Part shown: piece after piece, positions 1-64,000 of the stretch
Position numbering within the stretch: the first letter of the stretch is position 1
How the letters are laid out: every line of letters starts with the position of its first letter
Source: Planctomycetota bacterium
GTDB taxonomy: Bacteria; Planctomycetota; GCA-002687715; CAIWVZ01
NCBI GenBank assembly: GCA_044222185.1
Contig: JBGANV010000003.1
Coordinates: 416,001-480,000 of the forward strand
Length of the DNA stretch: 64,000 nucleotides
Direction of reading: 5' to 3'
The notes under the pieces: model-generated
Told to the model about the DNA's origin: nothing
The model's input: the letters and a program-made list of their open reading frames with translations, nothing else
The model's database searches: none
Program-made: the position numbers and the translations under genes

Positions 1-1518
1 CTCGCAGCCTACGACGCGCGCGCGCAGGCGAGTCTGAACGGCGAAGAGGCGCGATTCCTCGAGATCGCCGCGAAGGATCTCTCGATCACGCGGGCCGAGG
101 TGCAGGGCCTCCCGCTCTCGAAGGTCGAGGCCGGGCGCGCGCTCGACCTCACCACGGGAATCAACCCCGCGTGGCACGAGTCCATCGGCGCGTTCCGCGC
201 CAGCGCCGTCGCGAGCATCCTGGGCAAGGACAAGACCTCGATCACGGAGGCCGATTGGGCCGCGATCAAGGCGAAGCTCGCCCCCAACCGCGCATGGCGC
301 GCAGCCAAGGTGGGAGCCGAAGTGGAGAAGCTCGGCGCCGCCCGCGTGAAGGAGATCCTCGCCGGCAAGACGAAGGAAATCCTCACGAAGGCCATCGCCG
401 CCGACAAGGCCGTGCAGCCGCAGGTGGAGGCGATCAGCGCCCTGGAGAAACTCGCCCGCCTGTGGCGTGACCTCCACGAACTCCTGAACAACTTCGTCTC
501 GTTCGCGAACTTCTACTCGCGCCGCCAGCTCGCCGTGTTCCAGTCGGGAACGCTGTATCTCGACAGCCGGAGCTGCGATCTCTGCGTGCGCGTCGAGGAC
601 GCCGGCAAGCACGGCTCCATGTCGCCCATGGCGCGCACGTACCTCGCGTACTGCGACTGCACGAACCCCAAGGGCGAGAAGATGACGGTCGCGGCCGCGT
701 TCACGGCCGGCGACTCCGACTACATCACGGTGGGCCGCAACGGCATCTTCTACGACCGCAAGGGTCGCGACTGGGACGCCACCGTCACGAAGATCGTCGA
801 CCAGCCCATCTCCATCGGTCAGGCATTCTTCGCGCCGTACAAGCGCTTCCTGCGCTGGATCGAGGAGCAGGTCGCGAAGCGCGCCGCTGCTGCCGATGCA
901 GCCTCGAACGAGATGTTGACGAAGACCGCGTCCGAAACCGCGGAGGCGGTGAAGGCGAACGAGGAGCAGAAGCTCCCGAAGAGCAAGTTCGACGTGGGCG
1001 TCGTCGCCGCATTGGGCGTGGCCGTCGGTGGCATTGCCGCTGCCGTCAGCTCGGCGATGAACGCGCTGTTCGGCCTCGGCGGGTACATGCCGCTCGGCAT
1101 CCTGGGCATCATCCTCCTCATCTCCGGTCCATCGATGGTCATCGCGTGGCTCAAGCTGCGTCAACGCAACCTGGGCCCGCTGCTCGACGCGAACGGCTGG
1201 GCGTGCAACGGCCGCGTGAAGGTCAACATCCCGCTCGGCGCGTCGCTCACCGACACGGCCACGCTGCCCCCGGGTTCGGAGCGGTCGCTCACCGATCCGT
1301 TCGCCGCGAAGAAGGCCAAGTGGCCGAAGGTCGTCCTGTGGCTCTTCATCCTCGCCGTCGTGTTGTTCGGCGTCTATGAAGCCAAGCCGTTCGACAAGGA
1401 GACCTGGTACCAGGACGCGCTTCACTTCGTCGGGCTCGACACCAAGACCGAGCGTGCAGCGAAGGAAGCCGCCAAGGCTCCAGTGGTTCCGGCGACCCCG
1501 CCGGTCGAGAAGAAGTAG
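1..1518 (+). CDS. Conserved hypothetical membrane protein (5' partial, begins before the window)
   Basis: Frame is open from base 1 (LAAYDARAQASLNG...) to TAG at 1516-1518. Contains conserved-looking motifs FQSGTLYLDSR, VGRNGIFYDRKGRDWDA and WLKLRQRNLGPLLDANGW, and 3 hydrophobic segments near the C-terminus. Confidence 0.85.
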   Translation, partial: LAAYDARAQASLNGEEARFLEIAAKDLSITRAEVQGLPLSKVEAGRALDLTTGINPAWHESIGAFRASAVASILGKDKTSITEADWAAIKAKLAPNRAWRAAKVGAEVEKLGAARVKEILAGKTKEILTKAIAADKAVQPQVEAISALEKLARLWRDLHELLNNFVSFANFYSRRQLAVFQSGTLYLDSRSCDLCVRVEDAGKHGSMSPMARTYLAYCDCTNPKGEKMTVAAAFTAGDSDYITVGRNGIFYDRKGRDWDATVTKIVDQPISIGQAFFAPYKRFLRWIEEQVAKRAAAADAASNEMLTKTASETAEAVKANEEQKLPKSKFDVGVVAALGVAVGGIAAAVSSAMNALFGLGGYMPLGILGIILLISGPSMVIAWLKLRQRNLGPLLDANGWACNGRVKVNIPLGASLTDTATLPPGSERSLTDPFAAKKAKWPKVVLWLFILAVVLFGVYEAKPFDKETWYQDALHFVGLDTKTERAAKEAAKAPVVPATPPVEKK

Positions 1519-1529
1519 TCCGCGGGCCC

Positions 1530-1562
1530 GTCAGGCTCGGGCGGATGAGGCCCGAGCCTGAC
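1530..1562 (+). terminator. GC-rich hairpin, probable terminator or mRNA-stabilising stem-loop
   Basis: Perfect 13-bp stem GTCAGGCTCGGGC / GCCCGAGCCTGAC with a 7-nt loop, 11 nt after the stop codon. No U-tract follows. Confidence 0.5.
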
Positions 1563-1664
1563 TCCGCCGCCGCCGCGGAGGCCGGGCTGTTACCGCGGCC
1601 CTCTCCAGGACTCTCATCTCTCCGGAACGAGCTCGCCCGGAGATCGATGATGAGGAGAGAAGCG

Positions 1665-3692
1665 TTGAGGACGTCGGACTTGCTTCGTGGGCTTGCCCTC
1701 TGCGTCGCGCTCGCTGGGTGCGCGCTCCCGGCCATCGCGCAGCTCGAAGCCGCGATTGCGTCCATCGAGCCGTGCGGAAAGGTGGCGACCGGCGCCATCG
1801 TCACCATCAAGGTTCAAAACCGCGGCAGCACCGCCGTCGAACCGCTGGTGTTCGAGTGCACGCCGAAGGCCGGCGAGCCCGTCGTGCTCAGGCGTGTCCC
1901 GGGTCCCTACGTGTATCGCGCCGGCCGGCCCACGCTCGCCGGCGGATCCCAGACCTACCCGATCTTCGCCAAGGTCGCCGTGGGGCTGCTCGCAGGGGCG
2001 CGCGTGCGCGTCATTCGTGCCGCGCCGTGCGCCGTGCCGCCGCCGACGGACGCTCGGGCCGTTCTCGGCCCGATCGGGTCCGACAAGCGCAACCACGAAC
2101 GCGGCGGGACCGTCGAATACGCCGTGTTGCCGATCCGGAACGATCGGGACATGCCGCTCGACGTCGTGATCCGCGCGGTGTTCGACAAGCCGACCGAGTC
2201 CACGGTCCTCATCCACCGCCGCCTCGAGCCGCGGCAGCAGCTGCAGGCGACGTTCAGCGACGTGCCATGGGACCCGGTGCCGGATCTCGCACCCGCGACG
2301 GACGGCGTCGTGATGGACTTCGTCGTGCCGAAGGGTGCGCGGATCACGTCGGCGAAGCTCGTCGACTGGTGCGCCGTGGAGTCGGGTGATCCGGCCATTC
2401 CGGCGTCGTTCCTCCGCGAGGCCTACGCTCCGTGGTTCCGATGGGAGAAGCCGCTCGCGGTGTCGGGGCGTTACGTGGCGACGATCCGCACGGAAGGCGC
2501 GGTGCGAGACATCCGTGGCAGGGTCGGGCTCTCCGCGGAGGGGGCCGTGGCGAACCAACCCGACTCCCCTCCCTCGCCAGATGACCTCGGGTTCGTCGGC
2601 AAGACGCTCCAGCGCGCGTTCGCCGATCTGCGGCGCCCTTCCGTGGAGGAGGCGATCAAACTGTGCGCTCCGGCCATGGCCGATCTGGGTCCCCCCGTGG
2701 TCCTCGACTGTCCGGGAAAAACCTGGGACCCGTACTACGGCGGGACGCGGCTTGCCGTCAGCCAGGATCGGATCCTCGGAGATGCCTGGTACGGCGGTGA
2801 CCCGAGGGATCTGCACGCCGACTGGATCACCGAACCGTTCGAAGGCGGGTACGTCGTCACCGAGCGCCGCATCTTCAGCGTCAGCGGTATCGGTCGGCCG
2901 ACGGAAGTCCGCCGATGGCGATACGGCCGGAACAACGGGATCGTCCTCCCCGTGCGCGTCAGCCTCTCGATGGACCTCTCGCCCGCCGCCAAGCCATGGT
3001 CCGCGGAGATCGCCTTCGAGGACCTCCAACCCGACGTCACCGCGGGGACGCCCGTTCCCTCGCCGGCGACCGACGCGGTGCGCGCGGCGTGGAACTCGGG
3101 CTACCGCTACCCGAGCGGGCAGGTCGGGTTCAAATGCCGCTTCGAGATTCGCGCGGGCAAGGATGGCATCTGGCGAGGCGTGAAGGCGGTCAAGGGGACG
3201 GCGGCCATCGAGGCCTTCACCGGCGGCAGCTGGGGCAAGGTCGTCGCGGAGGTCGAGGGCGTCACCGACGAGTCCTTGCGCAATTCGCTCGCGAGCGCGG
3301 CGATCGACCGCTTCGGCATGTGGACCGGCCGCGACTTCGGCGCGCGAGGAGACTTCGAGCGCACGTTCGCCGGCGCGTCGTTCGCCGAGCGTGCGGGATC
3401 GCCGGGCGTCTTCGACGTGACGAACGGGCCGTGTTCGGCGGTCACGGTGAAGGACGGGCGCGTCGCGTCGCTGGGATATCGGGCCGGCTGGAGCCGCGTA
3501 TTCACCTGGACGAAGGTCGGCGACGACATGGTGGTGACGAAGGCGGTCACCGGGCCGGAAGAGGTGTCGGCGACCTTCACGCGCGTGGGCGCGTGGCTCG
3601 TTCCGACGCAGATGAACTACAAGGGCGTGTTCGGTGACGAGAAGACGTGGGGCACGGAGGAAGTGAAGCTCACGTCCGTGATGCCCCGCTGA
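1665..3692 (+). CDS. Secreted hypothetical protein with two DUF3386-like segments
   Basis: TTG at 1665 follows AGGAGA (ATG 1647 is an alternative start). Signal peptide ...ALCVALAGCALPAIA|Q. Segments FLREAYAPWFRW...RRPSVEE and VRAAWNSGYRY...VAEVEGVTDE...DFERTFAGASF resemble DUF3386. Confidence 0.7.
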   Translation: MRTSDLLRGLALCVALAGCALPAIAQLEAAIASIEPCGKVATGAIVTIKVQNRGSTAVEPLVFECTPKAGEPVVLRRVPGPYVYRAGRPTLAGGSQTYPIFAKVAVGLLAGARVRVIRAAPCAVPPPTDARAVLGPIGSDKRNHERGGTVEYAVLPIRNDRDMPLDVVIRAVFDKPTESTVLIHRRLEPRQQLQATFSDVPWDPVPDLAPATDGVVMDFVVPKGARITSAKLVDWCAVESGDPAIPASFLREAYAPWFRWEKPLAVSGRYVATIRTEGAVRDIRGRVGLSAEGAVANQPDSPPSPDDLGFVGKTLQRAFADLRRPSVEEAIKLCAPAMADLGPPVVLDCPGKTWDPYYGGTRLAVSQDRILGDAWYGGDPRDLHADWITEPFEGGYVVTERRIFSVSGIGRPTEVRRWRYGRNNGIVLPVRVSLSMDLSPAAKPWSAEIAFEDLQPDVTAGTPVPSPATDAVRAAWNSGYRYPSGQVGFKCRFEIRAGKDGIWRGVKAVKGTAAIEAFTGGSWGKVVAEVEGVTDESLRNSLASAAIDRFGMWTGRDFGARGDFERTFAGASFAERAGSPGVFDVTNGPCSAVTVKDGRVASLGYRAGWSRVFTWTKVGDDMVVTKAVTGPEEVSATFTRVGAWLVPTQMNYKGVFGDEKTWGTEEVKLTSVMPR

Positions 3693-3696
3693 CCGC

Positions 3697-6600
3697 TCAC
3701 TTCCCTCGTGAGTCCTCCAGCACGAGGTCGACGATCGGCGGCGTCGGCGGCGATGTCGACGTCGTCTCGTCCTCCAGGATCTCGAACGCCGTCTCTCCCT
3801 TCGCGCCGGCGTATGCGGACGTGACGCGATAGCGCCCCGGCTTCAGGGTGAGGCTGACCATCGGGATGTCGTCTCCTCCCGCGAGCCCGCGGATCGCGCG
3901 CTCACAGACCTGCGCGCCCGTGGCGTCGATCACGCGCACGTTCAGCGGATCGTGATACGTGGGCAGCACGGGCGACTTCACGCGCACGTCCCGACGAACG
4001 CCCTCGACGATGGGGATTTCGAGCTGCGTCACGCGACCGCTCTCGATCGTCACGACGCGATCCACGTCGATGCCGGCCGGGTTCGAGCCATGCATGCGGA
4101 CCGCGTACCGGCCCGGCTGCAGCGTGGCGCGCGCGACCCCGTCCGACGTCGTGGCAAATTCCGTGTGGAACGAGCCGAGGCCGAGGATCTCGACCATGTA
4201 GGAGGGCTTCGCGGTCGGCGGCGTGGCGAACGTCACGACGAGGCTTCCGGGCGGAGCGAGCATCACGTCGCCCAAGTCCCACGTGTCGCCGGTCGCGACC
4301 TCGCGCTCGCCCAAGAGGACGGTGCCGAAACCCGACGCCTTCACGCGTACGTAGAGGCGGCCCGCGCGATACGGCCCCAGTCGGAAGCGCCCGGACACGT
4401 CGGAGAGTTCCTCCGACTCACCATCCTCGCGCACGTTCCCCGCGACCAACGTCGCACTGGGAACGACGCTGCCATCCTCGCGGATCAGGCGTCCCGTGAT
4501 CAGGCACGACGCGAAGTCAGACGAACGGATCACGATCACGTGCTCCTGGTCGTCGGGCTCGAGTTCCACGGTCCGATCCGCGATCTGGTTCCCCTTCCGG
4601 ACGTTCACCGTCATCCGATAGATCTTGTGGTCGCACTTGTTCGGGAAGACGGCGCGGCCGTCGGCGTCGGTCTTCCCGTAGGCCGACATGCGCTCTTGCG
4701 CCACGCCGGGTGCCCACAGCTTGAGTACACCCGAAAGGCTCGCGCCGGCGAGCGGCCGCTGCGTCTCGTCGACCACGCGGATCTTCAGCGCGACGCCCTG
4801 GCTCAGCTGCGCGTCCCAATGAAGGTTCGTCCCGTCGGTGACGTCGCGGAACGACTGCGCCGCGTCGCCCTCTCCATCGTGATGGACGGTCACGTCGATC
4901 GAGCCCGCGTTCAGGCCGTCGAGACGATACGCGCCGTCGTCGCCGCTGCGCGTGCTCGCACCCCAGATGCTGTCCGGCATCCCGACCGTGACGCTGGCCC
5001 GCGCCAGCGGAACGCCGGCCGCGGTCAGCACGCGTCCTTCGAGCGACACTCCGTCCGGCAGGACGAGTTCGACCTGCGACGTACGTCCGGCGTCGACCTG
5101 GATCGTCGTCTCCACGGCGCCAGTCTTCGGCCCGCGGGCCTGCACGCGCCTCAGACCCGGTTCGGCCGTCCCCATGCGGAAGTGTCCGAGGGCGTCCGTC
5201 GACGTGGCGAACGGCGGGGTGCCCTGCTCCGGTCCGCCCTTGCGACGCGCGGCGATCCCCGTCGGCCCTTCGGAGGAGACGATCACGACGGCGCCAACGA
5301 CCGGCACGCCCCGACTGTCGACGACCCGTCCCTCGACGCCGCCGGCCTTGCCGCTCAATCGCAACGTGACTTCGCGCCGGTCGCCGACGGCGCCCATGAC
5401 TTCGACGGCCGACGACGGCGTCATGCCGGCAGCGCGCGCGGCCACGAGGATGCGTTCACACACGTTTTCCACGGTGAAGCGGCCAGCCGAATCCGACTTC
5501 AGCGAGCATGGCTCGGTGAACCGTTCGAGCATCCGCCCAAGCAGCACGTCGGCATCGGCGATTGCGTGGTCGGCGTCGTCCACCACGCGGCCTACGAGCG
5601 TGAATCCATCGCCGACGTCGATCGTCACGGAGGTGGTCGTCCCGGCCACGACCTTCGCCTCCGAACCCCATCCCGAGTCGGTGACGGCCCAGATGCGTCC
5701 CTCGTGGATGCCTTCGAGCCGGACGCGCCCCGAGTCATCCGTCCGCCGCCGCACGGGCGAAAGCATGGGATGCCCGTGGTCCATGCCGTACACGGTCAGC
5801 ATGGTGTCCCGCATCCCTCGAGCGCGGTGGCGCACGAGGATGTCGACGACGCCGTCGACCGCGCGCTCCTGGAACGGCACGGCCGACATCCGCGTCGAGG
5901 GTCGCGTCGCGGCGGGCGACGGCCGCGACGTGGCGTGAGACCCCGTCAGCAAGCCCGGAGCTGGCGCAGTTTCGGATGCGCCCATCCCGGCGGGCAGATG
6001 CGAGTCCGACTGGGCGCTCCGGAACAACGCCCATCCGCCGACGATCACGAACAGAACGCTCGCCGCGGCCAACACCTTCGTGCGCACCGTCATCGAAGCA
6101 GCCTCCCAAAGCGCGGCGCCGGCTCCGTGCCAGGCGCGCGCGACGAGCACATGCCCGAGTGCGGAGACCTTCGATGCCGCCGTGGGGCACACGAGCGGGA
6201 TCAACGCGCCGAACGCCATCGGCTCCCCACGTGAGTCCCCGCCCAACGCCGAGCGGAGCTTCTCGTGAGCGGTCTTCAGACGCGTTCGCACGGTTTCCAG
6301 GGGAACACCGAGGGCCGCGGCGATCGCGCGGGGGCTCTCGCCGTCGAAATAGCGGCGCAGGACGACGGTGCGGTGGATCTCCGGCAGCGCCAACACGGCC
6401 TCGACGAGCCGGCGGCGCTCGTTCTCCCGGGCGACGATCTCGGCGGCGCTGTCGACCGCCTCCGGTCGCGCCACGACGGCTTCGCGACGCGCGCGGCGTC
6501 GCGCGCCCCGCTGCATGCGTGACGCGAGCCGTCGCAGGATCACCGTGAGCCAGCCGCGGATCGGAGCCCCCTGCGGAGGCTCCTTCGCGAGTGCGGCGAC

Positions 6601-6720
6601 GAACGCATCCTGCGCCACGTCGTCCGCCGTCGCCGCGTCCATGACGACCCGGCGCGCGAGTCGCCTCACGAAGGCGTCCTCGGCGATCAGGTCCGTCATG
6701 CGTCGTTCGATCGGTGCCAT
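3697..6720 (-). CDS. Membrane-anchored ECF sigma factor fused to extracytoplasmic carboxypeptidase-regulatory-like (beta-sandwich) repeats
   Basis: ATG 6720 with GGAG RBS. Sigma2 (FVRRLARR..ADDVAQDAF..GWLTVI) and sigma4 (LPEIHRTVVLRRYFDGESPRAIAAALGVPLETVRTRL) regions. TM segment KVLAAASVLFVIVGGWALF. Repeated GRVVD..G.P..GA.V / TD..G.F.L modules. Confidence 0.9.
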   Translation of the reverse strand: MAPIERRMTDLIAEDAFVRRLARRVVMDAATADDVAQDAFVAALAKEPPQGAPIRGWLTVILRRLASRMQRGARRRARREAVVARPEAVDSAAEIVARENERRRLVEAVLALPEIHRTVVLRRYFDGESPRAIAAALGVPLETVRTRLKTAHEKLRSALGGDSRGEPMAFGALIPLVCPTAASKVSALGHVLVARAWHGAGAALWEAASMTVRTKVLAAASVLFVIVGGWALFRSAQSDSHLPAGMGASETAPAPGLLTGSHATSRPSPAATRPSTRMSAVPFQERAVDGVVDILVRHRARGMRDTMLTVYGMDHGHPMLSPVRRRTDDSGRVRLEGIHEGRIWAVTDSGWGSEAKVVAGTTTSVTIDVGDGFTLVGRVVDDADHAIADADVLLGRMLERFTEPCSLKSDSAGRFTVENVCERILVAARAAGMTPSSAVEVMGAVGDRREVTLRLSGKAGGVEGRVVDSRGVPVVGAVVIVSSEGPTGIAARRKGGPEQGTPPFATSTDALGHFRMGTAEPGLRRVQARGPKTGAVETTIQVDAGRTSQVELVLPDGVSLEGRVLTAAGVPLARASVTVGMPDSIWGASTRSGDDGAYRLDGLNAGSIDVTVHHDGEGDAAQSFRDVTDGTNLHWDAQLSQGVALKIRVVDETQRPLAGASLSGVLKLWAPGVAQERMSAYGKTDADGRAVFPNKCDHKIYRMTVNVRKGNQIADRTVELEPDDQEHVIVIRSSDFASCLITGRLIREDGSVVPSATLVAGNVREDGESEELSDVSGRFRLGPYRAGRLYVRVKASGFGTVLLGEREVATGDTWDLGDVMLAPPGSLVVTFATPPTAKPSYMVEILGLGSFHTEFATTSDGVARATLQPGRYAVRMHGSNPAGIDVDRVVTIESGRVTQLEIPIVEGVRRDVRVKSPVLPTYHDPLNVRVIDATGAQVCERAIRGLAGGDDIPMVSLTLKPGRYRVTSAYAGAKGETAFEILEDETTSTSPPTPPIVDLVLEDSRGK

Positions 6721-6899
6721 GTCTCCATGAAGCCTATGCCCGCGGATGCTCGATCGGGTCGGGACAGGTGAGAATCCCGTGAGCGGTTCGCCTCCCGCCA
6801 CGACGGGACGGTCGTCGCGTCGGTCACCCCCAGCGAGCGCCGTGGTATCATCCGCGCCGCGATTTCCGGCACGATTCACGCCGCGCCCAGGAGAATCCC

Positions 6900-7523
6900 G
6901 TGACCATGGCCCAGGCAGCGATGGCCTCACTCGTCGTCCTCTCGACTCTCGCCGGTTGCTCGTCGACGGCCGAACCCGCATCCGAGCGCGGTGGGTCGGA
7001 GTTCGACCAGCTCTTCCACGACGACCAGGCCGCCCGGGCGACGGATTGGGGCACGCTCTCCGCCGAGCGCCTGCAGGCGATCCATCAGGCCGACACCGCC
7101 CGCCTCGCGCGGGTGAAGGAACTCATCCACGCCGGTGCGCTGGCGACGCCCGAGGATCACTATCACGCGGCCATGGTGCTCCAGCACGGGGAGCAGCCCG
7201 ACGATTACCTGCTCGCCCACGTCCTCGCGTCGGCCGCGGCGATCCAAGGAGTGGCTGGCGCGAGCTGGCTTTCGGCGGCGAGCCTCGACCGCTTCCTGCA
7301 GAACATCGACCGACCGCAGTGGTTCGGCACCCAGTACCGGCGCAACGGCAGCACGACGCCGTGGACGCAGGAGCCCCTCTCTCCCGTCCTGTCCGATTCG
7401 ATTCGCGCGGCCTTCGGCGTGCCGACGTTGGAGGCGGCGCGCAAACGGCTCGACGAGATGAACGCCAAGCTGGCGCTGCGATCGAAGGCCGCGGAATCGA
7501 AGCCCGCGACATCCATTCCGTGA
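6900..7523 (+). CDS. Lipoprotein, DUF6624-like helical protein
   Basis: GTG after AGGAG. Lipobox LAG|C. Motifs DQAAR, AMVLQHG, WLSAASLDR and QWFGTQY. Confidence 0.75.
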   Translation: MTMAQAAMASLVVLSTLAGCSSTAEPASERGGSEFDQLFHDDQAARATDWGTLSAERLQAIHQADTARLARVKELIHAGALATPEDHYHAAMVLQHGEQPDDYLLAHVLASAAAIQGVAGASWLSAASLDRFLQNIDRPQWFGTQYRRNGSTTPWTQEPLSPVLSDSIRAAFGVPTLEAARKRLDEMNAKLALRSKAAESKPATSIP

Positions 7524-8108
7524 GCCAGCTCTTCGGCTGTTGCCGCCCGGTCATCCGCGACGACGGCGCCGAAGGGTCCCGCGAAGTGCCGGCCTCGCAG
7601 GTTTCACGCGGTAGCGCGTGCGGGCTCGAGCGCGGGCGTGTCGTGGGGCGCTTTTTCGGCCGTCTTCGTTCGACGAACGACGAGCCAGTGTGGGCGACGG
7701 GATGACGGTTCCCATTCAACCCTGCCTCCATGAGGTTGGAGGGCGACGTCCTGGCAACCGGGAGAGATGCGGCCGTTCGGCGGTTGAGTGGTCGTGTCGT
7801 GGCGCGGCGTGGGTCGTCGACGATCGCGCGAGGCGAGGACGCCTCGCGGTCCGGCCACGCGAAGCGTGGCGCTCCGGCGCCGGTGTGGCCTTACTTCTTC
7901 GCCTGCGAGATCTCGCGCTCGCCAACTCCGTGGCGGCGTCGGCCATCCGAGTCGGAATCAAGCTTGCGCCGTTCGAGATGCTCGCGGTCGCGCCGATCAC
8001 CAGCCGGTATTACGCGCTCGTCCTCGCGCTGCAGTTCAGGCGGCAACGATGCGCCTTGCCAGGCACGACCGTCGGCGCCGACGTCTCAGCGCCGTATCCT
8101 GTCGTCCC

Positions 8109-9821
8109 ATGAACGCATCTCGACGCACGCTGACGACGACGGGCACGGCGACACCCGTCCGCCGTGCGGCCATCGTCATCGCGGGCCTGTGCACCCTCGC
8201 GCTGGCTCAGGAGTCGCGGCCGTCACCCGCGGTCACGTTCGCCGACCTCCTCGCCCAGATGACGAACCTCGAGGATGTGGCCCGCGTGCCGTCGCCGGCG
8301 TTCACACAGCAGCAGGCGAGCAGCTACAACCGCGAGTCGAAGGTGCGCGGCGGCCCCGGCTGGTTCGCCGATTCGGACGGTACGGGCTTCATCCGCGAAG
8401 AAGCGCACGGCGCGCGGTCCGAGTGGGTCGCCATGGAGCACGAGGGACCCGGCTGCCTCACGCGGCTCTGGGCACCGTACTTCTATTACGACTTCGGTGA
8501 TCGCGTGGGACCGCGGGTTCGGATCTACCTGGACGGTTCGCCCGATCCCACCATCGACGCGAACTGGATCGAGCTCCTCACGAACGACGCCTGGCCCGAC
8601 AGCCATGGCCCCGCGCCCAAGCCGACGAACGGCTTCTCGATCCCCGCGCCGCTGGCGCGCTTCACCGCCCGCGCCGGTGACGTGTACCTCCCGATCCCGT
8701 TCGCTCGGTCGTGCAAGGTGACGTTCGACAAGAAGCCCTTCTACAACATCGTCAACTGGCGCGCGTACGGGCCGGGGACGAGCGTGGAGACCTTCACTCG
8801 CGACAAGCTGCATGACGCGTCCGTCGCGACGTGCGCCGCCGAACTCGAACGCGTCCCCCCGCAGCCGATGCCCGACGCAGACCTCGTCGCGATCGCGCCC
8901 GAGGCGACTCTCCCCATCGCGAAGCTGCTCGGCGCGAACGCGATCCGAGAGTTGCGCCTCCGCCTGGGTCCGCAGGAGGTTCGCGCACGACCGTCGATCC
9001 TGCGCACGCTCGTCCTCACGGGAACGTTCGACGGCGAGACCACGATCTGGTGTCCGATCGGTGACCTGTTCGGGTCGCCGAACGCCATCAACCCGTTCAC
9101 GACGCGTCGTCGGTGGGTCTCGGAGGACGGATCGTTCGTCCTGCGATGGCCCATGCCGTTCGCTCGTTCCTGCGAACTTCGAATCGTGAACCTGGGAACC
9201 ACGGCTGCGCGCGTCTCCGCGAAGGCCACGACGATGCCTTGGACCTTCGACGACCGCTCGCTCCACCTCCACGTGACCTGGAACCCCGACGCGATCGAGC
9301 GCGGAGACCACTTCGAGGACATGACGCTGCTCTCGGCTCGCGGCACGGGCGTTCTCGTCGGCGACCAGCTCACGGTCCTCAACCACACGAGGGGATGGTG
9401 GGGCGAGGGCGACGAGAAGATCTACGTCGATTCCGCCTACGATCGCGGATTCCCCGATCATTTCGGAACGGGAACCGAGGACTACTACGGCTGGGCCGGT
9501 GGCGTGAACCCCACGTGGGCCGACACGTTCAGCCACCCGTTCCTCGCGAACATCGCCGTGGGATCCGGCACCCGCGCCAGAGTCCGCGAGCGCACCGGCG
9601 ACACGCGCGGTTTCAACATCTGCACGCGGGAGCGTGGCCTCGATGCCGTTCCATTCCGAGAGCGCCTCGTGTTCGACATGGAGGCCTCCCCCGGCGTCGA
9701 CCAGCGCACGAAGGACGATCGACTCGGCTATTCCTCGGTGGTCTTCTGGTACGGACGACCTGGCGCCACGTGCGAGCGCGGGGCGGACCCGGCCGCGGCG
9801 CGAGCACCTCTGATGCGGTAG
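8109..9821 (+). CDS. Secreted glycoside hydrolase family 172 (DUF2961) protein
   Basis: Signal peptide ending LALA|Q. Motifs QASSYNR, GPGCLTRLW, WWGEGDEKIY and GTGTEDYYG, which carry the GH172 catalytic Glu residues. Confidence 0.9.
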   Translation: MNASRRTLTTTGTATPVRRAAIVIAGLCTLALAQESRPSPAVTFADLLAQMTNLEDVARVPSPAFTQQQASSYNRESKVRGGPGWFADSDGTGFIREEAHGARSEWVAMEHEGPGCLTRLWAPYFYYDFGDRVGPRVRIYLDGSPDPTIDANWIELLTNDAWPDSHGPAPKPTNGFSIPAPLARFTARAGDVYLPIPFARSCKVTFDKKPFYNIVNWRAYGPGTSVETFTRDKLHDASVATCAAELERVPPQPMPDADLVAIAPEATLPIAKLLGANAIRELRLRLGPQEVRARPSILRTLVLTGTFDGETTIWCPIGDLFGSPNAINPFTTRRRWVSEDGSFVLRWPMPFARSCELRIVNLGTTAARVSAKATTMPWTFDDRSLHLHVTWNPDAIERGDHFEDMTLLSARGTGVLVGDQLTVLNHTRGWWGEGDEKIYVDSAYDRGFPDHFGTGTEDYYGWAGGVNPTWADTFSHPFLANIAVGSGTRARVRERTGDTRGFNICTRERGLDAVPFRERLVFDMEASPGVDQRTKDDRLGYSSVVFWYGRPGATCERGADPAAARAPLMR

Positions 9822-9848
9822 TGGAGCGTCGGCCGACGGCGATGCGAT

Positions 9849-12800
9849 TCACGTCAGGGCGATCGCGAGGGCCTCGCTCGGCCGGACGGTCACGCGATCC
9901 GCGAGCGTGACGGACACGCGCCCCGCATCCGACGACACGGTCGCAGGGAGCGTGCGGTCGCCCAGACGCACGCTCACGGAGCTCACGACGCTGCCGATCG
10001 GCGGCTCGAGCACGATCGTCCGGAGGGCGACCGACCCCCAACGCACCAGGAGCGAGGCGGTCATGCCGGTCTTCGTGTGTTCCTGGGCGAACGTCCCGAA
10101 CCCTTCGGCGCAGACGAACGCCGCACGGAAGCGTTCGGGCGTGAGTTTCGGCGAGAACCCGATCCGTCCGCTCGGACCGTGGAACTCGAATCCACAGGCG
10201 GCGATGAACGTCCCGTAGCTCGCCATGGCCCGGGCGTAGTGGTTCGAGCACTCGACCTCGTTCCACGGGTTGCGCCGCGACGCGTCGTACCGATCGTGGA
10301 TCAAGCGCGTGACGGCCAGACCTTCGAGGACGAGCCCCTCGGAGATCATGTGCGCGGCGGCCTGGTGCTCGAACCCGCTCATGCACTCGTTGAAGTACCC
10401 GGCCGCCCACGCCTCGCCGCCCTTGCCCGTCGCCGCGGTCTCACCGCCCTTGGGCCACGTGCACATCAGCAGTCCACCCTCACCCGGCATGGCGTACCAC
10501 CGGCCGCCCTTCAGCGTCGCGTCGAATCGCTTGCGGTACGGACCGACGTCCGGTGCGACGCCGTAGCGATAGAGCGAGCGGAGGGCCGACACCGCCTCGC
10601 GCTTCGGCACGACGCGCGGCAGGCCAAGCTGGTGCGCCCAGAACTGCCCCAGGAGCTGATCGATGTGGCAGCCCGTTCCGGTGCTGTTCGCCTCGGGATG
10701 TTTCGCGTCCGTCAGGTGGATGAAGTAGTCGCCGTCGAAGAGTCGCTCCACCATGGCGCGCGATCCGCGATCGGCGCGATCCGAGCACCTGGAGGCGAAG
10801 GCTCCATTCCCCACCTCCGTCGCCATCGCCGCGGCAGCGCGCAGCGCCGCGATGAACAGGGAGCTGGTCCACGCGATCTGTCCCCACCACGTCGCGTCGA
10901 GCGTGTTGTATTGAGCGCCATCGAGCAGACCGTCGCCATCCGTATCGCGTTCGAGAAGGCACTCGACGGCACGCTTCACACGTGGCCAGGTCCTGCGAAG
11001 CATGGCATCGCTCGACGACATCTGGTGCTCCCGGAAGAACCGCAGGATGACGCCGGACTGCCCGTCGACGGCGAGGTCGTGGCCCGCTTCACCGCGGTAG
11101 TGCACGATGCCCGATGCGTCCTCGAACTCTGCGCCGAAATCCACGCGCTCACGAAGCGACCGCTCGAGCTGTGGAAACAGACGTCCGACGGCCTGCGCGT
11201 AGTGCCACACGTGCGTGCAGGTCCCGGGGCAGCAGTGCGTCCCCTCCCAGGCGTAGAACCGCCCGTCGTCGAAGAGGTGGCACGTGCTCGTGGCGAGCGT
11301 GGACGTGTTCGCCATCGTCCGGTCCAGGAACCAGTGAGGAAGTGTGGAGTCGTACCAGGTGTCGCGCCACAGCCGTGTGCGATGGGTGATCGCGTCCAGG
11401 TTCGTCACCACGTGGCGGACGACGGCGAACGCGTCCTCGAACGACGTGGCGTAGTGGCGCCGGCGTTTCCCGATGTCGGCGAGGAACGCCATCTCCGCAC
11501 GACGCGGGGTGGGAAAGTGCCACGCGAAGACGAACACGGCCTCGCCCACACCGCCCGCCGCGAGCTTGATCCGCCGGCTCGCAAACCCGGTGGAAGTCGC
11601 CGGGAACGGCGTACGCGCCTCGCGGGCCTCGCCGTCGCCGACCCGGGCGTGCACCGACGACGGGTCCCCGATGACGGCGACGGACATCGTTCCGAAGTCC
11701 GCGGCCGCGCGCAGGTCGAAGCCGCTGCGGGGCCTATCCGTCAGCACGAAGTCGTCGCAGCCGATGTTGCCCCACGGACCGGCGACGGCGTCGACGATCT
11801 GGATGATGGCGCTTCTTCCCGCGAGATCGCGAACGTCCCAGTCGAGGACACGCATGCGATTCTCGTCGCGTCCCGTCGCCGTTCGCACGACGACACCGTC
11901 GGACACGAGGTTCACGCAGGTCTTTCCGGGGTGATTCCCACCACCGATCCGAAAGCTCAGCCAATCGCGTTCGATGCGAAACGCGATGGACTCGAGCGCG
12001 CCCACGTGCGCGTCCCCGCGCGCGACGTCCTCACCGTTGCGCACCTCGTGCGAATTCACGAACCACTGGCCGGCACCTTCGAGTTCGCTCTGGTACCTGG
12101 CGACGTCCTGCTTCGTCCGCGGGGTCTTGCCGAATGCGGTGCCCGTGACGGTCCAACCCGCGTAGGTGCCGCTCTCGAAATCGGCGACGACGATGTCTGG
12201 GCGATCGGCCGATGGCCGCGCAGCGGGAGCGGGCTCGGCGGAACAGACGACGGCCGTGAAGTCTCTCTCCTCGCGGATCCGATCGACGCGCCAACCCCGG
12301 GACGGCTCGCCGCTTTCGAGGCACACGCCGTTCGAAAGGCGGGCGACGAGCTCCACGTCCACGGCGGTCTCCGATCGATTGCGCAACGTGTAGCGCATCA
12401 CCGTCGCCGGAACGGACGAGAACGTCACGTCCAGCGGTGACGTGGGAGAGAACGCCTCCAGATCCACGTCGATGGACGAGGCAGGATCGCGATACTCGAC
12501 GAGGCCCACGGGCCATTGGCCGCGGAACGTCACCTCCTGGAATCCACGAGCGTCGAGAGGTCGCTCACGCGCGCCAGCCTCCGTGATCACGCGCAGCACG
12601 ACGCCCTGCTCGATCGGTGACGCCGGCGCGGCGGGGTGCGCATAGAGCGGCCCGCTCGACGATCGCCAGGCCTCGTTCGGCAACGTGTTGAATACGTCCC
12701 AATGCCACAACCGGCCGTCCCCCGAGAGGTACACCTGCCCGCAGCAGATGCCGCCGATGGGCATCCCGATGAACTCCAGCTCGCGTCGCGACGAGCGGTA

Positions 12801-13052
12801 GGCTCGCGGCTCGCCGCGATCGAACAAGGCCTTCACCCAGGCGGGATCCCACTTCTTGTCGGCGGGGATCGGGAAGTCCTCGGCCGCATCGAAGGGCCCG
12901 GCGACGGCACCCTTGGGCCCCATCAGCGCGGAAATCGCCACGACGCCCGTCGCGGAGAGGAACGCGCGGCGCGATACCGTGGCATCCCGTGGTCCGCACC
13001 CGCATCCGCTTCCGCACCCCTCGCTCGCGCTCGATCGCGTGTCGTCGCTCAT
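9849..13052 (-). CDS. Tat-exported glycoside hydrolase family 116 with an inserted CBM-like domain
   Basis: Twin-arginine signal SRRAFL. GH116 N-terminal motif IGMPIGGICCG; catalytic-domain motifs WEG..CCPGTCTHVWHY, QYNTLD and RNPWNEVECSNHYARAMAS. Insert ADFESGTY.GW...GPWGNI. Confidence 0.9.
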   Translation of the reverse strand: MSDDTRSSASEGCGSGCGCGPRDATVSRRAFLSATGVVAISALMGPKGAVAGPFDAAEDFPIPADKKWDPAWVKALFDRGEPRAYRSSRRELEFIGMPIGGICCGQVYLSGDGRLWHWDVFNTLPNEAWRSSSGPLYAHPAAPASPIEQGVVLRVITEAGARERPLDARGFQEVTFRGQWPVGLVEYRDPASSIDVDLEAFSPTSPLDVTFSSVPATVMRYTLRNRSETAVDVELVARLSNGVCLESGEPSRGWRVDRIREERDFTAVVCSAEPAPAARPSADRPDIVVADFESGTYAGWTVTGTAFGKTPRTKQDVARYQSELEGAGQWFVNSHEVRNGEDVARGDAHVGALESIAFRIERDWLSFRIGGGNHPGKTCVNLVSDGVVVRTATGRDENRMRVLDWDVRDLAGRSAIIQIVDAVAGPWGNIGCDDFVLTDRPRSGFDLRAAADFGTMSVAVIGDPSSVHARVGDGEAREARTPFPATSTGFASRRIKLAAGGVGEAVFVFAWHFPTPRRAEMAFLADIGKRRRHYATSFEDAFAVVRHVVTNLDAITHRTRLWRDTWYDSTLPHWFLDRTMANTSTLATSTCHLFDDGRFYAWEGTHCCPGTCTHVWHYAQAVGRLFPQLERSLRERVDFGAEFEDASGIVHYRGEAGHDLAVDGQSGVILRFFREHQMSSSDAMLRRTWPRVKRAVECLLERDTDGDGLLDGAQYNTLDATWWGQIAWTSSLFIAALRAAAAMATEVGNGAFASRCSDRADRGSRAMVERLFDGDYFIHLTDAKHPEANSTGTGCHIDQLLGQFWAHQLGLPRVVPKREAVSALRSLYRYGVAPDVGPYRKRFDATLKGGRWYAMPGEGGLLMCTWPKGGETAATGKGGEAWAAGYFNECMSGFEHQAAAHMISEGLVLEGLAVTRLIHDRYDASRRNPWNEVECSNHYARAMASYGTFIAACGFEFHGPSGRIGFSPKLTPERFRAAFVCAEGFGTFAQEHTKTGMTASLLVRWGSVALRTIVLEPPIGSVVSSVSVRLGDRTLPATVSSDAGRVSVTLADRVTVRPSEALAIALT

Positions 13053-13128
13053 CGCTGCGAGCTTATCCGCAAACCGGCTCCGCGCGCGTGACGTTCGCGG
13101 CGGACGATCCGTTCCCTCGGTTCACCTC

Positions 13129-15264
13129 ATGACGAACCTCACCCGAGTCGCCGTCGCCGCGTGCTTCGTGATCACTTCCAGCGTTGCGCAGACGCCGCTG
13201 CGACCGCCCGCCGTCCCGCTGATCTGCCACGATCCGTACTTCAGCATCTGGTCGGCGGCGGATCGGCTGACGGACGCCTGGCCCGTGCATTGGACCGGGC
13301 ATCCCCATGCCATGCAGTGCCTCCTGCGCATCGAGCGTGCGGGCGAAACGGCGAGCGTCTTCCGCCTGATCGGCCCCAAGCCGGCGGAGGTTCCGCCCCT
13401 GCCGCAGCTTGGGCTCGAGGTCCGCCCCACGACGACCGTCTACCGGTTCGGCAACGAGGACGTTCACGTGACGCTCTCGTTCTGCTCGCCGGCGCTGCCG
13501 TCGGACCTGGATCTCTACTCGCGACCGGCGAGCTACGTGACCTGGGACGTGGCGATCCCCCGCGGCGCGCCCGCGGACGTGACGATCCGCTTCGATCTCG
13601 TCGGAGAGGTCGCCGTCGACGATCCCGGCCAGGACGTGACCTGGTCGGTGGACGCGACACCGATGACGAAGCTGCTCTTGGCGCGCATCGGAAGCCGCGA
13701 GCAGGCCGTCCTCGAGAAGGTGGGAGACGATCGGCGCATCGACTGGGGCTGGGCGTTCGTCGCGACGGCTCCGGGCGACGGGCGCTCGATCGAGGTGCTT
13801 CCCGCCGACGAGACGCGCGCGGCGTTCGCCGCGGGCAAGGCGTCGCCGACGTTCGAGGCCATGGGTCCCCGGCGTGCGAGCGACCGCTGGCCCGCGATCA
13901 CGGCGACGCTTCCGCTCCGCAGCGTCCGCGCGGACGCCCGCTCGACGTTCGTCGTCGTCGCCTACGACGACGAGTGGAGCCTGCGGTACTTCGACGCCAG
14001 ACTGCGTCCCTACTGGCGACGCGGCGGCGCGGACGCTCCCGCCATGCTCGCGGCTGCCGTCGCCGATCGGGAGAAGGTTCTCGCCGCTGCCAGTGCGTTC
14101 GATCGCGATCTCGTTGCCGAGCTCACGCGCATCGGCGGATCGCAGTACGCGGCCCTCGCTTCACTCGCCTATCGCCAGGCGGTCGCCGGCAACAAGCTCG
14201 TGGCCGACGCCAACGGAAAGCCACTCCTGTTCCCCAAGGAGAACTTCAGCAACGGCTGCATCGGGACGGTCGACGTGATCTATCCCATGGCGCCGCTCTT
14301 CCTCGCGCAGAGCCCCGACCTGGCGCGAGCCATGCTGATTCCCGTGCTCGACTACGGCGCGAGTTCGCGCTGGAAGTTCCCGTTCGCGCCGCACGATCTG
14401 GGGACCTACCCGCACGCGACCGGTCAGGTGTACGGCGGCGGCGAGAAGACCGCCGAGAACCAGATGCCCGTGGAGGAGTCGGCCAATCTCATCCTCCTCG
14501 TGGCCGCGGCGAGTCGGGCGGACGGTTCGAAGGACCTCATCGCGAAGTATGCGTCGACGCTCGCTCGCTGGGCGGATTACCTGCGGCAGAAGGGCTACGA
14601 CCCCGAGAACCAGCTCTGCACCGACGACTTCACGGGGCACCTTGCGCACAACGTGAACCTCTCGGCGAAGGCGATCCTGGCGCTCGGGGCCTACGCCTGG
14701 ATCCTCGATCGACGCGGCGATGGTGCCGGCGCCAGGGCGTGGCGCGAGTCAGCCGAGACGTTCGCCGCGCGCTGGGTGAAGGAGGCGGATGACGGCGAGA
14801 AGACGCGGCTCGCATTCGATCGCCCCGGCAGCTGGAGCCAGAAGTACAACCTCGTGTGGGACGACGTGCTGTCGCTCGGGCTCTTCCCCGCGGCCATCAA
14901 GGCTCGCGAGGTGGCGTGGTATCGCAAGGTCCAGCAGCCGTACGGCCTTCCTCTCGACGACCGCGCCGACTTCACGAAGACGGATTGGACGCACTGGTCG
15001 GCGCTGCTCTCGGGCGATCGCTCGGACTTCGAGGCGCTGATCGCGCCGCTTCACCGCCTGATGAACGAAACCCCGGATCGCGTCCCCCTCTGCGACTGGA
15101 TGAAGACGAAGGAGCCGCGAAAGATCAACATGATCGCCCGGCCCGTCGTCGGCGGGTACTTCATGCCGCTCCTGCGCGACGCGGCGGCCTGGAAGCGCTG
15201 GTCAGCGCGGGGGTCGAAGGTCGCCGGCGGCGCGGCGACCTGGGCGCCGATCCCGATCCGTTAG
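13129..15264 (+). CDS. Secreted GtaA glutaminase-like protein (DUF4964/DUF5127/DUF4965/DUF1793)
   Basis: Signal peptide SSVA|Q. Motifs LRPPAVPLI.HDPYFSIWS, KENFSNGCIGTVDV, PHDLGTYP, QMPVEE, QLCTDDFTGHL, WSQKYNLVWD and ARPVVGG. Confidence 0.9.
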   Translation: MTNLTRVAVAACFVITSSVAQTPLRPPAVPLICHDPYFSIWSAADRLTDAWPVHWTGHPHAMQCLLRIERAGETASVFRLIGPKPAEVPPLPQLGLEVRPTTTVYRFGNEDVHVTLSFCSPALPSDLDLYSRPASYVTWDVAIPRGAPADVTIRFDLVGEVAVDDPGQDVTWSVDATPMTKLLLARIGSREQAVLEKVGDDRRIDWGWAFVATAPGDGRSIEVLPADETRAAFAAGKASPTFEAMGPRRASDRWPAITATLPLRSVRADARSTFVVVAYDDEWSLRYFDARLRPYWRRGGADAPAMLAAAVADREKVLAAASAFDRDLVAELTRIGGSQYAALASLAYRQAVAGNKLVADANGKPLLFPKENFSNGCIGTVDVIYPMAPLFLAQSPDLARAMLIPVLDYGASSRWKFPFAPHDLGTYPHATGQVYGGGEKTAENQMPVEESANLILLVAAASRADGSKDLIAKYASTLARWADYLRQKGYDPENQLCTDDFTGHLAHNVNLSAKAILALGAYAWILDRRGDGAGARAWRESAETFAARWVKEADDGEKTRLAFDRPGSWSQKYNLVWDDVLSLGLFPAAIKAREVAWYRKVQQPYGLPLDDRADFTKTDWTHWSALLSGDRSDFEALIAPLHRLMNETPDRVPLCDWMKTKEPRKINMIARPVVGGYFMPLLRDAAAWKRWSARGSKVAGGAATWAPIPIR

Positions 15265-15321
15265 TGGTCCGCGTGCGAACATGAGCGAGAACGCGATGCC
15301 CGCCACAGCCATGAGAATGCC

Positions 15322-15340
15322 GGCGCGGTCGACCCGCGCC
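15322..15340. terminator. Hairpin between convergent genes
   Basis: GGCGCGG-TCGAC-CCGCGCC, a 7-bp stem in the 107-bp gap between convergent stop codons. Confidence 0.3.
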
Positions 15341-15371
15341 AGGCCGTCGTCCACAGAGACGTGGCTTCGGT

Positions 15372-16697
15372 TCAGGGCACGAACGTGAACGGAGCGGCGG
15401 TGCTGATTCCACGAATCCCGAGTGAGGCTGCTGGATCGAGCGTCACCGCGACGGCGTAGGCCGTGATTCCCGCGAGCGCCGGGATGTTCGGGATCGTCAC
15501 GGTCGGCTTGGGCGACGCGATGCCAGCCCCGTCGAGAGCCGTGACCATGTCGGAGAACACGCCGTTGCCCGGAGTCAGCGACAGGTTCGTGATCGCATCG
15601 ATCGTGATCGGAACCGCGCGCCCGTCGCCGAGCGGGGTCGGGCCGGTGCCGAGCGTGAACGCACAGACCGCGGCGAGCCCAGGCGTCGCCGGGCAGAAGA
15701 CGTCGAGCGTGACCGTCGAGCCGATCGATGCCTGACGATCAGGCAGCAGGCCGACGAGATGGGCTGAAACGGGAACGATCTCGAGCCGATCGAACAGATA
15801 ATCGGCTTTCAGCGTGTTCGAGTCGATGTTCCCGAAGAAGAACGTCACGGTATCTGTGAGCGATGCAATGTTGAATGTGACCGGCGGGGTTTCGACCCAC
15901 TGATCGACCGTCTGGTTGGTGGAAAGCAGCGTCGTCTGGGTCGCGGTCGCGCCGACGGTGGCGCGAAGGTCGAGGTTCTCTGCGAAGGCGGCGCTTGTGA
16001 ACTTCTTCACGCGCACCTTGGCTGCGTAGGTGCCCGGCGGGAGGCTCAACGCTGGCGAGTCATACTCAAGCCACCAGACCTGGTTGAGGGTGTCGACGAC
16101 GCCCGAAAGCGCCTCAGGGCTCGGGACGTTGTCAGTGAAATAGGGAGCCGACCACGCATGCGTCCACTCCGTTGCGAGGCTCGACACCGCCGGCACGGGC
16201 CGGATCGTGAAGCTGTCGATGAGGTATCCCTCTTTGAATTGGCCGAGGGCCGTGTTCTCGAAGGTGAATTGGATCGGTGCCGTCGTCGGGGTCACGTCGA
16301 AGTACAGCGGCGGGGTTTCGACCCACTGGTTCATCGGCTGTCCGCTCGTCGGGAGCGTCACGGACAGTGGGACGCCGTCGACGATCGCGTTCAGATCCAG
16401 GGGCCACGTGCTGGAGGGCGCGAGGTACTTCTTGATGCGCACCGTGGCGGCGTAACGCCCAGGAAGCAACGGCGCTGGGGTGTGCCAGTATTGCAGCCAC
16501 GTGAGTCCGGTGCCGACGGGCACGTCATCGACGTACCCGAAATGGGATTCCGACGACGTCGTGGTGACGGCGTAGGGAGAACCCCAGACCTTGTTCCAGT
16601 TCATGGCGAGCGAGTTGGTGAATCCGGATTGCGCCGACGCCGGCGCCAAACAGAGGATGGTCGCGAGCAGAAACGAGCAGGACTTGGTTCGAAGCAT
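15372..16697 (-). CDS. Secreted protein with two tandem CBM-like beta-sandwich repeats and a C-terminal lineage-specific module
   Basis: ATG 16697 with AAAAGGAG RBS. Signal peptide PASA|Q. Two ~140-aa repeats (SLA..W...W..PY...WL.Y....L.PG.YAA.VR.KK...QWVETPP..F...K..YL.D...I.PV). C-terminal module ..TIPNIPALAGIT.YA. Confidence 0.85.
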   Translation of the reverse strand: MLRTKSCSFLLATILCLAPASAQSGFTNSLAMNWNKVWGSPYAVTTTSSESHFGYVDDVPVGTGLTWLQYWHTPAPLLPGRYAATVRIKKYLAPSSTWPLDLNAIVDGVPLSVTLPTSGQPMNQWVETPPLYFDVTPTTAPIQFTFENTALGQFKEGYLIDSFTIRPVPAVSSLATEWTHAWSAPYFTDNVPSPEALSGVVDTLNQVWWLEYDSPALSLPPGTYAAKVRVKKFTSAAFAENLDLRATVGATATQTTLLSTNQTVDQWVETPPVTFNIASLTDTVTFFFGNIDSNTLKADYLFDRLEIVPVSAHLVGLLPDRQASIGSTVTLDVFCPATPGLAAVCAFTLGTGPTPLGDGRAVPITIDAITNLSLTPGNGVFSDMVTALDGAGIASPKPTVTIPNIPALAGITAYAVAVTLDPAASLGIRGISTAAPFTFVP

Positions 16698-16817
16698 GAC
16701 GTCTCCTTTTTGGTGGATGGGCCGGATGTCCGGCGCTGACGTCAACAAGACCTGGGATTCGCGGACCTTACCGGAATCGTGAACTCGGGCAGAAAACGGC
16801 GTGTGGCCGGGTCGGAA

Positions 16818-17471
16818 TCAGCCTTCCGAGTCACCGAGTTCCTCAAAAACCGACCCGACAAGCGCGCTCCGCAGCCGCGAGAGAGCGCGGTGGTACCGCA
16901 CGTTCACGGCGTTCTCCGTGATGCCGAGCACGACGCCTACCTCGGACGCCGGATGGGCCTCGATCGCGCGAAGGATGATGATTTCGCGATCCTTGTCGTC
17001 GAGGGCCTGAAGCTGACGCCAGACCTCGCTTTTCCGCTCCTCACGGACGGCGTGACTGACCGCGCCCGTCACGTCTGCCGACAGCTGACTCAGGCCGGCG
17101 GCGGAGGTTTCGTGGCCCGGCGTCGTCTCGGTTCGTCGTTCGCGGATCCAGCGATCCTGAAGCCGGTGGATCCGATGAAGGAGCGCCGTCGCAAGGTAGG
17201 CCAGGATCGCACGCGAGTACGACCCGCCTGAGGGCGTGAGGCTCCCGAGGTTGGGGAGACACGCGAGCCAGACGTCGTTGACGAGATCTTCTGGATCGAC
17301 GGCGCGCCGAAGCGATCGGCCGAGCCGATACTCGGCCTGCACGAGCAACAGCGGTGAGACCCTCCGAACGACCCAGTCGGCGCTCGTCGTGTCCCCCGCG
17401 AGTGCACGGCGCACCTGGACGGAGGTGTCGTCCTGCGGTTGGTCGGTGGCATCCGCCGGTGATCGCGACAT
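16818..17471 (-). CDS. ECF RNA polymerase sigma factor (kinase-associated type)
   Basis: Sigma2 (PLLLVQAEYRLG..DPEDLVNDVW) and sigma4 (LDDKDREIIILRAIE...EVGVVLGITENAVNVRYHRALSRLR). Divergent from a Ser/Thr kinase gene. Confidence 0.92.
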   Translation of the reverse strand: MSRSPADATDQPQDDTSVQVRRALAGDTTSADWVVRRVSPLLLVQAEYRLGRSLRRAVDPEDLVNDVWLACLPNLGSLTPSGGSYSRAILAYLATALLHRIHRLQDRWIRERRTETTPGHETSAAGLSQLSADVTGAVSHAVREERKSEVWRQLQALDDKDREIIILRAIEAHPASEVGVVLGITENAVNVRYHRALSRLRSALVGSVFEELGDSEG

Positions 17472-17506
17472 GCCCGTATGATATCCGCGCCCGGCGGACG
17501 ACGGCC
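17472..17506. promoter_or_regulatory. Putative bidirectional promoter with overlapping -10 elements
   Basis: The 35-bp divergent gap holds TATGAT (+, 17477-17482) overlapping TATCAT (-, 17483-17478). The minus-strand hexamer lies 6 nt before the ECF ATG. Confidence 0.55.
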
Positions 17507-20332
17507 ATGAGCACATCCGACACACCGCGAGCGATGGCGATCCGCCTCGCGTTCCGCGCGCGTTACCTCGAGGACATCGAGTCGGACACCGTCCGCCCGG
17601 TCGAGCACTACCAGTCGGCGTTCCCGGGATTCGAAGACGTCGTCGCCGAGGAACACTCGGTCCTCGCGCGCGCCTCGGCCGCATGGGACACGCCCCTCCC
17701 CGTTCACGCGGACATGAATGAGACCGCTGCGTACGCCGCCTCCCAGACAGTCGGTGAAGTCATCGCAGGCCACCGCATCGAGAGGCTTCTCGCGAAGGGC
17801 GGACAGGGCGCCGTTTACCTCGCAACGGATCCGGCCGGGCGCCGTGTCGCGTTCAAGATCCTCCGCCCGCTGTGGAGTCAGTCCGAGACCGCACGGAAGC
17901 GCTTCGTGCTCGAAGCCAGGATCCTGGCCGCGCAGGAGCACCCTGGGCTCTGCACCGTCTACGACGCGGGTCAGCATGGGGAGCTGCAGTGGATCTCCAT
18001 GAAGTTCGTCGATGGGGAATCTCTGGCAGCGCACCTCTCGACCCGCCGCGCATCAGGCACAAAGCAGGTGTCGGCCGAGGAGGTCCGCCGCGCCACTTCC
18101 TGGATAGAACGGACGGCGCGCGCCGTGCACCGGGCACACGAGATCGGTGCGGTCCACCGCGATCTGAAGCCGTCGAACGTCATGATCACTGGGCGCGACG
18201 ACCCGGTGGTGCTGGATTTCGGTCTGGCCCACGCCGAGACCGCGGACGAATCCTTGACGCGGACCGGGGACCTGCTCGGAACGCCGGCGTACATGGCGCC
18301 GGAGCAGGTCGCCGGCGGAAGCGGCGCGATCGATCGACGGACCGACGTCTATGCGCTCGGTGCATTGCTTTACGAACTGGTCACACTCGAAAAGCCGATC
18401 GTCGAGCCGGACCGATCGAGGCTCTACGCCGCGATTCTCACGGTGCGCCCCCGACCCGCACGGTCCCTCAACCCAGCGATCCCCCGTGACCTCGACGCCG
18501 TACTCGACGCATGCCTTCAGAAGGCGCCATCGGACCGATATCAGACCGCCGAGAGTCTTGCAGCAGACCTCGCGGCCGTGCGCGAAGGAAGAGGTGTGGC
18601 CGTCCGAAGACCATCGCTCGCGTCCATCGTGGCGAGGCGCGTCCGCAGCGAACCGGCCCTTTCATCGCTGATCGCGGCGGTCGTCGTGGTGCTGGGGATC
18701 GGCATCGTCATCATCGCGATGCTCAACCGGAGGATCGAAGCCTCGAACACGATCCTCGGCGCCGAAGCCGCCCGCGCGTCCGCTGCCCAGCGCGACGCCG
18801 AAACCAACCTGGAGGACTTCAGCCTTCTTCAGGATCTACGCAACCTGGACGGTCTCGAGGCTCGCGCCGACGAACTGTGGCCCGCCATCGAGACGTCGAC
18901 CGCACGGATGGACGCGTGGGTCAGTGACGCGACGGCGATCGCCTCGCGGCTCGATCGCGACCGGGCCGCGCGTGATCGCGTGCGTTCGCGCGGTCGTGAG
19001 ACTCCGTTCGGAGGGACGCGATCGCCATCGAGGCCCTCGGCCGCACAGGCACGCTTCGCCGAGATTCGGGGTGTCAGAGACCGGATCGAGTCGCAGCTCG
19101 AACGCACGCCTGGGACAGACACGAGAGCCACGACATTCCTCCGCGGCCGCCGTGACGAGGCCAAGAACGCGGAAGCGGTATTCCTCGCGCCGTTCGAGGG
19201 CCACGGAACGTTCGAGTTCGAGGATCCCGCAGATGCGTTCGCCTACGAACGTCTGGACGCGCTCGTCCGGCGGGTGCGACATCTCGCCGAAGACCTGCTG
19301 CCCGCCATCGAAACACGTCGCGCGCGCGCGGCTTCGCTATCACATTCGTCGATCGACGAGCACGCGGACGCATGGAGGCGGACCGTCGCGGAGGTGAGGC
19401 AAGCCCCCGCGTACCACGGCCTCGCGCTGGAACCGATCCGAGGACTGGTGCCCATCGGGCGAGACCCGGAATCGGGGCTGTTCGAGTTCGCCCATCTGCT
19501 GACGGGCATCATCCCCGCGCGCGACGCGGCCGGAAAGCTCCGGTTCGCGGCCGAGTGCGGGGTCGTCCTAGTCCTCGTGCCGGGCGGGCCCTCCCGGATC
19601 GGTGCAAGCAAACCGACGTCGTCCGAGTCCGGCCCGAATCTCGACCCTGCCGCAAAGGGCGAGGAGGGTCCCGTCGCCGAGGTCGACCTCGCTCCCTACT
19701 TCATCTCGAAATACGAGCTGACCCAGCGTCAATGGCAGCGGATGACGGGAACCAACCCGAGCGCGTCTCCGCCCACGGGTCGCGCACCGGACGAGGAAGC
19801 GCAACGCGCGATCTGTCCCGTGGAGAATGTCAGCGCCGACGACTGCCTGCTGTGGTTGCGCCGCTTCGGTCTCGACCTGCCGACCGAAGCTCAATGGGAA
19901 CACTCGGCACGCGCTGGGAAGTCAACAGTCTGGTGGACCGGTGACGATGTGGAATCGATCGCAGGCTGCGCGAACGTGGCGGACGTCACACTCCAGCGCC
20001 AGAATCCAGGGTTCGGCTTCACGGTCGAGGCATGGCTCGACGACGGGTTCGCCCAGACGGCGCCCGTCAACGCGCTCCGTCCGAATCCCTTCGGCCTTCA
20101 CCACGTGATCGGCAACGTTCGCGAGTGGACGAAGGACCGTTGGGGTGACGCGCGGTACGCGTGCCAGCCGGGAGACGGCATCAGGCTTCCCCCGCCGTCA
20201 GAGTTGCGCGGCGTGCGCGGAGGTTCCTTCGCCGGGCCGGCGAGCAACGGCAGGTCCAGCGCACGGTCGAGCGTGGAGTCATCGAGTCGGTACATGAACA
20301 CCGGCGTACGACCCGCGAGGGCCCTCCCGTGA
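17507..20332 (+). CDS. Transmembrane Ser/Thr protein kinase with C-terminal FGE-sulfatase (SUMF1/CLec-fold) domain
   Basis: Kinase motifs GGQGAVY, VAFK, HRDLKPSN, DFG and GTPAYMAPE. TM LIAAVVVVLGIGIVIIAML. FGE motifs ISKYELTQ.QW, LPTEAQWE..AR, PNPFGL...GNVREW, RGGSF and GVRPAR. Confidence 0.95.
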   Translation: MSTSDTPRAMAIRLAFRARYLEDIESDTVRPVEHYQSAFPGFEDVVAEEHSVLARASAAWDTPLPVHADMNETAAYAASQTVGEVIAGHRIERLLAKGGQGAVYLATDPAGRRVAFKILRPLWSQSETARKRFVLEARILAAQEHPGLCTVYDAGQHGELQWISMKFVDGESLAAHLSTRRASGTKQVSAEEVRRATSWIERTARAVHRAHEIGAVHRDLKPSNVMITGRDDPVVLDFGLAHAETADESLTRTGDLLGTPAYMAPEQVAGGSGAIDRRTDVYALGALLYELVTLEKPIVEPDRSRLYAAILTVRPRPARSLNPAIPRDLDAVLDACLQKAPSDRYQTAESLAADLAAVREGRGVAVRRPSLASIVARRVRSEPALSSLIAAVVVVLGIGIVIIAMLNRRIEASNTILGAEAARASAAQRDAETNLEDFSLLQDLRNLDGLEARADELWPAIETSTARMDAWVSDATAIASRLDRDRAARDRVRSRGRETPFGGTRSPSRPSAAQARFAEIRGVRDRIESQLERTPGTDTRATTFLRGRRDEAKNAEAVFLAPFEGHGTFEFEDPADAFAYERLDALVRRVRHLAEDLLPAIETRRARAASLSHSSIDEHADAWRRTVAEVRQAPAYHGLALEPIRGLVPIGRDPESGLFEFAHLLTGIIPARDAAGKLRFAAECGVVLVLVPGGPSRIGASKPTSSESGPNLDPAAKGEEGPVAEVDLAPYFISKYELTQRQWQRMTGTNPSASPPTGRAPDEEAQRAICPVENVSADDCLLWLRRFGLDLPTEAQWEHSARAGKSTVWWTGDDVESIAGCANVADVTLQRQNPGFGFTVEAWLDDGFAQTAPVNALRPNPFGLHHVIGNVREWTKDRWGDARYACQPGDGIRLPPPSELRGVRGGSFAGPASNGRSSARSSVESSSRYMNTGVRPARALP

Positions 20333-22842
20333 TTCGCGTCAGCCGATACGAGATACGAGGTGAGATCGGGCGTGGTGGACAAGGAGCCGTCTACCTCGCC
20401 AACGACCCGACCTTGGGACGGAACGTCGCGCTCAAGCTCATTCACCCGCGTCCCGGGACGACGGCCGAGCAGGAGGCTTCGATGCTCCGCTCAGCGGCCG
20501 TTACGACGGCCCGCATCGAAGACCCTGGAGTCTGTCCCGTCCTCGACGTCGGCTGCGACGCCGGTTTCGCGTTCGCGACGATGCCGGTCATCGACGGCGA
20601 ATCGCTCGCGACCTGGATCCGCGACCGCCGCGCGACGAACACGCCTCCCGGGCGCGACGAGGTGAAGGACGTCGCGGCCTGGATCGAAGGCGCCGCCCGG
20701 ACGCTGCACCATTGCCACGAACGCGGATGCGTTCACGGCGACGTCAAGCCCAGCAACCTCATGGTCGCACGCGACGGCCGGATCGTCGTCCTGGACTTCG
20801 GTCCGTCCGCCGACCATGGACAGCAGTCGATGCCCGGAACTCCCGCCTACCTTCCTCCCGAGCGCGCCGCGGACACGACATCGATTCCGGACGCTCAGGG
20901 AGACGTGTTCGCGCTCGGGGTCTCGCTCTTCGAGACGCTGACGCTTTCGCGACCTGCCGAGGGAGCGACCGTGACACGGCTGCTCCACGCGATCGTGCAT
21001 GAGGAGGCGCCGCGTGCCGGCCATCTGAACCGGGCAGTACCCCGCGACCTCGAGGCGATCGTCTCGAAGGCCATCGAGAAGGACCGAATCCGACGCTACC
21101 GGACCTGCGCCGAACTCGCCGACGAACTGGCGCGCTTTCGTGAAGGTCACCCCGTCGTGGCGCGGCGGCCCACGCTCCTGTTGCGCGTCACACGGCTGTG
21201 CCAGCGCCGACCGTGGGAGGCGATCGCGACGATCCTGCTCATTTCCGTTCTCGGATGGGCGCTCGTTGCATCCGTTTCGCGAACGAGACAGCTCTCCGTG
21301 ATCGGCACCAAGACGGCGGACGCGACGAAGTCCGCCGGCCTCGCCACCGACGCCGCGATGGCTTCGCTCCGGGATTGGCGCGAACTCGCCGACCTGGACG
21401 AGGTCAGGGACCTCGAGCAGCGCGCACGAGACCTCTGGCCGCCGCACCCGGCCTCGGTGCCACGGATGCGAGCATGGCTCGACGACGCGCAGCGATTGCT
21501 CTCCCGCTTCGAACGACAAGCGGATGCACTCGAGTCGCTCCGCCGGGAAGCACTCCCATGGGATCGAGCGGCCGCCCAACAGGATCGCGTCACGCACCCA
21601 GGGTGGCGGCGGTTCGAAGAGCTTCGGTCGTCTCGCGACGCCATCGCCGCGCAGATCGGAGGAGGCACGTTCCGTTTCAGACGGCAGCTCGACTCCGATC
21701 TCATCGCGCTCGACGAGTCGCTCGCGCGGTTGGGCTCCGAGATCGAGGTCCGCCGGTCATGGAGCTTCGCCGACTCCGCCCGCGGCTGGCGCCACGAATC
21801 GCTGTCGGCGCTCGTCAACGAGATGCGCGCGCTTCGAGAAGCGCTCGTCCCGGAGGTGAACCGGCGCATCGCGACCGCCGAGTCGATCGGGAGCCGCACA
21901 CTCACGGGGGCGCAGACTTCTTGGGCTCGAGCGCTCGATTCGATTGCCGACCGGGGTGAGTGCCCTCTGTATCACGGGCTTCGGATCCGGCCCCAGGCAG
22001 GCCTCGTCCCGATCGCACGCAACCCGACGACGGGTCTATGGGAGTTTGCTCACCAGCTCTCGGGGACAACGCCGAGCGTCGGAGAGGCTGGAAGCCTGGT
22101 TCTCGACGAGGAGAGCGCGGTCGTTCTCGTGCTGATCCCTGGTGGCACGTTCACGATGGGTTCTGCGCGAGGTACGACCCCGGTGCCCTCGGAGGCAGAG
22201 CTGCCGTCTCACGAGGTCAGGCTGGATCCGTTCTTCATCAGCCGCAACGAGATGACTCGAGTTCAGTGGCGAAGATGCGGAGGCGCGCCCAGGTGGAATC
22301 CTGCCGGGCTTCCGGCCGACGATCAGGACGACGTGTTGCCGGCCGCGAACGTGGATTGGAACGAGACGTCGTCGGTGCTTCGATCGGTGGGGCTCACGAC
22401 TCCAACCGAAGCGCAGTGGGAATGCGCTGCACGTGCCGGAACGAAGACGGGTTGGTGGACCGGAGACGACAAGGCCGCCCTGCGGCTCGTAGCAAATCTG
22501 CGCGACCGGATGCGGACGACGGTGCCCCCGTTCGAAGAGTGGAACGACGGCTTTGCGGACCTCGCACCCGTCGGCTCCTTCAAGCCGAGTCCCTTCGGCC
22601 TCTACGACGTCCACGGCAATGCCTGGGAATGGTGCACCGATGCCTACGACGACTACTGGATGCCGGTTCACGCTGGTGACGGCGCTCGAATCACGCTCAG
22701 CTCGGCGGAGCGGTGCTATCGCGGAGGCTCCGCCACGAACATTGCGAACGATGCGCGATCAGCGAAGCGATTCGGCGACCCGCCAGTGACGCGCTATCTC
22801 TTCCTCGGAGTGCGCCCGGCGCGCCGTGTTGATGCGGAGTAA
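20329..22842 (+). CDS. Second, degenerate (non-RD) Ser/Thr kinase-like protein with FGE-sulfatase domain
   Basis: GTG overlaps the upstream TGA (GTGA). GRGGQGAVY, VALK, HGDVKPSN, DFGP and GTPAYLPPE. TM segment. FGE motifs PTEAQWE, FGLYDVHGNAWEW and GVRPAR. Confidence 0.92.
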   Translation: MIRVSRYEIRGEIGRGGQGAVYLANDPTLGRNVALKLIHPRPGTTAEQEASMLRSAAVTTARIEDPGVCPVLDVGCDAGFAFATMPVIDGESLATWIRDRRATNTPPGRDEVKDVAAWIEGAARTLHHCHERGCVHGDVKPSNLMVARDGRIVVLDFGPSADHGQQSMPGTPAYLPPERAADTTSIPDAQGDVFALGVSLFETLTLSRPAEGATVTRLLHAIVHEEAPRAGHLNRAVPRDLEAIVSKAIEKDRIRRYRTCAELADELARFREGHPVVARRPTLLLRVTRLCQRRPWEAIATILLISVLGWALVASVSRTRQLSVIGTKTADATKSAGLATDAAMASLRDWRELADLDEVRDLEQRARDLWPPHPASVPRMRAWLDDAQRLLSRFERQADALESLRREALPWDRAAAQQDRVTHPGWRRFEELRSSRDAIAAQIGGGTFRFRRQLDSDLIALDESLARLGSEIEVRRSWSFADSARGWRHESLSALVNEMRALREALVPEVNRRIATAESIGSRTLTGAQTSWARALDSIADRGECPLYHGLRIRPQAGLVPIARNPTTGLWEFAHQLSGTTPSVGEAGSLVLDEESAVVLVLIPGGTFTMGSARGTTPVPSEAELPSHEVRLDPFFISRNEMTRVQWRRCGGAPRWNPAGLPADDQDDVLPAANVDWNETSSVLRSVGLTTPTEAQWECAARAGTKTGWWTGDDKAALRLVANLRDRMRTTVPPFEEWNDGFADLAPVGSFKPSPFGLYDVHGNAWEWCTDAYDDYWMPVHAGDGARITLSSAERCYRGGSATNIANDARSAKRFGDPPVTRYLFLGVRPARRVDAE

Positions 22843-23038
22843 TCGCGAGGCGGTCCCGCAGCCGCGTGCGATCGGGGACCTCGCCCACGGACTCCTCGTT
22901 CGCAGCGGCGCGACGGGTTCGTGGCGTTGACGCGGCGAACCCTGGGGTCGTGACCCGTCATGCGTGAATGAGCGCCTTCCGTGCGCGACGTCCCTGCCGG
23001 CATCGCCGTGCCCGGCGGTCGGCCGCCGGACTTCAGCG

Positions 23039-25267
23039 TCAGAACACGATGCAACGCGCCGTGGACGACGTTGGGCCGATCACGCCACCCGTGACATCCA
23101 CGCAGATCGCGTCGAACGTCAGACCGATCGGCTCGAAGTGCGGACCGAACACCTGACTCGTCCCCGTCGCCTGGAAGTGCACGGGGAGCGCGCCCAGGGG
23201 AAGCTGGAGCTGGAAGATCAGGTAGGAGAGGTCGCTGAAATAGAGGCCCGCGTAGGGGCCCGTTCCCAACCCGTTCGCGAGCCACTCGCCGCTGAAGAGG
23301 TTGTAGTACTCGTGCCCGGCCACGAGCTTCGAACTCGTCCCGAACAGTGCCGTCCCCGACCCACCCGGCTGACTGAAGCCGATCGTCGGCCGGAGGTCGT
23401 CGTACCGCGCGACCGACCGGGTGCCGCCCGCGGCTATCCGCGCGAAGGCGAAACCGGCCGGAAGGCTCGGAATGGTCGATTGCCCCACGGAATTCCGCCC
23501 CCACGCGACGAGCGATCCGTCGCTCAGCCGCGCGAGGGAGTGGTCGTCACCAGCCGCGATCTCGACGTACGCGCGCCCCGGCGGCGCGGCTGGCGCCGTC
23601 GACTGACCGTAGGTGTTGTCACCCCACCCCACGACCGTTCCGTCGCTTCGCAATCCGAGGGCGTGCCGACGCCCCGCGGCAATCGCCAAGTACGTGAGCC
23701 CCGGCGGGAGCAATGGCACGTCGGTCTGGGACACATCGTTCAGTCCCCAGGCTTGGGCGGAACCGTCGCTCATCCGCGCCAGCGAGAACCGCTCTCCAGC
23801 AGCGACGGCGACGAACGTGACACCGGCCGGGAGTACGGGGACCGCGATCTGGCCGAACCCATTGTTACCCCACGCCACCACGCTTCCGTCGCTGCGCAGC
23901 GCCAGGGTATGGAAGTCGCCGCCCGCAACGCCCGAATATGTCAAGCCCTGCGGTAGCGGCGGAACGTTGCACTGTCCGGCGATGTTCCATCCCCACGCGG
24001 TGAGCCCGCCGTCCGAACGTCGCCCGAGCGAATGGTAGAAGCCGGCTGAGATTTCGACGTACCCGACGCCCGGCGGCAGACTCGGCACCGATGCCTGACC
24101 AAAAATCGCGTACCCGAAACCGACGACAGTCCCGTCACTCCGTCGGACCAACGTGTGCGTCGGGCCGACGGCGACGTCCACGTCCGCCGCGGTCGATGGC
24201 GGCGATGGGAAGTTGCACTGCGAGTTTGCGTTCGCGCCCCATGTGACCACGCGACCGTCGCTCCGGCGGGCCGCGCTGTGATTCAGGCCGGCCGCGATCT
24301 GGACGTACGTGAGGCCTGACGGCAGGACAGGCACGTTGCACTGGCTGTCGGCGTTGTTCCCCCAGGCGACGATCGACCCGTCGCTCCGGCGCGCCAGCAT
24401 GTGGCTACCCCCGGCGGAGACGTTCACGTAGCCGAGCCCTGGTGGAAGTGGCGGCACCGTCATCTCGCCGTAGGAGTTGCCGCCCCAGACGACGATGACG
24501 CCGTCGCTCCGACGGGCTGCGATCGCGGTCAACCCGACAGTCAGTTCGACGTACGTCAGCCCCGGGGCCAGCGGCGGCACGAGCCCTCGGCCGTTCGAGA
24601 TATCGCCCCACACGACGATCGAACCGTCGTTGCGCCGTGCGGCGCTCGTGTTGCCGCGAGCCGAGACCTCGACGTATGTGAGTCCCGGCGGGAGCTGGGG
24701 GACGACGCATTGGGCACTCAAGTTCAAGCCCCAGGCGACGACCGCCCCGTTGCCGCGAAGCGCGAGCGTGTGGTTCGCGCCGGCCGCGATCTGGACGTAG
24801 GGCGCTCCAGGCACCAGCAGCGGCACGGCGAGTTCGCCGTTCAGATTGCCGCCAAAGGCGCGCAAGGATCCGTCCGTCACGAGCGCCACCGTATGACTCG
24901 TCCCGATCGAGACCTGCACGTACGACTGCCCCTGCGGCAGCGGGAGGATGTTGCACTGCCCCGCTGAGTTCTCGCCAAAGACGACGAGCGATCCGTCGGC
25001 GCGGCGAACCGCCGTGTCGACGGACCCGGCCGCGACGTCGACGAACGTCTCGTCACCGAGGCGATCATCGACGACCTGGCCGCCCCAGCCGCGAACGAAA
25101 CTCTGTGCGCTCAGTCCGCAGGCAGAGCCGAGCCACACCGCGAGGATTGCCAGCGTCCGAATCGGTCGCCAACCCGCCAACGATCCGACTGTAAGGTCGT
25201 CGGACCCGCGGTTACGCGTCACGCGCACTCTCATCGCCCGAACGCCCGAATGCTCCCGCATGGCCAT
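23039..25267 (-). CDS. Secreted RCC1/BLIP-II repeat protein (about 14 blades) with a C-terminal conserved module
   Basis: ATG 25267 after GGAGGG. Signal region ending GLSA|Q. About 40-aa repeats VP.LP.GL.YV.IAAG..H.LARRSDG.VVAWG.N..GQ. Confidence 0.9.
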   Translation of the reverse strand: MAMREHSGVRAMRVRVTRNRGSDDLTVGSLAGWRPIRTLAILAVWLGSACGLSAQSFVRGWGGQVVDDRLGDETFVDVAAGSVDTAVRRADGSLVVFGENSAGQCNILPLPQGQSYVQVSIGTSHTVALVTDGSLRAFGGNLNGELAVPLLVPGAPYVQIAAGANHTLALRGNGAVVAWGLNLSAQCVVPQLPPGLTYVEVSARGNTSAARRNDGSIVVWGDISNGRGLVPPLAPGLTYVELTVGLTAIAARRSDGVIVVWGGNSYGEMTVPPLPPGLGYVNVSAGGSHMLARRSDGSIVAWGNNADSQCNVPVLPSGLTYVQIAAGLNHSAARRSDGRVVTWGANANSQCNFPSPPSTAADVDVAVGPTHTLVRRSDGTVVGFGYAIFGQASVPSLPPGVGYVEISAGFYHSLGRRSDGGLTAWGWNIAGQCNVPPLPQGLTYSGVAGGDFHTLALRSDGSVVAWGNNGFGQIAVPVLPAGVTFVAVAAGERFSLARMSDGSAQAWGLNDVSQTDVPLLPPGLTYLAIAAGRRHALGLRSDGTVVGWGDNTYGQSTAPAAPPGRAYVEIAAGDDHSLARLSDGSLVAWGRNSVGQSTIPSLPAGFAFARIAAGGTRSVARYDDLRPTIGFSQPGGSGTALFGTSSKLVAGHEYYNLFSGEWLANGLGTGPYAGLYFSDLSYLIFQLQLPLGALPVHFQATGTSQVFGPHFEPIGLTFDAICVDVTGGVIGPTSSTARCIVF

Positions 25268-25466
25268 GGCAGCCCTCCATCCCGTAGACGAATGAGATCC
25301 TGCGTGCACGGGGCCAACCGCAGAATCCCAATCCGCGTCCCGGAGAGCGTACAGGAGGATTCGTGGATGGGCGAACGACCGTTGCCCGATCCGGCGTCGA
25401 CCTCCTGCGAACGGACCGCGCCGAGCGCCGCATCTTTTTTTGGCGGGCCATGGCCAGCCCGCCGGC

Positions 25467-26258
25467 TCAGGCGTCGCACGGGACGCGTCGGCGGAGTGCT
25501 CCTGGAGTCGAGCCCGCGAGGCCCCGAAACGCCGCGACGAACGCGCTCTGACTCCGGTAACCACATGCCTTTGCGACCTGCTTGACGCCGTGGCCGTCGC
25601 TGACGAGACGGATCGCATGAAGCAGGCGGAATCGCTTCCGCCACTCCTCGAATGTCTGCCCCGTCTCGAGAGGAAACAGCCGCTGCGCCGTGCGGACACT
25701 GACCCCGTGGCCACGGCACAACGACGCAAGATCCGAGGTGCTCGCCGGCTCCGCCTGCACGCGCGCCGCGATCGACGCAATGCGCGCATCGCGCGGCCAG
25801 ACCAATTCATGCGGCGCGCGAGCGCCTGACGCGATCTCGTGCGTCAACAATCGCGCGAGGGCCAGATGCCATGGGATCCGCTGATCGACGGCACTGAGCG
25901 TCGAGATTCTGGCGACGACCTCGCGCAGGAGCGGACTCACGGCGACCACGCAGCACTCTGTCGGCAAATCGACACCGCGTCGCGGTCGGACGTAGAGCAT
26001 CCGCAATGACGTCGGCGTGCAGATCTCCAGCTCGTAACGCGCCCCGGCCGGAGCCCAGACCGCGTTTGAAGCCGGCGTCGACCACGCGCCGTGCGGAGTG
26101 CGGACGATCATCACGCCGTCACCGGCTGCGACGAGGCGATGCCAGGCCTTCGTCGGCGACGTCGTGCTCACGCCAGGAGCGCAGGCAACGACCATGGTAC
26201 GGACGAGCAGGTGGCGCTCGTCATCAGGCGTCAGCGCGGGTTGGCGCTTGAACGACAT
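25467..26258 (-). CDS. AraC family transcriptional regulator (cupin + HTH)
   Basis: N-terminal cupin (AVWAPAG). C-terminal HTH SVRTAQRLFPLETGQTF.EWR...VAKACGYRSQSAFVAAFR..GSTPG. Start is ATG 26258 or GTG 26294. Confidence 0.9.
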   Translation of the reverse strand: MSFKRQPALTPDDERHLLVRTMVVACAPGVSTTSPTKAWHRLVAAGDGVMIVRTPHGAWSTPASNAVWAPAGARYELEICTPTSLRMLYVRPRRGVDLPTECCVVAVSPLLREVVARISTLSAVDQRIPWHLALARLLTHEIASGARAPHELVWPRDARIASIAARVQAEPASTSDLASLCRGHGVSVRTAQRLFPLETGQTFEEWRKRFRLLHAIRLVSDGHGVKQVAKACGYRSQSAFVAAFRGLAGSTPGALRRRVPCDA

Positions 26259-26315
26259 CAGTTGGCGCTCCACGGACTCGCGATCGCGCGGCACCGCAGG
26301 TATACGTGACCATCG

Positions 26316-26355
26316 CGCACGCGCCGCACGCGCCGCACGCGCCGCACGCGCCGCA
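26316..26355. repeat. Tandem 9-bp repeat (CGCACGCGC)x4 plus a partial copy
   Basis: Four perfect copies at 26316-26351 then CGCA, directly before the AGGAG RBS in the divergent AraC/VOC gap. Confidence 0.9.
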
Positions 26356-26368
26356 GGAGCTCTCGATC

Positions 26369-26761
26369 ATGTCCAATCATCTGTCGCATTTCGCCGTCAG
26401 TGCCGATGACACGCAACGAGCCCGCCGATTCTACGAGCGCGTGTTCGGCTGGGGATTCGAGCCGTTCGGGCCGCCCGAGTTCTACCTCTTGCACACCGAC
26501 GGACCGGGCAAGGGCGGGCGGGTCCCCGGGGCGCTCCAGAAACGCTTCGAGGTCGTGCCCGGCGTCCACCTCTCCGGTCCCGGTTTCGAGTGCACGATCT
26601 CCGTGCGCGACGTCGATGCCGTGACGGCGCTGGTCAAGAAGCATGGCGGAAAGATCCTGATGCCGAAGGCCACGATCCCGACCGTGGGGACGCTGATCCG
26701 ATTCGCCGACACCGAGAACAACGTCGTCTGCGCCATGCAGTACGAGAATCCGGCGTTGTGA
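26369..26761 (+). CDS. VOC/glyoxalase family protein
   Basis: ATG after AGGAG. HFAVSADD..RARRFYE.VFGW and GGKILMPK.TIP.VG....F.D.E.N. Confidence 0.9.
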   Translation: MSNHLSHFAVSADDTQRARRFYERVFGWGFEPFGPPEFYLLHTDGPGKGGRVPGALQKRFEVVPGVHLSGPGFECTISVRDVDAVTALVKKHGGKILMPKATIPTVGTLIRFADTENNVVCAMQYENPAL

Positions 26762-27246
26762 GCGGCCGGCGCGCCTCGCTCACTGCGGTCGTGCTCCTGG
26801 CAGCTTCGTGCGGCTCCATCGAAACTCCGACCCACGAAGGAATGACCATGTCCATCAGCTCGCCCCTCGCATCCGCGTTCGTCATGGCGTTCGGCGTGAC
26901 CGTCGACGCCGCCCGCTGTCGCGCGTTCTATGAAGGCAAGCTCGGCTTGCGCGTCGTCAGCGACGACCCCATGGCGATCACCTTCGCGTCCGGACCCAGC
27001 GTGATCCGCATCCAGAAGTTCAAGGAGTTCGCACCGAAGCCTTACACGGTCCTCGGGTGGACCGTCTCCGACATCCGCACCACCGTCGCCCAGCTCACGG
27101 CCGCCGGCATCGCGCTCGAACACTTCGGCTTCATGCCGATGCGGGACTCGACCGGCATCGCGACGTTCGACACCGGCGACCAGGTCGCGTGGTTCAAGGA
27201 TCCCGACGGGAACATGCTCGGAGTGACGCAGTTCGCGAAGGGGTGA
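26758..27246 (+). CDS. VOC/glyoxalase family protein, possibly a lipoprotein
   Basis: RAFYEGKLGL and VAWFKDPDGNML. A GTGA-coupled start at 26758 gives VVLLAAS|C; the alternative start is ATG 26842. Confidence 0.85.
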   Translation: MSGRRASLTAVVLLAASCGSIETPTHEGMTMSISSPLASAFVMAFGVTVDAARCRAFYEGKLGLRVVSDDPMAITFASGPSVIRIQKFKEFAPKPYTVLGWTVSDIRTTVAQLTAAGIALEHFGFMPMRDSTGIATFDTGDQVAWFKDPDGNMLGVTQFAKG

Positions 27247-27267
27247 TGAGGGGCAAGCCGTCCTGCC

Positions 27268-29401
27268 TCACCGCTCCGGCGGCAGGTGGCGTGCCGTTCG
27301 GGCACGCGTGATCTGCGATTCGAGGACGTCCAGCTCGTCGGCATCGACGCGGAGCGTGGTGGACGTCGGGCCGTGGCCGACCGCGATTTGTGCCGCGGGT
27401 GAGATGACGAACGATTGATCGTCGTCACGACACCGGACCACGACGACGGCGCGCAGCGCGCACGGCTCGGGGACGGGCACGGCAAGTGCGCCTGAGGCTG
27501 ACAGGGCGCATTCGTGATGGAACGGATCGCGATCCCAGGGGTGCGCCGGCTCGGGGCACGCAATCACGCGGAGCAAGACGCGTCGGCCAAAGCGCGAGAG
27601 ACGATCGAACGGCTCGAGGGCGATCGAAAGCGGAATGGCCGGCCGGAGCGTGACGTCGACGGCAGCCGCGGGCGCGGGGACATAGGCCGTGCGCCAACCG
27701 GCATGGACCACGCGGATCTCCGCCGCATCGCGCAGGATCCACGCGTCGCACACGCCGTCGGCTCCGACGATCGGCATGTCATGTTCAGCCAGCCACGACG
27801 CCTTGCCGATCTCCACGCGAGCCCCAGCGGCTGGGCGCCCATCGGGCAGGTGGACCGAAACGCGGATGCGGCGCACGAGCGCCGTGATGTCGAACGGGTT
27901 CAGCTCCGGCGGCGCGAGCGTCTCGCCCTCGCGAATGGTGAACGTTCCGATGGAGACCTTGGGCGCGCCCTCGATCAGGAGCTGGAGGAGGAACTCGTAT
28001 TGACCGGGCGCGAGCGTGCAGAGATCCTGGGACGAAGTCTCTTGTGTCGCGAACATCCACGTGAGTTCGTCACGACCGGTACGGACGTCGCGAATCACGA
28101 GCTTGCCTTCGAGGCTCTTGGGCGAGCGGAACCAGCCCACGAGTTTTCCCGGACGGTGAAGCACGATCTTCACCGCGCGGTCCCCGGCGACGAACGGAAC
28201 GACGGTGATCGGGTAGCCGTCGAGGTTGGCGCTGAGATGGCGGCCCTCTTCCCAATCCTCGGTCGGGATGGTGAAGCTGCCCTCGGAACCCGTTCGCACA
28301 TCGCCAAAGAATGAATTGAGCATCAAATCCGGCGCGTGCTCCCGAAGAAGGTTCTCGACCTTGCCGTCTCTCGACGTCCAGACCGCCACACCCGCCAGCG
28401 GCTCGCCAGCCGCATCGACGACCGTTCCGGCGACGAGCACGGAGCGCCGAGACACCGTGCGCGTTCCGAGGTCGCGGACTTGCGCGGGTGACATCGCGGC
28501 CAGGTCGACCCAGGCGAAACGCCAGGAGTCGGCTTCGCGTATCGGTCGCAAGCGCAGTGACTTCGCAGAGACCGGCCGTTCCTGCGAGTCGACGATGAAG
28601 ACACCCGGGACGCCGATCGTGGCGACGCCCTCGCCATCGGTGCGACAACGCGAGAACTCGCCGATCGAGCCAGGCCCCTCGAAGAGGGTCGACAGCTCCT
28701 CGTTCGCGAACGGATGTCCCGCCTCGTCGACGATCCGCACGCGAACGGTCGCCCGCGCGGGGGCGAGATGCACGGTGATGACGTCGGCGAACCCGTCGCG
28801 CGCGAACGCGCCAAAACGGCGATGCTTTTCCTCGAGTGCGTTCGCCAGGACCCACGCCCCGTCGAGCACGTGAACGTCGACGTCTCGGCGGTACACGGCG
28901 CCATCCCGCTGGGCCGATGCCAATACGACCTCGCCCGTCGTCGTCGTGACGACGGACGTGACGTCGGATTCCAAGTCCTGAAACTCGCCGCCGCCCCACT
29001 GCGTTTCGTATTCGACGACGACCGGCGACGTCACGAGCTTCTCATCCGGGCCCACGACCCGGACCAGCACGTCTCCGAGGGGCGGCAGGCGAATCTCCAC
29101 GGATCCCGAGGGAGGCGCGAGGGAATCGATCCAAAGCGATGGATTCGTTCCGTCGGAGATGGGAATGGCGGCCTGGATCGCCAGGTCCGGCGCCACGATC
29201 CGATCGTTCGCGCGCCGCGCGCGTCGCAGCGACGATCGGCGAGGTTTCCGCCGGCGGCTTGGTTTCCGAGGCCCTGCGATCGAGGGCGCCATCCTGGCTC
29301 GCACCGTGATTGCGAAACGTGAAAAGCACCGCCGCGACGACGACGGCGACCGTGATCGCCAACGCCACCGTCCTGCGACGGAACGTGCTCACGCCAGTCA
29401 C
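27268..29401 (-). pseudogene. Membrane-anchored carboxypeptidase-regulatory-like repeat protein, frameshifted near 29200
   Basis: The N-terminal anchor (RRRTVALAITVAVVVAAVLF) is in the 29401 frame. The repeats (VRIVDEAGHP, GTVVDAAGEPLAGV, LPDGRPAAGARV) are in the 27268..29304 frame. Confidence 0.7.
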
Positions 29402-29626
29402 GGGTGACTCCGGCGGTGAGCGTGAACGCCACGGATCACCGGCGAGCGCCGAGTGTACACCGGGCGTCGCGAGGTGGTGCGTCGCTCGGTCGCGAGGTCA
29501 CTGCGGAAAGGCCGTGCGGTGCGTGAGGCAGGGCGGGAGCCCTGCCATCCGGCCAGGCGGGAGCCTGGCGCTCCGCGCAGCGCGCCCTGAACGAGCGACG
29601 GGGCGATAGCGGAAGAGGAATGGGCT

Positions 29627-30577
29627 CTACCCGGCGGCGCCGCGAGTCGCGAGCCAATCGACGACGGGCTGACGTCCGGCTTCGCGCGCGACCGCAAGCG
29701 GTGTGCGGCCAGATCCGTCGCGGAGATCGAGTGGGGCGCCCGCCGAGACGAGGAGCTCGACGACTTCCAGGCTCCCGCTGCGCGCGGCCTCGTGGATCGC
29801 GCTCGTGTGGCCGTCCATGAACGAGGCAAGCGTCCGATCGGCACCGAGGCGCTGTTTCACGAGCCACGTGAAACCCCAGCTCGCCGGAGCACAGATGCCG
29901 AACGCGCGCGGCGTGCAGCGCAGCCGATCGTCGCTCGCTTGCGGATCCGCCCCGGCGGCAAGGAGCGCGGCCACGATCTCGGCCGAGCCTCCAAAATGAG
30001 CCCAGTGGAGCGCGGTCCCACCCATGTAGGCGCGGAACGAGAGGTCCGGCCCCTTGGTGAGGAGAAACCGGGCGACCTCGACGTGGGCGTTGCGACACGC
30101 GATGTAGAGGGCGTCCGACACTTGATCGCGCGCGCCGGGCGGCGGGCTCGGCAGGAGACTCCCGTCGGGTGCGTAGCGCGAGCTTCCGGTCTGCGACGAA
30201 CCGGGAATCAATCCGCCGCCAGCATCGAAGAACGCGGTGACCTGCGGAAGGAGCCCCATCCCAGCCGCGCAGAAGAGGTCGGGCACGACGCCGGCGCGCA
30301 CCATCGTGTGCGCGAACACCATGGCGTTGCAGGTGACGGCCCACGACAGCGGCGTGTGATTCCACTGCCCGAACCTCGCCTTGGGATCGGCACCGAACGC
30401 GAGGAGGAGGACCCCGATGTGCGCGTCGTCGAACTCAGCGGCCCGGTGCAATGGACTCGCGCCGTCGGCGGCCGCGCCGCGCGCGAGTTGCGGACGGCTG
30501 CGCAGAAGCGACTCCACGAGGGGTCGGTCACCGGTGCGAATCGCCGAGAACAGGTCCTCGAGGTCGGCGTCGGTCAT
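29627..30577 (-). CDS. Ankyrin repeat protein
   Basis: SPLHRAA, TPLSWA, TALHWA, AIHEAA..G..EVVELLV.AGA and GRTPL. Confidence 0.92.
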   Translation of the reverse strand: MTDADLEDLFSAIRTGDRPLVESLLRSRPQLARGAAADGASPLHRAAEFDDAHIGVLLLAFGADPKARFGQWNHTPLSWAVTCNAMVFAHTMVRAGVVPDLFCAAGMGLLPQVTAFFDAGGGLIPGSSQTGSSRYAPDGSLLPSPPPGARDQVSDALYIACRNAHVEVARFLLTKGPDLSFRAYMGGTALHWAHFGGSAEIVAALLAAGADPQASDDRLRCTPRAFGICAPASWGFTWLVKQRLGADRTLASFMDGHTSAIHEAARSGSLEVVELLVSAGAPLDLRDGSGRTPLAVAREAGRQPVVDWLATRGAAG

Positions 30578-30612
30578 GAGTCCTGATCAGGCTCCACGAA
30601 TCGTGCCGGCCG

Positions 30613-32985
30613 TCAACGATCCGTCCCCGATTCGCCCTCCTCGGCATCCGTGATCTGGTCCAGGAGCACCCGCGCCGGGCCGAAGCTCGGGTCGATCTGC
30701 AACGCACGCTGACATGCCGCGGCGGCCTTCCGGGCCATCTGACCGAAGTTGTAGAAGCGAGCCTTCGAGAACCAGACGAGCGCCGAATCGGGTTCGAGCT
30801 CGGTGGACGCCTCGATGGCCTCGACGGCTTCCAGGCTCCGACCACTCACGGCGAGCGCGGCCGCGAGGAGTCCGCGAGCGAGGCCGGACCGCGGGCGAAG
30901 GGCCACTGCAACCTGCAGATGCTCCAGGCTGACCGCCGCGCCCGCCGCGCGGGCCGCCGGACCGTCGGCCACGTGCTTCAGCGCGATCGCCCCACGGACG
31001 AACTGCGCGAGGTACGAATCCGGCCGGCGTCGGATCGTGAGGTCGAGCAGCCTCTCCCCCTCGTCGAATCGTGACTTCACGCCGAAGAGGGCGCCCGCCA
31101 GGTGAAAGAGGTCTTCCGCCGATCGCGCTCGAAGCGCGTCGTCCGTCAGCATCGGCCCGAACGTGTCCTCACCGGTTTCGGTGTACCGGCGACTGGCGGC
31201 ATCGACGGCGGTGTACCAAGGGTCCTGTTCGCTCGATGCGATCCAAGCCTCTGCCGCGCGTCGCGCGACGTCGAGTTCCGCATCCCTCGGAGCAAAACTG
31301 CCCGCAGGTGCAGGCATCCCCCACAACTCCTGCGAACGACGCAGTGCGTGCGCGGCCATGCGCCACAGCTCGAGGTTGCGGGCGTGCAGGTCGGCCATCC
31401 GCTGGGCGTCGGCCGCCGCCGAAGAGGCACCGAGTTCGAGTCCGAACTGACGCCAGAACCGCAGGGCCTGCTTGGCGACGCCGGTGAAGTCCATTTCGCC
31501 GCCGAAGCCGTAGCTCATCGTTCCGAGGGTCGCATCGAGATCTTCGATGTTCTCGCGCAGCAGCTGATCCCGCTGCAGGAAGTCGAGTCGCTTGCGCTCG
31601 GCCTCGGCGCGATTGCGCTCGGCCTCCGCGCGATCACGCTCGGCGACGGCGACGACGCGAAGGCGTTCTTCGACGTCGGCCTTGCCGGACGCGCCGATGC
31701 CGTAGCTCAGGAGCGCGGACGCGATGAGCACGAGCACGACCAGGCCCGTGAGCGTACTCGCGAGCGCCGTGTTTCGCTGGCCCCAGCGAAGCAGGCGGAG
31801 GACCGGGCCCGCCGCCCGCGCGCGAATGGGTTCGAGCTTCCGCACGCGCCGCAGTTCGTCAGCGAAGTCGGCGGCGGACTGGTAGCGGCGGTCGCGGTTC
31901 TTCTCGAGTGCCGTCTCGATGACGACCTTGAGGTCACGGGGGACGGCCGGGTTGGCCCGCCGCAGATCGGGCGGGTCGTCGGCGATGATCGTCTGGTACA
32001 GGGCCTCGCGCGTCGGAGCCGCGAACGGCCGCCGCAGGGTCAGGCACTCGTACAGCGTGACGCCGAGCGACCAGACGTCCGTGCGGCGATCGAGTCGGAT
32101 GCGTTGCCCGGTGATCTGCTCCGGACTCATGTAGGCCGGCGTCCCGAACAACTCGCCCGTGCGTGTGAGCGTCTGCGTATCCGAGCCCTCGTCTCGTGCG
32201 AGACCGAAGTCCATGATCACGGGCTCGCCGTCCGGCGTGACCATGATGTTCGCAGGCTTGATGTCGCGATGGATGACGCCCGCCTCGTGCGCCGCGTGGA
32301 GCGCCCGCGAGGCCTTCTCGACGATCTCCAAGAGGCGCACCACGTCCGCGAACCCGGGGACTTTCAGCCCCACGGCCGCGGACGTCACGGAGTCGGTGCT
32401 CGGCCGTGCCGGCGCCGGATCGTCTTCCAACTCGACGAGCGACGAGTCGGCCGCGGTGGGGCCCGCGCTGCGCGTGTTCGAGATCAGGTTCGCCAGCGTC
32501 TCGCCCTCGATGAATCGCATGGCGATGTAGGCGATCCCATCGGTCACGTCCGCATCGTGGACTGCGCAGATCCCCGGATGATCGAGCTGCGATGAGACCT
32601 CGGCTTCGCGCCGGAACCTCTGAACGGTCCCCTCGCTGCCCGGCCCCAATCCAGGAAGCACCTTCAGCGCCACGCGACGGTGCAGACGCTCGTCCTCCGC
32701 GAGGTACACGATCGCCTGACCGCCGCGCCCGAGTTCCCGCACGACGCGGTAGGGCCCGATGCGGCTCCCGGGCTCGCCCGGGCGGCCGCGCGGCGAGACC
32801 GGGCGCGCCACGACGGTCGCCGGTTGTGCGCTGCCGAGAGCGGCGCCGTACTCGCGGGCGATCGACACGTCGTCGCCGGGAAAGCGCGCGAGGTACTCCG
32901 GCAGATCCAAGACACGCCCCACGGCCACGTCGGCCGAGAGCGCATCCAGGAAGCGTTGAAGCGGTGTTCGCGAGTCGCTGCTCAT
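30613..32985 (-). CDS. Transmembrane Ser/Thr protein kinase with C-terminal TPR-like region
   Basis: GRGGQAIVY, VALK, RFRREA, HRDIKPAN, DFGLAR and GTPAYMSPE. TM segment. TPR-like A..L.P motifs at the C-terminus. Start chosen by homology of the N-terminus to the other kinases. Confidence 0.93.
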   Translation of the reverse strand: MSSDSRTPLQRFLDALSADVAVGRVLDLPEYLARFPGDDVSIAREYGAALGSAQPATVVARPVSPRGRPGEPGSRIGPYRVVRELGRGGQAIVYLAEDERLHRRVALKVLPGLGPGSEGTVQRFRREAEVSSQLDHPGICAVHDADVTDGIAYIAMRFIEGETLANLISNTRSAGPTAADSSLVELEDDPAPARPSTDSVTSAAVGLKVPGFADVVRLLEIVEKASRALHAAHEAGVIHRDIKPANIMVTPDGEPVIMDFGLARDEGSDTQTLTRTGELFGTPAYMSPEQITGQRIRLDRRTDVWSLGVTLYECLTLRRPFAAPTREALYQTIIADDPPDLRRANPAVPRDLKVVIETALEKNRDRRYQSAADFADELRRVRKLEPIRARAAGPVLRLLRWGQRNTALASTLTGLVVLVLIASALLSYGIGASGKADVEERLRVVAVAERDRAEAERNRAEAERKRLDFLQRDQLLRENIEDLDATLGTMSYGFGGEMDFTGVAKQALRFWRQFGLELGASSAAADAQRMADLHARNLELWRMAAHALRRSQELWGMPAPAGSFAPRDAELDVARRAAEAWIASSEQDPWYTAVDAASRRYTETGEDTFGPMLTDDALRARSAEDLFHLAGALFGVKSRFDEGERLLDLTIRRRPDSYLAQFVRGAIALKHVADGPAARAAGAAVSLEHLQVAVALRPRSGLARGLLAAALAVSGRSLEAVEAIEASTELEPDSALVWFSKARFYNFGQMARKAAAACQRALQIDPSFGPARVLLDQITDAEEGESGTDR

Positions 32986-33397
32986 GCGTCGGTTGCGGCC
33001 GCGGTGCCGACGGGCCGCGCGGTCGAAGGCGGAGATGATACCGCGCCGCTGCGGGCGTAGGCCGCGGAGCCTGGACGGAGCTGCGCGGTTGCACGGGATT
33101 TCGGCGGGATCGGATGCGGGCGGTGAGCCTGGGCCGCACCGTGATCGCCGTTGGTTGGACCGCGCGAGACGCGCGCCAATCCTGCCGATTCCCGACGCGA
33201 CGTCGGTGAATCGACGCTCCTCACGAAAGCCGATCGGAGCGTTCCCTGCGACCCACCGTTCGTACTCGTCGGACGCGGGTGACCGAGCCTTCATCGTTGC
33301 AGCGGAACTCTCCTGATCGCCACGGCATTGTCACCGGGACAAGTACGCCGTCGCGCGGGCGGACCTGCCACTACGATGGGCGCCGCCCCAGCAAGGA

Positions 33398-35479
33398 ATG
33401 ACCTCGATGAACAATCGCCCGGCCGCATCGGTGACCGCCGCCTTCCTCACGATCCTGCTCGCCTGTTCCACTCCGATGGCGTCGGCGCAGGAGTCGCGCC
33501 CGCGGCGCTTCACCCTCGACGACCTGGGAATGATCACCCGCGTCGCCGATCCGCAGATCTCGCCAGACCAGCGCTCGATCGTGATCCTCGTGTCACGCGC
33601 GAACTACGAAGACAACCGCTACGACGCCGAACTCGTGCTCGTCGACGTGGAGACCGGGAACCGGCGCGTTCTTACCCGCACTCGCCGCCACCTGGGATCG
33701 GCACGCTGGTCGCCGTCCGGCGACCGGCTGGCGTTCGTCGCGGATGCGCCGCCTCGCGGCAAGAAGAAGGCCGCGGGCGATGAGCCGGCGCAGCAGATCT
33801 TCATCATGCCGATGAACGGCGGCGACGCGCTTCAGATCACCGACGCACCCGACGGCGTCCAGCAGTTCGCCTGGCGCCCGGACGGAGACGCGATCGCCTA
33901 CGTCACCGAGGACGAGCCTGCCGATCGCGAGGCGCGGAAGAAAGGGATGGACGAGTTCGAGGTCGGGAACAACGACTCGCTCGCGACGTCCGCGCCGCGC
34001 CCCGCGCACATCTGGCTGATTCCCGCAGCCGGCGGCGAGGCGAGGCGGCTGACTTCCGGCTCGTGGAGCCTCCCCATGAGCGAACCGCCCGGTCCTCCGT
34101 CGTCGGCGATCTCCTGGTCGCCCGACGGCAAGGCCATCGCGTTCGTTCGGCAGGAGCGCCCCCATTTCGGAGACTCGGATCTGACCATCGTGCAAGTGCT
34201 CGACGTCGATTCGGGGGCGATCCGATCGCTCACGTCGCGCAAGCTCCTGGAATCGACGCCGACGTTCAGCCCGGACGGTTCCACCATCGCGATGTGGCAT
34301 CCGCGCGGTGACGACCCCAATCAGGTCAACGAGATCGAGGTCGTGCCCGCGACCGGCGGGACTCCACGCACGATCACCAGCTCGATCGACCGCTGCCTCT
34401 ACCAGTCGCGCTGGATGCCGGACGGCAAGTCGATCCTGACCGGGGGCAACGACGGCACGCGCGTTTCGCTCTGGATCCAGCCGCTGGACGGCCCGCCGCG
34501 AAAGCTGGCCCTCGGTGCCGCCAACCCGTCGTGGTCCTTCTGGATCGACGCGACGGTCGGGAAGTCCGGGATGATCGCGTTTGCGGGCAGCGAGCCACAC
34601 CATCCATCCGAGCTGTTCGTGATGGCGTCGCCGGATGCCGCGCCGCGCCGGCTGACGTCGTTCAACGATGCGGTCGAAGCACTCGACCTGGGAGCCGTGG
34701 AGCGGATCGAGTGGAAGGGACCGGACGGGTTCCAGGAGGACGGCGTGTTGGTCCTTCCGCCCGGCTTCGACGCCACGCGGAAATACCCGCTCGTGCTGAT
34801 GATTCACGGCGGGCCCGCGGCAGCCTCGACCCAGGCCTTCGCGCCTGCCGTGCAGGCGTTCGCGGCCCGTGGATGGGTGATCTTCCAACCCAACTATCGA
34901 GGAAGCGACAACCTCGGGAGCGCCTACCAGAAGGCGATTCTCGGCGACGCCGGCGACGGCCCGGGCCGCGACGTGATGTCGGGAATCGAAGCGGTGAAGG
35001 CCCGGGGATTCATCGACGCGGAGCGCATCGCGGTCTCGGGATGGTCGTACGGCGGCTACATGACGTCGTGGTTGATCGGACACTACGGGGTGTGGAAGGT
35101 CGCGGTCGCCGGCGCTGCGGTGACCAATCTGATCGATCAGTACGACCTGTCGGACTTCAACGTCCAGGAACGGTACTCGTTCCACGGCCGATCGCCGTAC
35201 ACCGGTGACGCGGCGAAGGACTACGTCGCGCAGTCTCCGATCACGGCGATCGCAAACGCGAAGGCTCCGACGCTCGTGCTCTCGACGACGGGCGACGCCC
35301 GCGTGCCCGTCGCTCAGTCGTACCGGCTCTACCACGCGCTGAAGGACAACGGAGTGGAGACGAAGTTCGTGGCCTTCCCGGTGGGCGGACATTTCCCCGG
35401 GGACCCGGTGCGGGCCCGCTCGGTATATCGCCACTGGATGAACTGGATCGCCGATCACCTCGGCGCGACGGATGCGTGA
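33398..35479 (+). CDS. Secreted S9 family peptidase (prolyl oligopeptidase/acylaminoacyl peptidase-like)
   Basis: Signal peptide ASA|Q. WSPDG propeller repeats. IHGGP, NYRGS, catalytic GWSYGG, D (GDARVP) and H (GGHF). Confidence 0.95.
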   Translation: MTSMNNRPAASVTAAFLTILLACSTPMASAQESRPRRFTLDDLGMITRVADPQISPDQRSIVILVSRANYEDNRYDAELVLVDVETGNRRVLTRTRRHLGSARWSPSGDRLAFVADAPPRGKKKAAGDEPAQQIFIMPMNGGDALQITDAPDGVQQFAWRPDGDAIAYVTEDEPADREARKKGMDEFEVGNNDSLATSAPRPAHIWLIPAAGGEARRLTSGSWSLPMSEPPGPPSSAISWSPDGKAIAFVRQERPHFGDSDLTIVQVLDVDSGAIRSLTSRKLLESTPTFSPDGSTIAMWHPRGDDPNQVNEIEVVPATGGTPRTITSSIDRCLYQSRWMPDGKSILTGGNDGTRVSLWIQPLDGPPRKLALGAANPSWSFWIDATVGKSGMIAFAGSEPHHPSELFVMASPDAAPRRLTSFNDAVEALDLGAVERIEWKGPDGFQEDGVLVLPPGFDATRKYPLVLMIHGGPAAASTQAFAPAVQAFAARGWVIFQPNYRGSDNLGSAYQKAILGDAGDGPGRDVMSGIEAVKARGFIDAERIAVSGWSYGGYMTSWLIGHYGVWKVAVAGAAVTNLIDQYDLSDFNVQERYSFHGRSPYTGDAAKDYVAQSPITAIANAKAPTLVLSTTGDARVPVAQSYRLYHALKDNGVETKFVAFPVGGHFPGDPVRARSVYRHWMNWIADHLGATDA

Positions 35480-35554
35480 TCCCATCCGGCGTGTAGAGTC
35501 TCGCTCGTGGTCGGACGGGCCGCGACCGGTCCCTCCCCCACCTGGAGCGAGCCC

Positions 35555-35964
35555 ATGGGAACTGCAAAGCGTTCGAAGGACGTGACTGGCGCCGACGTGA
35601 TCGAGGCCGCGCTCGCGCTGCCTGGAGCGGAGCGCGGAATCGCGTGTGCCGGTACGTCGCTCGAGGCCACGACGGTCACGACCGGCGGCAAGGCGTTCGT
35701 CTTCGTGGGAAAGAAGGACGTCCGAATGAAACTCGGCGAGTCTCTCGCCGCATTCCAGACCATGGTGAAGGCCGAGCCCAAGCGCTTTCTGCCGGCGCGG
35801 GCGGATGGATCACGATGAGGTTCGACGAGAACGGCCGCGTACCGGCGGAGGCCAAGGGCGCGTGGCTCGGCGAAAGCCAGGCGCTGTTCGCCTCATCGGC
35901 GAAGAAGACCGCGTCGCCCAAGCCCAAGCCCAAGCCCAAGGCCGCGCGCCGCAAGGGCTCCTGA
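35555..35964 (+). pseudogene. MmcQ/YjbR-like protein with a 1-nt frameshift at about 35787
   Basis: ATG after GGAG gives ...ALALPGAE...GGKAFVF..MKL..EPKRF. It continues in another frame as SAGAGGWITMRF..WLGESQAL. One extra T in the TTT at 35786-35788 restores the ORF. Confidence 0.75.
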
Positions 35965-35986
35965 ACCCACTGACGACGAGCCCATC

Positions 35987-37231
35987 GTGCCCGAGCGCCA
36001 TTTCCCCGTTCGCCCTGACCTCGGCAGACTCACGGCCGAAGCCGAAGCTCTGCACCGCGCGATCCGGGACGGCGACGCCGATGCCAGAGCAACCGTTCGA
36101 CGCAACCACCCTGACGCATCCGCCGCGGCGAACCCGAGCGTCGACGATGCCAGGCTCGCTCTCGCTCGCAGCTACGGATTGCCTGACTGGTCGCGTCTCG
36201 TCCTCGCGTGTCAGTTGACCGACGCCATCTGGCAGGACGACGTCGACGCGGTTCGTGAGCTGGTCACACGCACGCCATCCCTCCTCGTCGAGGATGCCCG
36301 CGGGGTGAAGGGCAACTGGGGACCGCCCATGTCGTACGCGGCGAACCTGGGGCGCGACCGCATCATCGAGCTTCTTTGGGGCCTCGGCGCAACCGACCTC
36401 CAGTTCGCCTTCGATCGCGCGTGCCTGCAAGGTCGCACCGACACGGCGCGCAAGCTCCATGCGCTCGGCGCTCATCCCGCACGGGACGCTGCGATGGGGC
36501 CGTGCGAAACGCAGAACGGAGAGGGGCTGGCGCTGATCCTCGAGCTCGGAGCGACGCCGTCGGACGAGCACGGAGATCCGCTCGCGCCGGTCGCCATGGT
36601 CCTCGAGACCTACTGCCGCAACCCCGCAGGCAAGCACCGATGCCTCGAACTCCTCGCGCGCCACGGGGCTCCGCTTGCGGACACACCGCCGATGGCGGTC
36701 CACCGGGGACGTCTCGACCTCCTCGAGTCCCACCTCTCGCGCGACCCGGCACTGTTCTCGAGGACGTACTCCCACGGCGACATCTGGCCCCGTGAACTCG
36801 GGTGCCATGCGGACGAGTCGCTGGCGCTCCACGGCTCGCCGCTCGCCGGCGGAACCCTGCTCCACCTCTGCGTCGACAACGACGAGATCGAGCTGGCCCG
36901 CTGGATGATCGCGCACGGAGCCGACGTGAACGCGAGGGCTGCCGTCGATGCCGACGGATTCGGCGGCCACACGGCACTCTTCGGCTGCGTCGTCTCCCAA
37001 CCCCACCGCGTCGGGCTGCGGAAGGACGACGGCTTCGCCCGGCTGCTGCTGGAATCGGGCGCGGACCCGACGATCCGCGCGTCGGTCCGCAAACGGTTGC
37101 GCTTCGTCGCCGACGAGACGATGCACGAATATCGCGACGTCACGGCATGGGAGTTCGGAGCCCGATTCCACGACCAGGACTGGGTGAACCCCGCGGTGAT
37201 GGCGCTCCTCGCTTCCCGAGCGACGAAGTGA
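35987..37231 (+). CDS. Ankyrin repeat protein with N-terminal P.RPDL..L..EA..L helical domain
   Basis: N-terminal RPDL...ARLALARSYGLPDW. Ankyrin motifs TLLHLCVD, HGADVNA, GHTALF and LLESGADP. Confidence 0.9.
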   Translation: MPERHFPVRPDLGRLTAEAEALHRAIRDGDADARATVRRNHPDASAAANPSVDDARLALARSYGLPDWSRLVLACQLTDAIWQDDVDAVRELVTRTPSLLVEDARGVKGNWGPPMSYAANLGRDRIIELLWGLGATDLQFAFDRACLQGRTDTARKLHALGAHPARDAAMGPCETQNGEGLALILELGATPSDEHGDPLAPVAMVLETYCRNPAGKHRCLELLARHGAPLADTPPMAVHRGRLDLLESHLSRDPALFSRTYSHGDIWPRELGCHADESLALHGSPLAGGTLLHLCVDNDEIELARWMIAHGADVNARAAVDADGFGGHTALFGCVVSQPHRVGLRKDDGFARLLLESGADPTIRASVRKRLRFVADETMHEYRDVTAWEFGARFHDQDWVNPAVMALLASRATK

Positions 37232-37240
37232 CGGCCGCAA

Positions 37241-39448
37241 TCACGGGTCTGGCCGGGACGCCGGCTCGTCGATCCCGCTCCACGGTTTCAGATCGGCGAG
37301 CGTGCTCGTCGCTCCTGCCGTCACCGGCACGCCCCACTTCGTGAAGAAGGGCGAGAGGTCGCGGCCTGCGGCACGGCTCATCCGCACGAGCCACTGGTCG
37401 CGTTTGTCTCCGTCCGACCTGGGACGCTCCGCCGCCGCGAGCGCGGCGTACTCCGCGAAGACGCGACGGTACAAATCCCAGCCGAACGCCTGCTGAATCT
37501 CCGCGTACATGCGGAGCGCGAGGAACGGATCCGACTTCCACTTGTCGAACGGCGCGCCGCTCGCGATGTGCTTGCGCGCGACGTCGGCCTTCCCCTTCAC
37601 CTGGGGAGAATCCCATGGCTTCACGCCGCCCACCCGCTCGGAGACGTAGAGCGAGAACAGGTTGTTCGTCACTTCGCCGGTTCCACCAAAGGTCCACGCA
37701 TCGCGCTGGCGGTTGTGTCCGAGCTCGTGCCAGAAGCCCCAGCCGGACGTTCCGTTCGTCAGGTACTTCACGTCGACCATGCGCGCGCCCGCATCGAGGT
37801 GCGTCATGATCGGGTAACCCGAATGCATGTAGCCGGCGCTGATCTGCACATCGGTCACGATGCGCTCGGGCCGCTGGTAGAGAGGCTCACGTCCCAGCTC
37901 CTCGTAAAGATCCATGACGCGGTCCCAGAACGCGAGCAGCGACTCCGGGTCGTCGAGCTTGCGGACGTGCTCGGACTTCAACGTCAGGACGATCTTCCGC
38001 GTCGCGAGCTCGGCCCACGGTCCGGGCGCGTGGCGGATGGTCGTTCGCCACTCGTCGACGGAGGTCACTCCCCGCCGGTACAACGGCGCGTGCACGACGC
38101 CGCCGATGGCGACGCGGACGGAGGTTGCCTTGCAGCCCTTCGGCACCTCCAGGTAGACGAGCCCTCCGTGCATGGTCGTGACGCGAAGGCTTGGACGATC
38201 GATCGGGAACGTGGCCGTCACCTCCGGATCGCGCGACCACGAATCCTTGCTCCACAGATCGTCCTCGTGGCACCCCACGCGCAGGCGCAACCCGAGCCTT
38301 GCCGCGTCCGCGGGAACGTCGATCATCACTGCGTCGCCCGCCGTCGCGAAGAGCCCAAGGCTCTGCCAGCCGTCGATCGCCAGCTCGACGTCGCGCTCCA
38401 CCCGAACGCGCGGGACGTCGCGCGGCACCACACCGGGAAACCATGCGGCATCGGGTGCGGCCGGGACCTGATCGATCGGCAGCCGCGCAGCGTCCTGATG
38501 GCGAAGGACGAGGCCAAGGCGCGCGATCACGTCCGCACTCTTCAGCGGCGAACCTTCTCCGGGCAGCTTCGGCGCGGACGCTGCGACGGCACCGCGAACG
38601 CGCGGCAGGAAGGTCGCGTCGTCCGGAGGCAGGGCACGGAGCGCATCGATGACGGTTCCGGTCAGGGCCGAAAGCCGCTTCGCATCGCGCTTCCCGCGAC
38701 TCTCGGTGGCGGAGAGAAGCTGGTCGAGAGCGTGCCCCGCGTGGACGCATCGACGGCGCTCCAGGTCCGTGTCCTGCGGCGGCATGCGCCCGAGGTATCC
38801 GTCCGACCACGCGAAGCCGGCCTTGCGGGCGAGTTGGTTGCCGCGGTGGTCCCGGTCGAGTCGCAATCCAGGATGGGTCTGCTTCCACCCCCACCCGAGC
38901 GAGGATGCGACGAACCCACCGCCGCGGAGGACGAAGCCTTCGACGTCGCCGAGTTGCTCCGCCGTCAAGTGCTCCGTATCGGCGACGATGACCGAGGCCC
39001 GCTCGATCGTGGACGGCCAGTCGAGGCCATGTCCGTCGACGACGGTGATCCCCGCTGCTCGGGCGCGCGCGCCGATCTCCGGAAGGTCGACGGCGAGCAC
39101 CGCGATCGTGGCATGGTCTCCCGCGGCCCAGCGCACGCAGTTCAGCACGAGCCTTCCGGTGTCGCCCTCGTCCATGGCGGCCTTGCCGAAGTAGCCGCCG
39201 TGACCGAACCCGACGACCCGCCCCTTCCCCATCCGCGCGGCGGCGACGGCGGCCTCGTCGCGCGCACCGTTCGACCACAGCGCCACGGCGAACGCCGACT
39301 CGCCGAAAACGACCAGAGGCCCGGGAGTCCCCGGCGCCGCGATCGCCTTCACCCCGGACAGCAGAGCATCGACGTCGGATCGAGTCTGAGCGCCCAGCGC
39401 GACGCCGAGCGCGGCCCACAGAACGTTGCAGCGGAGTAGGTGGCGCAT
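37241..39448 (-). CDS. Secreted M60-like (TCAF/enhancin-like) zinc metallopeptidase
   Basis: Signal peptide ALGA|Q. WQSLGLFA, GGLVY, APGPWAEL, DVQISAGYMHSGYP and gluzincin motif HELGH...GEVTNN. Confidence 0.93.
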   Translation of the reverse strand: MRHLLRCNVLWAALGVALGAQTRSDVDALLSGVKAIAAPGTPGPLVVFGESAFAVALWSNGARDEAAVAAARMGKGRVVGFGHGGYFGKAAMDEGDTGRLVLNCVRWAAGDHATIAVLAVDLPEIGARARAAGITVVDGHGLDWPSTIERASVIVADTEHLTAEQLGDVEGFVLRGGGFVASSLGWGWKQTHPGLRLDRDHRGNQLARKAGFAWSDGYLGRMPPQDTDLERRRCVHAGHALDQLLSATESRGKRDAKRLSALTGTVIDALRALPPDDATFLPRVRGAVAASAPKLPGEGSPLKSADVIARLGLVLRHQDAARLPIDQVPAAPDAAWFPGVVPRDVPRVRVERDVELAIDGWQSLGLFATAGDAVMIDVPADAARLGLRLRVGCHEDDLWSKDSWSRDPEVTATFPIDRPSLRVTTMHGGLVYLEVPKGCKATSVRVAIGGVVHAPLYRRGVTSVDEWRTTIRHAPGPWAELATRKIVLTLKSEHVRKLDDPESLLAFWDRVMDLYEELGREPLYQRPERIVTDVQISAGYMHSGYPIMTHLDAGARMVDVKYLTNGTSGWGFWHELGHNRQRDAWTFGGTGEVTNNLFSLYVSERVGGVKPWDSPQVKGKADVARKHIASGAPFDKWKSDPFLALRMYAEIQQAFGWDLYRRVFAEYAALAAAERPRSDGDKRDQWLVRMSRAAGRDLSPFFTKWGVPVTAGATSTLADLKPWSGIDEPASRPDP

Positions 39449-39759
39449 GGCTGAAAGCTTCGTCGGACGATCCCTCGGGTCAAGTCGGGACGCTGGATTC
39501 CCCCCCCACGTCGCACGCACGCCGAAGCGCCGTGAACGTCACGGGCGCGCGGAGTCCACGCGAAACGACCGGCGGATTCGTCCTCTGGGGTCGCGGGTTC
39601 GACCGTGGCCGACGTTTGGTCTCGCTCGGAGAGAACGCGCAGTTATCCTCCGCGACCAACATGGACTCGCCGGCGGGAATCCGTTCCCGTCGGCGCGCGT
39701 TTCGATCGAGGCCTCCACCCTGGGGCTGAGACCGCCTGGCAAACCACCGGAGATCCGCT

Positions 39760-40149
39760 TTGCTCGCACGCATCCTCGGACCGTACTCCAACACCGTCTA
39801 CACGATCCTGCGCGTCCTCGTCGGCCTGCTCTTCGCGTTCCACGGAATGCAGAAGATCTTCGGCGTGCTCTCGCCGCACGCCGTCGAGCTGTGGTCCCAG
39901 ATCTGGTGGGGCGGGCTCATCGAGCTCGTCACGGGCCTGGCCGTCGCCGTCGGCTTCTGGACGACGTGCGCCGCGTTCCTCGCGAGCGGGACCATGGCCG
40001 TCGCATACATCCAGTTCCATTGGAAGTTCGCCTTCGACTCCAAGTTCTTCCCGGGCGTGAATCAGGGCGAACTGGCCTTGGTGTACGCGTTCCTGTTCCT
40101 CTACATCGCGTGCCGTGGTGGTGGACGGTGGAACTGCGACAAGCCCTGA
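39760..40149 (+). CDS. DoxX family membrane protein
   Basis: TTG after GGAG. LRVLVGLLFAFHGMQKIFG, IELVTG, SGTMAVAY and N.GELA. Confidence 0.92.
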   Translation: MLARILGPYSNTVYTILRVLVGLLFAFHGMQKIFGVLSPHAVELWSQIWWGGLIELVTGLAVAVGFWTTCAAFLASGTMAVAYIQFHWKFAFDSKFFPGVNQGELALVYAFLFLYIACRGGGRWNCDKP

Positions 40150-40413
40150 CGCTTCACCCGTGTCTCCGGCGGTGACCTGCACTTAGGACGTTCATCGGTC
40201 GCCGACCACGTACCGGATCACCGGTCGTGGCGCGACCGAGCGCCTCGACCGCGCCGTGTGAATGCGCGTCTGCCGGCTTGCGATCGTGCCGAGACGTGTT
40301 TCGATCTGCCCCCACACGCGGCGAGCGATCGCTCGATCCATGTCCGGCGACATGGGCACCGCCTGGTGGCATGCCGCTCGAACGAACCTCGGCCAAGACG
40401 AAAGGCCCACCCG

Positions 40414-40971
40414 ATGCTTCGCAAGCTCTTCCTGTTCCTCCTCGCCGTCATCGTCATCCTCGTCATCGTCATCGCCACGCGCCCGGCGACGTTCCGCGTC
40501 GAGCGCTCGACGTCGATCGCGGCGTCTCCCGAGGCGGTGTTCGCCCAGGTGAACGACTTCCACAACTGGGTCGCGTGGTCGCCGTGGGAGAAGCTCGACC
40601 CGGAAATGAAGCGTACGTTCGGCGGCCCGGCGTCAGGCAAGGGATCGACCTACGGCTGGGTGGGCAACGACAAGGTCGGCGAAGGGAAGATGACCATCGA
40701 GCAGAGCACGCCTCCAGCCGCACTCGGGATCAAGCTCGAGTTCATCAAGCCGTTCGAGCAATCGAGCGACGTGAAGTTCGCGTTCTCGCCGGAGGGCGCG
40801 GGGACGAAGGTGACGTGGTCCATGGAAGGAGAGAACAACTTCCTTTCGAAGGCGTTCTCGCTGTTCATGGACATGGACAAGCTGGTCGGTGGCGACTTCG
40901 AACGCGGCCTCGCGTCGCTGAAGACGACGGCCGAGGGCGCCGGGGCCCAGAAGGCCACGACGACGAAATGA
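40414..40971 (+). CDS. SRPBCC (START/polyketide cyclase-like) family protein with N-terminal anchor
   Basis: Hydrophobic N-terminus. F.VERS..I.A.PE.VF..VNDFH.W..WSPW and GGDFERGL..LK. Confidence 0.92.
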   Translation: MLRKLFLFLLAVIVILVIVIATRPATFRVERSTSIAASPEAVFAQVNDFHNWVAWSPWEKLDPEMKRTFGGPASGKGSTYGWVGNDKVGEGKMTIEQSTPPAALGIKLEFIKPFEQSSDVKFAFSPEGAGTKVTWSMEGENNFLSKAFSLFMDMDKLVGGDFERGLASLKTTAEGAGAQKATTTK

Positions 40972-41116
40972 CCGGCCTGCGGCCATCGACGGCCGCGTGC
41001 ACGGTCGCGGAACCGGCGGCCGGCGGACTGCGTCCTCGACGCGGCCACGCCGACTTCCGGAGCGCAGGCGTGTGTTCGATCGCGGCGCCGCGTGACGCGG
41101 AACCTGGCGGATGCCG

Positions 41117-41647
41117 ATGGCGACTCTCTACATCCTCGCATTCCCGGACTTCGACGAGGCCGACGGCCGCTTCGTCGACTCGTTCCGCACCGCCCACGAT
41201 CTTCGGAAGTCGAAGCTCGTCGCGCCCCACTTCACTCTGATGTTCGGCACCGACGTTCACGGCCCGGACGTGACCGTCGACGCGGCGAGGGCCGCGGCCG
41301 CGTGCACACCGCCGTTCCAGTTCGCATGCAAGGAAGCACGACTGGGCACCGACCCGAGTGATTCACGCGGTCGCGTGTTTCTGGTCCCCGAGACCGGTAG
41401 CGCCGAGCTGGCACTCCTGCACCGACGGGTCCACGCGGGTGCGCTCGCACCGCTGCTCACGGATGGAAGGCCCTTCGTTCCGCACATCACGATCGGCGAG
41501 ACGGCCGACATCGCCGGCGCCGCGGCCCTCTGCGCGCCGTTGAATCGAAGCGGACTCCATGTTCGCGGCGCGGTGCGCCACCTCTCCGTCTGCGCCCTGG
41601 CCGGGGATGTCCTCACCTCGATCGCGCGGCTCCCACTTGGTCACTGA
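41117..41647 (+). CDS. 2H phosphoesterase (2'-5' RNA ligase family)
   Basis: Two HxT motifs, PHFTL and PHITI. Start is 41111 or 41117. Confidence 0.85.
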   Translation: MATLYILAFPDFDEADGRFVDSFRTAHDLRKSKLVAPHFTLMFGTDVHGPDVTVDAARAAAACTPPFQFACKEARLGTDPSDSRGRVFLVPETGSAELALLHRRVHAGALAPLLTDGRPFVPHITIGETADIAGAAALCAPLNRSGLHVRGAVRHLSVCALAGDVLTSIARLPLGH

Positions 41648-41966
41648 CCTCGCGCCACGCGCGCACATCCGCACACATGGGAGCCCGACCGTGCGACATC
41701 GAACCCACGATGCCGCTCGGCATGTCCGAACGCGCGGCGCGGGCGTGGTTTTCACCGCTCGATGCGCGATTTCGAACGCAAGCCGTCGGTGAATGCGCGC
41801 ACCGAATACGCCGCGGTCGAGGGAAACAAACCAAACCACCCCCATGCGAACCCTGGGGCGCTCGCTCCCCGTGGCGCCGCATGACGTCGCGCCACGAAAC
41901 GAGGATTTCACCCGTGCGACACTGTTTGCGCACTGCGTCTATGATCTCGCCAACGGAGTGAACGAG

Positions 41967-44648
41967 ATGAGTGATGCGTTTTCCTGGCGGAGCCATGCGG
42001 CGATCGACCGCTCGATGACCCTTCTGTTCGCGGTGTTCGCGGTGCTGACGCACGTTGCGACGTCCCAATGCCCGGTTGCATTCGGACAACTCTCCGCGTC
42101 AGGCCTGCCCGGTCCCGCGAATGCAGTCGTCGAGTTCGATGACGGACGCGGGCCCGCATATTGGGTGGGCACATCCGGGGGCGTCGCACGGTGGGATGGC
42201 GCCACGTGGTCGTCCATCACATGCGTCGATCCGTCCGGTGTCCTGGCGGGTGTGGTGAATGCACTGGCGGTTCATGATGACGGCACCGGGCCTGCGCTCT
42301 ACGCGGGCGGGATGTTCTCGAGCATCGGCGGCGTCGCGGCGAACTCCATCGCGAAGTGGAACGGAACGACGTGGTCGCCGCTCGCGGGTGGGATTCCACA
42401 GCCAGGATTCGCCGTCGCCGTGCGGGCACTCCTGTCACACAACGAAGGCCAGGGGCAGCGGCTGTTCGCTGCGGGGAGCTTCCGGACGGCTGGAACCACG
42501 GCGGTCCCAGGGCTGGCGCGATGGAACGGATCCGCATGGTCCGCGGTAGGAACGGCGACCGGCGGAGCAGCACAGATGTTCGCGCTCGCTGCGTTCCCGC
42601 CTGGGCCATCCGCGCAGCTTCACGTCGGTGGCGGGTTCAATGGCTTCGCGGGGACGGCCGCAGTGAACGTCGCCCGATGGAACGGCACTTCGTGGTCTGC
42701 GGTCGATCCAGGCGCATTCTCGGGCAGTGACTCCGTCTACGCCCTCGAGAACTATGACGACGGCAACGGCCCCCGTCTCTACGCCGGAGGACAGCTGCCT
42801 ACCTTGGGGCACATCGTGCGTCTCGTTGGAAACAGCTGGACGACGCTCGGACCGAGCCTCGGCATCAGTGCGAGCGGCGGCGTTTTTCCCAGCGTCCAGT
42901 CCCTCGCAGCCCACGGGACGGCACCAAACAGTGCTCTCTTCGTCGGCGGAGTGTTCACGAGCGCGGGCCCGGTGTCGACGCCGAACGTCGCGACCTGGAA
43001 CGGCACCTCGTGGGCCGCGGCCGGTGCAGGCCTGGACGCCATCGGGTTCTTCAGCTCGAACGTCGCGGGGCTCCGCTCGGTCTCCTCGTTGAACGGTCCC
43101 GAGGTGATCGCCACGGGATTCGTCCGGAGTTCGGGCTCGCAGGGAGTCGTCAACGTGGCGCGGTTCAGCGGAGGGTCCTGGTCCTCCGTGGGACGAGGGC
43201 TCGCGAGTTCGAGCGTCGAAAGCGTCGCCGCCATGAACGACGGAACTGGACCTGCCATCTACGCCATGGGCGCGGGGACGTGGCCTGCCGGAAACACGGC
43301 GGGTGGCGGCGTGGTCAAACTCGGCGCGTCCGGATGGGATTCCGCGTTTGGCACGGGAACGACGGGAAACGGCACGATCTCCAAGGTGATCCAACCCGCG
43401 ACGACGGGCTGGCCGCAAGTGATCGCCGCGGGCTCCTTCTTCACCATCGGAGGCGTCGCGGCGAACAACGTCGCGGCCTGGAACGGGACGAGTTGGGCGC
43501 CGCTCGGCGGCGGCTTGACCTCAGGCCCTTCAGCATCGAGCGTGCTGGTCTACGACATCGCGATGTACAACGATGGCACCGGTCTTGCGCTCTTCGCCGT
43601 GGGCCAGTTCTCGGTCGCCGGAGGACAAACGGTCAATCACATCGCGAAGTGGAACGGCACCGTGTGGAGTTCCGTCGCAGGCGGGATCGGAGGCGTCGGC
43701 GAGATCGTTCGCACACTCGAGCCGTTCACCGATGGATCGGGGACCGCTCTGTATGTCGGCGGGAACTTCACGACCGTGGGCGGACTTGGCGGAACGCCCG
43801 TCGTCACGCGGCGCGCGCTGGCTCGGCTTTCGGGAGCCGGTTGGTCGCAGGTCGGGCCAGGGATCACGACGGGCGACGTGTACGAGCTGAAGACGATCGC
43901 CGGTGTCGGTGGTTCGGACCTTTTCGTCATCGGCCAGTACACCTTCGCTAACGGCGTCGCGTCGCTGGGACGGTATCGCACCGGTAGCGTCCAACAGGTC
44001 GCAGCGCCGGCACCGTTCCCGGTACACGACGCCGCCATCTTCGACGACGGCACGGGCGCGACGACGTACGTCGGCACCACGTTCAGCCCGTTCATCGCCG
44101 GGAATCCATCGGGGCTGCTTCGACACAACGGGAGCGCCTGGGTCGTGGCGGGTCCGGGCGTCGTCGACGGCAACGTGAGCGCCGTCGACGTCCTGGACGA
44201 CGGCCACGGCCCGCGCCTGGTCTTCGGCGGTTCGTTCAATTCGGTCGGTGGGCGGTTCACCGGCCCAGTGGCGACCTACGGCGCCGAGACGCCGATCGCG
44301 TTCGTCGCGCAGAGCGCAGGAGCGGGAACGCCGACGAGCGTGACGTTCGATCGCCTCCGTTTCGCCCACGAGTACTTCGGCATCTTCAGCGTCGACATCT
44401 GCCCTGGACCCGTTGGATCCGGCCCCTATCTGGGGTTGTGCGTGCTGCCGGCGAGCATCCCATTCATCGACCTGCAGATCTCGGCCCCGATCGGAGTGAT
44501 CCCGTTCCACTTCCTCTCCAACGGTCCGACGATCACCTCGCCGCCGTTCGCACTCGCGACGGGATTCACGTTCGAGTGCCTCTGCCTCGAAGTCGTCGGC
44601 GGCACCCTCGGGTGCGTCTCTCCGGTGACCCGGTTTTCGGCTCAGTAG
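41967..44648 (+). CDS. Secreted beta-propeller repeat protein (WNG / DDG.GPALY repeats) with a C-terminal conserved module
   Basis: ATG after GGAG. Signal region ending VATS|Q. More than 10 repeats of V.AL..DDG.GP.LY.GG.F...GG..A..IA.WNG..WS. Confidence 0.88.
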   Translation: MSDAFSWRSHAAIDRSMTLLFAVFAVLTHVATSQCPVAFGQLSASGLPGPANAVVEFDDGRGPAYWVGTSGGVARWDGATWSSITCVDPSGVLAGVVNALAVHDDGTGPALYAGGMFSSIGGVAANSIAKWNGTTWSPLAGGIPQPGFAVAVRALLSHNEGQGQRLFAAGSFRTAGTTAVPGLARWNGSAWSAVGTATGGAAQMFALAAFPPGPSAQLHVGGGFNGFAGTAAVNVARWNGTSWSAVDPGAFSGSDSVYALENYDDGNGPRLYAGGQLPTLGHIVRLVGNSWTTLGPSLGISASGGVFPSVQSLAAHGTAPNSALFVGGVFTSAGPVSTPNVATWNGTSWAAAGAGLDAIGFFSSNVAGLRSVSSLNGPEVIATGFVRSSGSQGVVNVARFSGGSWSSVGRGLASSSVESVAAMNDGTGPAIYAMGAGTWPAGNTAGGGVVKLGASGWDSAFGTGTTGNGTISKVIQPATTGWPQVIAAGSFFTIGGVAANNVAAWNGTSWAPLGGGLTSGPSASSVLVYDIAMYNDGTGLALFAVGQFSVAGGQTVNHIAKWNGTVWSSVAGGIGGVGEIVRTLEPFTDGSGTALYVGGNFTTVGGLGGTPVVTRRALARLSGAGWSQVGPGITTGDVYELKTIAGVGGSDLFVIGQYTFANGVASLGRYRTGSVQQVAAPAPFPVHDAAIFDDGTGATTYVGTTFSPFIAGNPSGLLRHNGSAWVVAGPGVVDGNVSAVDVLDDGHGPRLVFGGSFNSVGGRFTGPVATYGAETPIAFVAQSAGAGTPTSVTFDRLRFAHEYFGIFSVDICPGPVGSGPYLGLCVLPASIPFIDLQISAPIGVIPFHFLSNGPTITSPPFALATGFTFECLCLEVVGGTLGCVSPVTRFSAQ

Positions 44649-44828
44649 CGGAGCGTCGCGCGACGCGGTGCGCCCACGGCTGGGCCCGGGGGCGGAAGCG
44701 TCGGGCCGGGCGGGCGAAAAAAAACAGCGCATTCCATGTAAGCGGGAGCTCGGCGCCCAAAAGGCGGAGTCGGCGACGCGACACCGGCCACTGTCGTCCG
44801 GTCTCACGTCGGGAAAGCGACTCCGATC

Positions 44829-47800
44829 ATGGAACCCCGTCGACGCATACCAATCCTGCTCGTCACCGCCCTGCTGATCGCGCCGGCAGGGGCGCAGTCC
44901 CTCATCCAGCAGTTCGTCGGAGCACCGGGCGACCAGCTCGGCGCGACCGTGGGCGCGCTCGGCGACCTGGATCATGACGGCTGGAACGAGGTCATCGTGG
45001 GAAGCCCCCACGTGGGCAAGGCCGTCGTCTACAACGGTCGAACGTGGGCGGTCATGCACACCGTCACCGGCCCTGCGAGCGACCGATTCGCTGCCGTCGT
45101 CGGCAGCGCGGGTGATTTCGACGGCAATGGCACGTCCGACTTCTTCGTCTCGTCACCGGACTACTCCAGTCCGCTCGGGCAGCCGTTCGTCGGTCGCGTG
45201 CAGATCTGGTCCGGGTCTACGGGCGTTCCGCTCGCGACGATCCAGTTCGGCGTCTCCAACTCGCACTTCGGGACGTCGGTGCTCTCGATCGGCGACGTCG
45301 ACGGCGACGGAAGGAGCGAGATCGTCGTCGGCGCCGCGAACTACTTCAACAATCGGGGAACCCTCCGAGCCTACCGCGGCGGCACCGCCACCCAGTATTG
45401 GGGCTTCGACAACGCGACCAACGATCAGTTCCTCGGCACGTCGCTCGCGAGCCTGGGCGACGTGGACGGTGACGGCCGAACGGATTTCGTCGTGGGCGCA
45501 TCCGGGACGTTGACGTTTCCGTCGGCACCGGGGTTCTTCCGCGTCTACTCCAGCGCGACGCTGACCGAACTCGGCACGGAGTACGCCGCGAGCCTTCAGA
45601 CGGGCTTCGGTTCCTTCGTGGCGGGCATCGGCGACCTGGACGGCGACGGCAGGAGCGAGATCCTGGCCGGCTCCGCGCCGCTCAACGGAACGCTCCTGCC
45701 CGAGGCCCGCATCTACCGCTTCGCGGGTTTCGATCTCCTGCACGTGCTGCCAGGCCGCATCGGTGGCGCTGGCGCCGTGGGAGACCTGGATGGTGACGCT
45801 CGATCCGAGTTCATCGTCGCGAGCCCGACGGCGAACGGGAGCGGAAGCCTCGGCCTGTACTCGGGCGCGAGCTTCCTCCCCCTGCGGTCCTGGCAAGGCA
45901 CCGCCGCCGAGTCCCTGGGTGCCGCGGCCGCGGTGATCCACGGCGTTTCGGGGCCGGCCCCGCTGGCGATCGTAGGCGCACCGTTCTCGAGTGCCGGCGG
46001 CACTGCAAGCGGAGCCGCGAGAATCATCAACCTGGGGACGTACCCGGGTTCCGGGCGGGACTTCGTCCTCGGTACGGCCGTCAACCAACCGGGGGCTACG
46101 CCCGTGACGAGCGCGCGCGACGTTTTCGACCTCGGAGACACGGACGCCCTCACGCTCCGCTTCTTCTCGCCCGCGGGCACCGCGGCGCAGGATCCGCTGT
46201 ACATCGCCGTGATGCCGTTCGCGACGGGAGCCTACCCAGGGCCGACGGCCGGCTTCCCTTCGATCGCGTTGAACCTCGCGCCACAGAACCCGGTGGTGCT
46301 GCTCTCGGGCACCGCGGGTACGCCCCTCGGCGCGACGACGCTCTCGACATCGGGCTTCACGCTCTCGGCGCAGGGTTGGTGCGACCTGGGCGACACGAGC
46401 TACCTCGTCCAGGCCGCAGTGACGGACCCATCGCTTCCCGGTGGATTCGCCACGACGAACGCCGTGGAGCTCCGTGCGGCGGACTGCCCCGTGTACGTCT
46501 CGGCATCGAGCGGTTCCGATGCGAACGCCGGTGATCGCGGCACTCCCGTCGCGACGATTGCGCGTGCGCTGCAGATCGTCCAGTCGTTCGGCGTCCTTCC
46601 GAGTGGTCGTCACCGGCCGATTCGGATCGCATCTGGCGATTACACCGTCGGGGCGACGACGATCAGCATTCCCGTCGACATGCAGGGGTCGCTGAACGCG
46701 ACGACGTGGTTGCCCGAGTCGACCGTGACGACGACCTGGCACGTCCCGTCGAGCGGCGCGCGGTTCCACGGGATCACCGGCTCGTCGACGGTGAAGCGCA
46801 TCCGCTTCATCGCCGCGCCCGGCGCCGACGGAGGGACGTTCCTTTCGGTTCCAGCCGAGTCTTCCATCGCGGTTCGCGTGACGTCCTGCCCGAACGGGCC
46901 TCGCTTCGAAGGATGTGAGTTCCGCGCTGCAAACGGCGGCAACGGCCAGACCGGCTTCACGGGCTCCGCTGGCGCGCCGGGCGCTGCGGGATCCTCCGGG
47001 ATCGCCGGCTCCTTCTGCCATGGCAACGCGTTTTGCCGCGCGGCGGGTGGCGTCCACGGCTCGGGAGGGACGGCTGCCCAGGACGGCGGCGATGGCGGAA
47101 CGGGCGGGTTCTGGGCGGAGAACGGTTCGAGCGGCACGTCGGCGCCAGCCGGTGCCTGCGGTGGAGCGGGCGGTCAGTACGTCACCTGTGACAACGGCTA
47201 CTTCGGAACGAGCGGGTGCTGGGGGTCGACCGGGGCCCACGGCGGGATGGGCGGCGCCGCGCTCCTCGGCTACGCGACGGCGATCGGATTCGACGTGGGC
47301 GTTCCCGGCACGGCGGGATCCCATGGCTCGAACGGCACCGCAGGTGGCGGTGGTGGTGGCGGGTCCGGCGGAGCGGGCGGCTGCTTCGTCGGTGCGCATG
47401 GCGGCGGTGGCGGCGGCGGCGGTGCCGCCGGCATCGGCGGCTCGCCCGGTTCCGGTGGTGGCAACGGCGGTGCGTCGTTCGCCGTGTTCATCTGGGGTGC
47501 CCTCCCGACCTTCGACGGATGCCTCTTCGCCGCGGCCCAGGGTGGAAGCGGTGGCACTGGAGGATCGGGTGGCGCAGGTGGAGCCGGTGGCGTGGGCGGC
47601 ATCGGGGGCGATGGCGACATCTTCACCGTTCCGCCGTTCAACGCCGTCGTGGCCGGCGGCCCGGGCGGAAGCGGCGGTTCGGGCGGCTCCGGTGGCGCGG
47701 GCGGCGCGGGCCAGGGCGGCCACGGCGGGCCGAGCTTCTGCGTGTACCGCGCGCTCGGCGCGTTCCCCGTCCTGACGAATCCGACCTACGTCACGGGAAT

Positions 47801-47885
47801 GGGTGGCACGGGTGGCCTCGGGGGCCTCTCGGCGGGTGTTCGCGCCGGATTCGGGCAGACTGGCGCCACGGGCACGGTCTACTGA
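44829..47885 (+). CDS. Secreted FG-GAP (integrin-alpha-like) repeat protein with DUF1565-like and glycine-rich regions
   Basis: Signal peptide PAGA|Q. Repeated GD(L/V)DGDG..E.VVGA Ca-binding motifs. YVSASSGSD.N.G..GTPVATI..AL. Long G-rich C-terminal part. Confidence 0.9.
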   Translation: MEPRRRIPILLVTALLIAPAGAQSLIQQFVGAPGDQLGATVGALGDLDHDGWNEVIVGSPHVGKAVVYNGRTWAVMHTVTGPASDRFAAVVGSAGDFDGNGTSDFFVSSPDYSSPLGQPFVGRVQIWSGSTGVPLATIQFGVSNSHFGTSVLSIGDVDGDGRSEIVVGAANYFNNRGTLRAYRGGTATQYWGFDNATNDQFLGTSLASLGDVDGDGRTDFVVGASGTLTFPSAPGFFRVYSSATLTELGTEYAASLQTGFGSFVAGIGDLDGDGRSEILAGSAPLNGTLLPEARIYRFAGFDLLHVLPGRIGGAGAVGDLDGDARSEFIVASPTANGSGSLGLYSGASFLPLRSWQGTAAESLGAAAAVIHGVSGPAPLAIVGAPFSSAGGTASGAARIINLGTYPGSGRDFVLGTAVNQPGATPVTSARDVFDLGDTDALTLRFFSPAGTAAQDPLYIAVMPFATGAYPGPTAGFPSIALNLAPQNPVVLLSGTAGTPLGATTLSTSGFTLSAQGWCDLGDTSYLVQAAVTDPSLPGGFATTNAVELRAADCPVYVSASSGSDANAGDRGTPVATIARALQIVQSFGVLPSGRHRPIRIASGDYTVGATTISIPVDMQGSLNATTWLPESTVTTTWHVPSSGARFHGITGSSTVKRIRFIAAPGADGGTFLSVPAESSIAVRVTSCPNGPRFEGCEFRAANGGNGQTGFTGSAGAPGAAGSSGIAGSFCHGNAFCRAAGGVHGSGGTAAQDGGDGGTGGFWAENGSSGTSAPAGACGGAGGQYVTCDNGYFGTSGCWGSTGAHGGMGGAALLGYATAIGFDVGVPGTAGSHGSNGTAGGGGGGGSGGAGGCFVGAHGGGGGGGGAAGIGGSPGSGGGNGGASFAVFIWGALPTFDGCLFAAAQGGSGGTGGSGGAGGAGGVGGIGGDGDIFTVPPFNAVVAGGPGGSGGSGGSGGAGGAGQGGHGGPSFCVYRALGAFPVLTNPTYVTGMGGTGGLGGLSAGVRAGFGQTGATGTVY

Positions 47886-47912
47886 GATTGCCTGCGCCGG
47901 ACGATCATCCAC

Positions 47913-48545
47913 TCACTCCGTGCGGAGGTCGTCGAAGACGGATCCCGGGAGGCGCTCGCGCAGCCGTGCGAGCGCCCGGTGGTAGCGAACCGACGCGGCG
48001 TTCGTCGTGATGCCGAGCTGCGCCGCCGCGTCGACGAGCTCGGCCTGCTCGATCCCCCGCAGCACGATGATCGCACGATCGTCTTGCGACAGTTCGTCGA
48101 GCGCACAGAGCACGAGGTCACGTCGCTCGGATCGGGATGCACGCGTGACGACGCCGGACGCCTCCAGAGCGGTCGGGGTGCGAATGCCTGGCGCCGACGG
48201 ATCGAGACTCACGACCTCGCGGCCATCCTTCGCGTGCTTCTGGAGAAGGTTGCCCATCACGTGTCTCAACGCCGTCGTGAGGAACCGCAGGAGCACGGGG
48301 GTGAGTCTTCCCTCCCGCTCGGGCATCTTCCCGAGCCTCGGCAACGTCACGCACCACACCTCGGCGGCGACGTCCTCCGGATCGTAGAGTGCGCGCAGCC
48401 TCGGCCCCAAACGATACTCGGCGTTCGCGCGCAGGAGCGGCGTGAAGCGGTTCACGATCCAGTTCGCGGCGTCCGAGCTGCCGCGCGCCGCGGAGCGCAG
48501 GTGGGCCGAGGTCAGGTCGGCGGCGGGATCTTCGGGGGCGGACAT
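47913..48545 (-). CDS. ECF RNA polymerase sigma factor (paralog of 16818-17471)
   Basis: PLLRANAEYRLG..DPEDVAAEVW and LSQDDRAIIVLRGIE...LGITTNAASVRYHRALARLR. Directly downstream of a kinase gene. Confidence 0.92.
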   Translation of the reverse strand: MSAPEDPAADLTSAHLRSAARGSSDAANWIVNRFTPLLRANAEYRLGPRLRALYDPEDVAAEVWCVTLPRLGKMPEREGRLTPVLLRFLTTALRHVMGNLLQKHAKDGREVVSLDPSAPGIRTPTALEASGVVTRASRSERRDLVLCALDELSQDDRAIIVLRGIEQAELVDAAAQLGITTNAASVRYHRALARLRERLPGSVFDDLRTE

Positions 48546-48580
48546 GACGGCGCGCGAGCGTACCACGCGGCCGAATCACC

Positions 48581-51500
48581 TCATGGCTTCGACCCCAGCT
48601 CCTCAGCCTCGATGATGAGTCGCTGAACGTCCGGCTCGCTTCGATCGGGGGCTCGCTTCGCCGCGTCGAGCCGTTCGAGGCCGGAATCGCGAGCCCCCTG
48701 CCTGAGCTTGACCATGGCCTGGATCACCAGATCCGCGCCCAGCGCCACGGCGTCCTTCCCGCGCAGCTTGAAGCCCTCCTCGGTGGCCAGGAACGCCGCG
48801 TCGAAGTTCCCGAGACGATACTCGACGAGAGCGAGCGTGTTGCGGAGCCCCCAGCTGTCGGGCCTGGACCGGATGGCCGACAACGCCGCCGCACGACCGG
48901 CGAGGAGTTCCTCCTGGCTCCGTCCGGGATGGAGCGCAGCACCCCAGGCGAGGTTGTTGAGCATGGACGGGTGATCACCGGCGATCCGCGCGCGTGCAGC
49001 GGCCGCCGCGCGAATCTCCGGCGGCGCCGTCGTGCACGCCAGGAGCCCTCGCTCGAGCGCATCCGACGTGACTTGGGACGCGGCCGGCTGAGTCACGATC
49101 AAACGCGCCGCACGTTCGACGAGGTCACACGCTGCGCATCCGGATGCCGGTGCTCCGGCGTCGAAGGCCGCCAGTCCCAGCGCGCCTCCGCTCGCCGACA
49201 GGTTACGCCGCGTCCAAACCAGCGACACCGGCGCCAGCCCCGCGGCGCGCAACCGCAACGGCTCACGCTCCAGACGCACGTCGAGGATGCAGACGGCGCC
49301 GTCCTCGAAGCCAACCGCCAGACGATCGTCGTCGACGGAGAACACGGCCGACGCAGCAGACGGCGTCGCGACCCGCCGCGCGCCGAGCTGCGCGCCTGAA
49401 GACGCATCCCAGACGATGACGACGCCCGACGCGTCGGCCGACGCGAGCCGGCTTCCATCGTGCGACCACGCGATGGCTCGAACGGTCGCGCGGTGCCCGC
49501 GCAACTCGCGAAGCGCGTCTCCGGAGTTCGCGTCCCAAAGCCGTACGGTCGAGTCGCGCTCGCCGTCCGGGATCGGCATCGTCGTGCCGGCAAACGCGCC
49601 GCCACCACCGGAACCCGATGCCAGGACGCGACCGCTGGGATCGAACGCCATCGCGCGGATCGCCGAGCGGTGGCCGGCGAACCGCGTCGCGCGGCGCTCG
49701 ATCCGCGAGTCGAAGGCGATGATCGCCCCGCCGGCCAGGCCTGCGCATACGCCCGACCCGTCCGGTGCCACCGCGAGGGCCGTCGCCGACTCCCGTGTCG
49801 GCGCCCGGATCCGTCCCGTGGGATCTCCGCCCGGTGTCATTCGATACAGGCCACCGCGCACGCCCGACGCGAAGACGTACGCGCCGTCGCCGGACCAGGC
49901 CACGGCTTGGAACAGATCCTCGGAAACGTAGTCGCAGGACTTCAGCGCGCCGGTCGCCGCGTCCACCACGCGGATCGAACCCCAGCCCGCGCACGCGAAC
50001 GCGTGACCATCCGGGGACGGCGCCGACGCGAACACACCGTCGGCATGGAGAGGGACCGCACGAACCTCCGGGCCCGTGCGTGGGTCGAAGATGCGGATCG
50101 AGCCGTCGGACGCTCCGACGAAGACACCGCCCAGCTCCGGCAGGAATCGGACGCACACGGCGCCATCCTGCGGCGCGCACAGCCGGCTGATCCTCACGCC
50201 GGATGCGGCGTCCAGTCGGAGGACGCCCGCGCTCCCGATCGCGAAGAGCGAATCTCCGTGGTCATCGGCGTCGATCGCCGCAGGTACGGCCGTGGTGTCC
50301 CGCGACGTCCACGTCGTCGTGCCGGTCGTGACGTCGATTCGCGAGATGGTCGCTTCGGCACTCCCCACGGCCGTGATCAGCGTTCCCCGCCCGATGAAGC
50401 TCGCGTAAGGCGCCGTGCTGCGCCAGATCTCGCTCCAGTCCGTCACGCGCATGAGGCGCGCCGTCGTTCCGCCGGAAACCAGGCACCGCGTTCCGGCCGC
50501 GTCGAACGTGATCCGCGCGACGGGGTCGTGGTCCACTCGCGATTCGTGCACGGTCTCGCCGGTGCGGCCGTCGAGGGCGACGAAGCGCCGGTCCCGGCCG
50601 TAGGCTGCCACGAGGAGCCCGTCCCGCGTGATTCCGAGCGCCTCGATCCCGGCGAGATCCGCGCGCGTCCACCGCGTCCGACCCGAACGAACCTCCACCA
50701 TCCGGACGGGGTCGGCCGTGACGAGTGCGTCGGCCAGGTCGGCCGTTGCAATCACGCGCGTCGAGGCCAGATCGTCAGTGACGGCGGACTCGAACGCCGG
50801 ATCGTCGGGGTCCACGCGCACGAGCGAGCCGTCGGCGGTTCGCGCGATCAGTCCCGTTCCCGGGCTGCCGTCGACCAGCACGGCCTGGCCCGCCCCCGGA
50901 GGGCGGACCACGCGCACGGCGCGATTCACGCTCCCGTTCAGCCACTCCCACTCGAAGCCGCGGAGATCCACCGGTGTCGATCGGAGAAAGCGCCCGGCCG
51001 AGACGTCGTCTCCGGCCTCGTGTGCGGCGAGGGCGGCCGCCAGCGCGGCCGAATACTGGAGCGGTGCCGCAGCCGCCTTCTCGGACAAGAGGTCGCGACC
51101 TCGCGCCTCCGCCTCTCGCCACCACGCGAGCGTCGTCGCCAGCCCGACGACCAACACCAGGATGGCTGCCGAAAGGCTCGCAGCGGCCGGAGGGTTTCTC
51201 TGGGCCCAGCGAAGGAGGCGGGTCAGCGATGGCGTCGGTCGCGCACGGATCGGCTCGTGCTCGCGGACGCGCCGCAAGTCCTCCGCCAACGCGAGCGCCG
51301 TGGGATAGCGAGCGTCCGGTCGCTTGGACGTCGCCGTGGAGATGACGACGGACAAGTCCCTGGAGATCGCGCGGTTCAAGAGACGCGGATCCGAGGCCTC
51401 GTCATCGAGGATGGCGCGGAACAGCGCCTCGCGATTGGCGCGTTCGTGCGGGCGTCTCCGCGTCGCGGCTTCGTAGAGCACGGCGCCGAGCGCGTAGACG

Positions 51501-52285
51501 TCCACGCGCCTGTCGTGGACTCCGCTCCCGCCCTGGATCTGCTCGGGCGCCATGTACGCCGGGGTCCCGACGCCGCAACCGGATCCCGTGAGCGTCGTGG
51601 ACGTCAGGTCCTGCGCAAGGCCGAAGTCGAGAAGCACGGGGTCGCCGGATGGCAGCACCATGATGTTGCCCGGCTTGACGTCCCGATGGACGACGCCCGC
51701 TTCGTGAGCCGCGTGGAGCGCGCGCGCCGCGGATTCGACGACTCGGATCGCGAAGGCGACGTCGGATGCGTCGGGAGGCTTGCCGGCATCCAGCCCGCGC
51801 TGGATCCGTCGCGCGAGCGTCTCGCCTTCGACGTGCCGCATGGCGATGTAGGCCATGCGCCCCGCGAACCCGGCGTCGTAAACAACGCAGATCCCCGGGT
51901 GGTCAAGCCGCGAGACGAGCTCGGCCTCACGGCGGAAACGCGCGAGCGCGGTCTCGAACCACGCCCCGGACCCCGACAGACACTTCAGCGCCACCTTGCG
52001 CCCGAGGCGCTCGTCGACGGCGAGGTGGACGACGCCCTGTCCGCCACGGCCCAACTCGCCCATCAGCGTGTAAGGGCCCACGTGGGAGTCGTCGTTGGCC
52101 AAAGGCGGCGACGGCGGCTCGCCGCCAGCGAGCTCGAGCTCGGCAAACGCTTCGGCGACGCTCTCCTGCGCGTCGGCGAAGATCTCCAGATACTCGCCGA
52201 GCGTTCGGATGCGCTGCGCCTGCCGGTCCTCGAGGTAGAGGCGGATGAACCGAAGCAGGGCAGGCTGATGGTCCTCATGGGACAT
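48581..52285 (-). CDS. Transmembrane Ser/Thr kinase with WD40/PQQ-like propellers and C-terminal TPR
   Basis: GRGGQGVV, VALK, RFRREA, HRDVKPGN, DFGLA and GTPAYMAPE. TM segment. LRGFEWEWL, GH...R.IAWS.DG..LAS, LNNLAW and NTLALVEYRLG. Confidence 0.95.
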   Translation of the reverse strand: MSHEDHQPALLRFIRLYLEDRQAQRIRTLGEYLEIFADAQESVAEAFAELELAGGEPPSPPLANDDSHVGPYTLMGELGRGGQGVVHLAVDERLGRKVALKCLSGSGAWFETALARFRREAELVSRLDHPGICVVYDAGFAGRMAYIAMRHVEGETLARRIQRGLDAGKPPDASDVAFAIRVVESAARALHAAHEAGVVHRDVKPGNIMVLPSGDPVLLDFGLAQDLTSTTLTGSGCGVGTPAYMAPEQIQGGSGVHDRRVDVYALGAVLYEAATRRRPHERANREALFRAILDDEASDPRLLNRAISRDLSVVISTATSKRPDARYPTALALAEDLRRVREHEPIRARPTPSLTRLLRWAQRNPPAAASLSAAILVLVVGLATTLAWWREAEARGRDLLSEKAAAAPLQYSAALAAALAAHEAGDDVSAGRFLRSTPVDLRGFEWEWLNGSVNRAVRVVRPPGAGQAVLVDGSPGTGLIARTADGSLVRVDPDDPAFESAVTDDLASTRVIATADLADALVTADPVRMVEVRSGRTRWTRADLAGIEALGITRDGLLVAAYGRDRRFVALDGRTGETVHESRVDHDPVARITFDAAGTRCLVSGGTTARLMRVTDWSEIWRSTAPYASFIGRGTLITAVGSAEATISRIDVTTGTTTWTSRDTTAVPAAIDADDHGDSLFAIGSAGVLRLDAASGVRISRLCAPQDGAVCVRFLPELGGVFVGASDGSIRIFDPRTGPEVRAVPLHADGVFASAPSPDGHAFACAGWGSIRVVDAATGALKSCDYVSEDLFQAVAWSGDGAYVFASGVRGGLYRMTPGGDPTGRIRAPTRESATALAVAPDGSGVCAGLAGGAIIAFDSRIERRATRFAGHRSAIRAMAFDPSGRVLASGSGGGGAFAGTTMPIPDGERDSTVRLWDANSGDALRELRGHRATVRAIAWSHDGSRLASADASGVVIVWDASSGAQLGARRVATPSAASAVFSVDDDRLAVGFEDGAVCILDVRLEREPLRLRAAGLAPVSLVWTRRNLSASGGALGLAAFDAGAPASGCAACDLVERAARLIVTQPAASQVTSDALERGLLACTTAPPEIRAAAAARARIAGDHPSMLNNLAWGAALHPGRSQEELLAGRAAALSAIRSRPDSWGLRNTLALVEYRLGNFDAAFLATEEGFKLRGKDAVALGADLVIQAMVKLRQGARDSGLERLDAAKRAPDRSEPDVQRLIIEAEELGSKP

Positions 52286-52345
52286 GGGCCACGCATCCTA
52301 ATCGCGCAGTGGCGCGATCGTCACGGTGCGGCGTGACGGAGTGCC

Positions 52346-53374
52346 TCAGGGAGAGAACGTGACGTCGTCGAAGATCGCGACGATGCTGGCCGGCGCCGAG
52401 TTCGAGTAGACCATCGCGCCGACCTGGACGGTCGCCGCGAACTCCGGATGGAGGTGACTGCGCAGAAGCGTCCACGAGGTCGCGCCGACGGCCCGGAAGT
52501 AGAGGGCGATCAGCGCGCCTTGCCGTGTGATCCGCAGCTCGCCGTCCGGAGTCGAGATCGGGTAGAGGATGAAATCCGAGGATGAGGCCACCGTCGTCTT
52601 GTCCTCCGCCGCGACGGGCACGGCCGCGGTCCCCGCACCGAGTGCCACGTGGGCGGAGTTCCGATTCCCGGGAACGGAGTTCGGATCGCGCACGATCAGC
52701 CCGCCGAGGCGGTACGGAAACGGAGGCGGCTGAGTCGGAGCCAGCGGATTCCGCGCGTGGATGGTCGCCGTCACGGTGAAGTCGCCCGTGACCGATTTGT
52801 AGACCATGGGACCCTCGCCGTCCGCGAACCACGTGGCGGCGTTACCCGTCGCGAGCGGCTGGAGCCGGAGCGATCCGCCCGTGACGGTGATCTGTACCAG
52901 CCCCGGATTCCAGACGCTCCAGCTCGATGAGAGCGTCGAACCCGTGAACGTGTCGCTCAGTGCCGAGAGCGTCTGCACCGACGTCTGGAACGGCGTCGTC
53001 TTCGCGAGGGTCACACCGCCGGCCCCGCTGCTGACGACGACCGCCTGAGCGAACACGGTGAGGAGAGGGATCGCCGGAGGAACCACCGTCGCGAACGTCG
53101 CGCCGCCACCCGCGTCGGCCGGCGTCACGGAGAGGATCGTCACGGGCTCCAGGACGTCGAGGCACAGCGTCGTCGGTGGAAAGCACGTGCCTGAACCGAT
53201 GCCGGTCAACGAGAGGAGAAACGCCACGTCGGCACCTGGAATGGCGCCGCTCACTTGCAGTGCGGCCGGTTGGCCGAGGATCAGATCGGTGTGGGTCAGC
53301 GACTGGGCGCGGACCAGGCCGGCAGTGTGAACCGTCGCCGCGACCACGAGGACGAAGGCCTGAAGGCGTTGCAT
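52346..53374 (-). CDS. Secreted protein with lineage-specific N-terminal module and concanavalin/DUF1349-like domain
   Basis: Signal peptide VRA|Q. SDTFTGSTL..SW, YKSVTGDFTVTA, GGLIVRD, LRITRQG and VQVG. Confidence 0.8.
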   Translation of the reverse strand: MQRLQAFVLVVAATVHTAGLVRAQSLTHTDLILGQPAALQVSGAIPGADVAFLLSLTGIGSGTCFPPTTLCLDVLEPVTILSVTPADAGGGATFATVVPPAIPLLTVFAQAVVVSSGAGGVTLAKTTPFQTSVQTLSALSDTFTGSTLSSSWSVWNPGLVQITVTGGSLRLQPLATGNAATWFADGEGPMVYKSVTGDFTVTATIHARNPLAPTQPPPFPYRLGGLIVRDPNSVPGNRNSAHVALGAGTAAVPVAAEDKTTVASSSDFILYPISTPDGELRITRQGALIALYFRAVGATSWTLLRSHLHPEFAATVQVGAMVYSNSAPASIVAIFDDVTFSP

Positions 53375-53441
53375 GCGTGGAAACCTCGGGGGCGTGGTGA
53401 GTCTACACGACCGCGCAGGCATGGTGCAGCCGCACCGGGCG

Positions 53442-55160
53442 TCACGACTTCTCGAAGCGCTGCACCGACCTTCCGTTCACCGTCACGACCAGTGCGACCG
53501 GACGACCATCCTTCCAGACGACCTCCAGCGGAGACTCCGTCGTCCCCTTGTCCCAGTCGAACGCGGAGAGCCGCGTCCTCGTCGTGGGTGCGACGCGGCG
53601 CTCGGAGCCGAATCGCGGGCCGGTCAGGTTGAAGCCGCTCAGTCGGCCGTGGTCGATCACCACCGTCGCCCGCGAAACGCCGCGGGACGGCCGTGGCGCG
53701 AAGGTGACCTCCGTCACGCCTTCGCTCGGCGACTGCGTACCGATGGGATCCCACTCGTCGATCACACCGAGCGGGGCGACGAAGCCGGGCCAGTGCAGGC
53801 TCACGAGGTCGTCGGGCCAACGCGACGGCAGTCCATCGCGCACGACTCTCCGGATCGGCGCGGCATCCTTTGCGATCAGCGCCGCGATGACGGTGCGAGC
53901 CACCTCGACCGCAGGCTGCGCCTCGGCACGCCCACCCGAGAGCCACCGGGACGCGTCCACGCCCTCGGCTCCCACGAGGAAGCCGCCGCCGTCGCGCTCG
54001 AGGACGAGCCGCTCTCCGGCCGCCGATGCGTACGTCCCAGATAGCGACGTCAGTTCCGCATCCGACAAGTTTGCGAGTGCCGGTGGCTCGGGGCACTGCG
54101 GCTGCCCGTCGAACATGGCGGCCTCGAGGCTCCACGCCGGCATCCACGGCGGGACGACGTCGGTGTTGGCGAGCACGACGATCACGACCTTCTCCTCGGG
54201 GAAGATCTGGAACTCCGAACGAAAGCCCTTCACGTCCCCTCCGTGGGAGATCCGGTGCGTCTTGCGGGCGGTCGTCGTGACTCCCCACCCCAGGCCCTGG
54301 TCCTTCACGCTCTCCGTCTGCATCAATCGAACGCTTTCGGGTTTCAGCACGCGCCCGCCCTCGAACGCGACGGCGAACCGGACCAGGTCGTTCGCCGACG
54401 CCACGATCCCCCCGATCCCCTTGTAGTGCCATCCGAACGTCCCGTAGGGATGCTCTGCGGCGTAACGCACCGCGGCGCCCGCGGCGTAGCCGATGGCCTG
54501 CCGCTCCTTCGGCATCGCATCCCCGGTGAATCCGGTGTCGACGAGTCCGGCCGGCGCGAAGACGTTCTCGCGGCAGTAGTCGAGGAAGGGCTTCCCGGAA
54601 ACCCGCTCCACGAGTGCGCCGAGGATCGCGAACCCGCCGTTCCAATACTCGAACGTCTTGCCGGGCCGGTGCGCTCGTGGCGGTTTCAGATAGGCGGCCA
54701 CGGCTACGTCACGATCGTCGCCGCGGCCGTCGGCGGCGCTTCGCGGCATCCCGGACGTGTGCGTGAGAAGGTGTCGCACCGTGATGTCGGATTTGTCCCC
54801 GGGCACGCCGGAAAGATGGCGAGAGATCGGATCGTCGAGCTTGATGCGCCCGGCCTCGACCAGCTTCATGACGGCGCACGCCGTGAACGGCTTCGTGACG
54901 GATGCGATCTCGAAGAGGGTGTTCTCGTCGATTCGCCGGCCCGACGTGCGATCAGCCAACCCGCCACGACCCGTGAACACGACCAGTCCGTCCTTGGCGA
55001 CGAGGGCGACGCCGGAGAACCCGAACGCCGTGCAGGCAGCGAAATAGGCCTCCATGCGCGCCGCTTGGGCCGACTGGGATGGCGCCGGCTCGGCGATCGT
55101 GACGACGAGCAACGCGGCAGCTGCCCACGTCCTGGCACCTGAACGAAGCGTCTTGTGCAT
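53442..55160 (-). CDS. Secreted serine hydrolase (beta-lactamase class C-related)
   Basis: FEIASVTK (SxxK), LLTHTSGM, FEYWN (YxN) and HGG. Signal peptide present. Confidence 0.93.
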   Translation of the reverse strand: MHKTLRSGARTWAAAALLVVTIAEPAPSQSAQAARMEAYFAACTAFGFSGVALVAKDGLVVFTGRGGLADRTSGRRIDENTLFEIASVTKPFTACAVMKLVEAGRIKLDDPISRHLSGVPGDKSDITVRHLLTHTSGMPRSAADGRGDDRDVAVAAYLKPPRAHRPGKTFEYWNGGFAILGALVERVSGKPFLDYCRENVFAPAGLVDTGFTGDAMPKERQAIGYAAGAAVRYAAEHPYGTFGWHYKGIGGIVASANDLVRFAVAFEGGRVLKPESVRLMQTESVKDQGLGWGVTTTARKTHRISHGGDVKGFRSEFQIFPEEKVVIVVLANTDVVPPWMPAWSLEAAMFDGQPQCPEPPALANLSDAELTSLSGTYASAAGERLVLERDGGGFLVGAEGVDASRWLSGGRAEAQPAVEVARTVIAALIAKDAAPIRRVVRDGLPSRWPDDLVSLHWPGFVAPLGVIDEWDPIGTQSPSEGVTEVTFAPRPSRGVSRATVVIDHGRLSGFNLTGPRFGSERRVAPTTRTRLSAFDWDKGTTESPLEVVWKDGRPVALVVTVNGRSVQRFEKS

Positions 55161-55437
55161 CCGATGTGTCCGTATCCTGCGCGGTCCGCCGGTTCACGCG
55201 CGGCGCCGCCACGCGGCGGCGGCCCGGCGCGAACCTCAGGTGTGCGGCGGCGACGCCGCTCGGCCACCGTTTCTCGATCGACGGCGGGCGCCCCCTGTGG
55301 AGTCGCCCGCCCGTACCTGGAACACTGCTCGCCGCGTCCGGACTCGTCGCGCACTCGTGCGGCTTTCTCCGGCGCGGCCACATCCTACCCAGACCGAACC
55401 CGCCCGGCTCAGCCACCGTGCGGCGAGGATCCACCGC

Positions 55438-56043
55438 ATGAGCCCGGCCACTGACTTCTGGAACTGGTTCGCCGCCAACGAACGACGCTTCCGTGACCTC
55501 GAGGGACCGAACGAGGAAGCGCTGCTCGACGAGATCCTCGAACGGATCACACGCGTGGATCCGAACCTCTATTTCGAGATCGGACTGCCCGACGACGGGC
55601 CGCTCGAGTTCGTCGTCACGGCGCAGGGCGATGCCGCGCTCTTTCCCAAGGTGCGCGAGCTCGTCGGCGTCGCGCCGAACATCCCCGGGTGGAACATCGT
55701 CGGTCCCAAGCCACCTCAGGGATTCGACACGGTCGTATCCCCTGCCGGCGTCGAGCTGGACCCGGGCGAGTGCTGGTTCGTCCCGTTCGAACCCGAGGAG
55801 TCGCCCACGGAACTCGGGCTGCTCCTCGTCGGGCCCGGTTACTCGGACGAGACGCGCGACGACTTCGCCGCGGCGATGTGCCAGATCATCGAGGAAGGCC
55901 TGGGCGAGGTCTCGGCGGCAGAAGACATCCAGTTCGTCGAGTTCGGCCCACTGCCCGATGACCCCGCCGCGGACGGCTTCATCGAACTCATGGAACTCGA
56001 GAGCTACATCACGCAACGCAAGACGCGCCGCGCGGCGAAATAG
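55438..56043 (+). CDS. Acidic hypothetical protein (FW.WF N-terminus, DUF695/immunity-like)
   Basis: MSPATDFWNWF..., EFVVTAQG, V..AP.IPGW and EGLGE. Strong GC3 coding pattern. Confidence 0.75.
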   Translation: MSPATDFWNWFAANERRFRDLEGPNEEALLDEILERITRVDPNLYFEIGLPDDGPLEFVVTAQGDAALFPKVRELVGVAPNIPGWNIVGPKPPQGFDTVVSPAGVELDPGECWFVPFEPEESPTELGLLLVGPGYSDETRDDFAAAMCQIIEEGLGEVSAAEDIQFVEFGPLPDDPAADGFIELMELESYITQRKTRRAAK

Positions 56044-56338
56044 CGCCGAGCTGAGCGCGCGCGGTCGCCAGCGACGCGCACGCACCACGAGCCGACGGCG
56101 GCCGCTCCGTGCGCAACCGCACGCGGCGCAGCACGCTCGCACGACGCCGGTTTCGGAGAAGCGTTCCCTCAGCGCCGCTTTGCCGCGCCATCACTCGAAG
56201 GCGCGACGCGAACTCGAACTTCTCCGGCCCCACACCGGCTCTTTACGAAGGGCCGCCAAGACATAACCTCGTCTCCCCGAACCCGATCAGGGTTCGCGTT
56301 TCACCCAGCCCCCTGCGCAATCACAAACAGGAAGTCTC

Positions 56339-59300
56339 GTGACAAAGCCCCAATCTGTCGGGTCCATGGCCTCGGTCCGCCATCGGCTCGCGACGTCGAC
56401 ATGCCTCGTCCTCCTCGCCTCGCTATCGGCCACGCTGCCTGCGCAAGCGCCGATCGCGCCGGGCCACGTCGTCGCTCTCCGCCTCGGTGACGGCGCCGCC
56501 GCACTCGGCTCGGCCGCCGCCGCCGTGTTCCTCGATGAATACACCGCGGCGGGCTCGCTCGTCCAGACGATCGCGCTGCCGACGTCGGCAGCGGATGCCA
56601 TCACGAACTCCGGCACGGCGACGTCCGAGGGGTTCCTCAATCTCTCCTCGAACGGTCAGTTCCTGGTCCACGCCGGATACCGGGCGATCCCGGGAACCGC
56701 GAGTGTCGTCACCAGCGCTGCGGCGCGAGTCATCTCACGAGTCGCGTTGAGCGGCGGCATCGACACGACGACGGCACTCACCGACGCGTACCTCGCGAGC
56801 AGCGTTCGCAGCGTCGCGACGGTCGATGGGACGCAGTTCTGGGTCGGCGGTACGGGGAGCCCGACGACGAGCGCCGGCGTGCGTTTCGTCTCCGGCGTGG
56901 GCCAGTCCACGTCGACGCAGCTCAGCTCGACCGTCACCAACAATCGCGTCGTGAACATCTTCAACGGCCAGCTCTACACGGGGAGCGCGTCAGGTGCGTT
57001 CCTCGGCGTGTCGACGGTCGGCACGGGCCTTCCCACGACGAGTGGCCAGGTCACGACGTTGCTCCCTGGATTCTCCGCAGTCACCGGCAACTCGACGTAC
57101 GACTACTTCTTCGCAGACAACTCCACTCTGTACGTCGCGGATGACCGGACGACGACCGCTGGCGGGATCCAGAAGTGGGTCCTCTCGTCGGGCACGTGGA
57201 CGCTCCAATACACGTTGAACCCCGCGACGGGAGTCGGGTGCCGCGGCCTGTCTGGCGTGGTCAACGGCGGAACGACCACGTTGTACGCGACGACCACGCA
57301 GGCCACCGGAAACGCTCTCGTGTCCGTCACGGACGCGGGACCTGGCGCCGCGTCACCGTTCACGACGGTCGCGAATGCGGGAACGAACCGGATCTTCCGC
57401 GGGGTGCGCTTCATCCCGGTCAGCTGCACGGCTGCGCAGATCGCCAGCGGCGGCGACCCCGTACCGGCGACCGTGTGCGCAGGCGCGCCGGCGTCGTTCA
57501 CCGTGAGCGCGACGGGCACGCCGACGATCGCTTTCCAGTGGCGCAAGAACCTGAACCCGATCTCGGGCGCCACGACGGCGACGTTCACCATTCCCATCGT
57601 GACCGTCGGGGACGGCGGGTCGTATGACTGCATGGTGACGAACGGCTGCGGATCGGCGACGAGTGCGGCCGCGACCCTCACGGTCGATACGGCGCCGACC
57701 ATCGACACGCCGCCAGCTTCCGTCAGCGCCTGCGAGGGCACGCCCGCGTCGTTCACCGTTTCCGCTACCGGCACGGCGCCGCTCACCTTCCAGTGGCGCA
57801 AGAACGGCAACCCGATCGGCGGAGCGACGCTCGCGACGTTCTCCATCGGGTCGGTGACGAACGGCGACGCCGACACCTACGACTGCGTCGTCACGAACGG
57901 GTGCGGATCGGCCACGAGCGCCGGTGCGACTCTGGACGTGACGGCACCGCCGGCGCCGTCCGCGCCCGCGCCCGTGGTGACGTGCGAGGGCCTCGGAGCG
58001 TCGTTCGATGCGACGGCGACCGGGACGGGCCCGATCACCTACCAGTGGCGGAAGGACACGAACCCGATCTCTGGCGCCACCTCCCCCACGTTCGTCATCG
58101 GATCGGTGACGACCTTCGATGCGGGCGCGTACGACTGCGTCGTGTCGAACGGCTGCGGTTCGGTCACGAGCACGACCGCGACCCTGACCGTGGACGTCGC
58201 GCCGTCCGTGACGTCGCCGCGATCGCCCGTCACCACCTGCGAAGGAACGACCGCGACGTTCAGCGTCTCCGCCTCGGGCACCGCACCCCTGAGCTACCAG
58301 TGGCGAAAGGACGGCAACCCCATCGGCGGCGCCACGCTCGCCACGTTCTCCATCCCGGCCGTCATCGCCGCGGACGCGGGTTCCTACGACTGCGTCGTCA
58401 CCAACGGTTGCGGGTCGGCCACGAGCAGCGCCGCGTCACTCTCCGTCGACCTGGCGCCGGTCGTCGACACGTCGCCCACGGGCACGGTCGTCACTGCCGG
58501 GATGCCGTTCTCACTGTCCGTCTCCGCGTCTGGCACCGCACCGCTCACGTACCAGTGGCGAAAGGACTCGAACGCGATCTCGGGAGCCACTCTCGCCACG
58601 TTCACGGTGAACGCCGCCGCCTTCGCGGACGCTGGATCCTATGACTGCGTCGTGACGAACGGGTGTGGGCAGGCCACGTCGAACGCCGCGGCCGTCACCG
58701 TCGTCCCGGCCAACGACCTGTGCACCACCGCCGCGCCGGTCACGGTCGGGCTCGTGATCGGCGACAACGGCACGGCAACCACCGAGCCGGGCCTGCCGCT
58801 CTTCTGCGCGCCTGCATCGCGCGACGTCTGGTACTCGTTCACCAACTCGACGTCCTGCGCGAGCGAGCTCACGCTGTCGCTGTGCGCGGCGGATGGTGCG
58901 GGCGCGTCCTTCCCCGCCGTCCTCGGAGCGTTCACGGGCGGATGCGGGTCACTCGTCCTCGCGGCTTGCGATGCCGGCTCGTGCGGCACCGCGCCGAGCG
59001 CGGCCGGCGGCGTCCCTGGCGGAGTCCCGCGCCTCACGCTGACGGCACCGGCCGGCGTCACATACCTGATCTCCGTGAGTGCGCTCGGCTTCGCTCCAGG
59101 CGGGTCGTTCACGCTGGCCGTCATCACGCACTCGGCCGTGAGCGAAACCTACGGCACGTCGTGCGACGCGTCCGCCGGTACGTTGAATGGCACCCTGCCG
59201 ATCCTCGGACAGGTCGGATGCCTGTCGATCAACGGCGCGGCGCCCGATGCTCCCGGCCTGCTGCTCTTCAGCGGACCGACGGCCCCGCCGTACGCGCCCT

Positions 59301-59506
59301 TCGGGTCGTGCAGCATCTATCTGGCGCCGGCAGGCATCGGCATCTTCCTCGGAATCACGACCGACGCGCTCGGCTCCTGGTCGTTCTGCTCGACGATCCC
59401 CAACGATCCGCTCCTCCAATGCGCCGACGTTCGATTCCAGGCGTTTCTCTTCACGCCGACGGGATTCTCGCTGACGAACGGTTTGCGATTGACGCTGGGT
59501 ACGTGA
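56339..59506 (+). CDS. Secreted adhesin-like protein: N-terminal propeller, five Ig (I-set-like) repeats, PANDxC domain, C-terminal lineage-specific module
   Basis: Signal peptide LPA|Q. Five repeats of F.V.A.GT.PL.YQWRK.G.PI.GAT..TF.I..V...DAG.YDCVVTNGCG..TS. PANDLC...DVWYSF. Start is GTG 56339 or ATG 56366. Confidence 0.92.
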   Translation: MTKPQSVGSMASVRHRLATSTCLVLLASLSATLPAQAPIAPGHVVALRLGDGAAALGSAAAAVFLDEYTAAGSLVQTIALPTSAADAITNSGTATSEGFLNLSSNGQFLVHAGYRAIPGTASVVTSAAARVISRVALSGGIDTTTALTDAYLASSVRSVATVDGTQFWVGGTGSPTTSAGVRFVSGVGQSTSTQLSSTVTNNRVVNIFNGQLYTGSASGAFLGVSTVGTGLPTTSGQVTTLLPGFSAVTGNSTYDYFFADNSTLYVADDRTTTAGGIQKWVLSSGTWTLQYTLNPATGVGCRGLSGVVNGGTTTLYATTTQATGNALVSVTDAGPGAASPFTTVANAGTNRIFRGVRFIPVSCTAAQIASGGDPVPATVCAGAPASFTVSATGTPTIAFQWRKNLNPISGATTATFTIPIVTVGDGGSYDCMVTNGCGSATSAAATLTVDTAPTIDTPPASVSACEGTPASFTVSATGTAPLTFQWRKNGNPIGGATLATFSIGSVTNGDADTYDCVVTNGCGSATSAGATLDVTAPPAPSAPAPVVTCEGLGASFDATATGTGPITYQWRKDTNPISGATSPTFVIGSVTTFDAGAYDCVVSNGCGSVTSTTATLTVDVAPSVTSPRSPVTTCEGTTATFSVSASGTAPLSYQWRKDGNPIGGATLATFSIPAVIAADAGSYDCVVTNGCGSATSSAASLSVDLAPVVDTSPTGTVVTAGMPFSLSVSASGTAPLTYQWRKDSNAISGATLATFTVNAAAFADAGSYDCVVTNGCGQATSNAAAVTVVPANDLCTTAAPVTVGLVIGDNGTATTEPGLPLFCAPASRDVWYSFTNSTSCASELTLSLCAADGAGASFPAVLGAFTGGCGSLVLAACDAGSCGTAPSAAGGVPGGVPRLTLTAPAGVTYLISVSALGFAPGGSFTLAVITHSAVSETYGTSCDASAGTLNGTLPILGQVGCLSINGAAPDAPGLLLFSGPTAPPYAPFGSCSIYLAPAGIGIFLGITTDALGSWSFCSTIPNDPLLQCADVRFQAFLFTPTGFSLTNGLRLTLGT

Positions 59507-59599
59507 TCGAGCACGCGGGTCGCGGTGCCGGACGCCGGCACCGCGACCGCTTTCACGAGAGCGCACTCCGCGTCTCCGCGATGGCCCGTCGACGCGCGG

Positions 59600-60635
59600 T
59601 CACCGCGCAGCGCGAAATGCGCGCTCGAACCCGGCCTTGCACGCGGCGCAGAGTACGTCGGACTCCGCGTCAGGCTCCTCCAGGCTGATGCAGAACGCTC
59701 GGGCGCACCCGGGATCCGTGCACCGCTCCACACCGAAGACGTGTCCGGCGCTTGCGAGCGCCTGCTTCAGCACTCGCGTCGTGAGGCGCGACCGCAGCGG
59801 CGTCTCGCCGAAGAACTCCGCCCTGTACCTCGCATAGGAGAACACGCCGAGGTCGCCCTCGGCCTGACCGAACAGGTAGTTGTGATCGTCGGCGTAGATG
59901 TCGAGTCTCGTCACCGCGAGATACGCCACGCCTTTCTTGCGGAACTGCTCGAGGCGCGTCTTCAACTGCTCTCGGATGAGGGCCGCGTCCCATTGCTGGC
60001 GCAGTGTCGCCAGACGGATCGATGCGTCGAATGCAGCGACGGCGACGGGGCCGCCAGTCTCCGCGCGGAGCCACCGCTCGACGGCCAGCAGGTTCTGGTC
60101 GGCGGCCAGCTCACCCGTCGAGAGTCCGATCTTCGCGAGCGCGCGCTTGACTTCTGGAGATTCGACGCGCTTCATCAGCGCGGTACGCATCCGCCGGAGC
60201 GTCTCCCCGAGCGCGTCGCGTCCGGGCTGCCCCATCTCGAACTCGAGCTGACGAACGCGCCGGGATACCCAGTGTCTTCGAGAGCGTTTGGGCGAGTTCG
60301 ACGATCAGCAGCGGATCGAAATCCCCGATGGGCAGCAGAACGAGCGCTGGCGTGGTCTCCGGCGCCATCTCCAGTCGCACCGGACGTGTTTCCGGCGTCG
60401 GCGTCCCGATCACGGCACGCGCGCGGAGCACGAGCGCGTCGTCCTCGCAGAGCGTCTCGACGACGCGGTCGCGCGCCTGCACGACGTCGAGCGCGAGAAC
60501 CTCGTCCGCCGACTTCTTCAGCTTTCCAGGGTCACCGTCCTGAGTCACCGCGACCGCACAGAGGATCGCGCACGCAAGAGCGACTTTGACCGTGATCGGT
60601 GCGCACTCACGCGAGGCATGGACGGTCGGGGACAT
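59600..60635 (-). pseudogene. Secreted archaemetzincin (M54)-like protein, catalytically degenerate, frameshifted near 60258
   Basis: ATG 60635 after GAGGAGG, signal peptide and LVLLPIGDFD lie in one frame. QQWDA, AVTRLDIY..NYLFGQA, FSYAR and the Cys4 motif (RC...GC...LC..C) lie in the 59600..60235 frame. Confidence 0.78.
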
Positions 60636-61010
60636 CGAACCCTCCTCTCGAACGGCCGCGGCGCTCCGCTGCGGCCAGCGTCTTTTCCGGAGCCGTCGCG
60701 ACCGGCGAGGTCTCCGTCGAGCTGCGACGTTCCAGGACCGCGGGATTGTAGTCGATCGCGTCGCCGTCGTGTGTTGCTCCGCCGAAAGGCGCACGCCCGC
60801 CATGGCGCGTGCGCCGCAGTGTCCGAGGCCGCAAGCCGGGGCGGTCCGACGAACGCGGCAGCAGACGGGGACGATCGCACGACGTCGAATCGGCGGCGGA
60901 GCGGGGCGTCGATCCCCGAACCTTCGTTGCAACGCCGTGTGTTGGACGCGGTGAGTCGTCGGACAGGATCGCCGCTTCCCTCCCAGCCGCTGCCGGCCAC
61001 GCGGCCCAAT

Positions 61011-61030
61011 ACTTAGGCCTTGACCTAAGT
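61011..61030. promoter_or_regulatory. Palindromic operator, probable ArsR autoregulation site
   Basis: ACTTAGG-N6-CCTAAGT perfect inverted repeat in an AT-rich patch, 46 nt upstream of the ArsR gene. Confidence 0.75.
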
Positions 61031-61076
61031 GTTCGACTTGGCACAATCGAAGCGCCCCGAGCCCGCGACGACGCCC

Positions 61077-61415
61077 ATGACGACCGCCACCGACACGATG
61101 GACGACATCTTCCGCGCCCTTGCGGACTCGACGCGTCGCCGGGTCGTCGCGCGGCTTTGTCGAAGTCCGGCGACCGTCAGCGAGCTTGCCGAGCCTTTCG
61201 ACATGGCCCTCCCGTCGTTCTCCCAGCACCTCGGCGTACTCGAGGACTGCGGGTTGGTGCAATCGCGCAAGGAGGGCCGGGTGCGGACCTACGAGATCGT
61301 CCCGAAGCGGCTCAAGGTGGCTGAGGATTGGCTCCTCCAGCAACGAAGCCTGTGGGAACGCCGGTTGGACCAGCTCGACGACTACCTGTTGAAGCTCAAG
61401 AAGGAGCGCAAATGA
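61077..61415 (+). CDS. ArsR/SmtB family transcriptional regulator
   Basis: [44 protein letters not shown] and WE.RLDQLD.YL. Start is 61077 or 61098. Confidence 0.95.
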
Positions 61416-61897
61416 GTTTGCCTCGTGGATTCAAACCTGATCCGAAGCTCGACCTCGTACTCGAACGGACCGTCGACGTACCGCGCGACCTGGTGTGGGC
61501 AGCATGGACGCAACCGGAGCACCTGAAGAAGTGGTTCTGCCCGGTTCCGTGGCGCGTCGTCGAATGTGAGATCGACCTGAGGCCCGGCGGAATGTTCCGA
61601 ACGGTGATGCGCGGACCGGAGGGTCAGGAGTTCCCGGGCAACGGCTGCTATCTCGAAGTCGTTCCGATGGAGCGACTCATCTGGACCGATGCGCTCCTCC
61701 CCGGGTATCGCCCGGCACCAGAGCCCTTCTTCACCGGCATGCTCAGCCTCGAGTCGGTCGGAGCCGCCACGCGGTACACGGCGATCGCGATCCACCGCGA
61801 CACGGAGACCCGCGACAAGCACGAGAAGATGGGGTTCCACGACGGCTGGGGCAAGGCGCTCGATCAGCTCGTCGCCATGGCGAAGACGATGCGATGA
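61412..61897 (+). CDS. SRPBCC/AHSA1-like domain protein
   Basis: ATGA overlap with the ArsR stop. [29 protein letters not shown] and HE.MGF..GWG.ALDQL. Confidence 0.95.
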
Positions 61898-61934
61898 CGC
61901 GACGGGAGATCGGCGCCAGCGGGGCCATGACGGC

Positions 61935-62768
61935 TCAGTCGACGCCGATCCCCCACCCGGTCCCGCGACAGCTCGTGCACGGGCTCGCGTCCTGGTTCGT
62001 GCCCGCGCCGGCGCACGCCGCGCACGCTCCGGCGCCCGCAGGCCGATCCGGCCACAGCGCCAACAGATCCATGTGACGCTCCGCGGCCCTCATGAGCGCA
62101 GAGTCGCGAAGCGCACCCGACACGCCTTGCACCGCGCCGCTTTGGACGTCGAGGCGAATCACGGACGCGTCCCGCATCAGGACGAGGGGACCGTCGATGC
62201 CGAGCTCGATCGGCACGCCGCCCGTCGCGCGTGCCGCCGCAGCCCCGAATGAAGGCCCCCGCGCAGCCTCTCGCGACAATCGCTCGATCGCCGGCACGAG
62301 GCGCACGTGATCCCGAGCCGAGCGGACCCACGGGAACTCAGCGACCACGAGATCAGGCCGCCCCAACGCGACCAGCGCGGCGCGCGCCGCCCGCTTCCCC
62401 ATCACGTGCCGCCCGTGCCCGCGTTGAGCGACCCGCATGGCCGACGACACGCGATCATCGGCGACGCCGATCCGGCCGAGAGCCTTCGCGACGTGGCGCG
62501 CGATCCAAGGCTCGCGAGCGAGTCCGAGCGACGATCGCGCCAGCTGGTGAGCCACGGAGACATCGCCACGGCAAACTGCACCGATCACGTCCAGAGCCAC
62601 TTTGCGTGCAGGGCCCGACGGCTCCGCCGCGACCATCAGGAGCTCGCGCAGCTCCGCCGCCGCCGGTTGCACCCCGCGTCTTGCGATGGCGACGAGGTGA
62701 CGCGCCCGCTCTTCCTCGACCGCGCGATCGTCGCCAGGCCCATGATGGCGTCGCTCGAGCCTCGTCAC
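61935..62768 (-). CDS. HEAT-repeat-like protein with C-terminal CxxC...CxxC zinc finger
   Basis: Coupled to the upstream stop codon. Helical ALDVIG / AKALGRIG / AALVALG motifs. CAACAGAG...CTSCRGTG. Confidence 0.6.
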   Translation of the reverse strand: MTRLERRHHGPGDDRAVEEERARHLVAIARRGVQPAAAELRELLMVAAEPSGPARKVALDVIGAVCRGDVSVAHQLARSSLGLAREPWIARHVAKALGRIGVADDRVSSAMRVAQRGHGRHVMGKRAARAALVALGRPDLVVAEFPWVRSARDHVRLVPAIERLSREAARGPSFGAAAARATGGVPIELGIDGPLVLMRDASVIRLDVQSGAVQGVSGALRDSALMRAAERHMDLLALWPDRPAGAGACAACAGAGTNQDASPCTSCRGTGWGIGVD

Positions 62769-64000
62769 GCTCGTTGCGCGGCATCTGCGCCGCGCGGCGC
62801 TTCGGGGGCCGCCGGGTCGCCTCCGCCACGACTCCTTCGCGGATACCCGATGTGTCGATCACTGATCCGCCCTTCCACGGCGAAGGCCTTCGCCAGCTCG
62901 TGGTATTGCGAATCCCGCATCCGCAGGATCGCCATGCCGAAACCCGTGAGGTTCGGAGCGCTGTTCGAGCGGATCGAAACGGAGAGCGTGTAATCCCCTG
63001 GCTCGGTCACGACGGTGTGCCACCAGTGATTGGGAACGCGGAGCAGGTCACCGTCGCGGATGACGACGCGAACCAACGGAACGTGGAGATACCCCTCGAA
63101 TCCCCGTTGCCGTTGCACGTCGTCCGACTCGCGGATGTCGATGTTGCTGCCGAAGTAGTTCGTGGTGGTCTTCACCCGCGGTCGCATGGCCGCGGTGTAA
63201 TCGGGATGGGCAAGCGTCCAGGTCTTCACCCCGTGATTCAGCGCGACGAAGTTGTCACCGGGTTCAGCATGCCAGAGCGAATATGCGGAGCCCGGCTGAA
63301 GCAGGAGCTGCGCGCCCGTCACCAGCCCGACGAACAACCGCGAGCGTCTCCAGTGGTGCTTGTTGTCCGACCAGCCCGTCAGCCGTTCGAAATACGGAAT
63401 GTCGAGGTCGTTCCGCAGGCGCGCGCCGTCATGATGCATCACGTCCTCGGCGACGGAGACGCGCATGTGGCCGCCGTGCCGGATCGAATCGACGACCTCC
63501 GAGAGCGTTCCACGCCGGAAGTCGTAGTAATTGGAGGCTTTCGTCGGCAGGCTCGTGTCCTCGGACGGTCGGTCGGCCGCGGCGTTGATCGGCACTTCGC
63601 AGGAGCCGGCAACCGCGGTCAGGTGATCGAGCGTCCACTTCGCCATCGGGAGGACTCGTGCACCGCCGCGAATGACGAAGGGCACGTTCATCCCCATCAG
63701 GAGGCGGATCTCGGCGATGCCGAGCTCTCCCTGCTGAAACGACGGCACGTCGATCGGCTCGGGCTTGAGTGGCGCCCGATGAAGATCCCGGTTGATCGCC
63801 TCGCAAGCCCGGTCGTAGCCGCGCTTGAAGAAGCCGTCCTCGTATTGGGCGTCGCGTGTCGGCGAGTACTTCATCACGCCTCGGCGAGCGAGGCCGATGT
63901 AGTGGAACCAATAGACGAGGCGATGCCGCAATGGGACCCGAACGGACGTCGCCGCGCGCAGGAAGTCCTCGCCGATGGAACGAACCCGCCGGGCCGGAAC
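62765..64000 (-). CDS. JmjC/cupin-8 family 2-oxoglutarate-Fe(II) oxygenase (5' end probably beyond the window)
   Basis: Frame is open to base 64000. PFVIRG, HAE (HxD/E), GVKTW and GDLLRVPNHWWHTV. Confidence 0.88.
   Translation of the reverse strand, partial: VPARRVRSIGEDFLRAATSVRVPLRHRLVYWFHYIGLARRGVMKYSPTRDAQYEDGFFKRGYDRACEAINRDLHRAPLKPEPIDVPSFQQGELGIAEIRLLMGMNVPFVIRGGARVLPMAKWTLDHLTAVAGSCEVPINAAADRPSEDTSLPTKASNYYDFRRGTLSEVVDSIRHGGHMRVSVAEDVMHHDGARLRNDLDIPYFERLTGWSDNKHHWRRSRLFVGLVTGAQLLLQPGSAYSLWHAEPGDNFVALNHGVKTWTLAHPDYTAAMRPRVKTTTNYFGSNIDIRESDDVQRQRGFEGYLHVPLVRVVIRDGDLLRVPNHWWHTVVTEPGDYTLSVSIRSNSAPNLTGFGMAILRMRDSQYHELAKAFAVEGRISDRHIGYPRRSRGGGDPAAPEAPRGADAAQRA

Follow-up and report, generated by a model that had tools for sequence, protein, structure and literature searches.

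Two otherwise unrelated secreted proteins encoded in a 64,000-nucleotide stretch of a Planctomycetota genome (the window; positions 416,001 to 480,000 of contig JBGANV010000003.1, assembly GCA_044222185.1) end in the same domain, and at least 51 proteins of the genome carry this tail. We lean towards reading it as a putative C-terminal address domain that is specific to its lineage and serves secreted proteins. A putative sorting or anchoring role of the tail is well supported by its distribution. A full-text literature search found no paper describing the tail.

Two unrelated secreted proteins share a C-terminal tail

The first gene (23039..25234, minus strand) encodes a secreted RCC1-repeat protein of 731 aa, with its ATG at 25234 and its stop codon at 23039-23041. 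The start was placed at 25234 because a signal peptide follows directly and because the longer upstream ORF overlaps an AraC-type gene (25470-26366). The predicted Sec signal peptide (25106..25234, minus strand) has 43 aa and ends in ...GLSA, followed by Gln. By rule-of-thumb reading, it consists of a basic n-region, the hydrophobic stretch IRTLAILAVWLG and small residues before the Gln. The passenger (23447..25105, minus strand) is an RCC1-repeat beta-propeller according to Pfam, which matched RCC1_2 (E 4.6e-94, 12 stretches) and WD40_RLD (E 2.9e-77). Copy 1 of the tail occupies the last 135 aa (23042..23446, minus strand; folded core about 23042-23386), and the HMM match in it stops 0-1 aa before the stop codon.

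The second gene (41967..44648, plus strand) encodes a secreted Rax2/DUF5122-type ("WNG") beta-propeller protein of 893 aa. Its ATG at 41967 is preceded by GGAG 10 nt upstream, and its stop codon is at 44646-44648. The Sec signal peptide predicted by rule of thumb (41967..42065, plus strand) has 33 aa and ends in ...VATS, followed by Gln-Cys. The passenger (42066..44240, plus strand) was assigned by Pfam to the Rax2/DUF5122 type, with Rax2 at E 3.8e-8. Copy 2 of the tail again comprises 135 aa (44241..44645, plus strand; folded core about 44295-44645).

The two tails (23042-23449, minus strand, and 44250-44645, plus strand) were aligned by BLASTP with 40/125 identities (32%), 62/125 positives and 2 gaps (68.6 bits, E 9e-21). 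The two passengers (23447-25105 and 42066-44240) gave no alignment (best E 1.1) and belong to separate Pfam families, RCC1_2 and Rax2. At their N-termini, both proteins have a signal in which a basic and a hydrophobic part are followed by small residues and then Gln. As judged by reading, both tails lack a hydrophobic stretch and a lipobox; they end in ...RCIVF and ...RFSAQ. The preliminary description had proposed a tail common to two unrelated passengers, Sec signals on both proteins and no membrane or lipid anchor, and these proposals were borne out.

The tail recurs at the C-termini of secreted proteins

An HMM was built from the two tails, and the number of copies found in the genome rose from 19 to 28, 44 and 51, with all except two located at the very C-terminus. 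All 51 copies end 0-30 aa before the stop codon, and 48 of them end within 9 aa of it. On inspection, 32 of 33 tail proteins had signal-peptide-like N-termini. An automatic signal-peptide rule, which is crude and flags about half of all genes, was positive for 48/51 tail proteins and for 2224/4269 of all other genes. The pair of tails in the window thus belongs to a C-terminal family found nearly always on signal-peptide proteins, the pattern that had been anticipated for a sorting or anchoring domain.

At least 12 passenger types stand before the same tail, and a Pfam family was found for 30 of 40 ORFs. The types are propellers, RCC1, subtilase S8, peptidase C25, astacin, C-type lectin, Laminin_G_3, P-domain, LTD, FG-GAP, sortilin-like and Ig. 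The propeller type alone has at least 7 paralogues with the tail in this genome, and beta-helix, Kelch and DUF7948 passengers occur in tail proteins elsewhere. The tail of the RCC1 protein in the window is 65% identical to that of a Laminin_G_3 protein (L003) and 43% identical to that of the other RCC1 protein (L013). These identities suggest that tails have been exchanged as modules between passengers, and we counted this in favor of the address-domain reading.

The tail family is lineage-restricted. It was found in 22/22 further genomes sampled from this Planctomycetota order, with 3-23 matches each and 50 in this genome. Outside the order, 1/18 genomes of one sample and 8/285 of another contained it. 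By the automatic rule, 37/38 tail proteins of the relatives were signal-peptide-like. A search of 1.84 billion representative proteins returned 507 matches; among the best 150 of these, the domain ends no more than 11 aa before the C-terminus in 148 and occurs just once per protein in 149. The C-terminal residue itself varies: it is Q in 95 of these 150 best matches, and among the 38 proteins from relatives, 18 have F and 12 have Q. A profile search among longer proteins returned 6 proteins, named only "trimeric autotransporter adhesin" or "hypothetical protein", and a related-locus search with the L001 tail alone found no relative. In the ESM Atlas, the nearest clusters were unnamed Planctomycetota proteins at 0.86-0.88, which is below the meaningful value of 0.9.

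The tail is predicted to fold as a beta-sandwich

The tail is a domain of 115-125 residues, to which the 135-aa pieces add a less ordered lead-in. AlphaFold2 modeled copy 1 with a mean pLDDT of 90.5 and a pTM of 0.81, and copy 2 with a mean pLDDT of 91.9 and a pTM of 0.82; the strand order and the single helix are the same in both models. In each, pLDDT exceeds 90 from about residue 20 of the 135-residue piece, and the segments originally assigned to the module (about 23039-23390 and 44292-44648) correspond to this well-folded core. The models confidently predict an FN3/Ig-like beta-sandwich of about 9 strands and one helix. Their best structural matches were FN3 domains of neogenin, DCC and cytokine receptors (Z 7.4-8.0, rmsd 3.0-3.5 A over about 90 residues), with best Z scores of 7.7 and 8.0 in two fold comparisons.

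The likeness to FN3/Ig-like domains holds at the level of the fold only. The sandwich superposes on FN3 with no sequence family match; sequence identity is 6-14%, and the Z scores lie within the range reached by unrelated sandwiches. FN3 domains usually lie within a protein, in tandem arrays. Since the FN3/Ig sandwich is the commonest extracellular sandwich, the structure of the tail says nothing specific. Neither the two window tails nor a set of 22 tails matched Pfam or NCBIfam at E up to 1, there was no match to PDB sequences, and a Foldseek search of the tail model against the PDB gave nothing at E up to 1e-3. Together with the lack of profile similarity to the T9SS tail reported below, these searches agree with the original impression that the tail is unlike characterized domains.

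The conserved residues are located in loops and not in the core alone. The conserved motifs are the GxGPxxGL loop that joins strands 3 and 4, the helix after this loop, which ends in Gln, LPxGxxPFHF, and the last strand, ...R-x-x-V-Q/F. Four Cys residues are conserved in most copies, which would fit folding in an oxidizing compartment.

A sandwich of 115-125 aa has the usual size and fold of a CBM. The tail might then be a CBM- or lectin-like module that binds a carbohydrate or another ligand and keeps the proteins attached to an external substrate or to the glycan of the cell itself, with no dedicated machinery and no export role. Its conserved aromatic and His residues (EYFNLFS and PFHF) are consistent with such binding. 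CBM74 (Foldseek E 0.04, TM 0.31) and a GH76 accessory domain are among its weak fold matches, and no partner gene was found in the search described below. CBMs, however, also occur N-terminally, internally and in tandem, whereas the tail is single and terminal in 51/51 and 148/150 cases. The passengers with a Pfam assignment included no glycoside hydrolase, and no Pfam CBM family matched the tail at E up to 1. We regard a binding module of this kind as unlikely.

The PPC and P-domains of secreted peptidases have the same generic fold, and the tail follows peptidases (S8, C25 and astacin) in several proteins. It could accordingly be a folding or stabilizing appendage with no addressing function, either cleaved off or inert once the protein has been exported, but this appears less likely still. 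Most passengers are non-peptidases (propellers, RCC1, lectins, LTD, FG-GAP), and the tail has no Pfam PPC or P_proprotein match. Tails of unrelated passengers share conserved loop motifs and seem to have been exchanged between passengers; this combination points to a shared external partner rather than to an intramolecular role.

The tail differs from known C-terminal systems

The closest known parallel is the type A CTD of the Bacteroidota T9SS (PF18962 Por_Secre_tail, TIGR04183). Like the tail, it is a single terminal beta-sandwich that dozens of proteins exported by Sec carry in each genome, and its varied passengers are hydrolases and adhesins that include C25 peptidases and subtilases. 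Both are located at the extreme C-terminus of signal-peptide proteins. The functional motifs of T9SS tails are the C-terminus and the beta3-beta4 loop, according to a passage of PMC11285876, and conservation in the present tail is likewise concentrated in the beta3-beta4 loop and the C-terminal strand. The two differ in size: the tail has about 115-125 residues with an inserted helix, some 40 residues more than the T9SS model of about 75 positions. The structural model of the tail has about 9 strands and one helix; T9SS type A CTDs are seven-stranded 3+4 Ig-like sandwiches. They also differ in host, since the tail genomes are Planctomycetota and T9SS was reported only in Bacteroidetes in the relevant passage of Abby et al. 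2016 (PMC4793230).

Neither window tail nor any of the 22 tails matched PF18962 or TIGR04183 at E up to 1. When the 22 tails were compared with 18 natural T9SS tails by hhalign, the probability was 0.3% (E 0.23). SprA_N (PF14349) had 0 matches in this genome (93.8% complete) and in three relatives (G006, G013 and G019), and Por_Secre_tail was absent from the same four genomes. In two Bacteroidales controls, SprA was detected at E about 3e-163 and 5.5e-187, with 117 and 17 T9SS tails, respectively. The PorU CTD (6za2_B residues 1054-1156) aligned with the tail model over 89 residues (Z 6.5, rmsd 3.1 A), yet it ranked 45 among generic Ig/FN3 domains, level in score with many unrelated ones. That the tail is a very divergent T9SS CTD served by a cryptic T9SS is therefore close to refuted, in spite of its terminal position on signal-peptide proteins that include a C25 peptidase and subtilases, the PorU alignment and the Gln after the signal peptide, which Bacteroidota proteins also have.

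Homologues of the C25 passenger (n=47) end in different ways. The tail of the present family is on 2 of them, and T9SS-type tails (FlgD_ig/TIGR04183) are on 7 by precomputed Pfam assignment, 4 of which were confirmed by TIGR04183. Dockerin_1 is on 1. By reading, 4 end in a hydrophobic segment with a basic tail, and 14 in another conserved unnamed tail. On homologous C25 peptidases, the tail thus appears to occupy the position of known tags and to replace a T9SS-type tail, which we counted in favor of an address function.

The GC-type dockerin (NF041540, dockerin_GC) is also a C-terminal module on varied secreted proteins. Its model, however, has 67 positions, and its Asp/Gly-rich repeats, by reading, resemble calcium loops rather than a beta-sandwich; calcium loops characterize dockerins in general. 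Identity with this dockerin was rejected, as NF041540 had no match in the tails, 0 in the whole genome and a match in 1/41 related genomes. Some C25 homologues end, by reading, in Asp/Gly-rich dockerin-like repeats at the position of the tail.

PEP-CTERM/exosortase and LPXTG/sortase tags are likewise common to many unrelated secreted proteins of one lineage. They consist of a short motif, a membrane helix and a basic tail, whereas the present tail is a folded domain that lacks a hydrophobic end segment. An exosortase system was rejected, since PF09721 had 0 matches in this genome (the control in M. jannaschii was positive). By these searches for SprA, T9SS tails, exosortase and GC-type dockerin, the putative partner of the tail is not a T9SS, an exosortase or a cohesin of known kinds.

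A proposed route for tagged proteins

We propose that the address domain would act as follows. Sec would carry the proteins across the inner membrane; their signal peptides, followed by Gln, were recognized from sequence only. The tail of 115-125 residues would then fold in the periplasm into the FN3/Ig-like sandwich predicted with high confidence. A common partner in the cell envelope may recognize one conserved face of the tail, formed by the GxGPxxGL loop, the helix ending in Gln, LPxGxxPFHF and the final strand, which runs to the free C-terminus. This partner would move the passenger across the outer membrane, hold it there, or both.

A more specific version, which we put forward tentatively and hold to be doubtful, is that one Planctomycetota order has an undiscovered outer-membrane system for secretion or attachment, whose cargo is marked by the tail and which evolved independently as a functional analogue of the T9SS. 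Such a system may be coupled to a Bacteroidota-like "Q-rule", in which Gln is exposed after cleavage of the signal peptide; the genome has a type II glutaminyl-cyclase-like gene. As the Gln pattern is described as Bacteroidetes-specific in passages of PMC5837995 and PMC10653852, the coupling, if true, would extend it beyond that group.

A tag common to about 50 secreted proteins per genome would give a handle on outer-membrane transport in Planctomycetota, as it would define the cargo set of one route and bring the partner within reach of pull-down or phylogenetic profiling. To our knowledge, how proteins of this phylum cross the outer membrane or are retained at the surface is largely unknown. 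The tail family would also improve the annotation of several hundred "hypothetical" proteins. In one passage, Abby et al. 2016 raise the speculation that clades with few identified secretion systems harbor others yet to be found (PMC4793230).

Search for a partner

Neighborhoods of tagged genes in 15 genomes, namely ±4 genes around the 51 tagged genes of this genome and 40 loci from 14 relatives, gave no partner candidate. Two tagged peptidases were also considered. The C25 peptidase L006 is a relative of the T9SS sortase PorU, and the C25 domain in its homologues matched the PorU model weakly (E 1e-8 to 1e-31, well below the cut-off). It was rejected as a conserved partner since it occurs in 1/23 genomes of the order (E up to 1e-10). 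The subtilase L004 was rejected as a universal component because it has orthologues in 7/23 order genomes and is not a single conserved orthologue. Full-length orthologues with 54-57% identity are in G019, G013, G017, G006 and G011, and a truncated one is in G004. With L004 as query, no orthologue was found in families f2 and f4 of the order, where other proteins with S8 and the tail exist. The preliminary description had envisaged a lineage-specific module with its own partner machinery; the lineage restriction held, and the machinery was not found in these neighborhoods or in the two peptidases.

The recurrent neighbors of 51 + 38 tagged genes were generic: ABC ATPases, sulfatases, SUF, MacB/HlyD, FG-GAP proteins and kinases. 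Ser/Thr kinases, of which the genome has 151, adjoin 28/51 tagged genes (about 2-fold; hypergeometric p 1.3e-4), and they are rare beside the tagged genes of relatives. ECF sigma factors adjoin 9/51 tagged genes (p 0.04).

A shared C-terminal tail on two unrelated window proteins

The source genome (G000; 7.08 Mb, 67% G+C, 16 contigs) encodes in the window, as identified with Pfam, an ORF with RCC1 repeats (23039–25810, minus strand) and an ORF for a Rax2/DUF5122-type propeller (41793–44648, plus strand). Judged from the sequence, the RCC1 protein likely starts at the ATG at 25234 and the propeller protein at the ATG at 41967, which has GGAG upstream. From each start, the protein begins with a basic n-region and a hydrophobic core, after which come small residues and a Gln. 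The preliminary description had proposed that these unrelated secreted proteins share a C-terminal sorting or anchoring domain. BLASTP analysis confirmed the same tail at both gene ends (23042–23446 and 44241–44645), with 40 identities in 125 positions over the final ~130 residues (E 9e-21), whereas the best match between the two passengers, the parts before the tail, had an E of only 1.1. Neither window tail contains a hydrophobic segment. These two copies were the only ones inside the window.

Directly downstream of the propeller gene lies a gene for an FG-GAP repeat protein (44829–47885, plus), in which the C-terminal about 300 residues are Gly-rich and of low complexity (GGxGGxG runs) in place of the tail. 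Another ORF (56267–59503, plus; 1,079 residues) encodes five eukaryote-type immunoglobulin I-set/Ig_3 domains (E 3e-53). Its second-codon-position G+C is high (0.63), and a further candidate ORF lies on the opposite strand (57106–57876).

The tail family in the source genome

An HMM of the two window tails was searched against 61,510 six-frame ORFs of G000. Round 1 identified 19 ORFs (domain E up to 1e-3), in each of which the domain ended 0–13 residues ahead of the stop. Rounds 2 and 3 gave 28 and 44 ORFs. In round 3, 30 residues or fewer separated the domain from the stop in 42 of 44; of the two exceptions, one was a weak internal match (E 1e-4) that lay 595 residues short of the end, and the other stopped 59 residues short of it. 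Round 4, on a crude gene call of 4,320 genes, gave 51 proteins with the domain 0–30 residues from the C-terminus, 48 of them within 9 residues. The genome thus holds many C-terminal copies, not merely two.

By reading, 32 of 33 listed N-termini of tagged ORFs had a Sec-like signal peptide. An automatic rule detected one in 40 of 51 tagged proteins and 1,635 of 4,269 other genes, and a looser rule in 48 of 51 and 2,224 of 4,269, respectively. Gene calls and signal peptides both came from our own crude rules. Because the rule is permissive, the excess is an enrichment and not a proof; to that extent, the tail does sit mostly on signal-peptide proteins.

Pfam identified at least one family in 30 of 40 tagged ORFs. 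Passengers included Rax2/DUF5122/DUF6087 propellers (7 ORFs), RCC1, Peptidase_S8, Peptidase_C25 with its propeptide, Astacin with FG-GAP and LTD (2 ORFs), LTD (5 further ORFs), FG-GAP (2 further ORFs), Lectin_C, Laminin_G_3 (3 ORFs), P_proprotein (5 ORFs), Sortilin-Vps10-like and Ig. The tail of the window RCC1 protein was 65% identical to that of a Laminin_G_3 protein (L003) and 43% to that of the other RCC1 protein (L013). The nearer tail is on the passenger of another type, and tails therefore moved between passengers.

Distribution across genomes

Searching 1,835,955,588 representative proteins with a 22-tail profile (A1) gave 507 matches at E up to 1e-3, of which 342 reached 1e-10 and 124 reached 1e-30. 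Among the best 150 of the 507, the tail ended within 11 residues of the C-terminus in 148, the exceptions being P0134, with three TIG domains after the tail, and P0136; a single tail stretch was found in 149.

Among 41 genomes, A1 gave 50 matches in G000 and 3–23 in each of the 22 further genomes from its order, the tail-bearing genomes spanning four families. Of the 18 genomes outside the order, one had a marginal match (E 2.7e-4). The phylum is Planctomycetota, judging by the taxa of the nearest ESM Atlas clusters and by a neighbouring gene, for which the two best public contigs belong to Planctomycetota MAGs (55–57% identity). The search was widened to 301 genomes of this phylum with a broader profile, A4, made from 79 tails (E up to 1e-5). 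A4 matched G000, all 15 other genomes of the order and, weakly, 8 of 285 outside it (at least 1–3 matches each; per-genome counts are lower bounds, with 13 candidates scored per genome). These results indicated that the family is lineage-restricted, as proposed. Tagged proteins of relatives carried S8, LTD, FG-GAP, propeller, beta-helix and C-type lectin passengers, and 37 of 38 had a signal-peptide-like N-terminus by a crude rule.

Structure and comparison with known domains

AlphaFold2 models of the window tails had mean pLDDT of 90.5 and 91.9 and pTM of 0.81 and 0.82. Both are predicted to be beta-sandwiches; each has about nine strands and a single helix, which follows strand 4. The most conserved residues are E-Y-x-N-x-F-S on strand 3, GxGPxxGL in the strand 3–4 loop, the Gln closing the helix, LPxGxxPFHF and the final S-x-V-x-R-x-x-V-Q. 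Four Cys are kept in most tails and are absent as a set from the RCC1 copy.

The tail matched no characterised domain. Pfam and NCBIfam gave no family for either window tail at E up to 1, the 22 tails gave one Pfam match (He_PIG, E 0.056), and a profile search of PDB sequences gave none at E up to 10. Foldseek found no PDB match at E up to 1e-3; its best was an FN3 domain (E 7e-3, TM 0.44). Among 48,161 chains compared by VIA-align, FN3/Ig domains scored best, with Z of 7.7 and 8.0 (rmsd about 3 Å over about 90 residues), a range that unrelated sandwiches also reach. The C-terminal domain of the T9SS protein PorU (6za2_B, residues 1054–1156) scored Z 6.5, at rank 45.

In its distribution, the family bears all the hallmarks of a domain for protein sorting or anchoring, and the known systems searched (T9SS, exosortase, GC-type dockerin) are absent. 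The tail is probably an address tag recognised by a shared envelope partner. After Sec export, this partner would bind the conserved loop face and C-terminal strand; we infer every step past Sec export. That the tail is instead a ligand-binding module is unlikely. A folding appendage is less likely still. A cryptic T9SS tail is highly improbable: A1 aligned to 18 natural T9SS tails from two Bacteroidales genomes with an hhalign probability of 0.3%, and this, the missing family match and the lack of SprA_N and Por_Secre_tail speak strongly against that identity. Both models had 0 matches in G000 (93.8% complete), G006, G013 and G019, the T9SS components covered being SprA and the T9SS tail; both Bacteroidales controls were positive, with SprA at E 3e-163 and 5.5e-187 and with 117 and 17 T9SS tails. 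In Abby et al. (2016; PMC4793230), 60 of the 97 Bacteroidetes genomes had a T9SS, which was detected in no other clade.

Exosortase_EpsH had 0 matches in G000. The GC-type dockerin model NF041540 likewise had none there, excluding it as the tail's identity, and matched 1 of 41 relatives. Its sole matches were two copies (L181, L182) at G002:C569:538–1096, on a 2.5-kb contig of an 83% complete MAG that may be a binning stray.

C-terminal modules of C25 homologues

The C25 passenger of tagged locus L006 had 47 homologues at E up to 1e-10. A tail of this family was found on P0017 (G000's own) and P0156. FlgD_ig was present in 7 by precomputed Pfam, with TIGR04183 confirmed in P0162, P0165, P0193 and P0201, and Dockerin_1 in P0184. 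By reading, P0158 and P0160 had Asp/Gly-rich dockerin-like repeats matching no model, and P0191, P0196, P0197 and P0199 ended in a hydrophobic segment and basic tail. As the homologues end in differing modules, the new tail occupies the position that recognised signals for sorting or anchoring take in other lineages. In 14 of 47 (within P0163–P0182, other lineages; one named as an Engelhardtia mirabilis protein), reading showed a different unnamed, conserved tail with the ending LSN.L.A.(T/Q)P, which may represent one more undescribed terminal tag.

Search for a partner

The preliminary description also proposed partner machinery elsewhere in the genome. The domain itself stood; no partner emerged from the neighbourhoods of G000 and 14 relatives, or from the tagged peptidases. 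Of the 51 tagged genes, 28 had a Ser/Thr kinase gene no more than four genes away (p 1.3e-4; about 151 such kinases in G000, by BLAST clustering of paralogues), a roughly 2-fold enrichment not seen in relatives, and 9 had an ECF sigma factor nearby (p 0.04). In 40 tagged loci from 14 relatives, recurring neighbours were generic only: ABC ATPases (10 genomes), sulfatases, SUF, MacB/HlyD and FG-GAP/UnbV. The tagged C25 peptidase (L006) was rejected as a conserved partner, being confined to G000 among 23 genomes of the order, and the tagged subtilase (L004) as a conserved component, with an orthologue in just 7 of 23.

The window has four Ser/Thr kinase genes (17282–20329 and 20149–22839, plus; 30616–33330 and 48584–52297, minus). 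FGE-sulfatase domains are fused to two of the kinases, and WD40 repeats to one. The window also encodes an ECF-type sigma factor (47916–48575, minus).

Gln after the signal peptide

Gln just past the signal peptide is almost universal in tagged proteins (window codons 25103–25105, minus, and 42066–42068, plus). By our crude signal-peptide rule, on which all these counts rest, [AGS]Q right behind the hydrophobic core occurred in 47 of 48 tagged proteins, in 892 of the 2,224 other N-termini that look signal-like, and in 12% of random windows. The first polar residue was Gln in 531 of 1,403 signal-like N-termini, versus a 9% share in the proteome. Tagged proteins of relatives (L141–L180) had [AGS]Q in 34 of 37 and PQ in the other three. 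In loci of the order, the motif occurred in 116 of 187; two outgroup Planctomycetota had it in 16 of 37 and in 10 of 49. The pattern resembles the 'Q-rule', described as Bacteroidetes-specific (PMC5837995; PMC10653852).

Glu_cyclase_2 (PF05096) had no match in G000. Among its 16 M28-family genes, one (G000:C5:5208–6476, minus; L190:1438–2706) matched solved type II glutaminyl cyclases across nearly its full length (6qql_A, E 8.6e-19; human QC 2afm_A, 3e-15), its best match being 7d18_A, 'Peptidase M28' (2.5e-37). This gene is a candidate for the enzyme of pyroglutamate formation.
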